Assembly (NCBI GenBank): GCA_044892505.1
Contig: CM097882.1
Location: 270,816,001-270,880,000 of the forward strand
Reading direction: 5' to 3'
DNA length: 64,000 bases
Source of the DNA: Schmidtea nova
Taxonomy: Eukaryota
Below are positions 1 to 64,000 of this stretch, in pieces. Both the position numbers and the translations under genes were made by a program. The notes below the pieces were generated by a model, which was given only the letters and a program-made list of their open reading frames with translations, made no database searches and had not been told where the DNA came from. Positions within the stretch are counted from its first letter, which is position 1. Each line of letters starts with the position of its first letter.

Positions 1-12960: not shown

Positions 12961-13691
12961 CACGGTGAATAATTCACAATTAAAGACGATGAAATCCTTA
13001 GAGGAACAAAAACTATTCTCCATAAAAAAGAAACTAGTACGTGTTTACAAAATAGATTATACTGTACATTATTTGTCACTTCGCAGGAATCATTATATCC
13101 AAGATATAATAGATGTAACTATCATGATAAGAATGGAAATAAAGATGGAAGATGATAACAAACTAGAACAATTTATCACTTTTTCAGAAAAGATCAAAAA
13201 CATATATTTGTTGATTTAAAGCTGAAATCTAAAGTGTTAGAAAATTAAGTATGAATAAATTAAGTTCCTAAGTGAATTCTCAATCTAATCACTCGGATTT
13301 TCTTAAGAAAATTTTCAAAGTTGTAAATAGACTATTAAAAACTAATCCATATGCAGTGACCTTCACTTTTTCCTGTTAGATATCACTGTATGTGTAGTGA
13401 TTGGCATAAAAGTTAATGGTGCGACTTCTACATTATCCCATTATCCAGTGATTTAATCACATCTGATAAGACCCTTTCCGTCTATAAAAAATATTACACA
13501 ATTAAGTTCCTATTCCCTTTATAATATTATTCGGTTCGTATCAATGGTTACGAAGAACACAGTTACAAATGTTTTAACAATTAATAAATTAGTCGATTAT
13601 CGGACTCCAAACGATAATCCGTTATAGATAAAATATGTGTTGCGTGTAAAAGATAAAAGAACAACTGTTTTTACAAATAAATTTATTGATA

Positions 13692-14978
13692 CGTGGTGCG
13701 CCCAATAAGTCGTGAGACTAATATAGAAATAATAATAGTAAAAAAATTGATACAGACATATTTAAACTTCAACATATATAGGTAAAGAAAATGTATTTTG
13801 TTTTAATAATCCATTATTGTTTAAGTATATTTTTGCGAACATTCGAAAAATGCCTCTGGAAACTTTTCAATACCGTAGCGTTATTCGCTTTCTCTTTCTG
13901 AAAGGAAAAAATAGAGAAGAGGTTCTTTTTGAACTGAAAGCTGTTTACCAACAAGAGTTCTCATCCATAGCAACAATTTATCGTTGGTTCAATTACTTTC
14001 AGAGTGGTAGAACCTCCGTGGTGGACGAAGAAAGATCTGGAAGACCCTCAAAAATTGATGAAAAAATAACGCAAAAGCTGCAGACAATCGTGCAAAACGA
14101 GAGAAAAATAACGACGAGAGCTCACAACCCGTCTAAATGTGAGCAAAGGCACTGTGCATACTCTCCTCACTGAAAGTGGTATTCGAAAACTATGTTCCCG
14201 TTTTGTGCCACGCTTCTTAACGGTGGAAATGCGACAACGACGCTTGGAATGCTGCTTGGAGAATCTGCAGATCAGGACCAATGTTGGAGACCATTTCATT
14301 GATAATATCATCACTGTGGACGAGACACCGTTATCCCTTTATGTCCCCTATTCTAAAAGAGAGTCTCAAGAATGGAAACTGCCAAAAGAAAGCAGCTCAC
14401 TAAAATGCGGTCCTCAACTTTCCACCGAAAGGCTCTCATGCTGACGGTGTTTTGGGACGCCAATGGCATTATTCTGACTGACTTTGCTGAATCCGGCGTG
14501 AACATCAATAGTTCTTACTACTCCAACATCGTGCAGCAAGCAAGGAAGGCACGACGCAAGAGCAGAGTGAGTGGTTTCTATTTTTATACGATAATGCTCC
14601 CATCCACACCAGTAGCGTTTCCATGGCCAAAATTGAGCGTTGCGGGCTCAATTTGCTTCCCCATCCACCATACAGCCCCGATTTGGCTCCCTCCGATTTT
14701 TTCCTGTTTAACCATCTTAAAAAGCATCTGCGGGGCCAGGTGTTTGCCAACAAACATGATTTGAGAGCAGCCGGGGAGAGTTTTCTGGGAGAAAACCCTC
14801 CAGAATTCTTCAAAAACGCCTTCGAAAACCTCGTTATTCGCTGGGAAAATTGTGTCAATCCAGAAGGAAATTATTTTGAGAAATGATGCCTATTTACCAT
14901 GCTTGTTCTAAATACAAAGTTTCGTGTTGATATCTTAAGTCTTTCTATTTTAGTCTCACGACTTATTGGGCGCACCAC

Positions 14979-14979
<1 letters not shown>
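13692..14979 (+). mobile_element. Full-length mariner (DD34D), 1288 bp
   Basis: Perfect TIR CGTGGTGCGCCCAATAAGTCGTGAGACTA (13692-13720 and 14951-14979), with TA TSDs at 13690-91 and 14980-81. Confidence 0.97.
13850..14886 (+). pseudogene. Mariner transposase, three single-base frameshifts
   Basis: HTH region (QYRSVIRFLF, RSGRP), RFVPRFL, TVDET, DNAPIH, YSPDLAPSDF. There are 34 residues between the second and third Asp. Confidence 0.95.

Positions 14980-14983
<4 letters not shown>

Positions 14984-15066
<83 letters not shown>
14984..15066. repeat. (TA)n microsatellite
   Basis: Direct reading. Further (TA)n tracts at ~15244-15272, ~33521-33597 and ~10488-10507. Confidence 0.95.
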
Positions 15067-15069
<3 letters not shown>

Positions 15070-15239
15070 CATAATTATCTTTTTTCACCTTTGATCTTTT
15101 TTTATTATTATTATCAATAATTCTCATAATGACTATAGATCAAAATTTTTTTTTTATATAAACAATAACACAATATTTCGGCACAGCCTTTATCAAGTGT
15201 GTATTTTGATCTATAGTCATTATGAGAATTATTGATAAT

Positions 15240-15244
<5 letters not shown>
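15066..15244 (-). repeat. Hammerhead-bearing Penelope-like pseudo-LTR repeat, copy 1 (partial fold-back, (TA)n on both sides)
   Basis: Reverse complement of TACACACTTGATAAAGGCTGTGCCGAAATATTGTGT at 15168-15203. 38-bp inverted repeat at 15105-15142 and 15207-15244. Confidence 0.75.
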
Positions 15245-15276
<32 letters not shown>

Positions 15277-18200
15277 ATTTACAATTAAAAATATATGTTT
15301 TAAAAGCACAATTGCTGCAAAGATGTGTCTAAGTTAAAAATCGGTTATTCAAACCGTCCTCAGAAATAAAGAAACAAAAGCTGGACCTAAATGGCTCAAC
15401 AGCTCCGACTAAGAGTAAGGTAATAAAATGGTAGGTTGCCATGGATTTTGCGCGATAGTAACAACCCAGAATTGGTTGTTACTTTTCCTATGAAAGTTCC
15501 CTTCTAAAATTTAGTTGTCTGAACTGAAAGAACAAGATAGTATAAATACTTTTGCTCCGTGATCGCATGTTTGTGAATAAATAAAATGTCCTCTCAACAA
15601 CGATCAATTTTCTCAATTATTGTTTCTCCAATTAAGGTCTTAAAGTTTCTATAAAAAAATTTTGTCTCTCACAAATTTTAGCAAATAAACTATTGTCCTT
15701 CTCTAATAATTTTCACGAGTAAAATATTGTCGCTTCAAACTGATTTGCAATTAGTTTAAATAGTATTTTGAAAACACACGCAGGTCTCCGCGACCAGACA
15801 TGATTAAACTCGACATATTTTATTGTGAGTTCTTTCATGCTCTAAATGCATAACTTTTTACGATTTTGAGTTTTATTTAAAAATGATGAAAATTTTTTTT
15901 TAATCGCTAAATGAATATGATTAAAATTCACATTATAATGAAAGAAAGTATTCGTTTTAAGATACCGAAATTGAGTGATGTAAAAGATTTTAACTATTTA
16001 AAAAAGAGCAATAAATATATGGAATCTACAAAACAAGAATTCCAGCACCTATTTTTGGATACAGCATTGCATCATGCTGAAAAAAATCAAAATCTATAAG
16101 AAGTGTAATATCACCTATTCTAACTGATGAAAACTACATGATTTTTCTGAATGATTGCTGAACATTCGTTAGAGAAACCAATGTACACTACAGTTTTATT
16201 CAAAAATCTGTTAAAAAGCAATCTAAGTTTATTCTCCATGGGATTAAAAACTAAATATTAAATACTGTGACTGGTTTCAAGATTCTCTTAGATATTCAAT
16301 CAACCCATAGATATTTTTGAAATAAATATATATTATAGAATATAAAAATAAAGGCAGATTAAATGTACATATACAGGATAATAAAACAATATTTTGGACA
16401 ATACATTATATAATTTAAGCCAAACCAAACCGATTATATGACATTTGATCTTTGACTTCATGTTCCATCTTTTTAATTTTTACTTTCAAGTGATTATCGT
16501 TCAGTGATGTTGAAAATGTAACTTGAAAAGACATTTGTGATTATTAATATTTCATCTAATAATATATGTGATCGTTTATATTTCATTTACTGTGCAAATT
16601 TAATATCTTGAAGATTTAATCGTCTATAATATTGTTATTAAATTTTCGGTATTTCTTTACTTTATCGGCCGTTTTTTAAATATTGTAAATATTTTCAAAT
16701 TAATAAATAAAAATTTACTTTATGTTTAAAGTTGATTGTTCTGATTATTACGGTAATTCTGTTTTAATATTCCAGGTAAGATTTTATAAAAAGAATATAC
16801 CCCGGCCTACCAAAAGTCTCCAGTCAGGCAGTTATGTACATATTGCAGTTTATAATAAACAGAAATGGAAACAAATGTCACAAACGCACACGAATACTGA
16901 ATGTCTGTAGTGCTGAGAGAGTTAGTACTTCATTATATCACCTTTCATCTGTATGTACAAGTGTGAGCCCTGGACTCACTACTACCTAATTTGTTCGTTG
17001 TATCTGTCAGCTCACAATGCTGTAGAATTATTTTTACGACGACACAAAATCGATCTTATTAGACCACTTTTAATTGATATGACGAATGTTTTGCCTATGC
17101 CGAAAAAAATTTTATACTATGATCATGAATCATTGAACCGGTGTGATTTAAGTGATTTTAGGTGTTTTATTTTTCAGTTTTTTGATGGAGCTTAATTGCA
17201 GCTATAACCCATCAGCTAGGTATTTCTGTTTAAAGTTCAGAAGAAATCATTTATTTTTAGAGATAATACGTGGAAAATCCCCGTCGGCCGGGATTGTGAA
17301 TTCGCAAATAATGTTTTAATTCTTTGTACAGGAATAAGTATTGGTGATTTGTTATTTCTTTTTATTTTGATTTTCGTAATGTAAATTAATTAAACAATTT
17401 TATTAGGTTTATATGATAATTTTTCATATTTATTTATTTAATGATTGGGTGTGTAATTTCGATGTTTGTTTCACCATTTTTACTCATTATAAGGGCAACT
17501 ACTTGAGTTGGTGCTTTGTTTTTCAAATTGAATTTATAAAATTTCCACCAATCTCACCTTGATATTCATTTAAATCGCTTTAAATGACATTGTATAACGT
17601 ACAAAAGTCTACGAGAAATTATGATCGATTTTGGCTAGATCTCTATTTATTAAATTCACATTCGTTCGTCATAATGATAAGTAATTGCATTCTCGTTATT
17701 ACACTCCTGAAATATTTCAATATAATTTTATGCTATATACTTGAATGTTCTTAATTTAAAAGAAGTTTTAATTTTTTTGAACTTTTAAAATTTTCCATTT
17801 TTATTGATTTTTACTAAGTTTTATGCTTTTTATTTTTGTATTTTACTAATTTTATTAAACCCCAACATACTTATTTTACGCGAACCTATAAAAACAAATC
17901 AAATTTTTCAATAACAACATTGCATCGACAGGGCTAAGGTTCAACTAATAACATTAATTCAATTACTGATATGCAAAATGAATACGAATCCGGAAAAGCC
18001 TGGGGCACATGTACTTTTTTTAATTATAATTTTATATTGAGATTTTTTTTACTAACTGCCTTGCTTATTATGCATAACTATACAAATTTCAGAAAATTTC
18101 TTAGGTCGTGAATAGTATTTTTGAGGATTAAATTCTCTAAGACATTATAATATTTACACAGGCAGAAATGATTAGTTAATTATCTACAAGTATCATTTTA

Positions 18201-18499
18201 GTAATAATCGAATTTAATAATTACTGTCATATACTTATCTGTAGGCCAGTGACAAATAAATTTCTTCTAATTTCAAACATTGTTGTAGCATTTGATGCAG
18301 AATTCAATTGTATGATTTTTCCCGATTATTTCATGCAATTGTCAGCAGCTGTTATAAATCAATTCTCAAACACGAACAGTTTATTGGGCTTCGTTAGAAA
18401 TTTTTGTTAGAACTCAGAAAATTTTTAATTAATGAGATTTGCTGAGGGTTTTTTCCCTGTCAATTTTAAATAAATAAAACAATCAAATAAATAGAATCA

Positions 18500-20440
18500 A
18501 ATAACAATGACAATTTTAATTATAACAGCAACGAAAACCCGCAAACTGAAAATATAAATAATTGTCCTAACCCCAAAAATTCCCTTACAATCAGTTTAGT
18601 ACTCAACTTAAAGCAAATATCCCAAATTTTTTCACAAACGAAAATGGGACACCGAAAAAATAGCTCGAATTTGCCAAACTAACATTAAGTTTATCAGGGA
18701 TTAAATCATCAAAAACAGCATGTTCCCACATAATTGCAGCACTCCCCAGCAACATAATAAACGAGATAGCCGACCGAATAGACGATATATCGAAAGATGA
18801 TGATCCTTTTGAAAACCTATACAACACTAATAAACCGAAGTAAGGTTAACGGGCTAGAACTACTCGAATCTTGCTTAAAAGACATTGAACTAGGCAATGA
18901 TAAACCCTCAGAGTTTCTGCGAAATTTAAAAGCAAAACTCGAATATCTACAACCCAAAATAACAAGAACTGGGTCAACAGAATTCATTAAGGACCTATTC
19001 ATGCGTGCAATGCTTCCAATGCTATTCTAGCAGTCAGCAATTGTACAGACCTCAAAACATTTGCAAACATTGCAGACAAAATTAACGACGAAATATACTC
19101 GACAATATGTAGAACCTACCAAAACAAAAATTACTTCCATGAAAAAGAACAAAACAAACAAAATTCTCTCAAATTTGACGAAATAATAATTGAAAATAAA
19201 AATCTGAGAAAAGATATAACAGAACTACAAAAAAGAGATTCCATAAGAACACAGTTCTACAAAAACAGTCAAAACTACTCCAGACAAAATTCAAGATCTG
19301 GAAGCCGAAACAGTTTTGACAGAAACAAAACCTGGAATAAACCACACAAAAACCAAAATCAAAACCATTGTTACTTCCACAATAAATTTGGGAATAAAGC
19401 GTATAAATGCAACAAACCCTGCTCTTTTGATAAAGAAGAGTCGGAAAACATATAAAGTCACCAATGATAGCACCGACAATTGGTGACAGTCAAACATTCA
19501 CGGTACATAGCAACAATATTGACTTTCTGGTGGATTCAGGCTCAATAATTTCATTTATAGCAAGCCACTTATACAAAAATTTAAAAATAGAAACAACAAG
19601 TTTGTGCGCACCCAACGGCAGCCCAATCAAAACATTAACATCATCGTCAACAAAATACAATATAACTGGTAATTCACTATCGCCGAAGCCAAACAAGCCA
19701 TTTTAGGAGCAGACTTCTTCTCAAAATTTAACCTACTAGTTGACTGTAAAAATAGAAGAATTATAATAAACAACTTCAACAACTCAGCCAACAAAAGCAA
19801 ACAATCAAACATACAAATTAATTGCGATATTGGAGTAATAACAACCCAGCACGGTGAAACAAAAGCAAATGAACAAAAAATAAAAACAGAAAATCAAAAC
19901 TGACAATATATACCTAACGAAATTATAAAACTCATACAAACAGTATCGAACATAACTAAAAAAACTAGCGGCAAACGACGAAACAAAATGCATAATCGAA
20001 CACGCAATAATTAGCAACGGAAATCCAGTTCACGAAAAAGTCAAACAGCTAGGCAAAAGAAAACTTGAAATAACCAAAAAAAATATTCGACGAACTGTTA
20101 GAAAAAAATCGTTAAACATTCTAACTCAAATTGGTAATCAGCCCTCATGCTTAAAGAAGAAAAAACAAATGGTGAATGGCGTGCTTGCGAAGACTACAGA
20201 GCATTAAATAGCATTACAACTGCCGATAAATACCCAATACCAATTAAAAATGACATTATCAACAGGGTCAAAAACCAAAATTATTCAGCCAAATTGACTT
20301 AGAAAAAGCATATCATCAAATTCCAGTCAGAACAGAGGACATAAAGAAAACAGCAATCATCACATCCCTAAGCCTTTTCGAATATAACAGAATGCCTTTT
20401 GATCTAAAAAACACAGCGGCAACTTTCCTACGCTTTCATT
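18500..20440 (+). mobile_element. Decayed Ty3/gypsy gag-protease-RT
   Basis: Gag ELGNDKPSEFLR, knuckle CYFHNKFGNKAYKCNKPC (~19366), protease FLVDSGS (~19521), RT motifs DYRALN..TADKYPIP, DLEKAYHQIPV, RMPFDLKNTAATF. Confidence 0.9.
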
Positions 20441-20944
20441 TGTCACCCTCCTCCCCATATGTTTAGAAAAGTCACATAAATATCCAGTTTGTAATTAATA
20501 AGTTGTTGCCCTATTTGTAATCCCATATTACTGGGATTGTTTTGTATTAATAGTTCGGTTTAATAATTATTACAATTATAAGAAATTTAAAATATATTTA
20601 AAAATTTAAAATAAAAAATTAATTAATAACCCAGGATAATAGAAAAAACTATAGAGAAAACTAGGGAAAAGACGAACAACCGAAAAATTAGAAATTAAAA
20701 GAAATTTATGCAAAATACGGAAAATTAAAAACTAAAGAAGATAAAACTTTTCTTTTAAAAATTATATAGTTTCTTCATACGTGAGTACCTGTTTGATATT
20801 TTATCGTTATTTTTTACTAATAAAATTTGTAAATTTGTTCATTATAAAATTATTATCCGATTTGTTAAACCATTCAATACATACAGCCACACAAACACAC
20901 AAGTACATAATCAACACAACATTCACCCCAGCAATCCCGTGACA
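20441..20944. mobile_element. Probable solo LTR interrupting the gypsy RT
   Basis: Begins TGTCAC and ends GTGACA (6-bp terminal IR). The RT frame stops exactly at its left edge. Only a 3-bp ATT duplication flanks it, so no clean TSD. Confidence 0.55.
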
Positions 20945-21109
20945 ATTTTTACAGGAGACTGCTGGGCTCTACAATCTTCCTCAACAACTATCATTTAATT
21001 ATCAATAGCAAGATATAACAATATACCTTTCTACATACGAATAACATTAAGTTTGTTTTACTTGATAACTTTGGGCTGCTACAATTATGGAGAAATTTGA
21101 GAATGCGTC

Positions 21110-21735
21110 TAGAATGTGCAATATCGCAGCAGCATCAAGTTTTTGTTTATGAATGAAAAAAATAGAGAAATATGTTCAGAGTTAAAAGCTACTTATGGAG
21201 ATTAGTGGTCATCACAGGCATCAATTTATCGCTGGTACAACAATTTCCAGAATGATAGAACCTCTGTAATCGACAATGACAAGTAAAGAAAACTTTTGAA
21301 ATTTGTGGAAATTACCAAAAAGCTAAAAACAATCGCAAAAAATGAAAGAAGAATTACATCCAGAGAATTAGCAATACGACAAAATGTGATTAAAAGTACC
21401 ATTTGCACTTTACTTACTACAAATGGGTTCTCATAAGGTTTTTATCACTAGAAATACAGCATCACCCTTTTATATCTGCAAGTAAAATTTGAAGATTTTT
21501 AATCGTTTTGGTGACAGTTTCTTGACTTCGTGGGTGAAACTCCACTATCACTGTTTCAGAGTCAAAGCGAGAATCCTGAGAATGGAGAGTCTTGAGAGAG
21601 CAAATTTCTGGGATGATAATGGCATTGTTTTATCTGATTTTGCCGAAAAGTGTTTGAATTTAACAGTACCTACTACTCGAACATCAAACAATGTCAGGAA
21701 GCTCGGAAGAAAAAATCGAGTATCTGAGTGAACAT
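21110..21735 (+). mobile_element. Heavily decayed mariner related to the 13.7-kb copy
   Basis: QYRSSIKF..., IYRWYNNFQNDRTSV, NERRITSREL and FWDDNGIVLSDFAE parallel the 13.85-14.9 kb transposase. Confidence 0.8.
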
Positions 21736-22004
21736 GTTACTTTGATCTAAGTAAAAATACATTTTTGTATATTAATTGAATTTTTATTATCTTACATTTT
21801 TGTTATCCATATTTGTCAAATAAACATGCATTCATTCACAAGTTAGTACATAGCTATCACCACAATTGTCGTGAACATATATTTACATAGACTCTGTTCA
21901 TCTCGAACCTTTTGTATCTACACACTCAATAAACTATAACTATTTGAGCTATAACATTAGCAAAAGTAGAAGAGAAGGGCATTTGAAAAATCTGTAAGCT
22001 TTCA

Positions 22005-22215
22005 ATGCGAAGGCATTATTCAAAGCTCACTTAGTAATTTCCGAACCTCGACTTGATCTCCAGGTTGTTAAAGATATTGACAAGTATAAACAAGAAGATG
22101 TAACTATCTCTAGTGTTGCTCTAAAAAGTTTTTTTGAACATCTTCGGTACTTTTTATAAGAATTAGCAAACGAAGTCTCTACGAAGACTAAACGCAAGAT
22201 GGGTGCCGCCTAGAA
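22005..22215 (+). mobile_element. hATm-like transposase C-terminal fragment
   Basis: PRLDLQVVKDIDKYKQEDVTISSVALKSFFEHLRY...EVSTKTKRKM resembles the hATm-type C-terminal region. Confidence 0.5.
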
Positions 22216-23031
22216 CATTCTCGGCAAAGAAGCAATGACTACTAAGGGAATCGATAAGACGCTACTATTTTATGTATACGATAATTGAAAGACTTTTCGA
22301 TATCCTTAAGAAGATTTCTTTGTTTGAGTAGGTGCAAAATGAGAGATCTCAGCTTGAGAAACACAAGTTTCAGCTTCTCGAATGTTTGCTAATTTTAAGA
22401 ATTATTTTTTACTACTTTTTTAGTTGTTGTTTTTCAAAGTTTCTCGTAAATTTTAAGTGTAAATTTTATTTAATTATAAATAATATAAATATAATAATCA
22501 ATTAAACTTAGTAATTATGTGTGTGAATTGTTTAACCAATACAATCCCCTTACTGAAATTAACGTAACATTGTTCTAGATTGCTATGCTCAAAGGATAAC
22601 ATTTGCCTGTTACACCTGCAGTCCTGTGTCATTCCTGTTTAACGCTCGTGTTTCCCTCGATTTACGTCTAAGTTTTTTCAAATTTCGACAAACATTAAAC
22701 AGATGACAATTATTAATGTGAATAAATAATATTATAAATTTCTAAACACAGTGCTGTTGCCCACGGCCGTGAGTCGTGTCAATAGGCAACAATTGATGTT
22801 TCTTGATTTTGTTATTTCGGCGAGCGGTGTATGGTCATCCGATAAGGTTACTATTCATTCTTGAATGTGTTAGTCGTTTGTATGCATTTTCCATTTTCAT
22901 ATTTAGGTAATTTTTCCATTTATTTTTTTATTTTTCGTGCTTGTTAATGTATGTGATTTTCAAGTTTCATTTTTTATTTAATTATTTACTCCAATCAAAA
23001 AATGCTAATCCAAGAAAAACTATTAATTTAA

Positions 23032-23272
23032 CCCTTTCAATACGATTTTTTTATTTTAATAATTCATGTAGACATCTAGACTGACAAAATTTTATAGAAA
23101 AGAAAAAAACAGACAGCAAACAGCAACAAAGCAGACAGGTTTAGACTTGTTTACGAGCCTATGACCATACAGTACTAAAATTCCAGATCCCAATACATTT
23201 GTAAGCATTTAAATTATTTTAGTAATTATTAGAAATTCTTTGGGACAATATGTCCCTACAGTATTGAAAGGG
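23032..23272. mobile_element. piggyBac-type MITE (241 bp)
   Basis: Perfect 12-bp TIR CCCTTTCAATAC and GTATTGAAAGGG, flanked by TTAA at 23028-31 and 23273-76. Confidence 0.88.
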
Positions 23273-24425
23273 TTAAGAAAAATGGAACCATCTGAAAAAA
23301 AAGTGAATAGACAGGTTAGTTCGTGAATTTCGCTGGCACGTGATATACCCATCACTTCATAAGATACGATAATTAAAAACCTTGAATCGATCGAAGAAAG
23401 TGTTTCACAATGTGATCCCGGGGTGGAAAACTTATAAGAACTTCGAAGTATGGAGATATGTACAAAGTTAGTTTTTTTTATTTTTAGCCTATCATTGTTT
23501 CTTCAATGACCAAAATATTCCCTCATTCAGCCTTAGAATATGAAAACGACATTTTTGAGTGAACAAATACATCAATATTAAACATTTTCTTTATTATTAG
23601 CAACATTGGCAGAGATTATATTTTGTGGAACATTTTTTAATATACTTGTTTTGTTATTGATTTATTAAATTATTAATATATTTACCGCGTCGTATTGCTT
23701 TTATTGAACAGTTCTTTAGAAAATGAGTTGAGGGATTCCATTGTAATCATATAATTAGTTATAAGAAATACTTATTTGTTATAAATCGATTATATTTATA
23801 CGTTTATTATCAAATTTGTTATAATAGTCATCATATGCCACTGTCTGACCGTCTCATTCATATCTAATTTTACGTAATTTTAATTAACATTACACACTTG
23901 ATTCTGTGTTTACGCGAATTCGAATTGCATTTTTAGCAAGAAAAATCTTTATGTGTAAATGGTTTAAAACCCATTCACTGCTATCTGTCAGACATTCTAT
24001 TATTTAAAATAATAGAATGCCTGGCAGATGACAGTGAACGTGCATGAAAGTTGCATGTTATAAAAACAAATTGTGAGGAAATCTACGACACAACTGCAAG
24101 AGATTTTCCTGATTTTATTTTACATTAGTTTAGATAAAAGTATAGCGTGGGTTTGCAGCTTGATATTAATGTTTAAAGTGGCAATACAAATTATAAAAAA
24201 CGAATAAAATATTTTTATATGTAGCTTACTAATTTTCTATAGTTTACTGTTAATTTGTAGTTTACTTTTGAAACAATTTCTATTTTAAAGTATGTATGTA
24301 CAAAAATCAAAATTTTGAGGTGAGAAAAATAAAATATTTGCGATTACCTTCACGTTTCCAAAAAAACTTCAAATATTTTTATGTGATTAGAAACTAGTAA
24401 ATCAAAAAAAAATTCTTTTTTCAAA

Positions 24426-24750
24426 TCCATGCTTTATGCGAGCAGAACTCCACTTGGCTGAGAAATTTTTTTTTGCAATTTATATTACATTTACACGCAA
24501 AATTTCTCTGAAGACACCAACACATTTACCTCTCGTCCATTGTTAAATGTATGGGGAAATTCAAATTGTTATTTAGTTAACTTAATTAACTTTTTTTGGT
24601 CAAATTTATCAATTTCCATGTATTGTCACCGGAAGTGAGCAAGTGTGCAAAATTTGAAGTGAATCGGTTGAGAGAAAAGCACTAAAAAATTGATTTGTAA
24701 TTTTGTGGCACACACATATATATAGAAAGCAACCTTATATAAAGCATGGA
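24426..24750. mobile_element. Helentron/DINE-like non-autonomous element
   Basis: 12-bp IR TCCATGCTTTAT and ATAAAGCATGGA. Internal GTGTGCAAAATTTGAAGTGAATCGG motif and short CA/TA tract typical of such elements. Confidence 0.45.
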
Positions 24751-27201
24751 AAAATAAACATAATCGGTGGTTTAGTTCAGAGTACCAATCCTAATTTGGT
24801 ATTAATTGCGTGTGAGATTATAACAATAAATTTATAAGTTTCATAATTCATTAAACGTTAATTTATAATTTCAAATGAATTCATTTATTACATGCAAATG
24901 AACTATTTTTATAGGGACCTCATTTTCCAAATAACCAAGTTAGCTAAAAAACAAACGAAAAGAAAAGCTTTTTTTTTTGGAAGTTAAAATCAAAGTTTTG
25001 GATAGACTAGCCAGAAAAGATGCCACTTCTGTAGGAGAATATTATAATAAATTGAACAGGTATAAATTAAGCATCATTTATAAGTTATAAAATTTAATCT
25101 AATTTATAAAGNNNNNNNNNNNNNNNNNNNNNNNNNNNNNNNNNNNNNNNNNNNNNNNNNNNNNNNNNNNNNNNNNNNNNNNNNNNNNNNNNNNNNNNNN
25201 NNNNNNNNNNNNNNNNNNNNNNNNNNNNNNNNNNNNNNNNNNNNNNNNNNNNNNNNNNNNNNNNNNNNNNNNNNNNNNNNNNNNNNNNNNNNNNNNNNNN
25301 NNNNNNNNNNNNNNNNNNNTTAATTTTAAAATTAACAATTTTGGACAATTAAAAGTTAAATTAGTAAGTAATAATGATAACTAATATTTCATCTAAATAA
25401 TTTAAAATTTTTTAAGCTTAACTTCATTTCTAGAATAACGCATTTTCAATGGAATAAATTAATGCCTACGGAATAAAGCAATGCTTATGAGGTAAAAAAA
25501 TTTAATATAAAATTTATAAATTTTATTAAACTTTATTTATTAAAATATTGATTAAATTATGTTAATTTATTAAATTTCATGTCATTATTTGTAAATTATA
25601 TTGAGTAATAATTATATTTTATTTAAATAGGTATTTTTGGATGATCAAGAATAAGCGACATTTACACCGAACGAGAATAAATTTAATTTAAGGTATTTCT
25701 TAAATAACTTATTTATAAATTATAGATAAGATATAGATACCAAGGTGACTATGATTAATTTATTCTATTTTTAAAATATAATGGAGTATGAAGGGTTTTT
25801 TCACCCTTTATTTATTTAATTGAAGCATGTCAGTGGTTGTGATGGACGACCGTGATCCAACCTAATGGGAGGCCATTGCGATGTTCGATAATTTTGTAAA
25901 CATTTTAAATAAATCATTCATAGGGTTTATGACGATATCTTTTGACACTTTCATGGCATATGAAAAACTACGTTGTGGATGATGTCTTGGTAGATGGCCA
26001 TGCCCAGGTAATTTCGACCCAAACTTCTGGGATTGCAGCGATTACCCTTGTGAACACGATCACTTGCCCAGCATGTATTTTAGGCACAGGCATTTACTAA
26101 CCACTCTTTACTTTATATAAATTAATAATAAATAATAATAATTTAGAAATTAACAATAACAATAATTAGAAAAATATTAATACTTGGAAAAATAGTAAAT
26201 AATAAAGATAATTAATAATAAAGCTTTAAATAAATATGTAATAATAATAATTATAATTGTTCCGGATAAATTTTAATATCTAGCTTTAAATAAAAAGGAT
26301 CGAGGACGAGATCAATGTCATATTTAAGTTTAACAATGTACAGCATTGAGTATTTTCGATGCAAATGTGTATGAGCGGGACTGTTGAGGGATCTAGAGAG
26401 ACTAGAATAATGAACACCATACAATAGAGCCCAATCATGAGTGCTTATTACAAATGAACTGAAAGAAAAATTTCTCATTAAATAATCATTTAAATTAGTT
26501 CGTAGATAATCAAAATACTACTTAAGAAAATCATATTTTTTCTCCATTATCTTTATTAAATTATTTTCATCTATCAAATTCTGATAATGCGAAAATAGAG
26601 CGATACAAATCGTCATTTTGTAAAAACCATTCCAAATTAACTGGGTCTAAAAATCTCTCAAGACCTTTATTTCTTTCTGGACAAATTAATGAACTTGATG
26701 ATTTGATTACATCATCGTTTGGGGTTTTTCGTGATTTTATATAAATAGCACAATTTAAAATTGAGAAAATTTCAGCGAAAATTAATTTTTTATTAAATCT
26801 CCAGTTTCAAAAAATACTGAATTCAAAATCAACTCAACACAACACTATATAACAATAGCACTATATAACACTCAGCGAAAATTTGATTTAAAAAAGCAAC
26901 CAATCCAATTGGTCACAACAAAGAAGAATCACCAACCAACTGGATACACACCAATTTTTATTGGTAAACACAAAGAAAAATACACCAAAAAACTCCGACA
27001 GACCTCAACACACACTATCCATCACATTCAATGCAAAGTCTTTCAAAAAACATTACAAGCGATCAAATCCACAACAATAATAATAATACATTGAAAAAAT
27101 AGTAATTAAAAAAATTTTTGAATAATTAATAATAATATTAAAGATTTAAAGAAACATGTAATAAAAAAATTATTAATTAAAATTATAATTATAATAATAT
27201 G

Positions 27202-27400
27202 TTATTATCAATAATTCTCATAATGACTATAGATCAAATTTTTTTATAAACAATAACACAATATTTCGGCACAGCCTTTATCAAGCTGTGCCGAAATATT
27301 GTGTTATTGTTTATAAAAAAATTTGATCTATAGTCATTATGAGAATTATTGATAATAATAATAAAAAAAGGTCAAAGGTGAAAAAAGATAATTATGATAA
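27202..27400. repeat. Pseudo-LTR repeat copy 2: perfect 74-bp fold-back
   Basis: 27202-27275 is the exact reverse complement of 27285-27358, with a 9-nt loop CTTTATCAA. The right arm continues into the family tail AAAGGTGAAAAAAGATAATTATGATAA. Confidence 0.9.
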
Positions 27401-28439
27401 TAATATGTAATAATTAAAATAATAATGTTAATTAATAAAATAGTATTAATTATTAAAAATAATTTTAATTAATAATAAAATTTATAAGTAAAATTACAGT
27501 ATTCAAAATGATTAATTCAAAATAAAAATGGGGGAGGGGGAATTGGCCATGTGTTGAATTTAAATTTTTTAACCTTAAATAAACCTAGACCTTTGACTTA
27601 AAGTAAAAAATCATTATAACATGATCGATAACGTCATAAAAAATTTAACATTAAGGATCCTCGATTTTGATTAATGAGTAATTATCGAGAATTACATAAC
27701 AGTCTTGTCAAAACAGGAACACAGGCATTGATAATGGAGTATTTTTTTACTAAAAACCGCTGAAACAACAGCACTACTTGAGAAAGAAAATACAGTGGAA
27801 AATATTTTAGTAACGAAAGTGATGTTCAAGTTTTACATAAACGAATGCGCATTTCTTCAGATAGTGATAGTATTTTAAAAATATAATTTATGTTTTATTT
27901 TGCCATTTTTTATTTCATCAAAATGACTTTTTTATGTTTTGTTAAATTATGATTTTTGTTAAATTTGTATTTTTAATTGTTTTTTAGTTTTCCTGTATAA
28001 ATAATATTCTCATAAACATATCTAATATGTATTTAAATAAAAATGGTGTAAAGCATGTAAAAACCTTCAGTTTGTACACTCCAATAACATTATTTTGGTT
28101 CATTTTACAATTTTAGTTCATTTTACGTCTATCCTTCCGTCCATCACTCCATTTTAATAAATTATAACTAAAACAATTATTACAACTATCGTGCAATTAT
28201 TGTATTTTTTGTTGTAAATTATGGAAAAGGAGTGTAAAATATATGTTAGTTATTCAAAATACCTGATATTGAGGGAAAATATTTTTTATGTATCTAATAC
28301 TTATTAAATTCTAAAGAATGTGATTGATATTTAACGGGATTTTTTAATAAATAGTCTTCAGTGCGCTGCATGTTCGTAAATATACCGCGAATCTTCAATT
28401 CACGAGTTAGTCAAAAGATTATTTGCTAATCTTCTAAGG

Positions 28440-28470
28440 CAGTGCTACTCAAAGTAGTGGTCTGTAGACC
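28440..28470 (+). mobile_element. Orphan hAT-Charlie terminus
   Basis: CAGTGCTACTCAAAGTAGTGGTC resembles a Charlie-type TIR. No partner TIR was found. Confidence 0.5.
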
Positions 28471-29109
28471 ATCAGCTACCATTTCACAGAAAACACTAAG
28501 AAAAAAATCTAGCTACATACCTAAATTTATTACTGTTGGATGATTGAGGAAAACAAATTGAAACATTCATCCTCAACAAATACTACAGGACTGAGGCAAA
28601 CAGTTACCGAAGTCCAGCCCGAAGATTCCCACAATAATAATTAATCTAAATTAATCTGTGCATCAAGCAACCTTTTTGTATGCATTTACCAATCCTCAAT
28701 AACAAGTGATCATCTGTACATAAAACAATTCTATCGAATCAAACCTGCCCCATCAACTATAGTAGTTCTATCATCATGTAAATATAACAATCTCGGCTGT
28801 GTAAATAAAAACAATATCGTGACAATCCTAGTGCTAATTCAATAACTGAGTTTATATATTTATATTATTTATTTTTGTATTTAATTATGTGGTTAGTGAA
28901 TTATATTTTATTCTGTTAATCTTAATTAGATTTATTTTCTAGAGAATTAATTATTGAAAGTAAAAGTAAATAACAGAAGTGCATTATTATGTAAATAGAT
29001 TTCATGTAAACAATAAAACTAAGTAAATAATTAATTCTAACATGGGTTATGGAAATAATTACAATAAGAAAATTAAACAATTATTTAATGTAAACAGTTC
29101 GCCGCGTCC

Positions 29110-29696
29110 AGCTCCGATTGCTTTCCTCATCAAATTCTGTATTTTTACGAATCTTCTTTTCCTCATAGCTTTTAGCTTCCAACTGTTATCCACCGACCGC
29201 AACAACTCGAATACCAGCTACAAATCCACTGGGATCGGTTTTGAATAACAGTGGCTTATCCATCTCCTTATCATAAGAAAATGCGATCATTGAACAGCCT
29301 AGTGGCATCATTTCAGCTGATTGAGTGTACAATTGATTAATATCGGCAGAACATCGACAAATCATGTCACAGGACATTTCGTAACCAATTTTGCATTTAA
29401 ATTGTGCAGCTTCCATTTGTGCACGGCATACTTGCGATCCGCAATCAGAAATCATTCCGGTCCTATCGCAACCGATACTTTCAGTTATGTTAAATAATCT
29501 TGTAGCTGAACTCCTTTCATTCATTTTATCTGGGACTTTTCTTTGTGTAGTATCTACGCCAATCATTACCTCGAACACCAACAGAAAGTAATCCATCTAA
29601 CGCAATCGCTTTAAATGCATATTCGGCTTGAAATAATCTGCCTTCGGGTGAAAAAATAGTCATATAACGATCAAAAACTCTCGAGCCCAAAGACAT
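29110..29696 (-). pseudogene. PSMA6: Intronless 5' fragment of 20S proteasome alpha-6 (alpha1-type) subunit
   Basis: [31 protein letters not shown]...TQRKVPDK...YTQSAEMMPLGC...KTDPSG. One frameshift near 29570, a stop at ~29186, and truncation before the C-terminus. Confidence 0.92.
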
Positions 29697-29889
29697 TTAA
29701 TTTATTAAATTTTCCAATCCAATTTTATTCGAAAAACATTTTTAATTCCTCAATTTACAATGCAATCAGCTTCCAATAAAATCCAATCTAATAATTCAGA
29801 TCTAATAATGCCATTCAGCAATTTTTTTAAATTAAACTTCCGCCAATTAAAATTAAACAGCTCAGTAAAACAAACTAAAATCCAGTCCA

Positions 29890-31037
29890 ATATTTTTAAT
29901 CAATTTATATTTTCATTATCAGAATTATCTGCTGCTCCTGATAGATCAGATTTAAACACGATGCCTTTTTCAGTTCTGTATTGTATATTTTCAGATTTCG
30001 GAGAACTCAGATCAAGATTTCCAATTGGCTCAGAATTAATAGTACAATTAATTCGATTCTAGTCAAGTCAAATACGACTTATGAGTCAGTATCATCTGCT
30101 GTTGGTTCAATCTCATTATTTACACGTATATCTTCATTGGAATCAACATCTGTCAAAGGATAGTCTAATTTCTTTTCTAAATCAACTTCATCACAGGTAA
30201 TTTCGGATGTTTCGTCGACTAAATTAGAAGTATTAGGTGGAACAATTATTTCGTCGACACTGCTATCTTCAGGAGGATGAGATGTGTCTGAGTGGGACTC
30301 TGATGATACGGGTATTTTCCTTCGCAACCTCGATTTTGATGAAAGTGCTGATAAATCCATGTTTATTGTTAAATTATTTTTTTTCTAATTCTCGTATCTT
30401 CCTTCAATTCTGGTAGCCTTGTAAACAGTAAATGAACAATTCGTTCCAGTGTACATTCTGCTGTGTGCCTCAACAACTCGGATAATTGCGCTTCGAAACA
30501 TATTCTGAAGCAGCTCGATATGATCTTGCATACATCATAATCACTGTTTAAATATCCAGCCGGTACATGCATTAGTGTATCAAGAAGTCGTAATATTTTC
30601 ATTAAAATCACCTCATCTGAGCTATGATCAGTTCCAATAAACTTCGTATTAGTAACTGTATTAGCAACTGCTTCAATAGCGATTTGCAGTGCATCATTAT
30701 CACTGGTCATCGAAATATCTATATATCGAAAACTAAGAAATTTCTCCACAGCAGTCAAAGCTAATCCAGCAATCAATCCAATCATTTCATCGGAACTAAT
30801 TACATCTAGAAATGGTGAGAGAAATTCCAGCGGTTTTAGTTCTGATAGATCATTTATCTGAGATAATGTAGATTTAAGGCTCGATAAATTACTGTACAAC
30901 GGATCTGATATTTCTTCTTGATAAGAACGAATTGCGTTGCCTTTCATTCTTCTTTTCATGGCAGTCATTAATAATCTTACTTCTAATTAAACGACATATT
31001 TAGCATTTTTCTTGCTGGTCATTTAGAATAGATATTG
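29890..31037 (-). pseudogene. GBF1: Intronless 5' fragment of GBF1-type Sec7 Arf-GEF (DCB domain plus linker)
   Basis: FLSPFLDVISSD..GLALTAVEKFLS, GTDHSSDEVILMKIL, CFRICFEAQLSELLRHTAE..LFTRLP. The start ATG ACC AGC AAG lies ~16 nt after the SL. A YRTEKGIVF motif near 29960 parallels the YVNPRGVRF motif of metazoan GBF1. Confidence 0.92.
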
Positions 31038-31078
31038 CATATAAGATTTATATAGATTTCGATAAGACCGTCTAACGG
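31038..31078 (-). other. Planarian spliced-leader exon joined to the GBF1 5' end
   Basis: Minus strand reads CCGTTAGACGGTCTTATCGAAATCTATATAAATCTTATATG (41 nt), matching the triclad SL1 as I recall it. It is followed by CAATATC rather than a GT donor. Confidence 0.9.
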
Positions 31079-31229
31079 TCTTAATACTATATAAACTAAT
31101 ACTATATAAAGGGTTCGAAATTTAGTATACACCATATAAAATTATTTTTAACCTTTTCGAGTTGTCAACTAGTCAAAACCAAGATCAGGATACAAAATAA
31201 AACGATCTACACTGTATTTGGTTGACTTC

Positions 31230-31673
31230 AGCCACGTGCTTTTGATTTTCTGAATATCTTTCATAGCATTCAGTGTCAGCTGTCATCTCTGGAATGTCAC
31301 CTCTCAGTGGCAATGAACCGTTTCCTTCCGATTTTATGAAATCTTTCAAGGCCGCAACAAGAATCCAGAAAGATTTTGACTCGCGGTGAATGTCAATACG
31401 ACAAGGATCCTCTAAAAGAGTCCTGACGTTGATTAGAATCTCAGAAAGAAAAACAGTCATTGGAATTGACTTCCTTGCTTCTCCGAAACTCTTTAAATAT
31501 AGGGATAGGGGTAAGTCCTCTTTTGAGGCGCATAATCTTAGATAATCCTCGCGTCTTTTACTGATCATTTTCCTCAGATATGGTCTGTCTTTATACGAAT
31601 TTGGCCATTTTTCGAACTGAGATTGGAATGAAGTGATAGATTTCATCAAATTGTCTTTTTGATTTACGAGCAT
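31230..31673 (-). pseudogene. NAE1: Intronless internal fragment of NEDD8-activating enzyme regulatory subunit (APPBP1)
   Basis: SFWILVAALKDFIKSEGNGSLPLRGDIPEMTADT parallels APPBP1 [33 protein letters not shown]. Both termini are missing. Confidence 0.88.
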
Positions 31674-31679
31674 CGATTT

Positions 31680-32398
31680 CTACTATCAATTTTATCAATA
31701 TCATTGCCTTCAGATCTATCTTCTATATCATCAAGCATAAGTTTGGGGTTGAACAAAATGCTCGTTCGAAACTTATAACAAAGTTTACAAATTGGAGAAT
31801 TTTGAAGTTTTTCTGTAACAGGTGTTCGACCAACATTCAATTTGCGCCAATAATCACTGTCAGATATCGGTGAATTAAATTGTAGCTTTTCTACAATTAC
31901 TGAAGATCGCACTTTATCAGAAATGATTGAATCTCTCGAAGGCAACAGTGAGGTCTTCGGAACTTCTCGGACAAACGAAATGTCTCAAACAAAAGGTTTT
32001 CTGGCAAAATTCTCTTCTGAATTAAATTTTTGACTAGGGGTCCGCCAATTGAGGAATTCTTGGTTAATAGTAAAAAAGTTTTTCTCGTAAACTTCGAAAA
32101 ATAATTTTGGTAGAGTTCTGCTGAGACAGAATTTTTACCAGATGGTTGTAGGAAATTCTGCTGATTATGATTTTGTGGGCGGTATTTATATCGGGAATTG
32201 CCTGCTGTTTTCGTTGATGCATTTAAACAAATTGTTCTAGAAGGAATTTTCGATTTTTCCAAAATTAAATTTAATAATTTTAAACAAAATTAATTTATTA
32301 TTTTTGTAAATTTTTTTATAAAACTTTAAATAATTTATTTTTAATCTAAAATTTTACTTTTAAATTAAAGTTTTTTCTAATTTAGTTTAATTTACTAA
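31680..32398 (-). repeat. AT-rich leader plus broken ORF of an unidentified repeat family (homolog at 55405-55950)
   Basis: AAATTAAACTAAATTAGAAAAAACTTTAATT...TTCTAGAACAATTTGTTTAAAT(G/A)CATCAA is shared with the plus strand at ~55405-55600. Confidence 0.75.
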
Positions 32399-32809
32399 AT
32401 TTTTACGTAAAACCGCTTTCTTTTATATTTTCTGAGTTTTTAGGGTAATAAATCGAAATTTTTGTGAAAATATGTAAATTTTCTAATTTTCTAATTTTAT
32501 TTTCTAATTGCTGTTTTAATGTTATATTTGTGTTTTTATCGTGTATACTTGATGCGCTTTTGTTCAGTATAATTTTAAAACGTATTTTATTTAATTTTTC
32601 AGGTGTTTTGTGGTTACTGTGTTTTATTTGGTGTTTCAACTCATAGCATTTTAAGTTTACTACTTGCGCGCTATCTACATGCTGTGTTACCTCTTCATTT
32701 AAACAAATCTCAGTTTTTGTCCAACACCATATATTTTTGAAATTTTCAATAAACATTAGATTAAAATAATTATTCTTATGTGTTTTTTTCATATATTTGA
32801 AATCCCTTG

Positions 32810-33112
32810 CATCTAGGAACTAAGTGATCACTAAACATAGTTAGTGGGTCACTGTGCAAAAAGAATTTACGCTCACTAGTCTTCACTTAACTTTTCAATG
32901 AGCGGATAAATTCCCTACTCAATCAATTAGTGCATTCGCATAATATCAGAGTACCAAAAAAATATTTCATTAAAGAGAATAATCTATTATTAACTTATAT
33001 TAAGTTCACATGTTGTTTAAAAATCGAGCAGTGTTGATAAAAAAGGATCAGTGAGCATCTATAAATACTTGTTATCGATCATTTATTTTCGTGATCGCTA
33101 AGTTCCTAGATG
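32810..33112. mobile_element. MITE with 22-bp TIRs (303 bp)
   Basis: CATCTAGGAACTAAGTGATCAC versus GTGATCGCTAAGTTCCTAGATG, 20/22 match. No TSD identified. Confidence 0.75.
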
Positions 33113-33430
33113 ATAATATTATTTAAAATGCTAGCTGCTATGTCGAATTTACGTAATTATGAAATAAGACCATATCTATGAAATAAATATATAAATTATT
33201 AAATTGTGCTAATATTAAATCTATTTATTTAATTAAATATTATTAAATTTTAAAATTAAATCTATTCATTATCAACAGAATTTTATTTGATGTCTGCAAG
33301 GAGTTTCAAAACTCCTTTTAAATTAAAAATAATTTAATTAATTAATTTGACTATTAGCATTTTATATATTTTATACTAATATAATATAATATAATAAGAT
33401 ATTAATATAATAAGATATAATATAATAAGA

Positions 33431-33517
33431 TACACACTTGATAAAGGCTGTGCCGAAATATTGTGTTATTGTTTATAAAAAAAAAATTTTTTGATCTAGT
33501 CATTATGAGAATTATTG

Positions 33518-33597
<80 letters not shown>
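33431..33597 (+). ncRNA. Pseudo-LTR repeat copy 3 with minimal hammerhead-like motif (U3-A8 variant), ending in (TA)n
   Basis: ACAC-TTGATAA-A-GGC(TGT)GCC-GAAA-TATT-GTGT at 33434-33466. Stem I ACAC/GTGT, stem II GGC/GCC, palindromic AATATT stem III. Confidence 0.65.
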
Positions 33598-33600
<3 letters not shown>

Positions 33601-33729
33601 TCATTATTATTAGAATTACAAATGTCTCAGTTGTTTAAATATTCAGAGACAAACTTGGGAACTTGAGATAATCGCTTTTATTTAAATTGATGATTATGGA
33701 AGAAGACTTGAATTTAATTGCTTCTAACA

Positions 33730-34450
33730 TAGCGACCACGATCACGAATCTTTTAAAAATAGACTGCTTTCTGAAATTCCCCAAAGACGATAATTTTGAA
33801 GATTTTAACAAAGACTGTCAGATAGGGAAACGAAGACATCTATCGAAATGCAATTAATTTTGTCCACTATCCTTTTGGACAGATCCTTAATGAAAGGTTA
33901 TGAAGCCAGAGAAGGAAAAACGATTGAAGATAAACTTCGTGGACTATTCGGATAGTTCAGAGGACAGATGTGATGAAGCTCAGCACCCAAAAGAACACGC
34001 TTCGACACGAGATACAAAATCAGAGCAATTATATTACAAAAACAGTTATGGATAAATTAGAAAATGTTGAAATAGTAAGGAAAAACAAAAAATTAAGATG
34101 TTAGAATGATAGTAAACTGGAAACAGCGGGAAAGATAGAAATTGAAGTTAGAATTGGTTAAGAAAGGAAACTAACATTTATTGTAGTTACGTTGTTCCAG
34201 ATATAATTGGAGGAGTGGAATTACAAAAACAGTTTGAAATAGAATTTATATATCGAATGAATTTATTTGTGAATTAGAAGTGAGATTTATAAGAAATATT
34301 ACAGAAACCGAAAGACTAAAAAACAATAGAAACTTTAAAATTATATGAGAATAATAAACTGTTAGAAATTGTAAAGAAAAATATAAATGTTTTTATGACC
34401 CATTTACCAAATAATGATCGATTAATTGAGATCCTAAGGAGGAAGGGAGA
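33730..34450 (+). mobile_element. Decayed gypsy PBS-gag-protease
   Basis: LTR-end CA at 33728-29, then PBS-like TAGCGACCACG. Gag (M)ATTITNLLKID..DDNFEDF. Protease tail PDIIGGVELQKQF. Confidence 0.7.
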
Positions 34451-35599
34451 AATATAAATAAAAACTATTAAATAAGTAATTACTCGAACCTCATGCTAGC
34501 AGACCGGAAAACCTAAAATTAAAAATAGAAGCAAAGATAAATAAACAAAAACTTTCCACATATTAGGCGGTAGGTCGAATCTGATTGGTCAAAGCAAGTA
34601 CCAGAATAGTATATATATATATAAAATGTCAAATCAGTAGAAAACATCTTGGTTTTTACCGACATAATTAATTTTACATGTATTAGTATAGTTTTCAGCA
34701 CCAAATTTCAGTATCAACACTTTCATCAGTAACAGCATTTTTCTCAGTTGAAATTGTATCGCGTGGAAAAATAAAGTAATGTTCATTAGAATTTTTTTAT
34801 TTTATTGTTTCGGGTAAACCCTCGTGTTCGTTTTTTACTCGAATTTAAAATTACTATAGAGGTTGCCTTTGTGATGAAAGCCACGAGGTTGAAGCCGTAA
34901 CCGACGTGACAGAGTTATGCGGGAGTGGTGAATGTCACTATAAAATTTAACAGGGTAATTTAACGAGCATTTATTCCATTTATTATTGGGTACAAAATTT
35001 TGTATGTCCCCGGTGATTGCAACATCCAAATATAGAATCTCATGTCAACATGTTGAGATTTAGTTTTCATTAATAAATGTAAATTGTGTCAACAATTTAA
35101 TTCGATACAAATTAATGTTTCACTAATGTATCATCACCTTGAGAAATATTTTTCGCGGTCTGGGACCAAGCACGAAGGGGTAATTACCATCCGAATATAT
35201 GGGAAACACAATAATTACTAATCTGGATGAACACAACTCTAATTTTCATGAGATTCGGGGATAAAGTAAATACATATGCCTCGAATTCACAGACTTACAT
35301 AACCACAAAACAAGGTAGAACGTATCCTCATGATGTAACATTATTTAAACAAGTTCTACGACCCAATAATATAACAGTAATAATGAAGTCAAGTGAAAAT
35401 TCAAACACCGATTACATTGCATCGGAAATCGGTTGCGAAAATAAGCAAATTACGACAAATTTCGATCGATCATGTACAAACGACAATCCGACCAAAGTCC
35501 ATCGGTATCGTAATAGTCAGAAATATTCAATCTACAGTTCGATTAAATACATAATGTAAAGGCAAATCTCCGTTATAATTTTGAACTATTTTAGATATT

Positions 35600-36148
35600 A
35601 TGGATAGCAACTACCCTACCAATATCACTCGTATCAACGAATCCAATCAACTCAATTCCAGTGTTACTCGTCAGCGAAGAAACGCATATAAGAAGCGATT
35701 CGGAAACTTCAAGTACGTTCCCTTGGATGTCCTACAAAAGGTTAACGTCGCATGCGGAAGTGGAGGCGGGAATTCAAATTACGAGCCCCATTCTCCATAT
35801 GGAAAAAATGCCCTAAATGATTATATCATATGACGAGGAGGACCCCAGTGGCCAATCGAGGCCGAAATCGAATATTCGTCCAAATATACAGATTGGTTCG
35901 CTGTCCTAAGAACCATCTATGGACGTCCAAAAAAGATAATTTACTTTGATCACTTACCTAAGGCTGAATTTGACGGACTAGGACTTCTGCTCCTAGTTCC
36001 ACCTCGTCCGCTTCGTCAAAATCAGATGGACGAACTTCAATCACCCGAGGAAGCTAAAAAAATCCCCCTGTCTCACAGGAAATCGGCCGTTCACATTCAT
36101 GACGCTTTCGCGTTCCAAATTTCTTTAAATGCGAATCCGAAAGTGTGA
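35600..36148 (+). other. 182-codon reading frame with one internal TGA, unknown product
   Basis: ORF 35600-35833 continues in frame past TGA as RGGPQWPIEAE...WFAVLR...KIIYFDHLPKAEFDGLGLLLLVPPRP...KV*. Confidence 0.55.
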
Positions 36149-36346
36149 ATACGTACCACGGCTGGTCAAATGGATATCCTGATTGATGATTAAAACGTTT
36201 TAGTTGTTGTAATTTATGTAAATAAAATTTTAGTTAAAATTCGATTTGACAATAAACGAAAGGAAATTTTTGATAGATAAACCAAGTAATGGTCATGTTA
36301 GAAGGAGTTATGATAATTGTTTAGATCATCACTTAAATTACTAGAG

Positions 36347-36661
36347 ATGCAAGATCCCGAGGTGAAGAGAGAAGACTAAATGGTCGTTCATCATCTGGGA
36401 TGGCAGAAGAGATGAAATCTAGTTGCGTGGCTTGCGCAAGTGAAAGATGAGAATTTAGATGCGGTCCGAATTATTCGTTTCCCATACATTCTACAGACCG
36501 AATTCAATGCGATGGGAATAATTTTATTATCTCCACCCTGGCAACCCTGGAGAAGAAAGTTGATATAGACTACCGAGTCCCAAAGTAGTCCGGCTTCGAT
36601 ATTTCTGAACTCCATGAGCAAAAAATCCCAACCAAAAGTCGATCGAGAAATCCTCATTTGA
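36347..36661 (+). other. Decayed paralog of the 35.6-kb frame
   Basis: A single frame with three internal stops reads WLAQVK...RIIRFPYILQTEFNAMGIILLSPPWQPWRR. Confidence 0.5.
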
Positions 36662-36696
36662 TTTCAACATTATTTGACAAGTCAATATGTTTATTA

Positions 36697-37450
36697 TGTG
36701 ACATCTGTATTGAAAAATTACATCTTAGTTTTCCATGTTTGGTTCTATAAAATATTTTACTTTATATTTTATCGTTTATTTATACGTAGATAATAATTAA
36801 ATATTTAACTATAATTGAATCTTATTAATTTATCGGGGATGGTAACATGGACCGGGGGCAACTTACATTTTTCGTCTAAATAAGATAATAAAAAATTGAT
36901 TTTAGAATGACCACCGAATTTAACAGAAATCTGATCAAGTTATGCAAGTGCATAAGCCAAACTAACCGATGAAATGAGGCAGCGATCGATAAATTAAAAC
37001 GGAAAATTATCCTCGTCGAGAAGAACTACTTCTATTCCCAGCAAATAAAGAAACAAATACAAAAGGCCGAACGAGCAAAGAGTCGTGGTTGACGTTCAGT
37101 TAGAATTAGATGCAGTACGATTGGAATTGCGGAACTGTCGTAAAAGTATGACTAAAACCTTTATTGAATCCAACATTCGAGAGCAGATCAGAACATTTAC
37201 CTATGACATGTGAGTTAGCTCGTCAACATCAGTCGAAACCAACTAAACTCCGAGAAAAGCACCTGAAGATATCAGTAGGAAAATAAAACGAAGTCAAATG
37301 GGATCCAAGCAAAAACGTGGAGTATTCTTGTGGCAACTGACCACACAGGTGACCCATCTGGACTCCTTTACCAAGCTTGACTTTTTATTGGAAATAATCC
37401 CGTTTGAAATAAGATTTTATGTTTTCCAGGCTTCATTATAATAACATAAT
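36697..37450 (+). mobile_element. Possible short LTR plus gag-like remnant
   Basis: TGTGACATC...GATGGTAACA (36697-36847), then TGGACC. A broken coiled-coil-like frame follows (MTTEFNRNLIKL...). Confidence 0.35.
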
Positions 37451-38247
37451 AAAACACCATTCCGTCCCGCACATTAGATGGAATAGACCAAAGAGTTGTG
37501 ATGTTCCCAATAAAGAGAGACCGACGATGGGACGTGAAGAGATATGGAGATGGTCTTCTATTGAATAAGTAGAACCCGCAGCAGAGGCAAGCAGGGAGTA
37601 GTCACCTCAGAGGTCGCTTACCTGCAGACTTGATCTACGTCGTGGTGTACAGCACCAACATGAGAATAAAAGGGTTTCATGGGTACACACTCGTAAGGGA
37701 CGTATTTATGAAAACGTCTACGATAAATTCCCCTGAGACAGAAATGAATTGTAAGAAAACATCAAGTGGCACACCAACAAAACAGGGAAAAAATTTGAAT
37801 TATGTTTTATAAATTTTTATCAGTTCATTTTATCGATGGAAGTGGGACCCCTTGGCCCACTATTACTTGGCTATGTAATTGCATGGCACCCTGCTTAGTA
37901 TAAATTGTCGACATAAATTTATTTACGAATTAAGTTAGTAATATTTTATTATTTCTTCTACGCACTTTAATAATTGAAACCACTTTAAATATTATAGCTA
38001 AATTGACAAATGTTAATGTTATTATTCTATTATATAATTATACAACACCTAACAAATCAATTTATTTTTTATGTCGTGGATCATCAATTCTGACCTACAG
38101 AACAATGACCACGATATTTAAACTTCTAAATCATTGCGGGTCAGTGAACAAAAAAATATTTTTACGATAATATTGATCTTGAATTGTATGATCATAGTTG
38201 ACCCGCCAATAGATTTCATCTTTTGGATTTTACTTTTATGCTGGATT

Positions 38248-38405
38248 ATAAACAATAACACAATATTTCGGCACAGCCTTTATCAAGTGTGTATTTAGGC
38301 TGTATTTAGGCTGTGCCGAAATATTGTGTTATTGTTTATAAAAAAATTTTGATCTATAGTCATTATGAGAATTATTGATAATAATAATAAAAAAAGATCA
38401 AAGGT
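38248..38405. repeat. Pseudo-LTR repeat copy 4, fold-back, running into a gap
   Basis: ATAAACAATAACACAATATTTCGGCACAGCCT, then a spacer, then AGGCTGTGCCGAAATATTGTGTTATTGTTTAT and the family tail. Confidence 0.85.
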
Positions 38406-38538
38406 NNNNNNNNNNNNNNNNNNNNNNNNNNNNNNNNNNNNNNNNNNNNNNNNNNNNNNNNNNNNNNNNNNNNNNNNNNNNNNNNNNNNNNNNNNNNNNN
38501 NNNNNNNNNNNNNNNNNNNNNNNNNNNNNNNNNNNNNN

Positions 38539-39292
38539 TATGAAACAGTTAGACAGAGGGGTACTTAGACTTTGCAGATGAGTTAGACTACAAAGGATTC
38601 GAGCCATTAGTTATTAGAGCACAAATGCTTAGGGAAAACGATAAAGCGAAGGTTCATTCTGACATAACTAAACTGCTCACAATCTTTGTCAAAAGAGGAA
38701 TGAGAATAGACACAATATCACAAAAAACTGACAAAGATGTGTGGCAGAAATATATTGGAATAAGTAGAGAATACGACATCCAACAGGTTTTACGGAAAGG
38801 AGCATGTTCTGACAAGATAACCTAAGGTAGACTTGCTTGTGCCTTTCCGGAGATGACAGCAATTATCTTTTCAAAGATGGGATCCCGTTACTCATCTGAT
38901 CAAGTTCCTGCTTGCTTCCTGCAAGCTTGTTTCCTAAAGCGATCTCAGAAGGCCACCTTTCGCATATGTTGTTTTGCAAAGAACTTGATACGATTATTAA
39001 TAAAAGTCCCGTTCATGCTAAAGTGGAGCAATTTTAGACTATAAGTCATACTTCGAAATTATTTAACGAAGAACAAAGGGAGGCTATCATGAAAAAGCTA
39101 ATGCAAAGCAACCCCTCTGTGAATATGTATTTCCCTCAAGGGTCAGTTTTGCGACACTTACCAACAGTTATTATCAAACCTAGAGAGAAAAGACCAGTCA
39201 CTGACGTTGATGATTCCAGTGAAACTTATGACGAGATTAGCATTTCAGCAATGGGAACAGGTTCTACTAGAGGAAAAAGAGCGAGAAAGTGA
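38539..39292 (+). pseudogene. Endogenous viral element: Phenuiviridae-like (phlebo/tenui) nucleocapsid
   Basis: FADELDYKGFEP (phlebovirus EFAYQGFD), D..KLLTIFVKRG (D..KMIVLALTRG), DKIT*GRLACAFP (LTLSRVAAA), HMLFCKELDTIIN (HSLYLLQFSRVIN), SKLFNEEQR. Motif order and spacing fit. Two stops and one frameshift. Confidence 0.8.
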
Positions 39293-39338
39293 TGTTAGAA
39301 TGAAATGAGATAGTTTTTTATTGTCGTAAAATGTTAGG

Positions 39339-39689
39339 TTGCACTGTTATATTGGTCTATATAAAAACTTCATAAAAAACTCAGACCTTCCAAAATTTTA
39401 CTGTTTAATTAAAACCCACAAAGGTTCTGCGATTAAAATTAGACCAATTGTATCCAATACAAAAGTTCCAACAACCAAAGTGAGTTGGCTTCTCTCCAAA
39501 ATTCTAAAACCACTGATGGTTCAAGTACCACACCATCTTCAAAGCAGTGACTGTCTTATGTCAAAATTAAATAAAACAGATAAAAACACCAATGCAAAAT
39601 TCAATTATCCCTTTAGCCACAATGTGGTATCCCTATATACCTTTATCCACCCTAAAGATGCTATAGATTGTTTAGAAAGAAAATTTTAA
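39339..39689 (+). mobile_element. Penelope-like RT N-terminal fragment
   Basis: PKFYCLIKTHK..IRPIVSN..PTTKVSWLL..IL.PL...S.NVVSLYT.I...AI, typical of PLE RT motifs 0 to A. Confidence 0.88.
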
Positions 39690-39699
39690 AAAATGTAAA

Positions 39700-41975
39700 C
39701 TTTTCATTACTTAAAATTTCCCAGCCCCCATTTGCATGCATCCAAGGTATAACATTTTTTTGTAACTTTGCAAGTATCCTTTTAGCAATTTTTTTTCAAT
39801 TTCATTGGTTTCATCTTCAGAACATCATCTGCTCTATAAATTATTCTATTCTATTTCAATCAATTCCAGTGGTAAATAAGACATCTAAAACTTCGCCTTC
39901 ATCCGCTTCTTGTCTTATTAATTCTTTAATANNNNNNNNNNNNNNNNNNNNNNNNNNNNNNNNNNNNNNNNNNNNNNNNNNNNNNNNNNNNNNNNNNNNN
40001 NNNNNNNNNNNNNNNNNNNNNNNNNNNNNNNNNNNNNNNNNNNNNNNNNNNNNNNNNNNNNNNTTTTGTGTGTTCGAATAGTTTAGGATACATGATTTTT
40101 ATTAACTCTATTAGAACATCAACGTCCTTATCTTTAATTGACGTTTTGTTTGCAATTTCTTTCCGTTTCTCAGCAATGCTATTATTCTTTGATTTTAGAA
40201 GTCTATTTTCTTTTAACGTTACGGTCATTATACCTCCTATAGCTCCTATTGCGTTTTCTTCATTATCTTGTTCGTCTAGGTCTAATTTTGAAATCTTCTT
40301 GTTGACTACTTCTAAGCCTTTTTTTATTGAAATTGTTATCACGTTATTTCAATAAAATCCCATAATCCATTAAACAATCTTCGTTTTGCATCTTCATCCC
40401 AGAAAAATATAATATTATCTCATCATTTATTCCTAGATCGGCATGCCAATTTGATCTGCCTATGTTTCACATTTTTTACCTTTGTACACGCATGTACCCC
40501 TTGTTTATGAACAATCATTCTAGGCGTATCTTTATCATTTTTTTTCTAATGTTATTTCTAATGGCTCCTGTAATTTTTCATTTTTTCGGACATAATCGTT
40601 TTAACATTTCAACATCTCTTTAATTTCAATTTCCAATTCAAATAATTGTGTTACTCTTTGTTTCCCAACTAATAATGGTATCAAATTTCTCAGATTCTCC
40701 AGATATATTCCTTCTTTCATGAATTTTATTTAATATTCTCAACATTTCATTATTATCTACTATATAATTTCTTAAAGATTCCTCTAATTCCTGTCTCAAA
40801 ATATTTTGTCTATCTAATTCTGCTTAAAATTGTTCATCTCTTTCTATTTGCTGTCTCAACTCTTCATTATCTATCCTGTCTTCATTTGTAAAAATTTTGA
40901 ATTCATTTATCGATACATTAATTTTATTCCTCTCCATTAATCTCTTATATTTTGTTTTAAATTCTTGTAATTGATCTCTCAGCATCTCAATTTCATTATT
41001 CGACTTTAACATCCATAATATTTATTTGTTTAATTTCAGGCTCTTTATTAAATTGAACTCTATTCGGAGATTCGACTCGTGCATTTTTACATGCTTTTGC
41101 CATGTGGCCATATTTTTGACAGTTGAAACATCTTATTTCTCCGCGAAAATTAACTTTATCTCTTCCATCATTACTAAACGGACTCGGTCGCCTATCTCTA
41201 TTAAAGGTTTGTCGAGTAGGACTCATTCTCCTTCCTCTAAAATTGTTTCTATTTATCTCAAAATTGTTTTTATTATCACTTTCTTTTTTCGTCATATCGA
41301 TTTGTTCAAGTATATTCGAAATAATTAACCCTGTTGCTTGGATTATCATTAAAACGATTATTTTTATTGTACACACTATTTCCAAAACGACTATCTCTAT
41401 TATAATTTCCTCGACTCCTACTATCTCGATTATAATAATTATCTCTGTAATTCCCCACATAAGAATTTCTATCATTAAATGCCAAACGATCATTATTCCG
41501 ATTATTCGATCTACCTCTCGAACTACTAGGTCTATTATTGCTATCAAAGCTATGACTCGGACTTGGACTAGCCTTTCTCCTATTTTTAACATAATTTAGA
41601 TATAACTGTTTCATCTCCTCCCTATGAATGTTATCATCCTTATCATTTTTTTTGTTTTTTTGTTTTTCAATTTCCTGAATTTCTACTGCATCAATCACAG
41701 AATTAAATCTATCTCTTTGTATTGCTTCGATTCTTCGTGCCTTTTGTACTAACTCATTTAAATCCTCATATTCTACCATTACCAAAGATTTGTATAAATG
41801 TTTTTGAATAACATTCCAAAATTGGTCCTCAATTAGTCTTGTAGTATGTTCTCACACACCGAAGGCTTTTCGAGCTAATTCGGTTAAATTATAAACATAT
41901 TCTTCAATTGTTTCTTTGCAACCTTAATATCTATTTCGAAATTTTTGTACATTTATCTTTTGTAGATCTCGCTCG
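39700..41975 (-). mobile_element. Decayed gypsy gag-pol
   Basis: Gag with R/N/S-rich tract and knuckle RCFNCQKYGHMAKAC (~41090-41135). Downstream pol remnants include an RT-like YRADDVL near 39825. Confidence 0.8.
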
Positions 41976-41977
41976 AT

Positions 41978-43040
41978 AACTATTTCCCAATGGGGTCGCG
42001 TGACAGTTTGCCAGGTGTCTCCTGAGACCTTCTGAAAAAATAATTTTTTACGCGAGTCAGTGGTTAATACTTCTACTGACCTACTCTGACTACATTGGCA
42101 CTACAGTCACAACACTGAAGCGACGTACAATACTATGATTCATTCGACAGATGTCAGGAGCCTATATAATTTAATAATTTTAGCTATTTAAATTCTTGCA
42201 ACTTCAACTCTTTTTACGAAATTACCTACGTAATTAGTGATGTAAAATGAAATCATATTCTGTTTGCGGTAAAACAGTGTTTTCAGCTATTATTAAAATT
42301 AGTCATGCATGCGCTTCATATTCTCTAATTATAAAAGTCAACTAAACTAAAAGTTTTATTATAAAATTTTATATTGATGAAATTTGCATGCGCTTGATAA
42401 TGAATCAGCGAGATACAAGTGTTAGGAAAAGAAAATATAGTGATGAATTTTTAAAGTATGGCTTTACTTTCATAGTTGCAGCAGGAGTTGAAAAGCCACA
42501 ATGCGTTATTTGCAACGAAATTATGTCAGCCGAATCCATGAATCCCAACAAACTGAAACGCCATTTTGATACTAAACATCTTAACTATGCAGGTGTTTTA
42601 ATCGAGCCAAGACCATTTTTAATGCATTTTTATTTTCATCAGTAAACAATTCGTCTGCCATAGTGTCAAAGATATCACTGTTTAACCTGAAATCATCAAA
42701 AGAAGCATTGCATTGTTGACGTACGTCAGATGTTTGAATTCTCGATATTAAAATTGACCTTGAATCACAATTAACTTTCTTAAATTGAAAGGAAGGATTG
42801 ATATCTCTTAAAGATTTGATTCTGGATTGATTCTGGTGGCCAGTACCAACAGCAAAATGTAGCAGCCATTGAAGCTTCATATTTGGTGGCTCTCAGAATC
42901 GCCAAAGCCAAGAAACCTCACACCATTGCCAGCAGCCAAAGACATTGTTCGAGTTATGCTTGGAGTTGAATATGTTAACAAATTGAATGCAATATCCTTA
43001 TCTAATAACACCGTTAGTAGAAGAATAGTTGACATGTCTA
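41978..43040 (+). mobile_element. hAT Buster/Charlie 5' end with transposase N-terminus
   Basis: Left end TTCCCAATGGGGTCGCG. RKRKYSDEFLKYGF..KPQCVICNEIMSAESMNPNKLKRHFDTKH, then EASYLVALRIAKAKKPHTI and SLSNNTVSRRI. A possible right subterminus lies near 45120-45160. Confidence 0.9.
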
Positions 43041-46000
43041 TTACTATGACTATTATGATTATTATTTTTAAGGCACGTATGTGCCATTGATTATTGTTGT
43101 TTTTAAGGTACTTATGTGCCATATGTTAGTTTTGAATTTTTTCAATTTTCATTGTAAACGACCAACTCCGACGCCAACTAGAACCTCAACAAAACCCATG
43201 GTGCACAAACAATCCGACCAATCATGCTGAAAGAAAATGAGTGTAAGAAGTATTTTTTTGTTTTTCTTTAAGACATGTTTTATTTATTTCATTATTCAGC
43301 AGGATCTTGTTGAGTTAGGAATTAGGATAATTTTATTCTTTGTTTTTAACAGGAGAATCAATGATTTCGCATAAATTGTTGTTGTACTGAAACAAGTATT
43401 TTTCATTCAATAAATTATTTGTTACGGCCTTTACTACATTTTTATAAGGTTTGTCAATATATGAGGAGGAAAGAAATGGCATTAATAATAATCTTTATAT
43501 TCTCCAGGACGGTTACAGCTTGTTACACCATATCCTATATCAGTGGTCTTTGCATTGACTAGTTGTTTATATCCATTGCGACTTTTACTATATGAAGATT
43601 TTTGATTGAAAAAGTCTTGGATAAATTAGCTCCATTTTTTTGGGCTGACTAAAATTTGGGAGACCAGCACACTTAGCAATATTGCCTTTTGAGTTTTAGA
43701 TCTATATGGGCTATTTGCAAAAATCAGAGAACAGACACTCATAAGTATTAAGTTTGTTAATTTATTTATTCATGTCAAAATTTTATTTTAAATTTATTTA
43801 TTTATTTATTGTGAGCAAATTTTATTTGTGAGAAGTTTATGAGATAATAAATAGCATAAACTTTGTCGGATTTCACAAACAGTAAGGTTTTCTTTTTAAT
43901 GCTTAATTTGTAAATATCTATCTAATTGAAAAAAATATTATTTTATTAAATCAAATTGGTTAATCTATAAAATTTTTATTTAACAAGAGAAAACAAAACA
44001 ATTTCTTTAGCTTATTTGATAGGATAATTCCAATTTTTATTATTAGGTCCCAAAAACAAAAATAATACAATTCAAGTAATGTCAACATAAAATATAAATT
44101 CAATTAATGTCAAATAAAATAAAATGAAATAAAATATAAATTCAATTAATGTCAAATAAAATATTAATGTTTGAATCACAGATAATGCAATTCAATCTGA
44201 ATATTTTGGTATTTGGCAAATTGGACGATCTGGTTAAATTGGCATATATTCAAATGGGCATTTTGATAATTATTCCTTGACATATATTTATTCTATATTT
44301 ATTCTGTCCTATTTTATAATATTTATTTAGACAGGATATATCTATTTTTGACCATCCAACATTATTATTATTATCATTGTTGTTGTTATTATTATTATTA
44401 CTATTACTATTAAATTACTATTAAAATTATTATTTTTTTCATTTTTATTATTATAAAAGTTTTGTTAAATATTTTATATGCAATAATAAATCAAAAAACA
44501 AATTTTAAAAATGTGATAACAAAATAGTGCAATACTAATAAGTCGAATAATCAAGGAATGATATTCACTGTTTATATGTCTATGTAAAAACACAGACAAA
44601 TACAAACAAATAAGTGTATTCGTGATGATAATATTTTTGAATGGTAGAAAAGATTTATTTGAAATGTTAACTTACTAAAATTATTTACATTTTATAAACA
44701 ATTGAAACTAGCCTTTAAAATGACATACATATGTACCAAGCATTCTTGATTGTTTAAAAAAATTGGCTCATGACAATTATTCCATAAAGTACTCAAACTG
44801 AGAAAGGTAAAATTGAAAGATAAAATTAATTATATAAAAAATTCACTTTTGAAAACAGAGCTGGAACAACTTTCCGTAGTATTGCTAAATGTGTCGTGTT
44901 CTTTTCTAAAACAAATGTTTTCCTCATTATCAGTATCTAGATAGAAATTTAAATTTTCTAAGAATGTCAACCTAATCAGTCGACATTCCAGTTTGTTAGA
45001 ATATTTTTGTTTGTTGAGAACTTGTGTAATGTAACATACGTCTGAGATTTGTGAAGCTATATTAAAATCGAAATAAAAGGTATTCATTGATTTGGTTTTT
45101 GATTATCATGTGTAATTTTGTTTTCGCGTAACCCTTCATTTCCCATAAACGTATTTGAATTACGTCCTAGTGGTCTCGCGACCCATGGGCGGAGTTGGCC
45201 TCTCGCCCTGACTCTCTCGGGGATGCACCAAATATGAGAGGGAAATTGCACATATGGCATTTATTTTTCATTTTTCATATCGTGTGCATCTAATAATAAT
45301 TTAAGATTTTTTTTGAAATCGAAATAATTTCATAATCGGATTCCATACAAGGATTTGTGGAGATGAGAGCACATATGTCATTTGATTCGAAAGACGATCA
45401 GTAATATTTTTACACTCGATAATGAGGTTTTGATGAGGTGACATCGAGGGCATAACGACAGAGTGATTCCACGTATATCAACTACAGGTGGAATCTTGAT
45501 ACCAGCAGTGTTTTTGACACAAAGGTGAAGGTATTTGGGAAGATTATTATATAGAGTTAGGACATCTAATAACCATAACGAGACCCAAGACGAAGCGATT
45601 AACGCTCATGAAACATAACGTAATTGTAAAAGTAGTTGGATTAAGTACTCAAAATAGAACAGGTGGACAGCCACGTCGTTTCTCGCAAGCGTTTTTGATT
45701 TGCAATGAATTACACTGTGTATCATGAATTTTTTATGCAACTCTTTGAATGTGAGTAGTGGATTTTCTAATCACAAGACATACAAGTCATGGCTCCAAAT
45801 GCAGGTGATAAATTATGAAAAGGAATATGGCCACATTAAATGATCAACTAATTTCCCGACAGTAGACACCGATTCAATGAATTTTCAGTGCATTCTGTTT
45901 TGTTTATGCTAACAGCGCAGGGAATTAAGTAGCAAAAAACTCGCCATTAAAAATCCATTACAGGAACAAATATCTAAGTCGAATCGTGTTATTACCACAG

Positions 46001-46405
46001 TGGGCGAGAGGAAATTTTATCGCACGTTCAGCACAGTCAACATTTTTCTCGTCCACGACGAACCATCTGTGTGAGACGAAGCAAATGAATCCCTCATAAT
46101 GGAATTAATTTTATACCCACGGATAACCAAAATGAAAATGCACCGAGATAACGATAATGACCAAATACGATAAATAACCGTGGCGTTTCCATATGGCCAT
46201 TTTTGTATCTAATTTTAGCAAGAGAATGCATTGAAAAATTTTGTTATTATCTTATGAATTTCAGAAAATACAGCATGAACATAACGCAACAAGATTCAAC
46301 CAGGACTCGATATTTCCGAAACGGAAGGGTAGATAAACAAACCGGCTGTCAGGCTCATCAAGGAGTTCCAACGAACCATCATGGATGAACTTTATCGCCA
46401 CATGA

Positions 46406-47180
46406 GAAGGTGGCGATAGGAGTTTCAACGATCAGCCCCATTCAGAATCTGGGAGAAAAGGGACAAAACGATCTGCTGGGAAGGCGGGCAAAATTGGCCT
46501 CTGTGTGAGCCCACTTCACCAGAATCAGTATGGACGCAGTAGTTCATTGTATCGCTACAAGTCGGTCAATTGGAAAGTTGTCAACAAATTTCTTTTAGAC
46601 GCCTTTTGGTCGATATTTTTAGACAGTTCAGAAATTACTCTAAACTCGATTAGGTCAGCGAGAAATACGCTGGATAAACTATTTGACAAAGACGAGTCAC
46701 TATTTTATCAATTGTCCGATGCCAATTCCGAATCAAATGAAATCTTCGAGAAGAATGCTAAGAATTTGGAATTGCGACAGAATTGTCTTAGAAAGTTTAT
46801 CAGTGATTATTACATTAAAATTCCAAAAAGATTTCAAAACGCTTAAAATATGTGTAAACGATTCATTGATAACGTCAGATCATATCTTCATATGATGCTG
46901 GATATTATGACTTTAATCACTATATGTGAATGTGAGATCCGGGATGTTGAGCTGGGGATTCCTTATTGGTTGGTTGACGTTGATGATAACACTCGAATGA
47001 CAATTGATGAACTGGTTGAAGTTTGGGATGATTGGGATGAATGAATTTTAGACAGAATTGCTGGATTGAAAGGTAAAAACATTAGCAGTGTTTGTGAAAA
47101 AAATTGAGAGATAGTAAAGGAACTTTTGACGGAGATTCGTGAAATTTCAACTGAGTCATGTTGTGATAACAATTTATTTT
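46406..47180 (+). other. Decayed ~258-codon single-frame ORF, unknown
   Basis: ORFs 46505-46846 and 46850-47044 share a frame. It is open from 46406 and continues to ~47180, with three internal stops and no frameshift. Confidence 0.55.
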
Positions 47181-49955
47181 AAAATAAATGTTATTTGTTT
47201 ACATTTGTTGTTTTTATTAATTGGTACACAATTTCGTTTTCTACCCTACCCAACGCGAGGCACAATTATGGATATCTCACGGGCACCGTCGCGGAGTTTA
47301 CGATTTTATGTTGGTGAAGTTACCCTAATACAAGACCAAACAAAACTCATTCATCAACCACACCAGCAATTGGCAAAATTATATAAGTAATTATTTCATA
47401 GAATAAAATTATTGATTTTAGAGAAGTATCGCTGACTCAACGGAATTTTCGATAGTAAATTATACTCTACTTATTATTTTTACAAACAATTCTATTACGT
47501 CATTTTTTTCATTTACTAGCCGGTTGATTTTTGACTGCGAAATGAATATCAACTTATATTCAGTTATTATTGGGTAATTCTGTGGATTTTATTAGCGTTA
47601 TTTAGAGTAAAACCTTTGTTTTCGCAAAAGTTTTCTAGACTAGATTTCTTGTTAACTTCAAACCGGCATTCGATGCAATATTCTCCATTACATAGCTACA
47701 CTATTTTATGGGTCACAATCAATCCTTAAATTGGGTGGAGACACACTTAAGAAAATATTAACAGGCGAAATGGTAAGCAAATTAAGCTTTGTGTTGTTTT
47801 GGAATTTATATCGTTGATTCTTGAATCGAACATTTATCGTTGTATCTCTGTTTTCTTTCTAAATGAGGTTTTGGTAAACGCAGAAGGAAGACAAATTTAA
47901 TTTGCTGATCCCATGGTCAAATGCATTCAACTTATCAGGATTCGATTTCTCAGAAAAATTTTTGGAATTTATGTTATCCACATGGAATTGATATTGTGAT
48001 AAAAAATTGATTCAGTAGGAGGTAAAGTTTGCTTACTCGTTTAGGTAATTTTCTGTCTCCTAATAATCGTAATTATAATGTTCTTAACAATAAATTTTTG
48101 TCGTTCTTGTAATTGTTTCCTTTTTCTATTTTTTTAAATAACATAAATTAAGTTAAGTTGTGTTCATTATTAGATGGGTTCGTGTGTAATAACATATACT
48201 AGACATTTTATAGGGTTTTATAACACAAATTACACCTTCAGATTAGAGTCAAATTATTATAATCTATCGGTACGGATAGTTTCCCGATGGTGAAATTGTA
48301 GTAGGTTTAGAGAATACCTGGACCAAATGTTAAAAAATTAGTGAGAAATATCGCCTCTCTAACTCCATTTTTTGGAGTCTGTTCGATTTTGTGATTTTGG
48401 ATTCTCATATTCCTTTTTACAATCACATTTGAGTGGGGTCGTATTCCGGGATTTCGTCGACATAATAATGATAGAACAATGATTTATTATTAATGGAAAT
48501 AAATTAAAGGATTCGGCTCTTGTTCGATGTCACACAATTTTAAGTCAACAAACGAATGGAGTACGGCCTGATTTTTTACAACATATTTTTTAAACAATTA
48601 TAATCATTTAGACACACAACGATATATTGATTACCACAAAGTGAGCACATGGTTTCGATGCTTTAATTCGCGCATAATGTTGACTAATAAGCAAACATGT
48701 GGTGGATTCTCGACATTATGCATCCTGGTTGGTACGATAATTCCGCGAAAACCCATTTGTAGGACGATTTTGTTTCGCCCTACCCTGATAAGTAGGTCTC
48801 AAATTATATTTAAGAAAATATTAACTGCTCGGAAGAGACAGGTCCTGTCCTTTCGGACCAGCCCGACTGCAGATGGCACAGACTATTTTCCAACTGTGTT
48901 TTAATATCAGCAGCCCACTAGTCATGATCAGGTACAACACACGAGACAACACACAGGATTAAATTGGGGGATTCGGTTGAATTTGGAGTGTACGGTGAGT
49001 AATCATTCAGCAATATATTGGGAGCATATTAGTGGAGTTTGTTGAAATCTTCGGAGTCCGTGGGTATATCCAGTGAATCGGTATATCAGGCAATCGGTAT
49101 GTAGTTCGTAATTTCAGTATTCAGAATCAGCATAATGGATTAGCATCAGATAACAACATCAGGTAACAAGGCAATCAGGCATCCAGGAAATCGGTTCAGT
49201 CCATCGGTTCATGCAAAGATTCGGAGCTGCATGAACCTTTGGGAGCAGTAGGGTATTTCATTTTGGTAATATATCTATTAAGAATTTCATCTAAAGTCGC
49301 TGGGTTAGGTTGTTANNNNNNNNNNNNNNNNNNNNNNNNNNNNNNNNNNNNNNNNNNNNNNNNNNNNNNNNNNNNNNNNNNNNNNNNNNNNNNNNNNNNN
49401 NNNNNNNNNNNNNNNNNNNNNNNNNNNNNNNNNNNNNNNNNNNNNNNNNNNNNGTCCGATCAGGAAAGGTTTACATGTTAAAATACGTGATGATTTATTG
49501 TTTATTTATTGTATTTTTGATTTATATTTTAGGTTTCCGTTTCACTGGCTAGAGGTACATTCAATGAAACAATTACAAGTACTACTATTTTCGTTTTCAT
49601 TTTCTTATTTCATGTTGATTTTATTGCAGGTTCTTATTCTTTCGGATTCCTGCAATTTTGGATATTATGTATAAAAGGTTATCAATATTTTCTGATTTCT
49701 TATTCATTTTAGATTTTTGTCTTTATTCTATTGAATTATTATATCATTGATAAGTTTATTTATATTTTTAGTCAAATTTTTCTCCTTTTTTTCTTTATTT
49801 GGTCAACCCAACATAAATATTTATTAATAATATATAATAAAAATAAACCTGTTAATTAGAATTGTTTTAAATAATTTTTCAGTATGTTTATTGATAGTTT
49901 TAATAGTAATGAATATACTGTTAAGTGGGTGATAAGAATTTTTTATCTATAATCA

Positions 49956-50020
49956 TCATTATGAGAATTATTGATAATAATAATAAAAAAAGATCAAAGG
50001 TGAAAAAAGATAATTATAAT
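49956..50020 (+). repeat. Pseudo-LTR repeat copy 5 (3' tail only)
   Basis: TCATTATGAGAATTATTGATAATAATAATAAAAAAAGATCAAAGGTGAAAAAAGATAATTAT. Confidence 0.85.
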
Positions 50021-50075
50021 ATTGATTTTTTTTAATAATAATTTCCTGATTATTTAATTAAACCTAAAAAATAAA

Positions 50076-50240
50076 ATGTGGTCTCTATATGAAATTATGA
50101 AGAGAATGTCAAATGAAGAAAATGCATTAATTTATGCAACTGAATTAAAGTTGGTTGGTAGCCCTATAAGTACCTGCCCTAATTGTAACTATTCTTTGTA
50201 CAAAGATAATATTGGAGAAATACATGGCGTAAAATATATT
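50076..50240 (+). mobile_element. Merlin/ISXO2-like transposase N-terminal fragment
   Basis: MWSLYEIMKRMSNEENALIYATELKLVGSPISTCPNC resembles Merlin N-termini that precede the zinc ribbon. Confidence 0.5.
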
Positions 50241-51339
50241 CCAAATTCGACCAATGTTGATAACATTGACATATATTAATAAATTTGTCTTTGATAATCA
50301 ATACGGTGGAATCAATTTAAGTAACATTTTTTTTAAATTATGTGAACTGATTTCAGATCATTTTAGTTAAATAAATTATTTCAATAATTTTTTTGCTTTT
50401 TATTATTATTAAAATTTTAATTTTAAAAATTTAAATAAAAAAATACACCCCCCATATTAACCATATTAATAATCTTTCAATGTAATAAAGATACTAACCA
50501 ATTTTATGTGATTCCATTATTTTTTGAGTCAATGAAATATTTATTGTTAATGATTTTGAATTAAAACTAATTCACCATATTTAATATTTCATAACTTTAA
50601 ACAATTTTTAAAACAAAAATTATTTTGAATATAGTATTTTTAAAAATTAACAATTCAAAGTAATTTTCTATTAAAAACATAAATACGAAACCGAATTTAT
50701 GCTCAAAATTAAATAACTATATTCAATAATTTCAAATTCTGACTTATTTTTTAAATTAAACTTGGATCCAGTAAAAACAAACATCGTTATTGACGGATCT
50801 TCAATTTAAAAAATATCATTTACCAAATCGGAAATTTCACATGTAACATTCCTTTGTATATTTTTGAATTGCTGCGCGGAAAAATAGGTGGCGTGAGCAG
50901 TATATTTACCAAACAATAATTAGTGAGTGGTCTGTTCAGAGGGATTAAATTTCAATTGTACCAAAATATTCATAAAACTAAAACAAACAATTAAGACAAA
51001 ATTCATTTTTTATGCAATTTGTTAGATTATAAAAATTCATATTTTATTAATAGAAAACAGGTAGTGTGATTATAGTAATTGACTTGGATTATTATGGGTG
51101 CTATTTTAAAAATATATAGTAACATGAATATTAGTTATAAATGTTATTATCTCAAGAAATTTTAAAAAAATAGAGTGCGGATAATAATATTTACTACTCG
51201 CAGGATTTTCTAAAACTGCACGGGTTAGAGTCATAAAATGAAATAAGATCGATAATAATCTTAATCGATAATAAAGCAGTTCATGATTAAAACAAAGATC
51301 TTCGTCCGGTAGAAACATGTATAAGAAACGCTATTTTAC

Positions 51340-52270
51340 CCACATTCTTATGTACAGACTCATTTTCATTCCACATCTCACAACATAAATCAATTGTTTC
51401 CACCAATGGAACATTAGATTTACTCATTCAACACAAGTCGAAACATTATGAGACTGAAATATATAGAAAGTCGACTGATACTGACCTGTATATTATGCCT
51501 AAGAGTTTTTGTGAATTTAAATATAAGAGGAATATGGTGAGAGGATTGGTGTTTTGTGTTTATTTATTTTATTTATTTATTTTACGTTTATTTATTCAGT
51601 AAAAAGTATTGATGCTTTGGTTTAATTGTTACCTAAAACTTGTTAATCTAAAACTTTTCTTGAGAAAATGACAAAAGTGACTGTTGATAAGTTAATGTTG
51701 AATTCTAATAATTTTTGTATATGGGTGCCTGGATCTGAGGTATCTATTAATTCTGATAAAAGTACTTTGATAATTTCGGAAAGTGACAAAAATCGATCTA
51801 ATCGCACTAAGCCGAAATATGTGCTAGTATTGTCTTATTCTGAGGGTTTCACAGAGTTAAAGCATAAGGTGCACAAACATGTAGACAAGGATCAATTTAG
51901 GATTGTTTCCACGTCTTGCAAAGTTTGTAATATGTTCACTAATAAATGTCCAACACCACTTGGTTTGTATTCTGAGCTCGTGTATCAACTTTCATGTAAT
52001 GGGTGTAATGCCACATAAATTGGAGAGACTGCCCGTCATTTCTACATCCGAGTTCTTGAGCATTGCCGACCAACTGAACTGACTAATATTAGTGATCATT
52101 TTAGGAAATGTAGCAGTAATAATATAGGTATCTCTGATTTTAAAATTATTTCAAAAGGTTTAAGTAATTATTGGGAACGAGTAACTTGTGAGGCATTGTT
52201 GATTAGATATTTTAATCCAGAAATTAACGATCAAGTTGCCCATTCCACAGATATTTTGAATGTGTTTAAG
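51340..52270 (+). mobile_element. Penelope-like element: RT thumb plus GIY-YIG endonuclease (decayed)
   Basis: LDLLI..YETEIYRKSTDTDLY..KRNMVRGL. LVYQLSCNGCNAT*IGETARH..RVLEH..SDHF..C..E.LLIRYFNPEINDQ. Confidence 0.92.
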
Positions 52271-52491
52271 AAACTGGATGTTGTATGTTGTGAATTGTGT
52301 TTGTGGTACAATTATGTTTGTTTTTGTGAATATTTTCATTTTTTAAAAAAATTTTAAATTATATGTGGAATTTTATATAAAAAATTTTACGTTTGTTTAT
52401 TAATTAATTTTTTAAAATTTTATTTTAAAAATAAAAATAGAAATAAAAATGTTGATACAGTTTGAGAATTATTATTATTATTATTGATTAA

Positions 52492-55243
52492 CACATTTTA
52501 TCCCAGTGGTGCACCAACGCAACGCATATTTTAGAATTTTTTTTGTTAAGTTCAGTTATGATTTTTAATATCCGTTTACAGATATGATTATTATTGGTAT
52601 TAGACAACTCAATATACCCAAAACTGTAGATTTTCACTTTCAATCAAAAACCCTGTGGCGGCTCAAAATTCAATACACACGCTGTGTAATTTTATGTCAT
52701 AAGTTTTAGCGAAAATGCAACAATAATTTATTTTATTTTTAAACTGTCTTATCATTTTTATTACGTCCATGATATGCAGTTTACATTTTAGAAAAAACGC
52801 ATTTTATTTAACGTTGGTGTTATCTCTTATTTTACTTAAATATTTGGTGATGCGTAAGCGCACCACTGGCTTTATAACTATAACCAATTAGTGCAGGTTT
52901 CGACAAGTTATAGAATGAAATTCGCAGATGCAGTATTTATTTGTGTCTTGTGTTGCGCGGTTGTCGTTTGATTAGAGTTAGTGAAACATGGCATTTTCGA
53001 GGTATTTAACTCATAAAGAATAATTCCTTAGGAATTAGAACCTGCCCTGGAGGAGATTAAGACGGAATTGGAGTATAACAATGAAAGTCGTAAGTACCTG
53101 TATTTACATATTTTTACATGTAAAAAATATTGAACTATTTAGTTTAACTCGAAATTATTGTGTCAATAACGTAACATATTTAGTTACAGAACATGTCGAC
53201 GCCGTTTATATTCCACCCGACGTGGATTCTCTGACCGACGAAGAAACTATGAATGACGAAAGCAATATACGAGAAGTTCAGGAACCACATGATATAGTCG
53301 GAACTTTCGAGTTGCATGTGCCGAATGATACACAGTGTCTCGACTACTCCAGCACTTTGCCTACTGCCGCACCTGCATCTGATTTTGATTCATCAGATGA
53401 TGAAACACTGGAATCCAAAAGAAGACGCCTGTTGCCTGCAAACCTCCACCTAGCTTTCTGAATGGAAAAAGGGTCAGATTGAATATACTCACACACCTAC
53501 ATCAGAAGAGTTTCGATCATGTGAAGAACTAAAAAATAATCTTTCGGGAAAATCGCTTCTTGAACTATTTTTCGCGTTTTTCGATGACGAAGTGTTTGAC
53601 TTAATTTTAAATTTTTTACTAAAATATGCTCAAGACAATAACCGCCATAAATTTTCATTTTCAAAAAACGAACTTATAATTTTATAGGAATTTTACTGTT
53701 TTCCGGTTTTTATTCATTACCACATATTCAACATTACTGGTCTACTGATGAAGACAAAGGAATCGATATTATCAAGAAATGTATGAGACGAAATAGATTT
53801 CAATCTATAAAACAGAACTTAAATTTATCTGACATTAATCTGTTAGATAAAAATGATAAATATGCAAAACTTAGACCCTTTTTCGATGTTATAAATAACA
53901 AAAGATTACAATTTGGAATATTTGCATTCAACTTATCCATAGATGAACAAATGGTTCCCTACTTTGGACGACACTCGTTTAAAATGTTCATAAAGGGTAA
54001 GCCAGTCCGTTTTTGTTTCAAGGTTTGGTGCCTTTGTTCATATGATGGGTATCTTTTTTATTCACTTCCATATGGTGGTTCAGGAAATGTCATTCATTCT
54101 GCCCTCGGTCTTGGTGGTGACGTGGTTATGAGTCTACTTTCTGTGATAGATAAACCGGTAAATCACCAAATTTTTTTCGATAATTTCTTTTCATCATTTA
54201 AACTTTTTGCACATTTAAAAAATAAAGGTTTTTTTGCCACCGGTACTTTCCGAGAAAATAGAACAAATAAGTGTTAATAGAAAACAGTAAATCATTTGGT
54301 AAAAAGGATCGTGGTTCCTATATTTCAACATATGAATCTTACTTAAAAGTTTCTATTTTACGATGGAATGATAATTCGGTTGTAACAGTAGCAAGTAACA
54401 TTTATAGAATAGATCCTATTCATAAGGTAAAACGCTATAATAGAAAAGAACGACGAGATGTATATCTACCCCAACCTAATGTCATTTTTCAGTACAATAA
54501 ATATATGGGTGGGGTAGACTTACATGACAACGGAATTGCAAATTATAGGTGCCAAGTATTTGGGAAAAATGGTGGTGGCCTTTATTTTGTAATAAATTAG
54601 ATAGCTTAGTAGTAAATGCATGGAAAATTTATAATATTGTTAACGAAAATAAAATATCGCAGATATATTTTAAATCTTACATAGCGTTGCGACTTTTAAA
54701 AACTGATAAAACAATAACCATAAAAAACCTTGCTCCAGCCATAGATGAACTCCGTTATGATAATAAAGGCCACCTTATGATTTGTCATGCTAATAAAGCT
54801 CGATGAAGGTGTAGAATTTGCCATAGTCACACAATTTACATTTGCAGAAAGTGTAACGTACATTTACATACGCCATGCTTCGTACAATATCATCAAAAAT
54901 AATTCGGGATTTTCCCAGTGGTTTGCTCGTGCACTAACAATTATTGCACTGTTTTGTATCAGATAAGGTCTTAGGTAAAAAATATTTTAATTTTAATTTT
55001 TTATCTAAGGTAAACGCTTTTGTATTACATGTTAGTTGAAATTATTAATTATTTGTTAAATGTTCGAAAATAATATTTCATGTTTCTGCCCAGTGGTTCG
55101 TTTACGCACCAGTGGTTTTTGGCGTACATTTCAAACTTTTATTTGTTTTTACTAGTTATATATATTCTTAAAGGTTCCAAAATAAATATTTTCTAACTGT
55201 AGTGTTCGTTTTACTGACATTTCTACCTTTGGGATAATATGGG
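52492..55243 (+). mobile_element. Full-length piggyBac (PGBD-like), nested in the Penelope 3' region
   Basis: TTAA at 52488-91 and 55244-47. TIRs CACATTTTATCCCA and TGGGATAATATGGG, 12/14 match. Confidence 0.92.
52988..54902 (+). pseudogene. piggyBac transposase with probable 5' intron, several frameshifts
   Basis: VDAVYIPPDVDSLTDEE, SIDEQMVPYFGRH, FFDNFFSS, GGVDLHDN, and a Cys-rich tail ICHSHTIYICRKCNVHLH..C. GTAAGT donor at 53090 with AG at 53183 or 53189. Confidence 0.9.
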
Positions 55244-55300
55244 TTAATTTGTTTAGATATTGCTTATTTTCTACTTATTGTTATTGATTATCCTGATTCC

Positions 55301-55339
55301 TGCCTGAAGAAGATTGTTATACAATCGAAATATATCGCG
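55301..55339 (+). ncRNA. Minimal hammerhead ribozyme in the Penelope 3' pseudo-LTR
   Basis: CTGAAGA (55304-10), A, GATTG-TTATA-CAATC, GAAA, TATATC. Perfect 5-bp stem II, palindromic ATATAT stem III, AUC cleavage triplet, but only a 3-bp stem I. Confidence 0.75.
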
Positions 55340-55404
55340 TTTATGTTGAGTTTACTTAGTTGGCGTTTTTCTACTATTAAATCGTTGCCACGTTTTTTTG
55401 ATTA

Positions 55405-55950
55405 TTTAAATTAAACTAAATTAGAAAAAACTTTAATTCAAAAGTAAAATTTTGGATTAAAAATAAATTATTTAAAGTTTTATTAAAATTTTATGCAAAA
55501 ATAATATTTCAATTTTGCTTAACATTATTAAAATTAATTTTAAAAGTCGAAAATTCTTTCTAGAACAATTTGTTTAAATACATCAATGGAAACAACAAAC
55601 AGAACATCCTATAAATACTGCCATCAAAATGAAAAGGATCAGAATTTACTTGAAAAATTTTGACAAATTTCTGCGAAAGTGAAATCTTTGAAGAACTTTT
55701 ACACTGCCAAGTGAGTAAAACTGATAAAGGCGAACCTTTCGAAAATTTCCAGAAACAATCAATCAGTTTCCGACTTAGACAATCCAGAAGTTTTGCGGAA
55801 ATCCAAGATATGCACTCGTGATTTCAGACGGACACGATCCATTCGACTTCCAACCTCGTTTGAACCAAGCAGACGAGTAATTATCTTGAATTTTCTATTG
55901 TGTAGGCTAGCGAATCATGTCTTCGTTACCCTGTTGTAGGTACTTTATTT
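55405..55950 (+). repeat. Homolog of the 31.7-32.4 kb segment, directly after the Penelope pseudo-LTR
   Basis: Shared ~220-bp leader. Broken frame METTNRTSYKYCHQNEKDQNLL parallels TKTAGNSRYKYRPQNHNQQNFL. Confidence 0.7.
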
Positions 55951-56550
55951 GAGTTTTCAATTTTTATTTGAATGTTAGTCATGTGTTATTATATAATTTA
56001 ATATGTTATGGAAATTATAATTTTTCTATTTTATTTTCGTCACATTTTCTCATAAATTAATATCATCCTATTATCATTTATGTATTTATATACATATCAA
56101 TATTATTTCTCATTATAACCACTTCTATACTTTCTGAAGTCAGTCCGGCCATGAGTTTTATATAATGAAATAAAAAGAATAAAATAAAATAAATGAAAAA
56201 AGCTAAATGTTTTTCTGATTTAATAAAATAATAAGCTCATTAATACGCTGATTTTTTTAAAGTTTATACATCCATAAAAACTAAGCAATATAATTACTTC
56301 TCTGCTCAATAGAAGCCCAATAGCTACTCCCTGATTAACTATTATGATAAATTACTAAACTACTTTTCGCTATATTCTTTCTTTCGGGTTCCTGTTGCCG
56401 ATAGAATGACTTATGCATCTATTTACTTTAAGGTTCTGTCACATGAGTCGAATCTTAACTTTCTATCGCCTTACTCTATCCAGCACCTATGCTTGTTTAA
56501 TATGAATAATCCCACTTCAATTTCTCGGGTATATTTACCTTTTCCCTCAA

Positions 56551-56713
56551 ATCTCTATTTTATTATAAAAGCCCAATTTTATTATAAAAGCTCAATTTTA
56601 TTTAAAAAGCTCAATTTTATTTAAAAAGCTCAATTTTATTTAAAAATCTCTATCTTATTTAAAAATCTCTATTTTATTTAAAAAAGCTCTATTTTATTTA
56701 AAAAGCTCAATTT
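56551..56713. repeat. ~19-bp minisatellite, about 8-9 units
   Basis: Variants of AAAAGCTCAATTTTATTTA in tandem. Confidence 0.85.
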
Positions 56714-57069
56714 CACTCATATATCATAAAACATCAACAGATGGTTCAATAAATTCCATCTGTCCAAATTTCAATAGACCTAGATCGGTGAATTACGGTG
56801 TACCGGGTCGTGCGACCAAGTGTGTTTTCTTCTGATTTTTTAAATATATTTTACTTTATCTCCTTAACTCTTATCACCAGTTGGCTAGTAGTGGGTCTGC
56901 GGGGTTCCAGATGCGTAAAATTTAGCATTTAAAGTAGTAAGTAGTTCTATAAAATTATAACCCTCTAAAAATCAAATTATTGGAAGTCATTTATCCAGGT
57001 AACTTATTCAGTTTTTTGTTTTAGGGTCTTACTGATAGGACCATTAAGCATTTAATTTTTTTTGGATTT

Positions 57070-60000
57070 TGTGTTTTAAAAAAATGTTTAAAAATACTCT
57101 AAAGATTTTTATAGAATTCTTTTAATAAAAAAGTGTTTTGCAAAGAAAACATCTGGTTTAAAATAAAAATAATTATCAAGTAAAGATTTTAATAATTAAA
57201 ATATTTAAAATCAAATTTAAAATTTACAATAAAAAATTTTATTAAAGTTTTTATTAAATATATAGGTTTATTAAAATATAGTTGAAATTAATAAAAATCG
57301 TATGTTGAATATATGTATGAATGTTTGAAATTCTGTCAAGAAAAATTACATATTTATTTGAATCTTCTAACGTTGTTTAAATAATTGTGGTAAAAATACA
57401 GTTTTTAAATTTTTTAAATTTTATTATTAATTTAATTATCGATGCAATTAACACCCGAAGTTCGGTAAAAGTTGATACTAACATGGTGACCACGCTTTTG
57501 GCAAATTTTGTCGAACAACCGAAACATTTCGAAATGGGCCAAGATATCCACAAGTTCAAAGCAGATATAGAACGTTTCTTCTAGATATTACATATCGAAG
57601 GCAGATTAAGAAATAACTTTGTGAGAGCATTCTTATCCAGAAGACCACCGAACTTTACGATGAGATAACATCAGAAAACTTATTAATGCGTTTTCGAAAC
57701 CATCAACGTTAATCGAAGATCTGAAAGAAGCTCTGAATTATACGAAAGGAGAAGATAGAGTTAAAGATTATTGGAGGAAACTGGGAAAATTACCAGATGG
57801 TATCCTCAAACATAAGATGGATAAAGATACGTTAATGAAGTTTCAATTGTTCCACACATTGTATGATAAGGAGATGAAATACGATCTCAAAATCTAAGAT
57901 ATAAAGCCTATCGGAGAAATAAAAGCGAGAATGGAGAAATTAGAAAAGATTAAATACGAGTTAAACGAAACCTACAGACCAATTGCAGTGATTTTAAGGA
58001 GAATATTTGCTGATACAGTTAAAATTCAGAATACGGAGAACAATATGCTTGGTGCAAAAAGTAAATTTTCAAATCAAAACACTCTTAGACGTGAAGGTAA
58101 ACGCTGGGAGGGTAATAAACAAAGCTTTTACTCAAGGACAAATTGTTTACGTCAAGGAAATCGGGTACAAGATAATCCATATAAAGGATATAACTACAAT
58201 GGATATAGCAACGACCAGAAAAGAAAAAATATAAAGATGAGGAAGATAGCCAACGGAGAACAAACCAGTGCTTGGCATGCATAGAATGAGGCCAAAATGT
58301 CCAAATGTCCAATGTACACTGCCATAAACAAGGACATTTCAAACATCAATGTTTTGCAATGAATAACTACAGATCCAGAGGACAGGTTGCCGGTATGGAA
58401 GAAAACTATATGGATGACAACTACGAGGACCAGATACTGAGCCCAAATGCCAAAGTTTTGTGATGGAGGAGTGTACAAAAGCACAGGACTAAAAGTATGT
58501 AATATTCTTGACAGAAACTGTATGTATGCGAATGATTGTGATTGTATGTTTGATTTTTGTGATTTTAATAGTAAATATTTGAATAATACAACTAGTACTT
58601 TTTTTAATATAAATAATATTTGTGAATTAAATAGAAATAGTATATCTGAATATAACTCTCAAAATAGCAAATGTATAAGTTTACTAAATGAAATTAACAG
58701 CCACTATTATGCAAGTGGAAGTAGTAGTGAAGAAAGATTACTAACAATTGATTCAAGCATGTGTTCGATGAATGACAAGGATTCAATTATCAGATATGAT
58801 GCTATGGGAGGCAGACCGAGCGTTAATGTTACTATGAATGGTATATGTTTAAGATGTTTCCTTGACACAGGAGCAAATATCAGCGTCATAGATCGCCATA
58901 TGATTGAGAAATGTTATGTGAATAATGTCAAAAAGAGTAATATGAAAGTAAAATGTGCAAATCACAGTCGCCTTAATATTGTTGGAACTATTGTGATAAA
59001 AATTAAAATTCAGGGAATAAAAGAAGGTAAATATATACAATTTTATATAGCAGATGAAATTAGACCTCAACTGATTGGTGGAATGAACTTCCTGGATGAA
59101 TTTGGAATCATGTTGAATATCTATGATTGTATAAATGATAGTCTGATTCGTACGACAAAGTTATTGAAATTGTCGGTAAATTTCATATAAGAAGGAATTA
59201 CTGAAAGGAAAGTTGAAGATATGGTAATTAATAAACTAATAAACAAATAAGACAATGTTTTTATTAAACATAAGTGGGATGTGGGGAAAATTGACTTAAT
59301 GAAAAACGAAATAATTACTGCGAGCAAATCTATAGCACTCAACTCAAGAAGACAACTGGCTCATCTACTGGATAAAATCAATGAACAAATAAAACAAATG
59401 GAAAGGCTTGGTATTATCAAGGAATGTGAATCATCATGGAATGCACCATTAGTATGTGTGAAGAAAAAAAGGAAAGATGATATTAGAACATGTTTAGACT
59501 TTAGAGCACTAAATAACGTAGCAGAACGACCGGTGTTCCCAATGCCAAACACGAATGAATTATTAGATGTTTTGAATGAATCAAAGTATTTTTCAACAAT
59601 CGATCTCGGAAATGCATATTATCAAGTTGAACTAGAAGAAGAGTCTAAAGTTAAAATGGCATTTTCAACTAAAAATAAGCAGTATTGTTTTAATAGAATG
59701 CATTATGAGCATTATAGATCGATAGAAAAAGTATTTCTGAAGATTTAAAAAGTGGGATTTAAAGTCAGCCCGGAAAAGTGCTTTTCTAAAAGAAAAGAAA
59801 TTAAATTTGTGGGGAATATAATAAATAAAGAAGGTATTCAGACGGATCCTAATAAAATTAAGGCAATAAAATAATTTAATAGACTGAAATGCTAAAAGAA
59901 TTAAGAACTTTCTTTGGACTAGCCAATTATTACAGGAAATTCATTCAAGATTATACCAAACATGCAAAAGTCTTGGAAGGTCTTTGTGGAAGCAATCAAA

Positions 60001-62019
60001 ATAAACTAATATGGACAGAAGATTGTGAAGAAAGTTTTAAAAATTTAAAAGATAAGATGAGTACAACGGCTGTACTGGCATACCCCGTCTTCCAAAAGAC
60101 AAATATATTGGATACAGAAGCAAGTTTTGATAGAATTGGAGTTGTCCTCTTCCAAAAGCAAGAAAATGGTAAAGAAAAAGTAATAATGTATGGTTCACAT
60201 GCAATGAGTAAACATGAAATTGGATATTGTATAACGAGGAAATAATTGCTTGCTATTTATTAATTTACGAATCATTTTAAACATTATTTATATGGTAAAC
60301 GATTTACATTAAGAACAGATCACAAAGCAATAACGTTCATGATGAAAACCAAGAAACCAATAACCCCACAATTCCAAACGTGGATAAATTTTTTAATCAG
60401 TCTGGATATCGATTTACTGTACAGAAAGGGAGATATTCACACAAATGCGGATGCCATGTCAAGAAGTGAATGTACCACATGTATAAAATGCCGAATGATA
60501 CATGCTGATCCGAAAATAGGGAAACTTAAGACGAGAATACTTTCAATGATGGTCGATGACAGTGAAAATGTATGGCAAAACCAGTCAATCGAGATAACAG
60601 ATATACTAAATGGTAAAATAAGTAAAATCGGGAATTTCAAATTTTGCACGAAAAATGGAATTGTGAAAACTGATAATGATAAAAAATGGATACCAGAAAA
60701 CAAAAGAGAAGAATTTATTTTAAATAATCACTAAAGATTATGTCATGCCGGATATAATAAAGTAATGAAATACATAGAAAACAACTTTGCAATGAAAGAT
60801 ATGTCGAATATAATAAGAGAGGTAATTCAAAGTTGTGAAAATTGTCAAAGGAGAAAAATTGTTACTGAGAGAACTACGGAAGATATAAAAACCCCAGAGA
60901 AAGTTGAATTATTTGAGTCAATATTTATAAACTATTGTGGACCTTTCGGGAATAATATATGCAACAAGAAATATATATTAGCAATAATTGATCAATATAG
61001 CAAATATGTTTCATTACATGCCACTAATTCTCAAGATGAAAAAACAACATAATCAATATTAAATCAATGGATATTAAAGTATGGAGCACCTAAAATAATC
61101 AATACAGGCAGAGGCAAATCTTTTGAAAGTTCAATGATAAAAGAATTGTGTCAAAGATATAAATCAAGGATGAATCTTTCAAGTCCATATCATCATGCTG
61201 CAAATGGAGAGATCGAACGTCGGTTCAGGACGATACGTGATGCACTTCACATAACTTTAAAAGATAAATTACATAAAAGTTGGGTAGACGTTCTCCCAGA
61301 GGTGGAATTCATGTTAAATTCGACGTATCAGAAAATGATTAGTAAAACACCGGCTGAAATGGTTTTCGGTAAAAAGATAGTGTTAGAACGGAGTGATGTG
61401 GATTCAACAAAAAGATTAAAATTGAACCATACAAATATCAGAAGGTTTAATATAGGAGATATAGTACTAATAAAAAGGATATTCGAAATAAAGATGACGA
61501 TAGATACGAATGTCCGGGTGAAATTATTAATCAATGACACGATAGAAGTTTTGAAGTAAAAATGGAAAATGGGAAAAACGTAATACGAAACATCACATGG
61601 CTAAAGATTTTTAAAAATATGGGAATGTGAGATGTTTAAAAATAAAGATTTTTATAAAATTATTTTAATAAAAAAAGTATTTTGCAAAGAAAACATCTCG
61701 TTTAAAATAAAAATAATTATCAAGTAAAGATTTTAATAATTAAAATATTTAAAATCAAATTTAAAATTTACAATAAAAATTTTATTAAAGTTTTTATTAA
61801 ATATATAGGTTTATTAAAATATATTTGAAATTAATTAAAAATCGTATGTTGAATATATGTATGAATGTTTAAAAATTCTGTCAAGAAAAATTACATATTT
61901 ATTTGAATCTCCTAACGCTATTTAAATAATTGTGGTAAAAATACAGTTTTGAAATTTTATTATTAATTTAATGATCGATGTAATTAACACCCGAAGTTCG
62001 GGAAAAGATGATACTAACA
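57070..62019 (+). mobile_element. Full-length decayed Ty3/gypsy LTR retrotransposon
   Basis: 5' LTR ~57070-57483 and 3' LTR 61626-62019 are co-linear (TGTG...CTAACA). PBS TGGTGACCACG at 57484. Purine tract before the 3' LTR. No TSD found. Confidence 0.93.
57483..61610 (+). pseudogene. gag-pol (CCHC knuckles, protease, RT with internal deletion, RNase H, integrase)
   Basis: FLDTGANISVI; WNAPLVCVKKK, LDFRALN, STIDLGNAYYQV; the YxDD region is missing after CFNRM; DTEASFDRIG; HH-CC then ANGEIERRFRTIRD. Confidence 0.9.
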
Positions 62020-63094
62020 TCTGGATTGTTGATTGTTGATTGTTACACGGAACATAAAGATCATACGTTGATCTATTGTGTGATATGAATTTATAATCGA
62101 TTTAATTTTGTGAGGTTTTAGAATAGAAACGGAATTGGAAGAACTAAATAAAAGGATGAGCTGTTTCGAAATCTGGACCGAGGAGCTTACGAAAGAAAAT
62201 TAAATCATGGCAAAAGATGTCGCCAGTACGAAGTGACCAGGTTTGAGTCGGGCACAATGAAAAGCCCATGAAAAACTTTCCGAATATAAAAAAATATTGG
62301 AAGAATAAGCAGTTTGAAGAAGAGCTCTAAAAATCGTGCTTCGTGAAAAGGACGTGTAGTTGAGTCGATTTCCAGTGGAGTAGGAGTTCACTACAGTCAT
62401 CTCATCCGCAATTTATTCTCTATTGTTGAGCATTTCAATTTACCGGACATACGGTACTAGTCCAGCTAAGTAGAAAGGGCCAGGAATAAGAGAATAAAAT
62501 AAGCTCGAATACTGGGGCAGACTAAAGCGTCTTTACGTCCTCCTCAGGTTGATCTAGATGGTGATTAAACACGAATGATCAAGATCTGTTCAACTTTTAC
62601 TTTTTAAGTTTTGATTGTTTTGAAATTGAATATCTTTTGAATTGTTTAAATTGAATGTTTAGTTTTGTGCTATTATTATTTTCTTTTGAAAATTTAAATT
62701 TTTCATTAAATTCTCAACAGTGTTATTGGTTAGGATCTCTTAACAAAAAAATTGAATATTAATGTTATAAACCTTAAATTTACAAAATATTCAAGTTCGA
62801 AAACACAACATTACTGTATCACTTAGTGGGAATTTAACAGAAATCTCGAGAATGTAAATGATAGTTTAAAAAGACAGGGATCGAACATCGAAAAGAGCAC
62901 ATGTATTCTATTGATACCTCGAATCCGTAGAAATTACTCGATCAATAATAGTTCTGATAACAGCGCACACTTTTTGCGAGTATTTCGCCCAATAGCTACA
63001 TTACCAACGTTGCTTGCGACGAGAAACTACTGGTTAGACAATAGTTATTTTGTTACCATAGAATTAGATCCTGCTATGTTACCAACATTCTTAT

Positions 63095-64000
63095 TGTGAT
63101 GAAATTATAATGGGATATTTGATTTCCTAACCCTTATTCTATATTGTGTAATGCCAGCCTGCATGTTTGATTGATTATGTTTGATTGACTGGGTCCTCAG
63201 ATGATATCACTGTTTATTATTTCCCGAAAAGCTATTGCTGATTGTGCTAAATAGTACTACAATTTATTAAATAAAGTTTTAAGAATCTCTCAAGTTATTC
63301 TTATTCTTTACATGGCAACCCCGATTTCAACTCACAAATTATTACGGATTCTCTCACAGCCGAAAATCTATTCAATTGGAGACTATTTGGAGGAGTTTAT
63401 TGAGAAGATTGAAGCATATTCTTTTAATTATTCAGCTAGACAATAGTCAAAGGAAGTTAATTGTTCTAGCTTATTTGGACGAAAATTGCCGCAACAAATA
63501 CGACAAAATTCCAGATGAAGAAGATTATGCGCAAAGGCTTAGATTAGCATTCAAACAAAACCAGGATTTTGCTAAAGATTTGGAGAACTTCCTAAACTAT
63601 CGAAAAAGAGAAGATAATGCAGAAACTTACATTAGTAAAATTAAGAAAGGTGCTCAGAAAATTTTGACGCACAAACTAACAATATCAAATTTGACAACAT
63701 TCATCCTCAATCAAAAAGTAGATTATTATTTTTATTTAACTAATAATTGTAATACTGAACAAATTGAGAACGACTGTATACTTGTGAGTGATTGTGATAA
63801 AAATGATTGTTTTTTAAATATATTTAATAAAAAAATTAAAATTACCGAGTGTAATGCTATTAAAGATACATATGAGATAGCATATTGTAATATAGATGAT
63901 AGACCATTTAATAATGTTAAATTAAATAATGTGACTTTTAATTCATTATTTGACACGAGCAAAAATTAGTGTTTTATCTAAAATATGCTGAAAAATTGAA
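63095..64000 (+). mobile_element. 5' end of another gypsy element (LTR, PBS, gag, start of protease)
   Basis: TGTGATG...CTTTACA (63095-63312), then TGGCAACCCCG. Gag MATPISTHKLLRILSQPKIYSIGDYLEEFIEK. NSLFDTS at the window edge. Confidence 0.75.

Follow-up and report, generated by a model that had tools for sequence, protein, structure and literature searches.

Repeats with a predicted minimal hammerhead in a Schmidtea nova contig are very probably 5'-truncated pseudo-LTR pieces of a young Penelope-like element

Analysis of a 64,000-nucleotide window of Schmidtea nova DNA (the whole stretch under study) and of the genome from which it derives indicated, with high confidence, that the five repeat copies which it contains are 5'-truncated pseudo-LTR pieces of a young endonuclease-bearing Penelope-like element (PLE) present at full length elsewhere, likely written by the element's own reverse transcriptase (RT), and that the motif carried by these copies is its predicted minimal hammerhead ribozyme. 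An earlier note on the window had proposed a non-autonomous RNA, either PLE-derived or retrozyme-like, and had looked to a PLE ORF and an autonomous partner for support: the link to a PLE ORF was found at the locus L032, the match of the window arms to the pseudo-LTR at that locus bore out the PLE origin, and the autonomous partner proved to be a full-length coding element in the same genome.

The element has a period of 2,767 bases and a single 865-aa ORF with an RT plus a GIY-YIG endonuclease at its C terminus. At L032, Pfam reported RVT_1 (E 1.4e-7) and no GIY-YIG domain in this ORF, PDB yielded one weak RT match (E 0.026), and alignment with 18 relatives delineated a C-terminal GIY-YIG-type block with a CxxC and two histidines (residues 774-818), the CCHH motif being present and preceded by a CxC-type cysteine linker (residues 759-771) between the RT and the endonuclease. 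The ORF was open in 7 of 10 full periods (5 loci), all of which were 99.5-100% identical. Pseudo-LTRs arise from tandem or partial-tandem arrangement, with arrays at L078-L080 and partial tandems at L031-L034, and the sole tandem period found was 2,764-2,769 bases, ORF included. Contigs from three of four runs, which belong to one study and are possibly not independent of this assembly, spanned each of the element's 30 bins, and among their 115 joints the 15 listed were opposite-strand joints near -77 to -63 (coordinates counted from the A of the ORF's ATG as +1), which is consistent with the findings below.

The window copies are stubs of 65-140 bases, the arms of which aligned at 91-100% to L032 within -76 to +67 and matched no other portion of the 2,767-base unit (Table 1). 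The repeat was present at all five places previously reported (~15.1, 27.2, 33.4, 38.3 and 50.0 kb); the count of five had to be amended to eight arms, since the 15.1, 27.2 and 38.3 kb copies each consist of two arms placed head to head. Likewise, the reported (TA)n association applied to the 15.1 and 33.4 kb copies and not elsewhere, the 38.3 kb copy running into N, while the "tail" of the earlier note proved to be coding sequence, corresponding to codons 1-20 of the element's ORF. In the genome sample, the 3' flanks consisted of (AAT/ATT)n in 54 of 90 arms, (TA)n in 16 and other AT-rich DNA in the remaining 20. In all likelihood the copies in the window are inactive, since an RNA reading across both arms of a head-to-head pair would adopt a long hairpin in which the motif is opened up or buried.

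Table 1. Arms, hammerhead motifs and adjoining sequence of the repeat copies in the window
Feature	Position	Strand	Remark
(TA)n run at 3' end of long arm	14988..15065		
Pseudo-LTR stub, long arm, -76 to ~+62, with 40-base tail	15064..15206	-	96.6% to L032
Complete U3-A8 minimal hammerhead motif	15168..15200	-	
Inverted short arm, -19 to ~+22, without tail or hammerhead, then (TA)n 15245-15272	15203..15246	+	
Stub arm, -67 to +20, hammerhead core whole (27264-27284), helix I 5' strand lost	27202..27284	-	
Inverted arm, -57 to ~+62, with tail, starting inside helix II	27285..27402	+	
Short AT-rich tandem filler, 5' junction of single arm	33380..33429	+	By eye
Single stub arm, -74 to +19, then (TA)n 33522-33597	33430..33523	+	
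Complete U3-A8 minimal hammerhead: helix I 4 bp, helix II 3 bp, palindromic helix III	33434..33466	+	Predicted cut after 33462
Stub arm, -76 to -26, with complete hammerhead motif (38258-38290)	38246..38296	-	
11-base duplication at head-to-head junction	38297..38307	+	
Inverted arm, -59 to +41, running into N	38308..38405	+	3' end hidden
Shortest stub, ~-5 to +61, without hammerhead	49956..50021	+	

The three motifs reported as complete were all confirmed, as were the partial motif at 27.3 kb and the absence of a hammerhead from the 50.0 kb copy, and the predicted cut agreed with standard hammerhead numbering. A descriptor scan supported assignment as a U3-A8 minimal type I hammerhead, the motif exhibiting a 3-8 core pair, G10.1-C11.1, an extra base after A9 and a palindromic helix III. 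It ends 37 bases upstream of the ATG, and the predicted cut lies between -42 and -41. The 21-base core occurred 4 times in the window as against 0 in 100 shuffles, and the descriptor gave 1 match in 20 shuffles of the window. The fold of the motif was not more stable than those of shuffles (z -0.66), folding two motifs on two strands returned a strand-swapped, uninformative form without an intermolecular helix III, and a search with Rfam returned no hammerhead family, the best of 14 sub-threshold matches being microRNA-like hairpins formed by the inverted arms. Covariation, the absence of which among genomic copies the earlier note had listed with its refuting observations, was lacking within the family (U3-A8 in 98 and C3-G8 in none among the first 100 matches listed), as expected of near-identical young copies, and was evident between families: related PLEs carry either U3-A8 (L081, L086, L088) or C3-G8 (L082, L083, L095, L099, L104, L110), and the helices and the helix III palindrome change jointly with the core pair. 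As the descriptor itself demands pairing, the weight of that comparison lies in the position and strand of the motifs and in the separately found L081; the motif pairs were taken from descriptor output, a MAFFT alignment of seven motifs having displaced two rows by one base. The U3-A8 core is already known, having been published for flatworm PLEs (Cervera 2014, PMC4209133).

The description of the repeat as young and abundant was upheld. In genome counts, obtained as pattern matches to fixed intervals of the element, the 21-base core (-66 to -46) occurred 43,926 times. Corresponding values were 41,450 for -41 to -24, 37,095 for -52 to -24, 22,254 for -76 to -46, 11,487 for -85 to -65 and 9,728 for -110 to -90, with 1,018 for read-through past +60. 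Arms were sampled from the initial 3 Mb of a single contig by exact matching of the core, and a few of those sampled are segmental duplicates. Two fixed 3' ends, +20 and +60, lay inside the ORF, and the 5' ends clustered at -66 to -79, just upstream of the hammerhead rather than at its cut: in this sample, which under-counts arms ending 3' of -66, 60 of 94 arms started at -80 to -66, none at -99 to -81, 27 beyond -100 and a single one at -44 to -39. A stop at -80 to -60 was recorded for only 1 of 31 informative ORF-spanning arms reaching -60, as against 63 of 86 arms starting at +20 or +60 (p 2e-12).

The head-to-head pairs proved equally regular. An arm ending at +20 was joined to one ending at +60 in 28 of 29 short pairs (binomial p 1e-7) and in all five fully classed long pairs, and the pairs comprised 29 stub-stub and 8 long-long combinations with no mixed type. 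Junction signatures were distinct in 24 of the 29 head-to-head pairs. An inverted 5'-truncated copy with a tail of 30-40 bases at one end was thus observed here, and PLEs are described as having an inverted copy, a 30-40-base one-end tail and an ORF start within the pseudo-LTR (PMC8557442, PMC3846280). Fold-back self-priming would likewise yield coupled arms.

By analogy with what was found in vitro for the anole element (PMC11167929), AT-rich DNA would be cut by the endonuclease on both strands, and each of the two resulting ends would prime reverse transcription on the same RNA region, at sites lying 40 bases from each other. The two cDNAs would halt just upstream of the hammerhead, and their new ends would be connected in head-to-head orientation, with small overlaps or duplications between them. 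A simple scheme in which the RNA starts at -76 fails, given how rarely ORF-spanning arms stop there; since such arms pass -76, the scheme needs in addition either another pool of RNA or a block. The reading favoured here, which we judge about evenly balanced between right and wrong, has reverse transcription run off a pool of linear RNAs whose 5' end lies near -76, long copies being derived from templates without an end at that point (tandem read-through or circular RNA). A real possibility, if short of probable, is that no RNA end is involved and the initiating protein-RNA complex is itself blocked at a set position, the obstacle being protein bound at the hammerhead or just upstream of it, and one that is escaped about once in four passes. 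Such a block would suit the observation that arms starting 40 bases apart share one stop, on the first pass only, as well as the coincidence of the stop zone with the 5' edge that the predicted fold gives to an extended helix I, and the anole hammerhead cleaves only when protein is present (PMC11167929); with a hairpin alone, however, stalling would be expected on the 3' side (~-30), and few arms end there. An origin of the boundary by splicing or leader trans-splicing that uses the AG at -78/-77 was rejected, inspection by eye of the 83 short arms having shown no common upstream exon or leader in their 5' flanks, as was later collapse of long palindromes as the main cause, which would not yield a single sharp boundary.

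A further possibility, likewise short of probable, is a scheme in which most stubs were copied in trans from short RNAs of ORF-less ends or other stubs driven by an internal promoter near -76, in the manner of a SINE-like non-autonomous pseudo-LTR. ORF-less ends outnumber ORF starts by ~40:1 (43,926 versus 1,018), arms that span the ORF continue beyond -76, so that the stub template may be another RNA, and the Penelope of Drosophila virilis has an internal promoter in its pseudo-LTR (PMC2377424). However, no stub-specific variant exceeded 3 of 59 parsed stub arms when set against 69 long arms (a weak test if many stubs each yield few copies), the stubs track the subfamilies of the coding element, the older of which also has a coding copy (L050), and the junctions vary between copies. 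This scheme comes closest to the idea of the earlier note. The note's suggestion of a separate retrozyme-like element was not sustained, the stubs matching the autonomous pseudo-LTR, having no variant of their own in the 59 parsed arms, forming no short tandem arrays and differing in most junctions. An animal non-LTR retrozyme, with tandem 150-450-base units, a canonical hammerhead and a circular RNA, would account for abundant hammerhead-bearing window copies without an ORF, but no short same-strand tandem units were seen in the window copies or sampled loci, and the motif is minimal rather than of the canonical type (PMC7229834), rendering that identity highly improbable. Equally improbable is production of the stubs by hammerhead cleavage of the template: stubs do start close to the motif, but counts fell by only 10.5% from the -41 to -24 interval to the -52 to -24 interval, point changes in the added bases included, and a start at -44 to -39 in just 1 of 94 arms contradicts a boundary at the cut.

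A broader proposal, which we regard as improbable at present, is that the Penelope cycle stands recorded genome-wide: a protein dimer would prime both cut ends at +20 and +60 on one RNA, linear RNAs from ~-76 would give palindromic stubs in tens of thousands, and hammerhead-cut, re-ligated circular RNA, having no end, would give the long and more-than-unit copies. If true, this would be the first support from genomic data for a circular template, an idea put forward in 2014, and would assign the minimal hammerhead a role.

The finding adds one family, since earlier work had already described the motif and its U3-A8 variant as well as the tail and inverted arms; less ordinary are the strict +20/+60 pairing, the start of the stubs before the hammerhead and the passage of ORF-spanning copies beyond that point. 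With ~44,000 near-identical copies plus intact ORFs, the element offers a test system in which the mechanism of PLE insertion, only partly known, can be read from junction statistics, and the pairing together with the first-pass-only stop leads to sharp predictions on 5' ends and in vitro behaviour. Annotation would mistake such short palindromes, present in tens of thousands, for MITEs or microRNA hairpins.

PNL2_SM, which we take to be a Repbase family of Schmidtea mediterranea, shares the short CxC linker ahead of the GIY-YIG block. By eye, 71 of 94 printed endonuclease and linker residues are identical (~76%; Fig. S2, Craig et al. 2021, PMC8557442), a likeness that concerns this one row and leaves about a quarter of its residues different; the literature search found no description of a hammerhead or stubs for PNL2_SM. 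Its row is printed directly under the Nematis rows (PMC8557442). The present element, like the Hydra clade (Craig et al. 2021, PMC8557442), is shorter than 3 kb, with a DKT motif, a CxC-type linker and some (TA)n insertion, but that clade is defined by CCHH absent and RWK present, the reverse of the situation here. Penelope/Poseidon members have no cysteine linker, unlike this element. Nematis combines a short cysteine linker with CCHH; a linker is present here too, of CxC type rather than CX2-5CxxC. Beyond the cited papers, no earlier description of this PLE family or of such stubs was found in a search that left most subscription journals and Repbase reports outside its range.

Poseidon PAc of Anolis carolinensis (Frangieh et al. 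2024, PMC11167929), a Penelope/Poseidon member as the present element is not, shares two fixed 3' ends in the ORF that define the tail, AT-rich targets with ATT and a hammerhead adjoining the ORF start; it starts near ORF +111-118 rather than at +20 and +60, and its C3-G8 core overlaps the start codon instead of lying upstream. Pen2/Pen3 of Adineta vaga (Arkhipova et al. 2013, PMC3846280) share head-to-head inverted pseudo-LTRs, a one-arm tail, first ORF codons within the pseudo-LTR and solo pseudo-LTRs, but have few copies, partly ascribed to deletion, as against tens of thousands of stubs with one common 5' boundary. The Cercyon PLEs of Schistosoma mansoni (PMC4209133) share U3-A8, the extra base between 9 and 10.1, G10.1-C11.1, a 4-bp helix I and a pseudo-LTR location for the motif, mostly single with some opposite-strand pairs; helix II, however, is 3 bp here and 7-8 bp in Cercyon, and ~44,000 near-identical cores contrast with ~1,300 heterogeneous matches.

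The repeat is a real feature, its copies being stubs (short 5′-truncated pseudo-LTR pieces) of an EN+ Penelope-like element (PLE) near PNL2_SM, and its hammerhead variant has already been published; it is in the junction statistics, not in the motif, that the interest lies. Copies were present at all five window places claimed in an earlier note, and a 21-base core occurred four times in the window as against 0 in 100 shuffles. Alignment resolved eight arms (each a single-strand-direction copy) at these five places, so three window copies are head-to-head pairs. The proposed association with (TA)n held only in part, such a tract adjoining just two of the five copies. A mariner-like piece stops ~100 bases short of the (TA)n at the 15.1 kb copy. 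No same-strand neighbouring motif pairs were found within the window. RNA across the three pairs was predicted to form long hairpins, with energies from -60 to -112 kcal/mol, in which helix I of the motif is unformed; as modelled, the window copies are most likely inert insertion scars.

Window features and the basis of each call (P0001, protein of the 865-aa ORF of the full-length PLE at locus L032)
Feature	Position (strand)	Basis
Arm pair	15064-15206 (-) and 15203-15246 (+)	alignment
Arm pair	27202-27284 (-) and 27285-27402 (+)	alignment
Single arm	33430-33523 (+)	alignment
Arm pair, second arm running into N	38246-38296 (-) and 38308-38405 (+)	alignment
Single arm	about 49956-50021 (+)	alignment
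Second, unrelated minimal hammerhead motif: C3-G8 core, 6-bp helix II, longer helix III palindrome	55301-55338 (+)	descriptor match near 55.3 kb
Inverted recurrence of the DNA behind that motif	32127-32394	
Decayed GIY-YIG fragment with in-frame stop	51977-52243 (+)	36% identity to P0001
Probably another decayed PLE	39405-39647 (+)	weak match to P0001 RT region, E 5e-6
Presumed hAT, mariner, piggyBac and Gypsy-type pol remnants	2096-3931, 13766-14886, 53651-54277, 58441-61559	look of the frames
Three consecutive short frames, presumably resembling proteasome alpha subunit, Arf exchange factor and NEDD8-activating subunit pieces	29186-31679 (-)	

The core was counted 43,926 times in the 1.25 Gb host assembly (reversed control, 0), bearing out the proposed abundance, and several listed core sites recurred on the same strand at a spacing of 2,767 bases with a single ORF in between, which supplied the autonomous partner that had been envisaged. 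At L032 this RT ORF comprises 865 codons, its ATG lies inside the repeat (the A being +1, L032:2069, from which all relative positions are counted), and the tail of a stub corresponds to its first 20 codons, in agreement with the suggested PLE-derived origin; nothing of the ORF past its first codons was found in the window. Pfam detected RVT_1 (E 1.4e-7) and no other domain on the L032 ORF, while a protein search with residues 300-865 returned 149 relatives, the best at 51% identity among the 120 listed, several of which carry precomputed PF01541. All ten full periods (five loci) were 99.46-100% identical to L032, seven of them with an open ORF, and the family, judged by this identity, is young, as had been supposed. 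At L078, L079 and L080, 3-5 full units stand head to tail, several of them still with an intact ORF; these arrays are candidate source loci. Older subfamilies (L050:137-620, L006, L013) keep the hammerhead core with different upstream and downstream sequence.

The motif, with its core from -66 and predicted cut between -42 and -41 (window 33462/33463), consists of a 4-bp helix I, a U3-A8 core, one extra A and a 3-bp helix II with G10.1-C11.1, helix III being replaced by a 4-base palindrome. It fitted a structural descriptor of the minimal hammerhead, which gave one match in total across 20 window shuffles and matched the complete motifs claimed at 15.2, 33.4 and 38.3 kb. The predicted fold holds helices I and II, with stability not greater than that of shuffles (z -0.66). 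No covariation was seen inside the L032 family, the 3-8 pair among the first 100 listed of 33,397 genomic copies spanning -70..-38 being U3-A8 in 98, A3-A8 in 2 and C3-G8 in 0; between families it was found. Among 31 metagenome loci whose ORF is related, 9 gave a descriptor match, 8 of them on the ORF strand, and many of those without a match lack a 3′ end. L086 and L088 carry U3-A8; L082, L083, L095, L099, L104 and L110 carry C3-G8, with correspondingly altered helices and palindrome. Since the descriptor itself requires pairing, independent support for covariation comes from position, strand and L081, the closest relative (54% identity), which gave no strict match; a relaxed pattern located its motif past the stop codon, with U3-A8, a compensated helix I pair and a different palindrome, followed 3′ by an ATG and then an inverted arm. 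The motif is a correctly called, predicted minimal ribozyme. According to Cervera and De la Pena 2014 (PMC4209133), this type is known from pseudo-LTRs, with about 1,300 U3-A8 matches in Schistosoma mansoni, monomers being uncleaved and dimers cleaved at low level.

Comparison by eye with Fig. S2 of Craig et al. 2021 (PMC8557442) matched P0001 to 71 of 94 printed linker and endonuclease residues of PNL2_SM, whose row is printed beneath those of Nematis; together with the name of that family, which denotes Schmidtea mediterranea, the match would suggest a planarian as host. The ORF carries DKT at residue 299 and linker-to-CCHH at 759-818. With the Hydra clade the element shares DKT, a CxC linker and small size; unlike that clade, it retains CCHH and is without RWK, and so falls outside its definition, while the cysteine linker excludes the Penelope/Poseidon clade. 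The same mixture of Hydra-like (DKT, CxC) and non-Hydra (CCHH) traits is common to the closest metagenome relatives, which on these sequence traits may form with it a distinct subclade near Nematis. The window GIY-YIG fragment resembles, by eye, the Perere_Smed row of that figure, from another PLE clade.

The retrozyme-like reading also offered by the earlier note was not supported. Among 69 long and 59 stub young-type arms parsed (9 long and 31 stub arms, mostly older types or mutated, were unparsed), major alleles were common to both classes and no stub-only variant rose above 3 of the 59 stubs; the older subfamily at L050 likewise has a coding copy (88% identity to P0001), and the short tandem units that animal retrozymes require (PMC7229834) were not seen. 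Possibly RNAs from ORF-less ends are mobilised in trans, in favour of which stands the internal promoter of D. virilis Penelope (PMC2377424).

Exact genomic counts were 1,018 past +60 into the ORF, 41,450 for -41..-24, 37,095 for -52..-24, 43,926 for -66..-46 (older subfamilies counted in), 22,254 for -76..-46, 11,487 for -85..-65 and 9,728 for -110..-90: a big drop between -66 and -85, and no step at the hammerhead cut site. For 111 exact-core arms from the first 3 Mb of one contig, the match ended at -66..-79 in 83 (including three older types, L006, L013 and L050, with other upstream sequence, and several segmental duplicates), at -88 in one and beyond -100 in 27. With the young subfamily's ATG as anchor, 94 arms were obtained, with 5′ starts at -80..-66 (60), -99..-81 (0), beyond -100 (27) or nearer (7), only one lying near the predicted cut; 3′ ends fell at +60 (47) or +20 (43) or read through (4), and the 90 ended arms were flanked by (AAT/ATT)n (54), (TA)n (16) or other AT-rich sequence (20). 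(AAT)n arrays between 0.7 and 2.9 kb long abut copy 3′ ends at L035, L034:8650-9500 and L031:1-1700, their length suggesting target-repeat expansion.

Were element RNA simply to begin near -76, ORF-crossing copies should end there as well. The arms speak against this simplest reading: only one of 43 read-through arms (40 loci) ended at -80..-60, 30 running past -80, 11 ending earlier and one being uninformative, as against 63 arms from +20/+60 that stop there and 23 that continue past (p 2e-12). The stop before the hammerhead is a feature of the first pass only. Two explanations would fit: a block to the enzyme near -76 imposed by the initiating complex, or two RNA pools, one of linear RNA from near -76 and the other of circular RNA or tandem read-through. 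No account of L032-family stubs or of such a first-pass stop was found in the literature searched, and the supplementary figures of PMC4209133 may list a planarian motif of the same type.

The two arms proved to be coupled, a +20 arm being joined to a +60 arm in 28 of 29 short head-to-head pairs (p 1e-7), and 37 pairs comprised 29 stub-stub, 8 long-long and 0 mixed combinations, with about 12 mixed expected. Small loci might conceal mixed pairs; hence 21 long arms with no partner listed were re-examined in 20 loci, whereupon 19 were without an inverted partner, one had a long partner, and the last (L120) was joined to an arm from -61 reading on into the ORF. Either arm of a pair may be the longer. 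Of the 29 pairs, 24 have a junction signature of their own, which shows that the palindrome does not get copied whole. Self-priming, by which Arkhipova et al. 2013 (PMC3846280) interpreted such palindromes, also fits as their source. By analogy, the genomic arm pattern fits the scheme for the anole element in Frangieh et al. 2024 (PMC11167929), where both DNA strands are cut and extended, two reverse transcription start sites within the ORF define the tail, ATT is the favoured cut, the protein is a predicted dimer, and the hammerhead needs protein for its cleavage but is itself dispensable for in vitro insertion.

What the first reader, a model, noticed from the sequence alone, without database searches (positions are those of the whole stretch)
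28440..32400. Co-oriented chain of reverse-transcribed RNA fragments from unrelated genes (NAE1, SL-GBF1, PSMA6)
Seen: within ~4 kb on the minus strand lie a repeat-family leader, an internal NAE1 piece, a spliced leader plus ~1.15 kb of GBF1 5' CDS, the 5' region and ~195 codons of PSMA6, and one further unidentified piece. All are in one orientation, intronless, truncated, without poly(A), and carry stops or frameshifts. Knowledge: these are unrelated housekeeping genes, and SL is added only to mature mRNA. Inference: one RT copied an RNA to its 5' end and jumped to the internal 3' end of another, repeatedly, building a multi-gene cassette. This is the best candidate here for an undescribed RNA-capture system.
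Basis: partly seen in the sequence, partly recalled or inferred. Interest (0 to 1): 0.9.

Follow-up and report, generated by a model that had tools for sequence, protein, structure and literature searches.

The report
Mosaic retro-pseudogene of three host mRNAs
A flatworm genome segment holds decayed, intron-free pieces of three unrelated housekeeping mRNAs (NAE1, GBF1 with its spliced leader, PSMA6) joined head to tail, most likely one reverse-transcription accident of an already described type, not a new system.

Summary
On the minus strand between about 32394 and 29088 lie a 270-nt repeat "leader", about 480 nt of unidentified sequence, an internal NAE1 fragment, a flatworm-type spliced leader joined to the GBF1 5' UTR and N-terminal coding region, and PSMA6 from its start codon to about codon 200. 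The three identifiable pieces are co-oriented and truncated. GBF1 and PSMA6 carry stops and frameshifts.

RNA origin is well supported. The spliced leader sits directly on the GBF1 5' UTR. The PSMA6 piece is colinear with a related cDNA and lacks an intron that a related genomic copy has.

Serial template switching by a retroelement reverse transcriptase is the best explanation, because two neighbouring pieces keep their 5' ends and lack their 3' ends. It is not proven: no target-site duplication, poly(A) tail or parental sequence could be obtained, and the reverse transcriptase is unidentified.

This mechanism is already described (bipartite and tripartite chimeric retrogenes in mammals and fungi), so "undescribed RNA-capture system" is not supported. 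The number of mRNA pieces is unusual. Searches also found a second chain (SNF8 fused to PSMA6) in other flatworm-like contigs, which hints the process is common there.

The "further piece" at 28440-28860 could not be verified.

The parts
32127..32394 (-). Repeat-family 'leader': about 135 nt of very AT-rich sequence followed by about 130 nt at roughly 35% GC. It has a sharp 5' boundary shared with the second copy.
   Evidence: 82% identity over 269 nt to window 55407-55673(+), E 2.5e-71. There is no significant similarity downstream of it. Its ORF has no protein homologues.
31650..32126 (-). Unidentified segment between the leader and NAE1, with exon-like GC of 33-40%. It may be one or more further RNA pieces or a continuation of the leader RNA.
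   Evidence: No Pfam, PDB or homologue hits for its ORFs. GC profile.
31197..31649 (-). Internal fragment of NAE1 (NEDD8-activating enzyme E1 regulatory subunit), about residues 225-352. It is an open frame of 162 codons.
   Evidence: tblastn with NAE1 proteins. PDB NAE1 E 2e-12, residues 262-342. 310 library hits.
31083..31196 (-). Unassigned filler between NAE1 and the spliced leader. It ends in a 15-nt tandem duplication (31110-31080).
   Evidence: Read directly. Its resemblance to a spliced leader is at chance level. No Rfam hit.
31038..31082 (-). Flatworm-type spliced leader, complete or nearly so at its 5' end and ending in ATG.
   Evidence: Unique in the window. Shares its core and terminal TATG with published flatworm spliced leaders. 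Followed by the GBF1 5' UTR, not by a GT donor.
30381..31037 (-). GBF1 5' UTR (15 nt) and codons 1-211, covering the DCB domain. A TAA stop replaces codon 12 (30989-30987), and the frame shifts in the A-run near 30380.
   Evidence: tblastn with P0001 gives 89% identity, E 4e-118, and P0002-P0004 give 42-48%. Pfam DCB domain.
29901..30380 (-). Probable continuation of GBF1: the acidic, serine-rich linker, carrying further stops and frameshifts. This assignment is inferred, not proven by homology.
   Evidence: Contiguous with the DCB part once the 1-nt frameshift is allowed for. No database hit.
29707..29900 (-). AT- and G-rich, C-poor segment upstream of the PSMA6 ATG. It is either the PSMA6 5' UTR or junction filler, and it has no spliced leader.
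   Evidence: Read directly. GC of 24-27%. Only about 10 nt upstream of the ATG align to cDNA L003.
29088..29706 (-). PSMA6 from its start codon (29696) to about codon 200 of 246. Lesions are a 2-nt deletion near 29560, a TAA stop at 29188-29186 and indels near the 3' end. It has no intron.
   Evidence: Pfam Proteasome_A_N and Proteasome. tblastn with P0157. Colinear with cDNA L003. The intron present in genomic L002 is absent here. No significant homology beyond about 29088.

Best explanation
The segment from about 32394 to 29088 (minus strand) is most likely one composite retro-insertion: a multi-part chimeric retropseudogene.

Proposed sequence of events:
1. A retroelement reverse transcriptase was copying a 3'-shortened PSMA6 mRNA and reached its 5' end.
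2. It jumped onto the 3' end of a broken GBF1 mRNA and copied that to its capped spliced-leader end.
3. It jumped again, through a short unassigned stretch, onto an NAE1 mRNA fragment.
4. It then copied one or two further RNAs, finishing at the 5' end of an abundant repeat-family RNA, the 'leader'.
5. The concatenated cDNA was fixed in the chromosome and has since decayed neutrally, by an estimated 6% in nucleotides for PSMA6.

Shown: the RNA origin of the GBF1 and PSMA6 pieces, the order, orientation and truncation of the pieces, their decay (GBF1 and PSMA6), and the repeat nature of the leader.

Inferred: that it was a single event, the template jumps themselves, the type of reverse transcriptase (a non-LTR or Penelope-like enzyme is most plausible on biochemical precedent), and the way it was integrated.

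It has no evident function and is a by-product of retroelement activity.
For: - The spliced leader is fused to the GBF1 5' UTR and start codon. A spliced leader is added only to mRNA, and here it lies in the middle of the chain, so the junction was made after RNA maturation.
- PSMA6 is colinear with a polyadenylated cDNA, L003, over 577 nt. It lacks the intron of about 42 nt that genomic L002 has at the same position.
- GBF1 and PSMA6 both start at or near their mRNA 5' ends and lack their 3' parts and poly(A). Internal priming or template jumping predicts this pattern. Ordinary target-primed retroposition gives 5'-truncated copies that keep their 3' ends.
- The three identified host-gene pieces are co-oriented and lie within 2.6 kb. 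The other ORFs scanned across the rest of the 64-kb window gave only transposon proteins and one virus-like hit.
- Stops and frameshifts, together with an excess of first- and second-codon-position differences (12.3% against 6.3% for a functional orthologue), show an old integrated copy and not contamination.
- The leader shares a sharp 5' boundary with a second copy that is followed by different sequence. This is what is expected for the last template copied to its RNA 5' end, as with the 5' partners of published chimeras (PMC2104539).
- An independent chain exists elsewhere: SNF8 residues 114-195 fused to PSMA6 residues 49-106, also without the intron, in two contigs that are 93% identical.
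Against: - No target-site duplication was found.
- No poly(A) tail and no retroelement 3' end were identified at the 3' side.
- The true ends of the insertion are unknown.
- No parental genes from the same genome could be retrieved. Equal age of the pieces, microhomology at the junctions and crossing of exon junctions for GBF1 and NAE1 are therefore untested.
- The NAE1 piece is internal at both ends and has no lesion.
- Only LTR-type reverse transcriptases are seen in the window.
- Co-orientation of three pieces has a chance probability of 0.25.
Confidence: 0.55

Rival explanations
1. Cargo of a mobile, non-autonomous retroelement. The leader is the element's own 5' end. The host-mRNA fragments were picked up by recombination during reverse transcription, as happens in LTR retrotransposons, retroviruses or yeast Ty1 retrosequences. 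The whole unit has been copied around the genome.
For: The leader is repeated in the window with a sharp common 5' edge. The SNF8-PSMA6 chain exists in two versions that are 93% identical and share the same junction. P0001 is a second decayed GBF1 5' copy with an unrelated tail. LTR-type reverse transcriptases are present in the window.
Against: No LTRs or other terminal repeats bracket the chain. The only flanking repeats are copies of an abundant palindromic MITE-like element. The second leader copy is followed by unrelated sequence. No second copy of this chain was found. The 93% pair could be alleles or sister species.
Confidence: 0.15
2. Several independent retro-insertions accumulated at one permissive or hot-spot site. 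Later deletions removed their 3' parts and poly(A) tails.
For: The region is rich in transposons. Unassigned spacers lie between the pieces (31196-31083 and 29900-29707). Equal age of the pieces has not been shown.
Against: It requires at least three insertions within 2.6 kb in the same orientation, each then losing exactly its 3' end while GBF1 and PSMA6 kept intact 5' ends. No poly(A) remnant or target-site duplication lies between pieces. No other host-gene fragments were found among the other ORFs scanned in the window.
Confidence: 0.12
3. Free cDNA fragments were ligated into a chromosomal double-strand break by end joining. Reverse transcription is needed, but there are no template jumps.
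For: There is no target-site duplication and no poly(A). Short unassigned fillers sit at the junctions. Capture of cDNA at breaks is established in yeast (from my own knowledge, not checked with a tool here).
Against: End joining should give random orientation and random ends. Here three of three pieces share one orientation, and two begin at mRNA 5' ends.
Confidence: 0.1
4. The chain is an artefact: an assembly chimera or cDNA contamination.
For: This could not be checked against reads. The window contains assembly gaps elsewhere.
Against: GBF1 and PSMA6 carry stops, frameshifts and an estimated 6% of extra neutral divergence (PSMA6). The pieces are embedded in continuous AT-rich genomic sequence with no N run between 25319 and 38406. 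Contaminating cDNA would be intact and would carry poly(A).
Confidence: 0.03

Closest known systems
Chimeric retrogenes or retropseudogenes made by LINE reverse-transcriptase template switching: bipartite U6-L1 and similar chimeras in mammals, and WEIRD/Mg-SINE/MGL chimeras, including a tripartite one, in Magnaporthe (PMC2104539; PMC4476161; bioRxiv 10.1101/2025.02.02.635956)
   Same: DNA copies of different cellular RNAs are fused head to tail in one orientation. They are intronless. The upstream partners end at their RNA 5' ends. The 5'-most partner is a repeated RNA. The products are non-functional by-products.
   Different: This chain has at least three mRNA fragments and probably two to four more pieces, against two or three in the published cases. 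No LINE or SINE part, poly(A) tail or target-site duplication has been identified. The 3'-most identified piece is a truncated mRNA. The host is a flatworm, and a spliced leader marks one junction.
Relict spliced leaders in genomic copies. One case is partial SL sequences at retroelement loci in flatworms (PMC12582326). Another is recycled processed cDNAs carrying SL relics in dinoflagellates (from my own knowledge, not checked here).
   Same: A spliced-leader sequence encoded in the genome upstream of a coding region is proof that a mature mRNA was reverse-transcribed.
   Different: Here the SL lies inside a multi-gene mosaic and on a decayed fragment. It is not at the head of a functional gene or a transposon.
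Host-gene fragments carried by LTR retrotransposons (maize Bs1 with three gene fragments; yeast Ty1 retrosequences). Both examples are from my own knowledge.
   Same: Several unrelated host mRNA fragments are joined in one orientation by recombination during reverse transcription.
   Different: No LTRs, primer-binding site or element genes flank this chain.
Ordinary processed pseudogene
   Same: It is intronless, derived from mRNA, and decayed.
   Different: There are several parental genes. The pieces lack 3' ends instead of 5' ends. There is no poly(A) tail and no target-site duplication.

Membership tests
Chimeric retropseudogene by RT template switching | Copies of at least two different cellular RNAs are directly fused in the same transcriptional orientation. 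| tested here: met
   NAE1, SL-GBF1 and PSMA6 all lie on the minus strand within 31649-29088.
Chimeric retropseudogene by RT template switching | The components are processed, meaning they come from mature RNA and have no introns. | tested here: met
   The SL is fused to the GBF1 5' UTR. PSMA6 is colinear with cDNA L003 and lacks the intron of genomic L002. This is not testable for NAE1.
Chimeric retropseudogene by RT template switching | There is a poly(A) tail, or a retroelement 3' end, at the 3' terminus of the chimera. | tested here: not met
   PSMA6 homology stops near 29088 with no A-run. No significant match to the cDNA 3' part follows. No Rfam or repeat hit lies downstream. The A-rich stretch near 28855-28885 is uninformative in a genome that is about 70% AT.
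Chimeric retropseudogene by RT template switching | The insertion is flanked by short direct repeats (a target-site duplication). | tested here: inconclusive
   Only chance-level matches of 8-9 nt were found between the 5' flank and 27300-29200. The 3' end of the insertion is undefined.
Chimeric retropseudogene by RT template switching | Upstream partners end at the 5' terminus of their RNA, which is the jump-off point. | tested here: met
   The GBF1 piece starts with a complete or near-complete SL. PSMA6 starts upstream of its ATG. The leader has a sharp 5' boundary shared by both copies. The NAE1 piece does not reach its 5' end.
Chimeric retropseudogene by RT template switching | All pieces have the same age (a single event). 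| not testable with these tools
   No parental genes from the same genome were available. The only estimate is a rough 6% of neutral decay for PSMA6.
LTR-retrotransposon or retroviral gene capture | The captured fragments lie between long terminal repeats, with a primer-binding site and a polypurine tract. | tested here: not met
   No direct repeats bracket 27.4-33.4 kb apart from copies of an abundant palindromic MITE-like repeat.
DNA-level gene-fragment capture (Pack-MULE or Helitron type) | The fragments keep the parental introns and lie inside the transposon termini. | tested here: not met
   The intron is absent from PSMA6. An SL is present on GBF1. No terminal inverted repeats surround the chain.
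SL RNA gene | The SL exon is followed by a GT splice donor and an Sm-binding site. | tested here: not met
   The SL is followed by 15 nt of UTR and the GBF1 ATG. There is no RNA-family hit.
Native adjacent intronless genes | The reading frames are full-length and open. | tested here: not met
   NAE1 covers only residues of about 225-352. GBF1 covers only its N-terminal part and has a stop at codon 12. PSMA6 lacks about its last 45 codons and has a frameshift and a stop.

The most novel reading that the evidence does not exclude
Triclad flatworm genomes may harbour an unusually jump-prone reverse-transcriptase activity, possibly tied to the RNA that supplies the shared 'leader'. It would routinely concatenate fragments of degraded host mRNAs into multi-gene mosaics, some of which are then copied further. 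That would make it a pervasive, lineage-specific source of mosaic DNA and not a single accident.

Three hints point this way:
- The leader has a second copy followed by a different downstream sequence.
- An independent SNF8-PSMA6 chain, found with a single query, exists in two versions that are 93% identical.
- A second decayed GBF1 5' copy has a foreign tail.

The hits are too few, and were selected by the queries used, to say how common the process is.
Probability: 0.15. Interest if true: 0.65.

Novelty: new member of a known kind. Interest (0 to 1): 0.35.

Why it matters
This is a clean natural record of repeated reverse-transcriptase template jumping. The internal spliced leader proves that one junction was made after mRNA maturation and marks a jump-off point at, or within a few nucleotides of, an mRNA's 5' end. 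Five or more segments in one chain would exceed the bipartite and tripartite cases in the literature.

If such chains prove common in planarians, three things follow:
- They would show which retroelement enzymes are active in these genomes.
- They would show how degraded mRNAs enter the genome.
- They would show how mosaic sequences arise, as raw material for new exons or small-RNA sources.

As a single locus it is a curiosity and not a new principle.

Tried and rejected
Attempts to retrieve parental genes or other copies of the chain all failed:
- Exact look-ups of the three window ORFs found nothing on record. The look-up of P0001 also found nothing.
- A protein-guided scan of JGI metagenomes with P0001 found nothing.
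- An exact 25-nt spliced-leader scan found nothing.
- The full-library search with the NAE1 piece gave no hit above 60% identity (48% for the best-scoring hit).

P0001 (UniParc UPI0005FFA701) was considered as the GBF1 parent and rejected as a clean one:
- It has a 3-residue deletion in the invariant SSDEV(I/V)LMKI motif.
- It has several derived substitutions at positions where the window copy keeps the ancestral residue.
- Its tail beyond residue 216 matches nothing.
- It may be the parental exon 1 read into an intron, or another decayed copy.

Other checks that led nowhere:
- Extension of PSMA6 through to a 3' UTR and poly(A): the alignment score is at shuffle level beyond about 29088.
- The filler before the SL as a second SL or an SL RNA copy: not significant.
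- Homology between the two loci downstream of the leader: none.
- Target-site duplication: only chance-level 8-9-mers.
- Structured RNA families in 27000-34000: none inside the chain.
- Homologues of the unidentified ORFs: none.
- A paper that prints the planarian SL sequence: none is held in the library. The identity with Schmidtea mediterranea SL1 therefore rests on my memory alone.
Full report
CONTEXT

The window is about 70% AT and dense with transposons:
- an intact-looking hAT transposase;
- mariner and piggyBac fragments;
- two degraded LTR-type retroelements.

The spliced leader described below has the form of flatworm spliced leaders. From memory it is identical to SL1 of the planarian Schmidtea mediterranea. 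I could not confirm this from a held paper. What I could confirm is its close resemblance to the published Echinococcus and Schistosoma leaders: a shared ACCGTTA..CGGTC..TTA core and a terminal TATG (PMC12582326 supplement).

ANATOMY (minus strand, 5' to 3')

1. 32394-32127, the leader.
   - It has a second copy at 55407-55673(+), 82% identical over 269 nt.
   - Both copies begin at the same base. Nothing downstream of them is similar.
2. 32126-31650, unidentified.
   - GC is exon-like.
   - No homologues were found.
3. 31649-31197, an internal NAE1 fragment.
   - It covers residues about 225-352.
   - It is an open frame of 162 codons.
4. 31196-31083, unassigned filler.
   - It ends in a 15-nt tandem duplication.
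   - Its likeness to a spliced leader is at chance level.
5. 31082-31038, the spliced leader.
   - It is followed by 15 nt of UTR and the GBF1 ATG at 31022.
6. 31022-30381, GBF1 residues 1-211.
   - 89% identical to P0001, with the DCB domain.
   - A stop replaces codon 12.
   - After a 1-nt frameshift, an acidic, serine-rich continuation runs to about 29900. I take this to be the GBF1 linker but could not prove it.
7. 29900-29707, an AT- and G-rich stretch with no spliced leader.
   - It is either the PSMA6 5' UTR or filler.
8. 29706-29088, PSMA6 from its ATG (29696) to about codon 200 of 246.
   - It has a 2-nt deletion near 29560 and a stop at 29188-29186.

Beyond 29088 the alignment to the PSMA6 cDNA is at shuffle level. 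About 240 nt of AT-rich DNA and a block of moderate GC (28850-28300) follow.

RNA ORIGIN

- A spliced leader is added only by trans-splicing to pre-mRNA. Here it is encoded in the genome, joined to the GBF1 UTR instead of a GT donor, and it lies in the middle of the chain.
- The PSMA6 piece is colinear with L003, a polyadenylated PSMA6 transcript from a related organism, over 577 nt (77.6% identity).
- L002, a genomic PSMA6 contig from another relative, has an intron of about 42 nt between the codons for K-x-G and Y. The window is continuous there.
- For NAE1, absence of introns could not be tested.

DECAY

Differences between the window's PSMA6 piece and cDNA L003 still concentrate at third codon positions (41%). 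At first and second positions they are about twice those of the functional orthologue L002: 12.3% against 6.3%. This suggests very roughly 6% of neutral divergence since inactivation. Together with the stops and frameshifts, it excludes fresh cDNA contamination and native genes.

MECHANISM

- The telling feature is polarity. GBF1 and PSMA6 keep their 5' ends and lack their 3' parts and poly(A). Ordinary target-primed retroposition does the opposite.
- Two unrelated pieces with this polarity lie side by side in one orientation, next to a third host fragment.
- The other ORFs scanned across the rest of the 64 kb gave only transposon proteins and one virus-like hit.
- The best fit is a single cDNA made by a reverse transcriptase that ran to the 5' end of one RNA and continued on the 3' end of another, already shortened, RNA. 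This would have happened several times.
- End-to-end template jumping of this sort is an established property of non-LTR and group-II-type reverse transcriptases (established knowledge). It is also the accepted origin of bipartite and tripartite chimeric retrogenes (PMC2104539; PMC4476161 and bioRxiv 10.1101/2025.02.02.635956).
- The leader, a repeated sequence with a fixed 5' edge, plays the part that U6 or WEIRD RNA plays in those chimeras.

WHAT IS MISSING

- A target-site duplication.
- A poly(A) tail or retroelement 3' end.
- The identity of the reverse transcriptase. Only LTR-type enzymes occur in the window.
- The parental genes. Every route to same-genome sequence failed.
- As a result, equal age of the pieces and base-level junctions are untested.
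- Co-orientation of three pieces is weak evidence on its own (chance probability 0.25).

RELATED SEQUENCES ELSEWHERE

- The PSMA6 query returned only two protein hits. One of them, P0006 on L001, is itself a chimera. SNF8 residues 114-195 are fused in frame to PSMA6 residues 49-106, again without the intron.
- A second contig, L004, from another sample carries the same junction at 93% identity and then diverges.
- The closest GBF1 relative, P0001, is a 278-residue model with GBF1 residues 1-216, its own deletion in an invariant motif, and an unrelated tail.
- These hits were selected by my queries and are few. They still suggest that decayed, chimeric mRNA fragments are not rare in these flatworms.

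VERDICT

- RNA origin is well supported.
- Serial template switching is the best explanation but is unproven (confidence about 0.55).
- The "undescribed RNA-capture system" reading is not supported, because the kind is already known.
- The locus is an unusually long example in a phylum where, as far as my searches show, such chimeras have not been described.
- I rate it a new member of a known kind, of moderate interest. There is a minority chance (about 0.15) that it reflects a pervasive, possibly leader-associated process that would merit a genome-wide study.

Noticed in passing
window 38553-38822 (+), directly after the N run 38406-38538: A 90-residue open frame matches the Pfam Tenuivirus/Phlebovirus nucleocapsid family (PF05733, E 8.7e-6, 25.9 bits against a cut-off of 25). 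It has no PDB sequence match. It may be an endogenous fragment of a bunyavirus-like RNA virus, which would be another non-retroviral RNA copied into this genome.
   Followed up: partly
window 27202-27358; related copies at 15064-15276, 33420-33600, 38247-38420 and 49956-50042: This is a MITE-like repeat, one copy of which is a perfect palindrome with 74-nt arms. It gives sub-threshold Rfam mir-31 hits on both strands (46.7 bits against a gathering score of 51). Two copies happen to bracket the 6 kb that holds the chain.
   Followed up: partly
window 57120-62020 (+): A degraded LTR retrotransposon. Its LTR-like direct repeats are 4.54 kb apart and 91-95% identical. It carries broken protease, reverse transcriptase, RNase H and integrase zinc-finger frames.
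   Followed up: partly
window about 18200-21700 (+): A second degraded retroelement, with a weak retroviral protease match and a reverse-transcriptase fragment.
   Followed up: no
window 12622-12895 and 22336-22603: Inverted repeats of about 270 nt, 93-96% identical and about 9.5 kb apart. They enclose mariner-like frames (13766-14889) and the retroelement at 18-21.7 kb. This may be a large composite DNA transposon.
   Followed up: no
window 2096-3931 (+); 53039-54803 (+); 40999-41595 (-): An uninterrupted 607-residue frame with a hAT dimerisation domain, piggyBac-type transposase fragments, and a zinc-knuckle (gag-like) frame.
   Followed up: no
L001 1-826 and L004 1-746 (ENA ERZ2272692 and ERZ2272703): An independent chimeric, intronless chain from other samples. 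It consists of an unidentified 5' stretch, SNF8 residues 114-195 and PSMA6 from about residue 45. The two versions are 93% identical and diverge after the PSMA6 'KYK' codons.
   Followed up: partly
window 55673-55950 (+): The second leader copy is followed by about 280 nt at roughly 40% GC with no homologue, and then by AT-rich DNA and a 19-nt tandem repeat (56520-56750). This could be a second, shorter chain.
   Followed up: partly

What the first reader, a model, noticed from the sequence alone, without database searches (positions are those of the whole stretch)
31038..31078. Planarian spliced leader embedded in genomic DNA, fused to the GBF1 5' end
Seen: 41 nt ending in ...CTTATATG, then ~16 nt, then the GBF1 start codon, with no GT donor after the leader. 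Knowledge: this matches the triclad SL1 as I recall it. It identifies the host lineage, shows that GBF1 is trans-spliced, and is strong evidence that a capped mature mRNA was copied to its very 5' end and integrated.
Basis: partly seen in the sequence, partly recalled or inferred. Interest (0 to 1): 0.8.

Follow-up and report, generated by a model that had tools for sequence, protein, structure and literature searches.

The report
Spliced-leader-tagged GBF1 retro-pseudogene fragment
A flatworm-type spliced leader, which is normally added to mRNA only after transcription, sits in the DNA directly in front of a broken, intron-free 5' piece of the GBF1 gene, so a trans-spliced mRNA was copied back into the genome; it is a dead fragment of a kind already known from other organisms.

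Summary
A 41-nt leader (31078->31038) ends in CTTATATG. It is followed by CA rather than a GT donor, then 15 nt, then the GBF1 start codon at 31022.

The leader has the architecture of published flatworm spliced leaders. I could not check identity to planarian SL1, because no held paper prints that sequence.

Behind the leader is only the first ~210-330 codons of GBF1. This stretch has no introns; the Capitella orthologue has six introns by the end of the same stretch. It carries a TAA at conserved codon 12 and a frameshift. No other GBF1 domain occurs anywhere in the 64 kb.

So this is a dead retrocopy of the 5' part of a trans-spliced mRNA. It is neither the gene nor an SL RNA gene.

It has no poly(A) tail and is truncated at the 3' end, so it is not an L1-type copy. 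On the same strand it lies between an intron-free NAE1 fragment and a broken, intron-free PSMA6 fragment. My best guess, which is an inference, is one chimeric cDNA made by reverse-transcriptase template switching.

SL-tagged retrocopies are already known from dinoflagellates, nematodes and parasitic flatworms. This is a new member of a known kind, of moderate to low interest.

The parts
31038..31078 (-). 41-nt spliced-leader sequence (CCGTTAGACGG...CTTATATG), followed by CA, not GT
   Evidence: sequence and uniqueness. (shares the ACCG-N5-CGGTCTTA core and the ...TATG end with published cestode SLs). (5' hairpin).
31079..31083 (-). TAAGA: 5 nt upstream of the leader that extend its hairpin to a perfect 9-bp palindrome (TAAGACCGT-TAG-ACGGTCTTA). 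Origin unexplained.
31023..31037 (-). 15-nt remainder of the GBF1 5' UTR between the trans-splice junction and the start codon (CAATATCTATTCTAA). The leader's own ATG is in frame with the GBF1 ATG and is closed by the TAA of this stretch.
30390..31022 (-). GBF1 residues 1-~211 (DCB domain), uninterrupted by introns. TAA at codon 12 (30987-30989) replaces a conserved Q.
   Evidence: Pfam DCB, 1.2e-08. (Gea2/ARF-GEF, 1.7e-15). (173 GBF1 proteins align to 31022->30390 only). (89% to P0001). (Capitella introns).
30377..30384 (-). A8 homopolymer where the reading frame shifts relative to P0001. This may be a real indel or a homopolymer assembly error.
30082..30376 (-). Probable continuation of GBF1 mRNA: a basic then acidic/Ser-rich linker (NNLTINMDLSALSSKSRLRRK...), ending in TAA at 30079-30081. 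Weak support only.
   Evidence: orthologues have ...MD(P)SR..(K/R)KKRSPK at the same place. (no significant alignment).
31188..31673 (-). Intron-free fragment of the NEDD8-activating enzyme E1 regulatory subunit (NAE1/APPBP1), matching about residues 262-342 of 534. It lies just upstream of the leader on the same strand.
   Evidence: PDB 3gzn_A, 1.8e-12. Extensions further upstream were not verified.
29189..29696 (-). Intron-free proteasome alpha-6 (PSMA6) fragment starting at Met1. Frameshift near 29560 and TAA at 29186-29188.
   Evidence: Proteasome_A_N 5e-12; Proteasome 6e-23. (PSMA6 residues 49-169, 2e-36).. The C-terminal part was not verified.

Best explanation
This is a dead retrocopy of the 5' part of a spliced-leader trans-spliced GBF1 mRNA.

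Proposed sequence of events:
1. GBF1 pre-mRNA received the leader at an acceptor 15 nt upstream of its start codon, and its introns were removed.
2. A cellular reverse transcriptase copied the mRNA from an internal point, about 0.7-1.0 kb from the 5' end, up to or very near that end.
3. The cDNA was integrated.
4. The copy has since decayed: a TAA at codon 12 and a frameshift in an A8 run.

It is neither the GBF1 gene nor an SL RNA gene.

It is 5'-complete, 3'-truncated and has no poly(A). It lies head-to-tail between an NAE1 fragment and a PSMA6 fragment that starts at Met1. I therefore infer that all three were joined in one cDNA. On this model the enzyme ran to the 5' end of one mRNA and continued at an internal site of the next. 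This is template switching, as in LTR-retrotransposon-mediated chimeric retrocopies.

What is shown: the leader-CDS junction without a donor; the absence of introns; the disabling mutations; the absence of the rest of GBF1; and the neighbouring fragments.

What is inferred: the RNA intermediate, the single event, and the type of reverse transcriptase.
For: - Leader directly joined to the GBF1 5' UTR and CDS, followed by CA rather than GT. Unique in the window.
- The leader has the flatworm SL core and terminal ATG. PMC12582326 states that all reported flatworm SLs end in ATG.
- GBF1 homology is confined to 31022->30390. No HUS, Sec7 or HDS domain occurs anywhere in the 64 kb.
- Residues 1-211 are uninterrupted, whereas the Capitella gene has introns after residues 35, 57, ~100, 142, 177 and 205.
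- TAA at conserved Q12 and a frameshift.
- A second decayed copy exists (P0001, 89% identical, lacking the conserved VIL of SDEVILMKI).
- The NAE1 fragment and the PSMA6 fragment with a frameshift and a stop lie on the same strand within 2.5 kb.
- No A-run of 9 or more lies in 27-33 kb.
- Genomic loci that carry an SL because trans-spliced transcripts were reverse-transcribed are reported for flatworm genomes. Partial, multi-gene, poly(A)-less retrocopies formed by template switching are documented.
Against: - Identity to the host's own SL could not be checked. No published planarian SL text was available, and there were no hits in the DNA collections.
- No parental GBF1, NAE1 or PSMA6 sequence of the host could be obtained. 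The breakpoints, microhomology and ages of the three fragments are therefore unknown.
- No LTRs or LTR-element ORFs flank the row directly.
- 106 nt between NAE1 and the leader (31079-31184) and 385 nt between GBF1 and PSMA6 (29697-30081) are unassigned.
- The frameshift lies in a homopolymer and could be an assembly error.
- Intron absence was tested only against an annelid orthologue.
Confidence: 0.72

Rival explanations
1. Three independent retro-insertions (NAE1, SL-GBF1, PSMA6) landed next to each other, for example in an insertion hotspot, rather than forming one chimeric cDNA.
For: The region is dense with transposable elements. Unassigned spacers of 106 and 385 nt separate the fragments. 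P0001 shows that GBF1 5' fragments exist in more than one copy, and it diverges from the window copy after ...NNLTIN.
Against: All three lie on the same strand within 2.5 kb. None has a poly(A) tail. At least two are 5'-complete and 3'-truncated. That is the opposite of what independent LINE-type insertions give (features listed).
Confidence: 0.15
2. A cDNA of SL-GBF1 recombined with a genomic SL RNA gene through the 41-nt leader. On this reading the sequence upstream of the leader is the SL RNA gene's own flank or promoter.
For: The hairpin palindrome continues 5 nt upstream of the recalled leader start. TATATAG motifs lie 14 and 29 nt upstream.
Against: The genome is about 70% A+T, so TATA-like strings are common. 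No SL RNA gene flank was available for comparison. An NAE1 fragment lies only 106 nt upstream.
Confidence: 0.05
3. Assembly artefact: cDNA or chimeric library molecules were built into the scaffold.
For: The row is made only of cDNA-like pieces. N gaps lie at 25112-25319 and 38406-38538.
Against: The pieces carry a stop, frameshifts and about 11% amino-acid divergence from another copy. They lie in 13 kb of gap-free sequence that also holds interspersed genomic repeats (MITE copies at 27202-27358 and 33433-33545).
Confidence: 0.04
4. It is the first exon of the functional GBF1 gene, or a functional retrogene, with a genome-encoded leader.
For: The ORF starts at the orthologous Met1 and the DCB domain is well preserved.
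Against: TAA at codon 12 and a frameshift. No HUS, Sec7 or HDS coding sequence occurs in the 31 kb downstream or anywhere else in the window. A PSMA6 pseudogene follows within 1.3 kb.
Confidence: 0.02
5. It is an SL RNA gene or SL RNA pseudogene that lies upstream of a GBF1 fragment by chance.
For: It contains the complete leader with its 5' hairpin.
Against: There is no GT donor. There is no Sm-site or intron part; coding sequence follows instead. No RNA family hit was found. In published flatworm SL RNAs the donor is AUG|GU.
Confidence: 0.02

Closest known systems
Genomic loci sharing the SL sequence in parasitic flatworm genomes (PMC12582326), with reference to Heterodera (Barnes et al. 2019)
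   Same: The SL sequence lies in DNA without the SL RNA features. [quoted passage not shown] Same phylum.
   Different: Most loci reported there carry partial leaders associated with LTR or LINE elements. Here a complete leader is joined to a host housekeeping mRNA fragment in a free-living flatworm-type genome.
DinoSL-tagged retrogenes of dinoflagellates (Slamovits and Keeling 2008; review PMC6050394)
   Same: A post-transcriptionally added leader that is encoded in DNA upstream of a gene serves as a tag for retroposition.
   Different: Those are mostly expressed, surviving genes, often re-spliced with a new leader. This is a truncated, disabled fragment in an animal genome.
LTR-retrotransposon-mediated chimeric retrocopies (Tan et al. 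2016, PMC5131818; maize Bs1)
   Same: Partial mRNA copies with no poly(A) tail, several parental genes joined in one locus, and possible secondary amplification.
   Different: The defining flanks of LTR-retrotransposon sequence were not found next to the row. Microsimilarity at the junctions could not be tested.
L1/LINE-type processed pseudogenes
   Same: Intron-free and disabled; derived from mRNA.
   Different: No poly(A) tail and no recognisable target-site duplication. It is 3'-truncated and 5'-complete rather than 5'-truncated (features listed).
Published flatworm spliced leaders (e.g. Hymenolepis microstoma SL1, Echinococcus SL; Table S1 of PMC12582326)
   Same: A 5' hairpin ACCG-N5-CGGT, then C(C)TTA, and a 3' end ...CTT(G/A)TATG with a terminal ATG.
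   Different: 41 nt against 33-38 nt. It has an A/T-rich insert in the middle and TATATG instead of TGTATG. It is not identical to any listed SL.

Membership tests
Planarian (triclad) SL1 leader | Sequence identity to the published Schmidtea/triclad SL1 | not testable with these tools
No held paper prints it.
Planarian (triclad) SL1 leader | Found at the 5' ends of many unrelated mRNAs of the host | not testable with these tools
   No planarian transcripts could be fetched. The leader is absent from metagenome and prokaryote collections.
Flatworm spliced leaders in general | 3'-terminal ATG | tested here: met
   The leader ends ...TATATG. All reported flatworm SLs end in ATG.
Flatworm spliced leaders in general | 5' hairpin ACCG-loop-CGGT followed by C(C)TTA | tested here: met
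   ACCGTTAGACGGTCTTA is present. The pattern has 0.01 expected matches in the window. The best alignment score against 8 published SLs is reached by only 5 of 5000 random 43-mers. Hairpin fold.
SL RNA gene | GT splice donor immediately after the leader | tested here: not met
   The leader is followed by CA. The published donor is AUG|GU.
SL RNA gene | Intron part with an Sm-like site (..UUUGG) and hairpins downstream | tested here: not met
   What follows is the GBF1 5' UTR and CDS. No Rfam hit.
Retrocopy / processed pseudogene of an mRNA | Carries a mark added only to RNA (the spliced leader) at the mRNA's 5' end | tested here: met
   The leader is joined 15 nt upstream of the orthologous start codon.
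Retrocopy / processed pseudogene of an mRNA | Lacks the introns of the parental gene | tested here: inconclusive
   Uninterrupted over residues 1-211, where the Capitella orthologue has 6 introns. The host's parental gene was not available.
Retrocopy / processed pseudogene of an mRNA | Disabling mutations / no selection | tested here: met
   TAA at conserved Q12, and a frameshift in the A8 run.
L1/LINE-type (target-primed) retrocopy | 3' poly(A) tail, target-site duplication, 5' truncation | tested here: not met
   No A-run of 9 or more in 27-33 kb. The copy is 5'-complete and 3'-truncated. No flanking duplication that is specific to the row.
LTR-mediated chimeric retrocopy | Partial mRNA copies from more than one parental gene joined in one locus | tested here: met
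   NAE1, GBF1 and PSMA6 fragments lie on the same strand within 2.5 kb.
LTR-mediated chimeric retrocopy | Flanked by LTR-retrotransposon sequence including both LTRs | tested here: not met
   The only LTR pair in the window is 57084-57484 / 61632-62020. The row is flanked by MITE-like palindromes that also occur elsewhere in the window.
LTR-mediated chimeric retrocopy | Microsimilarity at the switch points | not testable with these tools
   This needs the parental mRNA sequences, which could not be obtained.
Functional GBF1 gene | Intact ORF with HUS, Sec7 and HDS domains | tested here: not met
   Only residues 1-~211 are present in the 64 kb. Stop at codon 12.

The most novel reading that the evidence does not exclude
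The NAE1 / SL-GBF1 / PSMA6 row is a single concatemer made by serial 'run-off and jump' reverse transcription. Each time the enzyme reached the capped 5' end of one mRNA, it continued at an internal site of another. The leader marks one such run-off to within a few nucleotides. The 5-nt extension of the leader's hairpin may record a snap-back at that step. The composite may since have been copied again, since a second GBF1 5' copy (P0001) exists. If so, it would be a natural in vivo record of end-to-end template jumping in a planarian, and a route to multi-gene chimeras.
Probability: 0.25. Interest if true: 0.55.

Novelty: new member of a known kind. Interest (0 to 1): 0.35.

Why it matters
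A leader encoded in DNA without a donor is an unambiguous tag for RNA-derived DNA, so it can be used to catalogue retrocopies in flatworm genomes independently of intron loss.

This case also records that GBF1 mRNA was trans-spliced 15 nt upstream of its ATG at the time of copying.

It further shows a retrocopy type that is not LINE-like: 5'-complete, 3'-truncated, poly(A)-less and multi-gene. That bears on which reverse transcriptases make retrocopies in planarians.

For annotation, it warns that this locus, and P0001-like gene models, are pseudogene fragments and not GBF1.

Tried and rejected
1. Finding the published planarian SL as text. Sequence-string searches, Rossi 2014, Zayas 2005, Cheng 2006, the S. 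polychroa genome paper with its supplements, and several flatworm SL papers all failed. Either the paper was not held or the sequence appears only in figures.

2. Exact leader searches in metagenome and prokaryote genome contigs gave nothing.

3. Fetching the host's real GBF1 transcript.
- The word search found only P0001 as a close relative, and P0001 has no contig on record.
- The representative search gave at most ~50% identical GBF1 proteins.
- A profile search led by a mollusc GBF1 returned 120 non-flatworm GBF1 proteins. With hindsight this was a poor use of an expensive search.

4. The NAE1 piece found no relatives of 90-287 aa.

5. Extending the NAE1, PSMA6 and GBF1 fragments by Pfam, PDB or BLAST gave no significant support. 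My by-eye matches are therefore not claimed.

6. The ~75-nt repeats at 27.2 and 33.4 kb as terminal repeats of a transposon carrying the row: rejected as specific boundaries, because the same MITE-like family occurs at 15.1, 38.3 and 49.9 kb.

7. The reading that 32127-32394 is the NAE1 N-terminus: left open. The segment has an 82% copy at 55407-55673 beside a piggyBac element.

8. Rfam found no family at or near the leader.

N runs were left as they are. Nothing in the window looked human.

Full report
OBSERVATION

On the minus strand, window 31078->31038 reads CCGTTAGACGGTCTTATCGAAATCTATATAAATCTTATATG. It is followed by CAATATCTATTCTAA (15 nt) and then ATG at 31022-31020. The bases after the leader are CA, so there is no GT donor.

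The 41-mer and its 3' 19-mer occur only once in the 64 kb, with 0 and 0.19 matches expected.

IS IT A SPLICED LEADER?

I could not find the planarian SL in any text that the tools hold. Sequence strings gave no relevant paper. Zayas 2005, Rossi 2014 and Cheng 2006 are not held. The S. polychroa paper shows its SL alignment only as a figure.

What could be tested is the family resemblance. Table S1 of PMC12582326 lists the known SLs of parasitic flatworms.
- The cestode leaders read (C)ACCG-N5-CGGTC(C)TTAC...TTGTATG. The window has (G)ACCG-TTAGA-CGGTCTTAT...CTTATATG.
- The best global score against eight published SLs is reached by 5 of 5000 random 43-mers of the window, and by 8 of 2208 43-mers that end in ATG.
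- The core pattern has 0.01 expected matches.
- All reported flatworm SLs end in ATG, as this one does.
- The 5' end folds into the expected hairpin.

It is not an SL RNA gene. The published donor is AUG|GU, whereas here coding sequence follows. Rfam finds nothing.

WHAT FOLLOWS THE LEADER

The ORF behind it is the N-terminal DCB domain of GBF1/Gea (Pfam PF16213, 1.2e-08; yeast Gea2 / ARF-GEF structures, 1.7e-15).

A tblastn of 173 full-length GBF1 proteins against the whole window matches only 31022->30390, from residue 1 to about 206. Nothing matches HUS, Sec7 or the HDS domains on either strand. The window therefore holds a 5' fragment and not the gene.

The orthologues and P0001 start there (MTSK.NAKYVVQLE). 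However, codon 12 is TAA where all of them have Q. The frame also shifts in an A8 run at 30377-30384. The homopolymer indel could be an assembly error, but the TAA substitution is not of that kind.

After the shift the sequence continues NNLTINMDLSALSSKSRLRRK... and then turns acidic and Ser-rich, up to a TAA at 30079. Orthologues have ...MD(P)SR..(K/R)KKRSPK at this position, so this is probably still GBF1 mRNA. No alignment there is significant.

The annotated Capitella GBF1 gene has introns after residues 35, 57, ~100, 142, 177, 205 and 282. The window copy has none over residues 1-211.

The only close relative in 5.8 billion clustered proteins is P0001 (UniParc UPI0005FFA701, no organism given). 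It is 89% identical over residues 1-211, and it lacks the invariant VIL of SDEVILMKI. At least two decayed copies of this GBF1 5' piece therefore exist. They diverge after ...NNLTIN. I cannot tell whether that point is an intron, a different breakpoint or a gene-model artefact.

NEIGHBOURS

On the same strand, 106 nt upstream of the leader, ORF 31673->31188 matches NAE1/APPBP1 residues 262-342 of 534 (1.8e-12).

385 nt downstream of the GBF1 piece, 29696->29189 is PSMA6 from Met1 (Proteasome_A_N 5e-12 and Proteasome 6e-23; PSMA6 residues 49-169, 2e-36). It has no introns, a frameshift near 29560 and a TAA at 29186-29188.

So three unrelated housekeeping genes, each as an intron-free partial copy, stand head-to-tail within 2.5 kb. 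There is no A-run of 9 or more between 27 and 33 kb. No LTR pair and no LTR-element ORF lies beside the row. The only LTR pair in the window is at 57.1/61.6 kb.

The ~150-nt palindromic repeats at 27202-27358 and 33433-33545 that bracket the segment belong to a MITE-like family. The family is also present at 15.1, 38.3 and 49.9 kb, so they are not specific boundaries of the row.

MECHANISM

Shown by the sequence:
- a leader that only RNA acquires, joined without a donor to the start of an intron-free, disabled piece of a gene;
- the absence of the rest of that gene from the window.

Inferred:
- A trans-spliced GBF1 mRNA was reverse-transcribed from an internal position to its 5' end and integrated.
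- The fragment is 5'-complete, 3'-truncated and poly(A)-less. That is the reverse of target-primed LINE retrocopies (features listed).
- The fragment fits template switching, in which partial copies of several mRNAs are joined (Tan et al. 2016).
- In mRNA sense, a reverse transcriptase that finishes PSMA6 at its 5' end, re-starts inside GBF1 mRNA, finishes that at the leader, and re-starts inside NAE1 mRNA would give exactly the order and orientation seen here.

This single-event reading is my best guess, at about even odds. It is not demonstrated. The parental sequences needed to place the breakpoints were not obtainable, and the flanking LTR-element sequence that defines the LTR-mediated class was not found.

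AN UNEXPLAINED DETAIL

The leader's hairpin is part of a perfect 9-bp palindrome, TAAGACCGT-TAG-ACGGTCTTA (31083->31063). Five of its bases lie upstream of the 41 nt. There are three possibilities:
- the real SL RNA begins a few bases earlier than recalled;
- the cDNA end snapped back on the hairpin and was extended;
- it is chance, at roughly 1 in 1000.

For this reason 'copied to its very 5' end' is left open.

COMPARISON AND NOVELTY

Leaders encoded in DNA as tags of retroposition are well known in dinoflagellates. The 2025 survey of parasitic flatworm genomes explicitly sets aside loci that share the SL because trans-spliced transcripts were reverse-transcribed and integrated, citing dinoflagellate and Heterodera precedents.

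This locus is therefore a new member of a known kind. It is a clear example with a complete leader on a host mRNA fragment, in what is most likely a planarian genome. The multi-gene, poly(A)-less row adds some interest.

The claims of exact SL1 identity and of host lineage remain unverified. The 'mature mRNA' is only a 5' fragment of a pseudogene.

HOUSEKEEPING

N runs (6028-6184, 10635-10785, 25112-25319, 38406-38538, 39932-40063, 49316-49453) were left untouched.

Noticed in passing
window 31063-31083 (minus strand): The leader's hairpin is a perfect 9-bp palindrome, TAAGACCGT-TAG-ACGGTCTTA, that reaches 5 nt upstream of the 41-nt leader. Just upstream lies a 15-nt near-repeat, TATATAGTATTAGTT / TATATAGTATTAAGA (31079-31108).
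   Followed up: partly
window 27202-27358; also 15103-15246, 33433-33545, 38246-38341, 49912-50042: A family of ~150-nt palindromic MITE/foldback-like repeats. The copy at 27202-27358 has 74-nt arms that are 100% complementary. The copy at 33433 is a half element followed by a (TA)n run.
   Followed up: partly
window 32127-32394 (minus) and 55407-55673 (plus): A 270-nt A/T-rich segment is present twice at 82% identity in opposite orientation. One copy lies just upstream of the NAE1 fragment. The other lies ~440 nt downstream of the last ORF (ending 54966) that follows the piggyBac transposase remnant. Whether it is the NAE1 5' end or a transposon end is unresolved.
   Followed up: partly
window 53783-54600 (+): piggyBac-type transposase (DDE_Tnp_1_7, 2.6e-34) split over at least two frames, i.e. 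decayed.
   Followed up: partly
window 57084-62020 (+): A compact LTR retrotransposon: ~400-nt LTRs at 92% identity, with aspartyl protease, RT, RNase H and integrase zinc-finger pieces in several ORFs.
   Followed up: partly
window 2108-3931 (+): A 607-aa ORF with a hAT C-terminal dimerisation domain at the Pfam threshold. This is the longest ORF in the window.
   Followed up: no
window 12622-12958 and 22284-22603: An inverted repeat pair of ~340 nt (85% identity), 9.3 kb apart, enclosing decayed gypsy-like protease/RT pieces at 19.4-20.3 kb.
   Followed up: no
window 39339-39689 (+) and 40996-41592 (-): An ORF with RT-like motifs (LPKFYCLIKTHK...IRPIVS) but no Pfam hit, and a low-complexity ORF with a CCHC zinc knuckle. 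Both sit next to N gaps.
   Followed up: no
window 56520-56749: A tandem array of a 19-nt unit (TTTTATTTAAAAAGCTCAA-like), about 12 copies.
   Followed up: no
P0001 (UniParc UPI0005FFA701): A 278-aa predicted protein. It is the only close relative of the window's GBF1 piece in the protein collections and looks like a gene model built on another decayed GBF1 5' copy: a 3-aa deletion in an invariant motif, and an unrelated tail after residue 220.
   Followed up: partly
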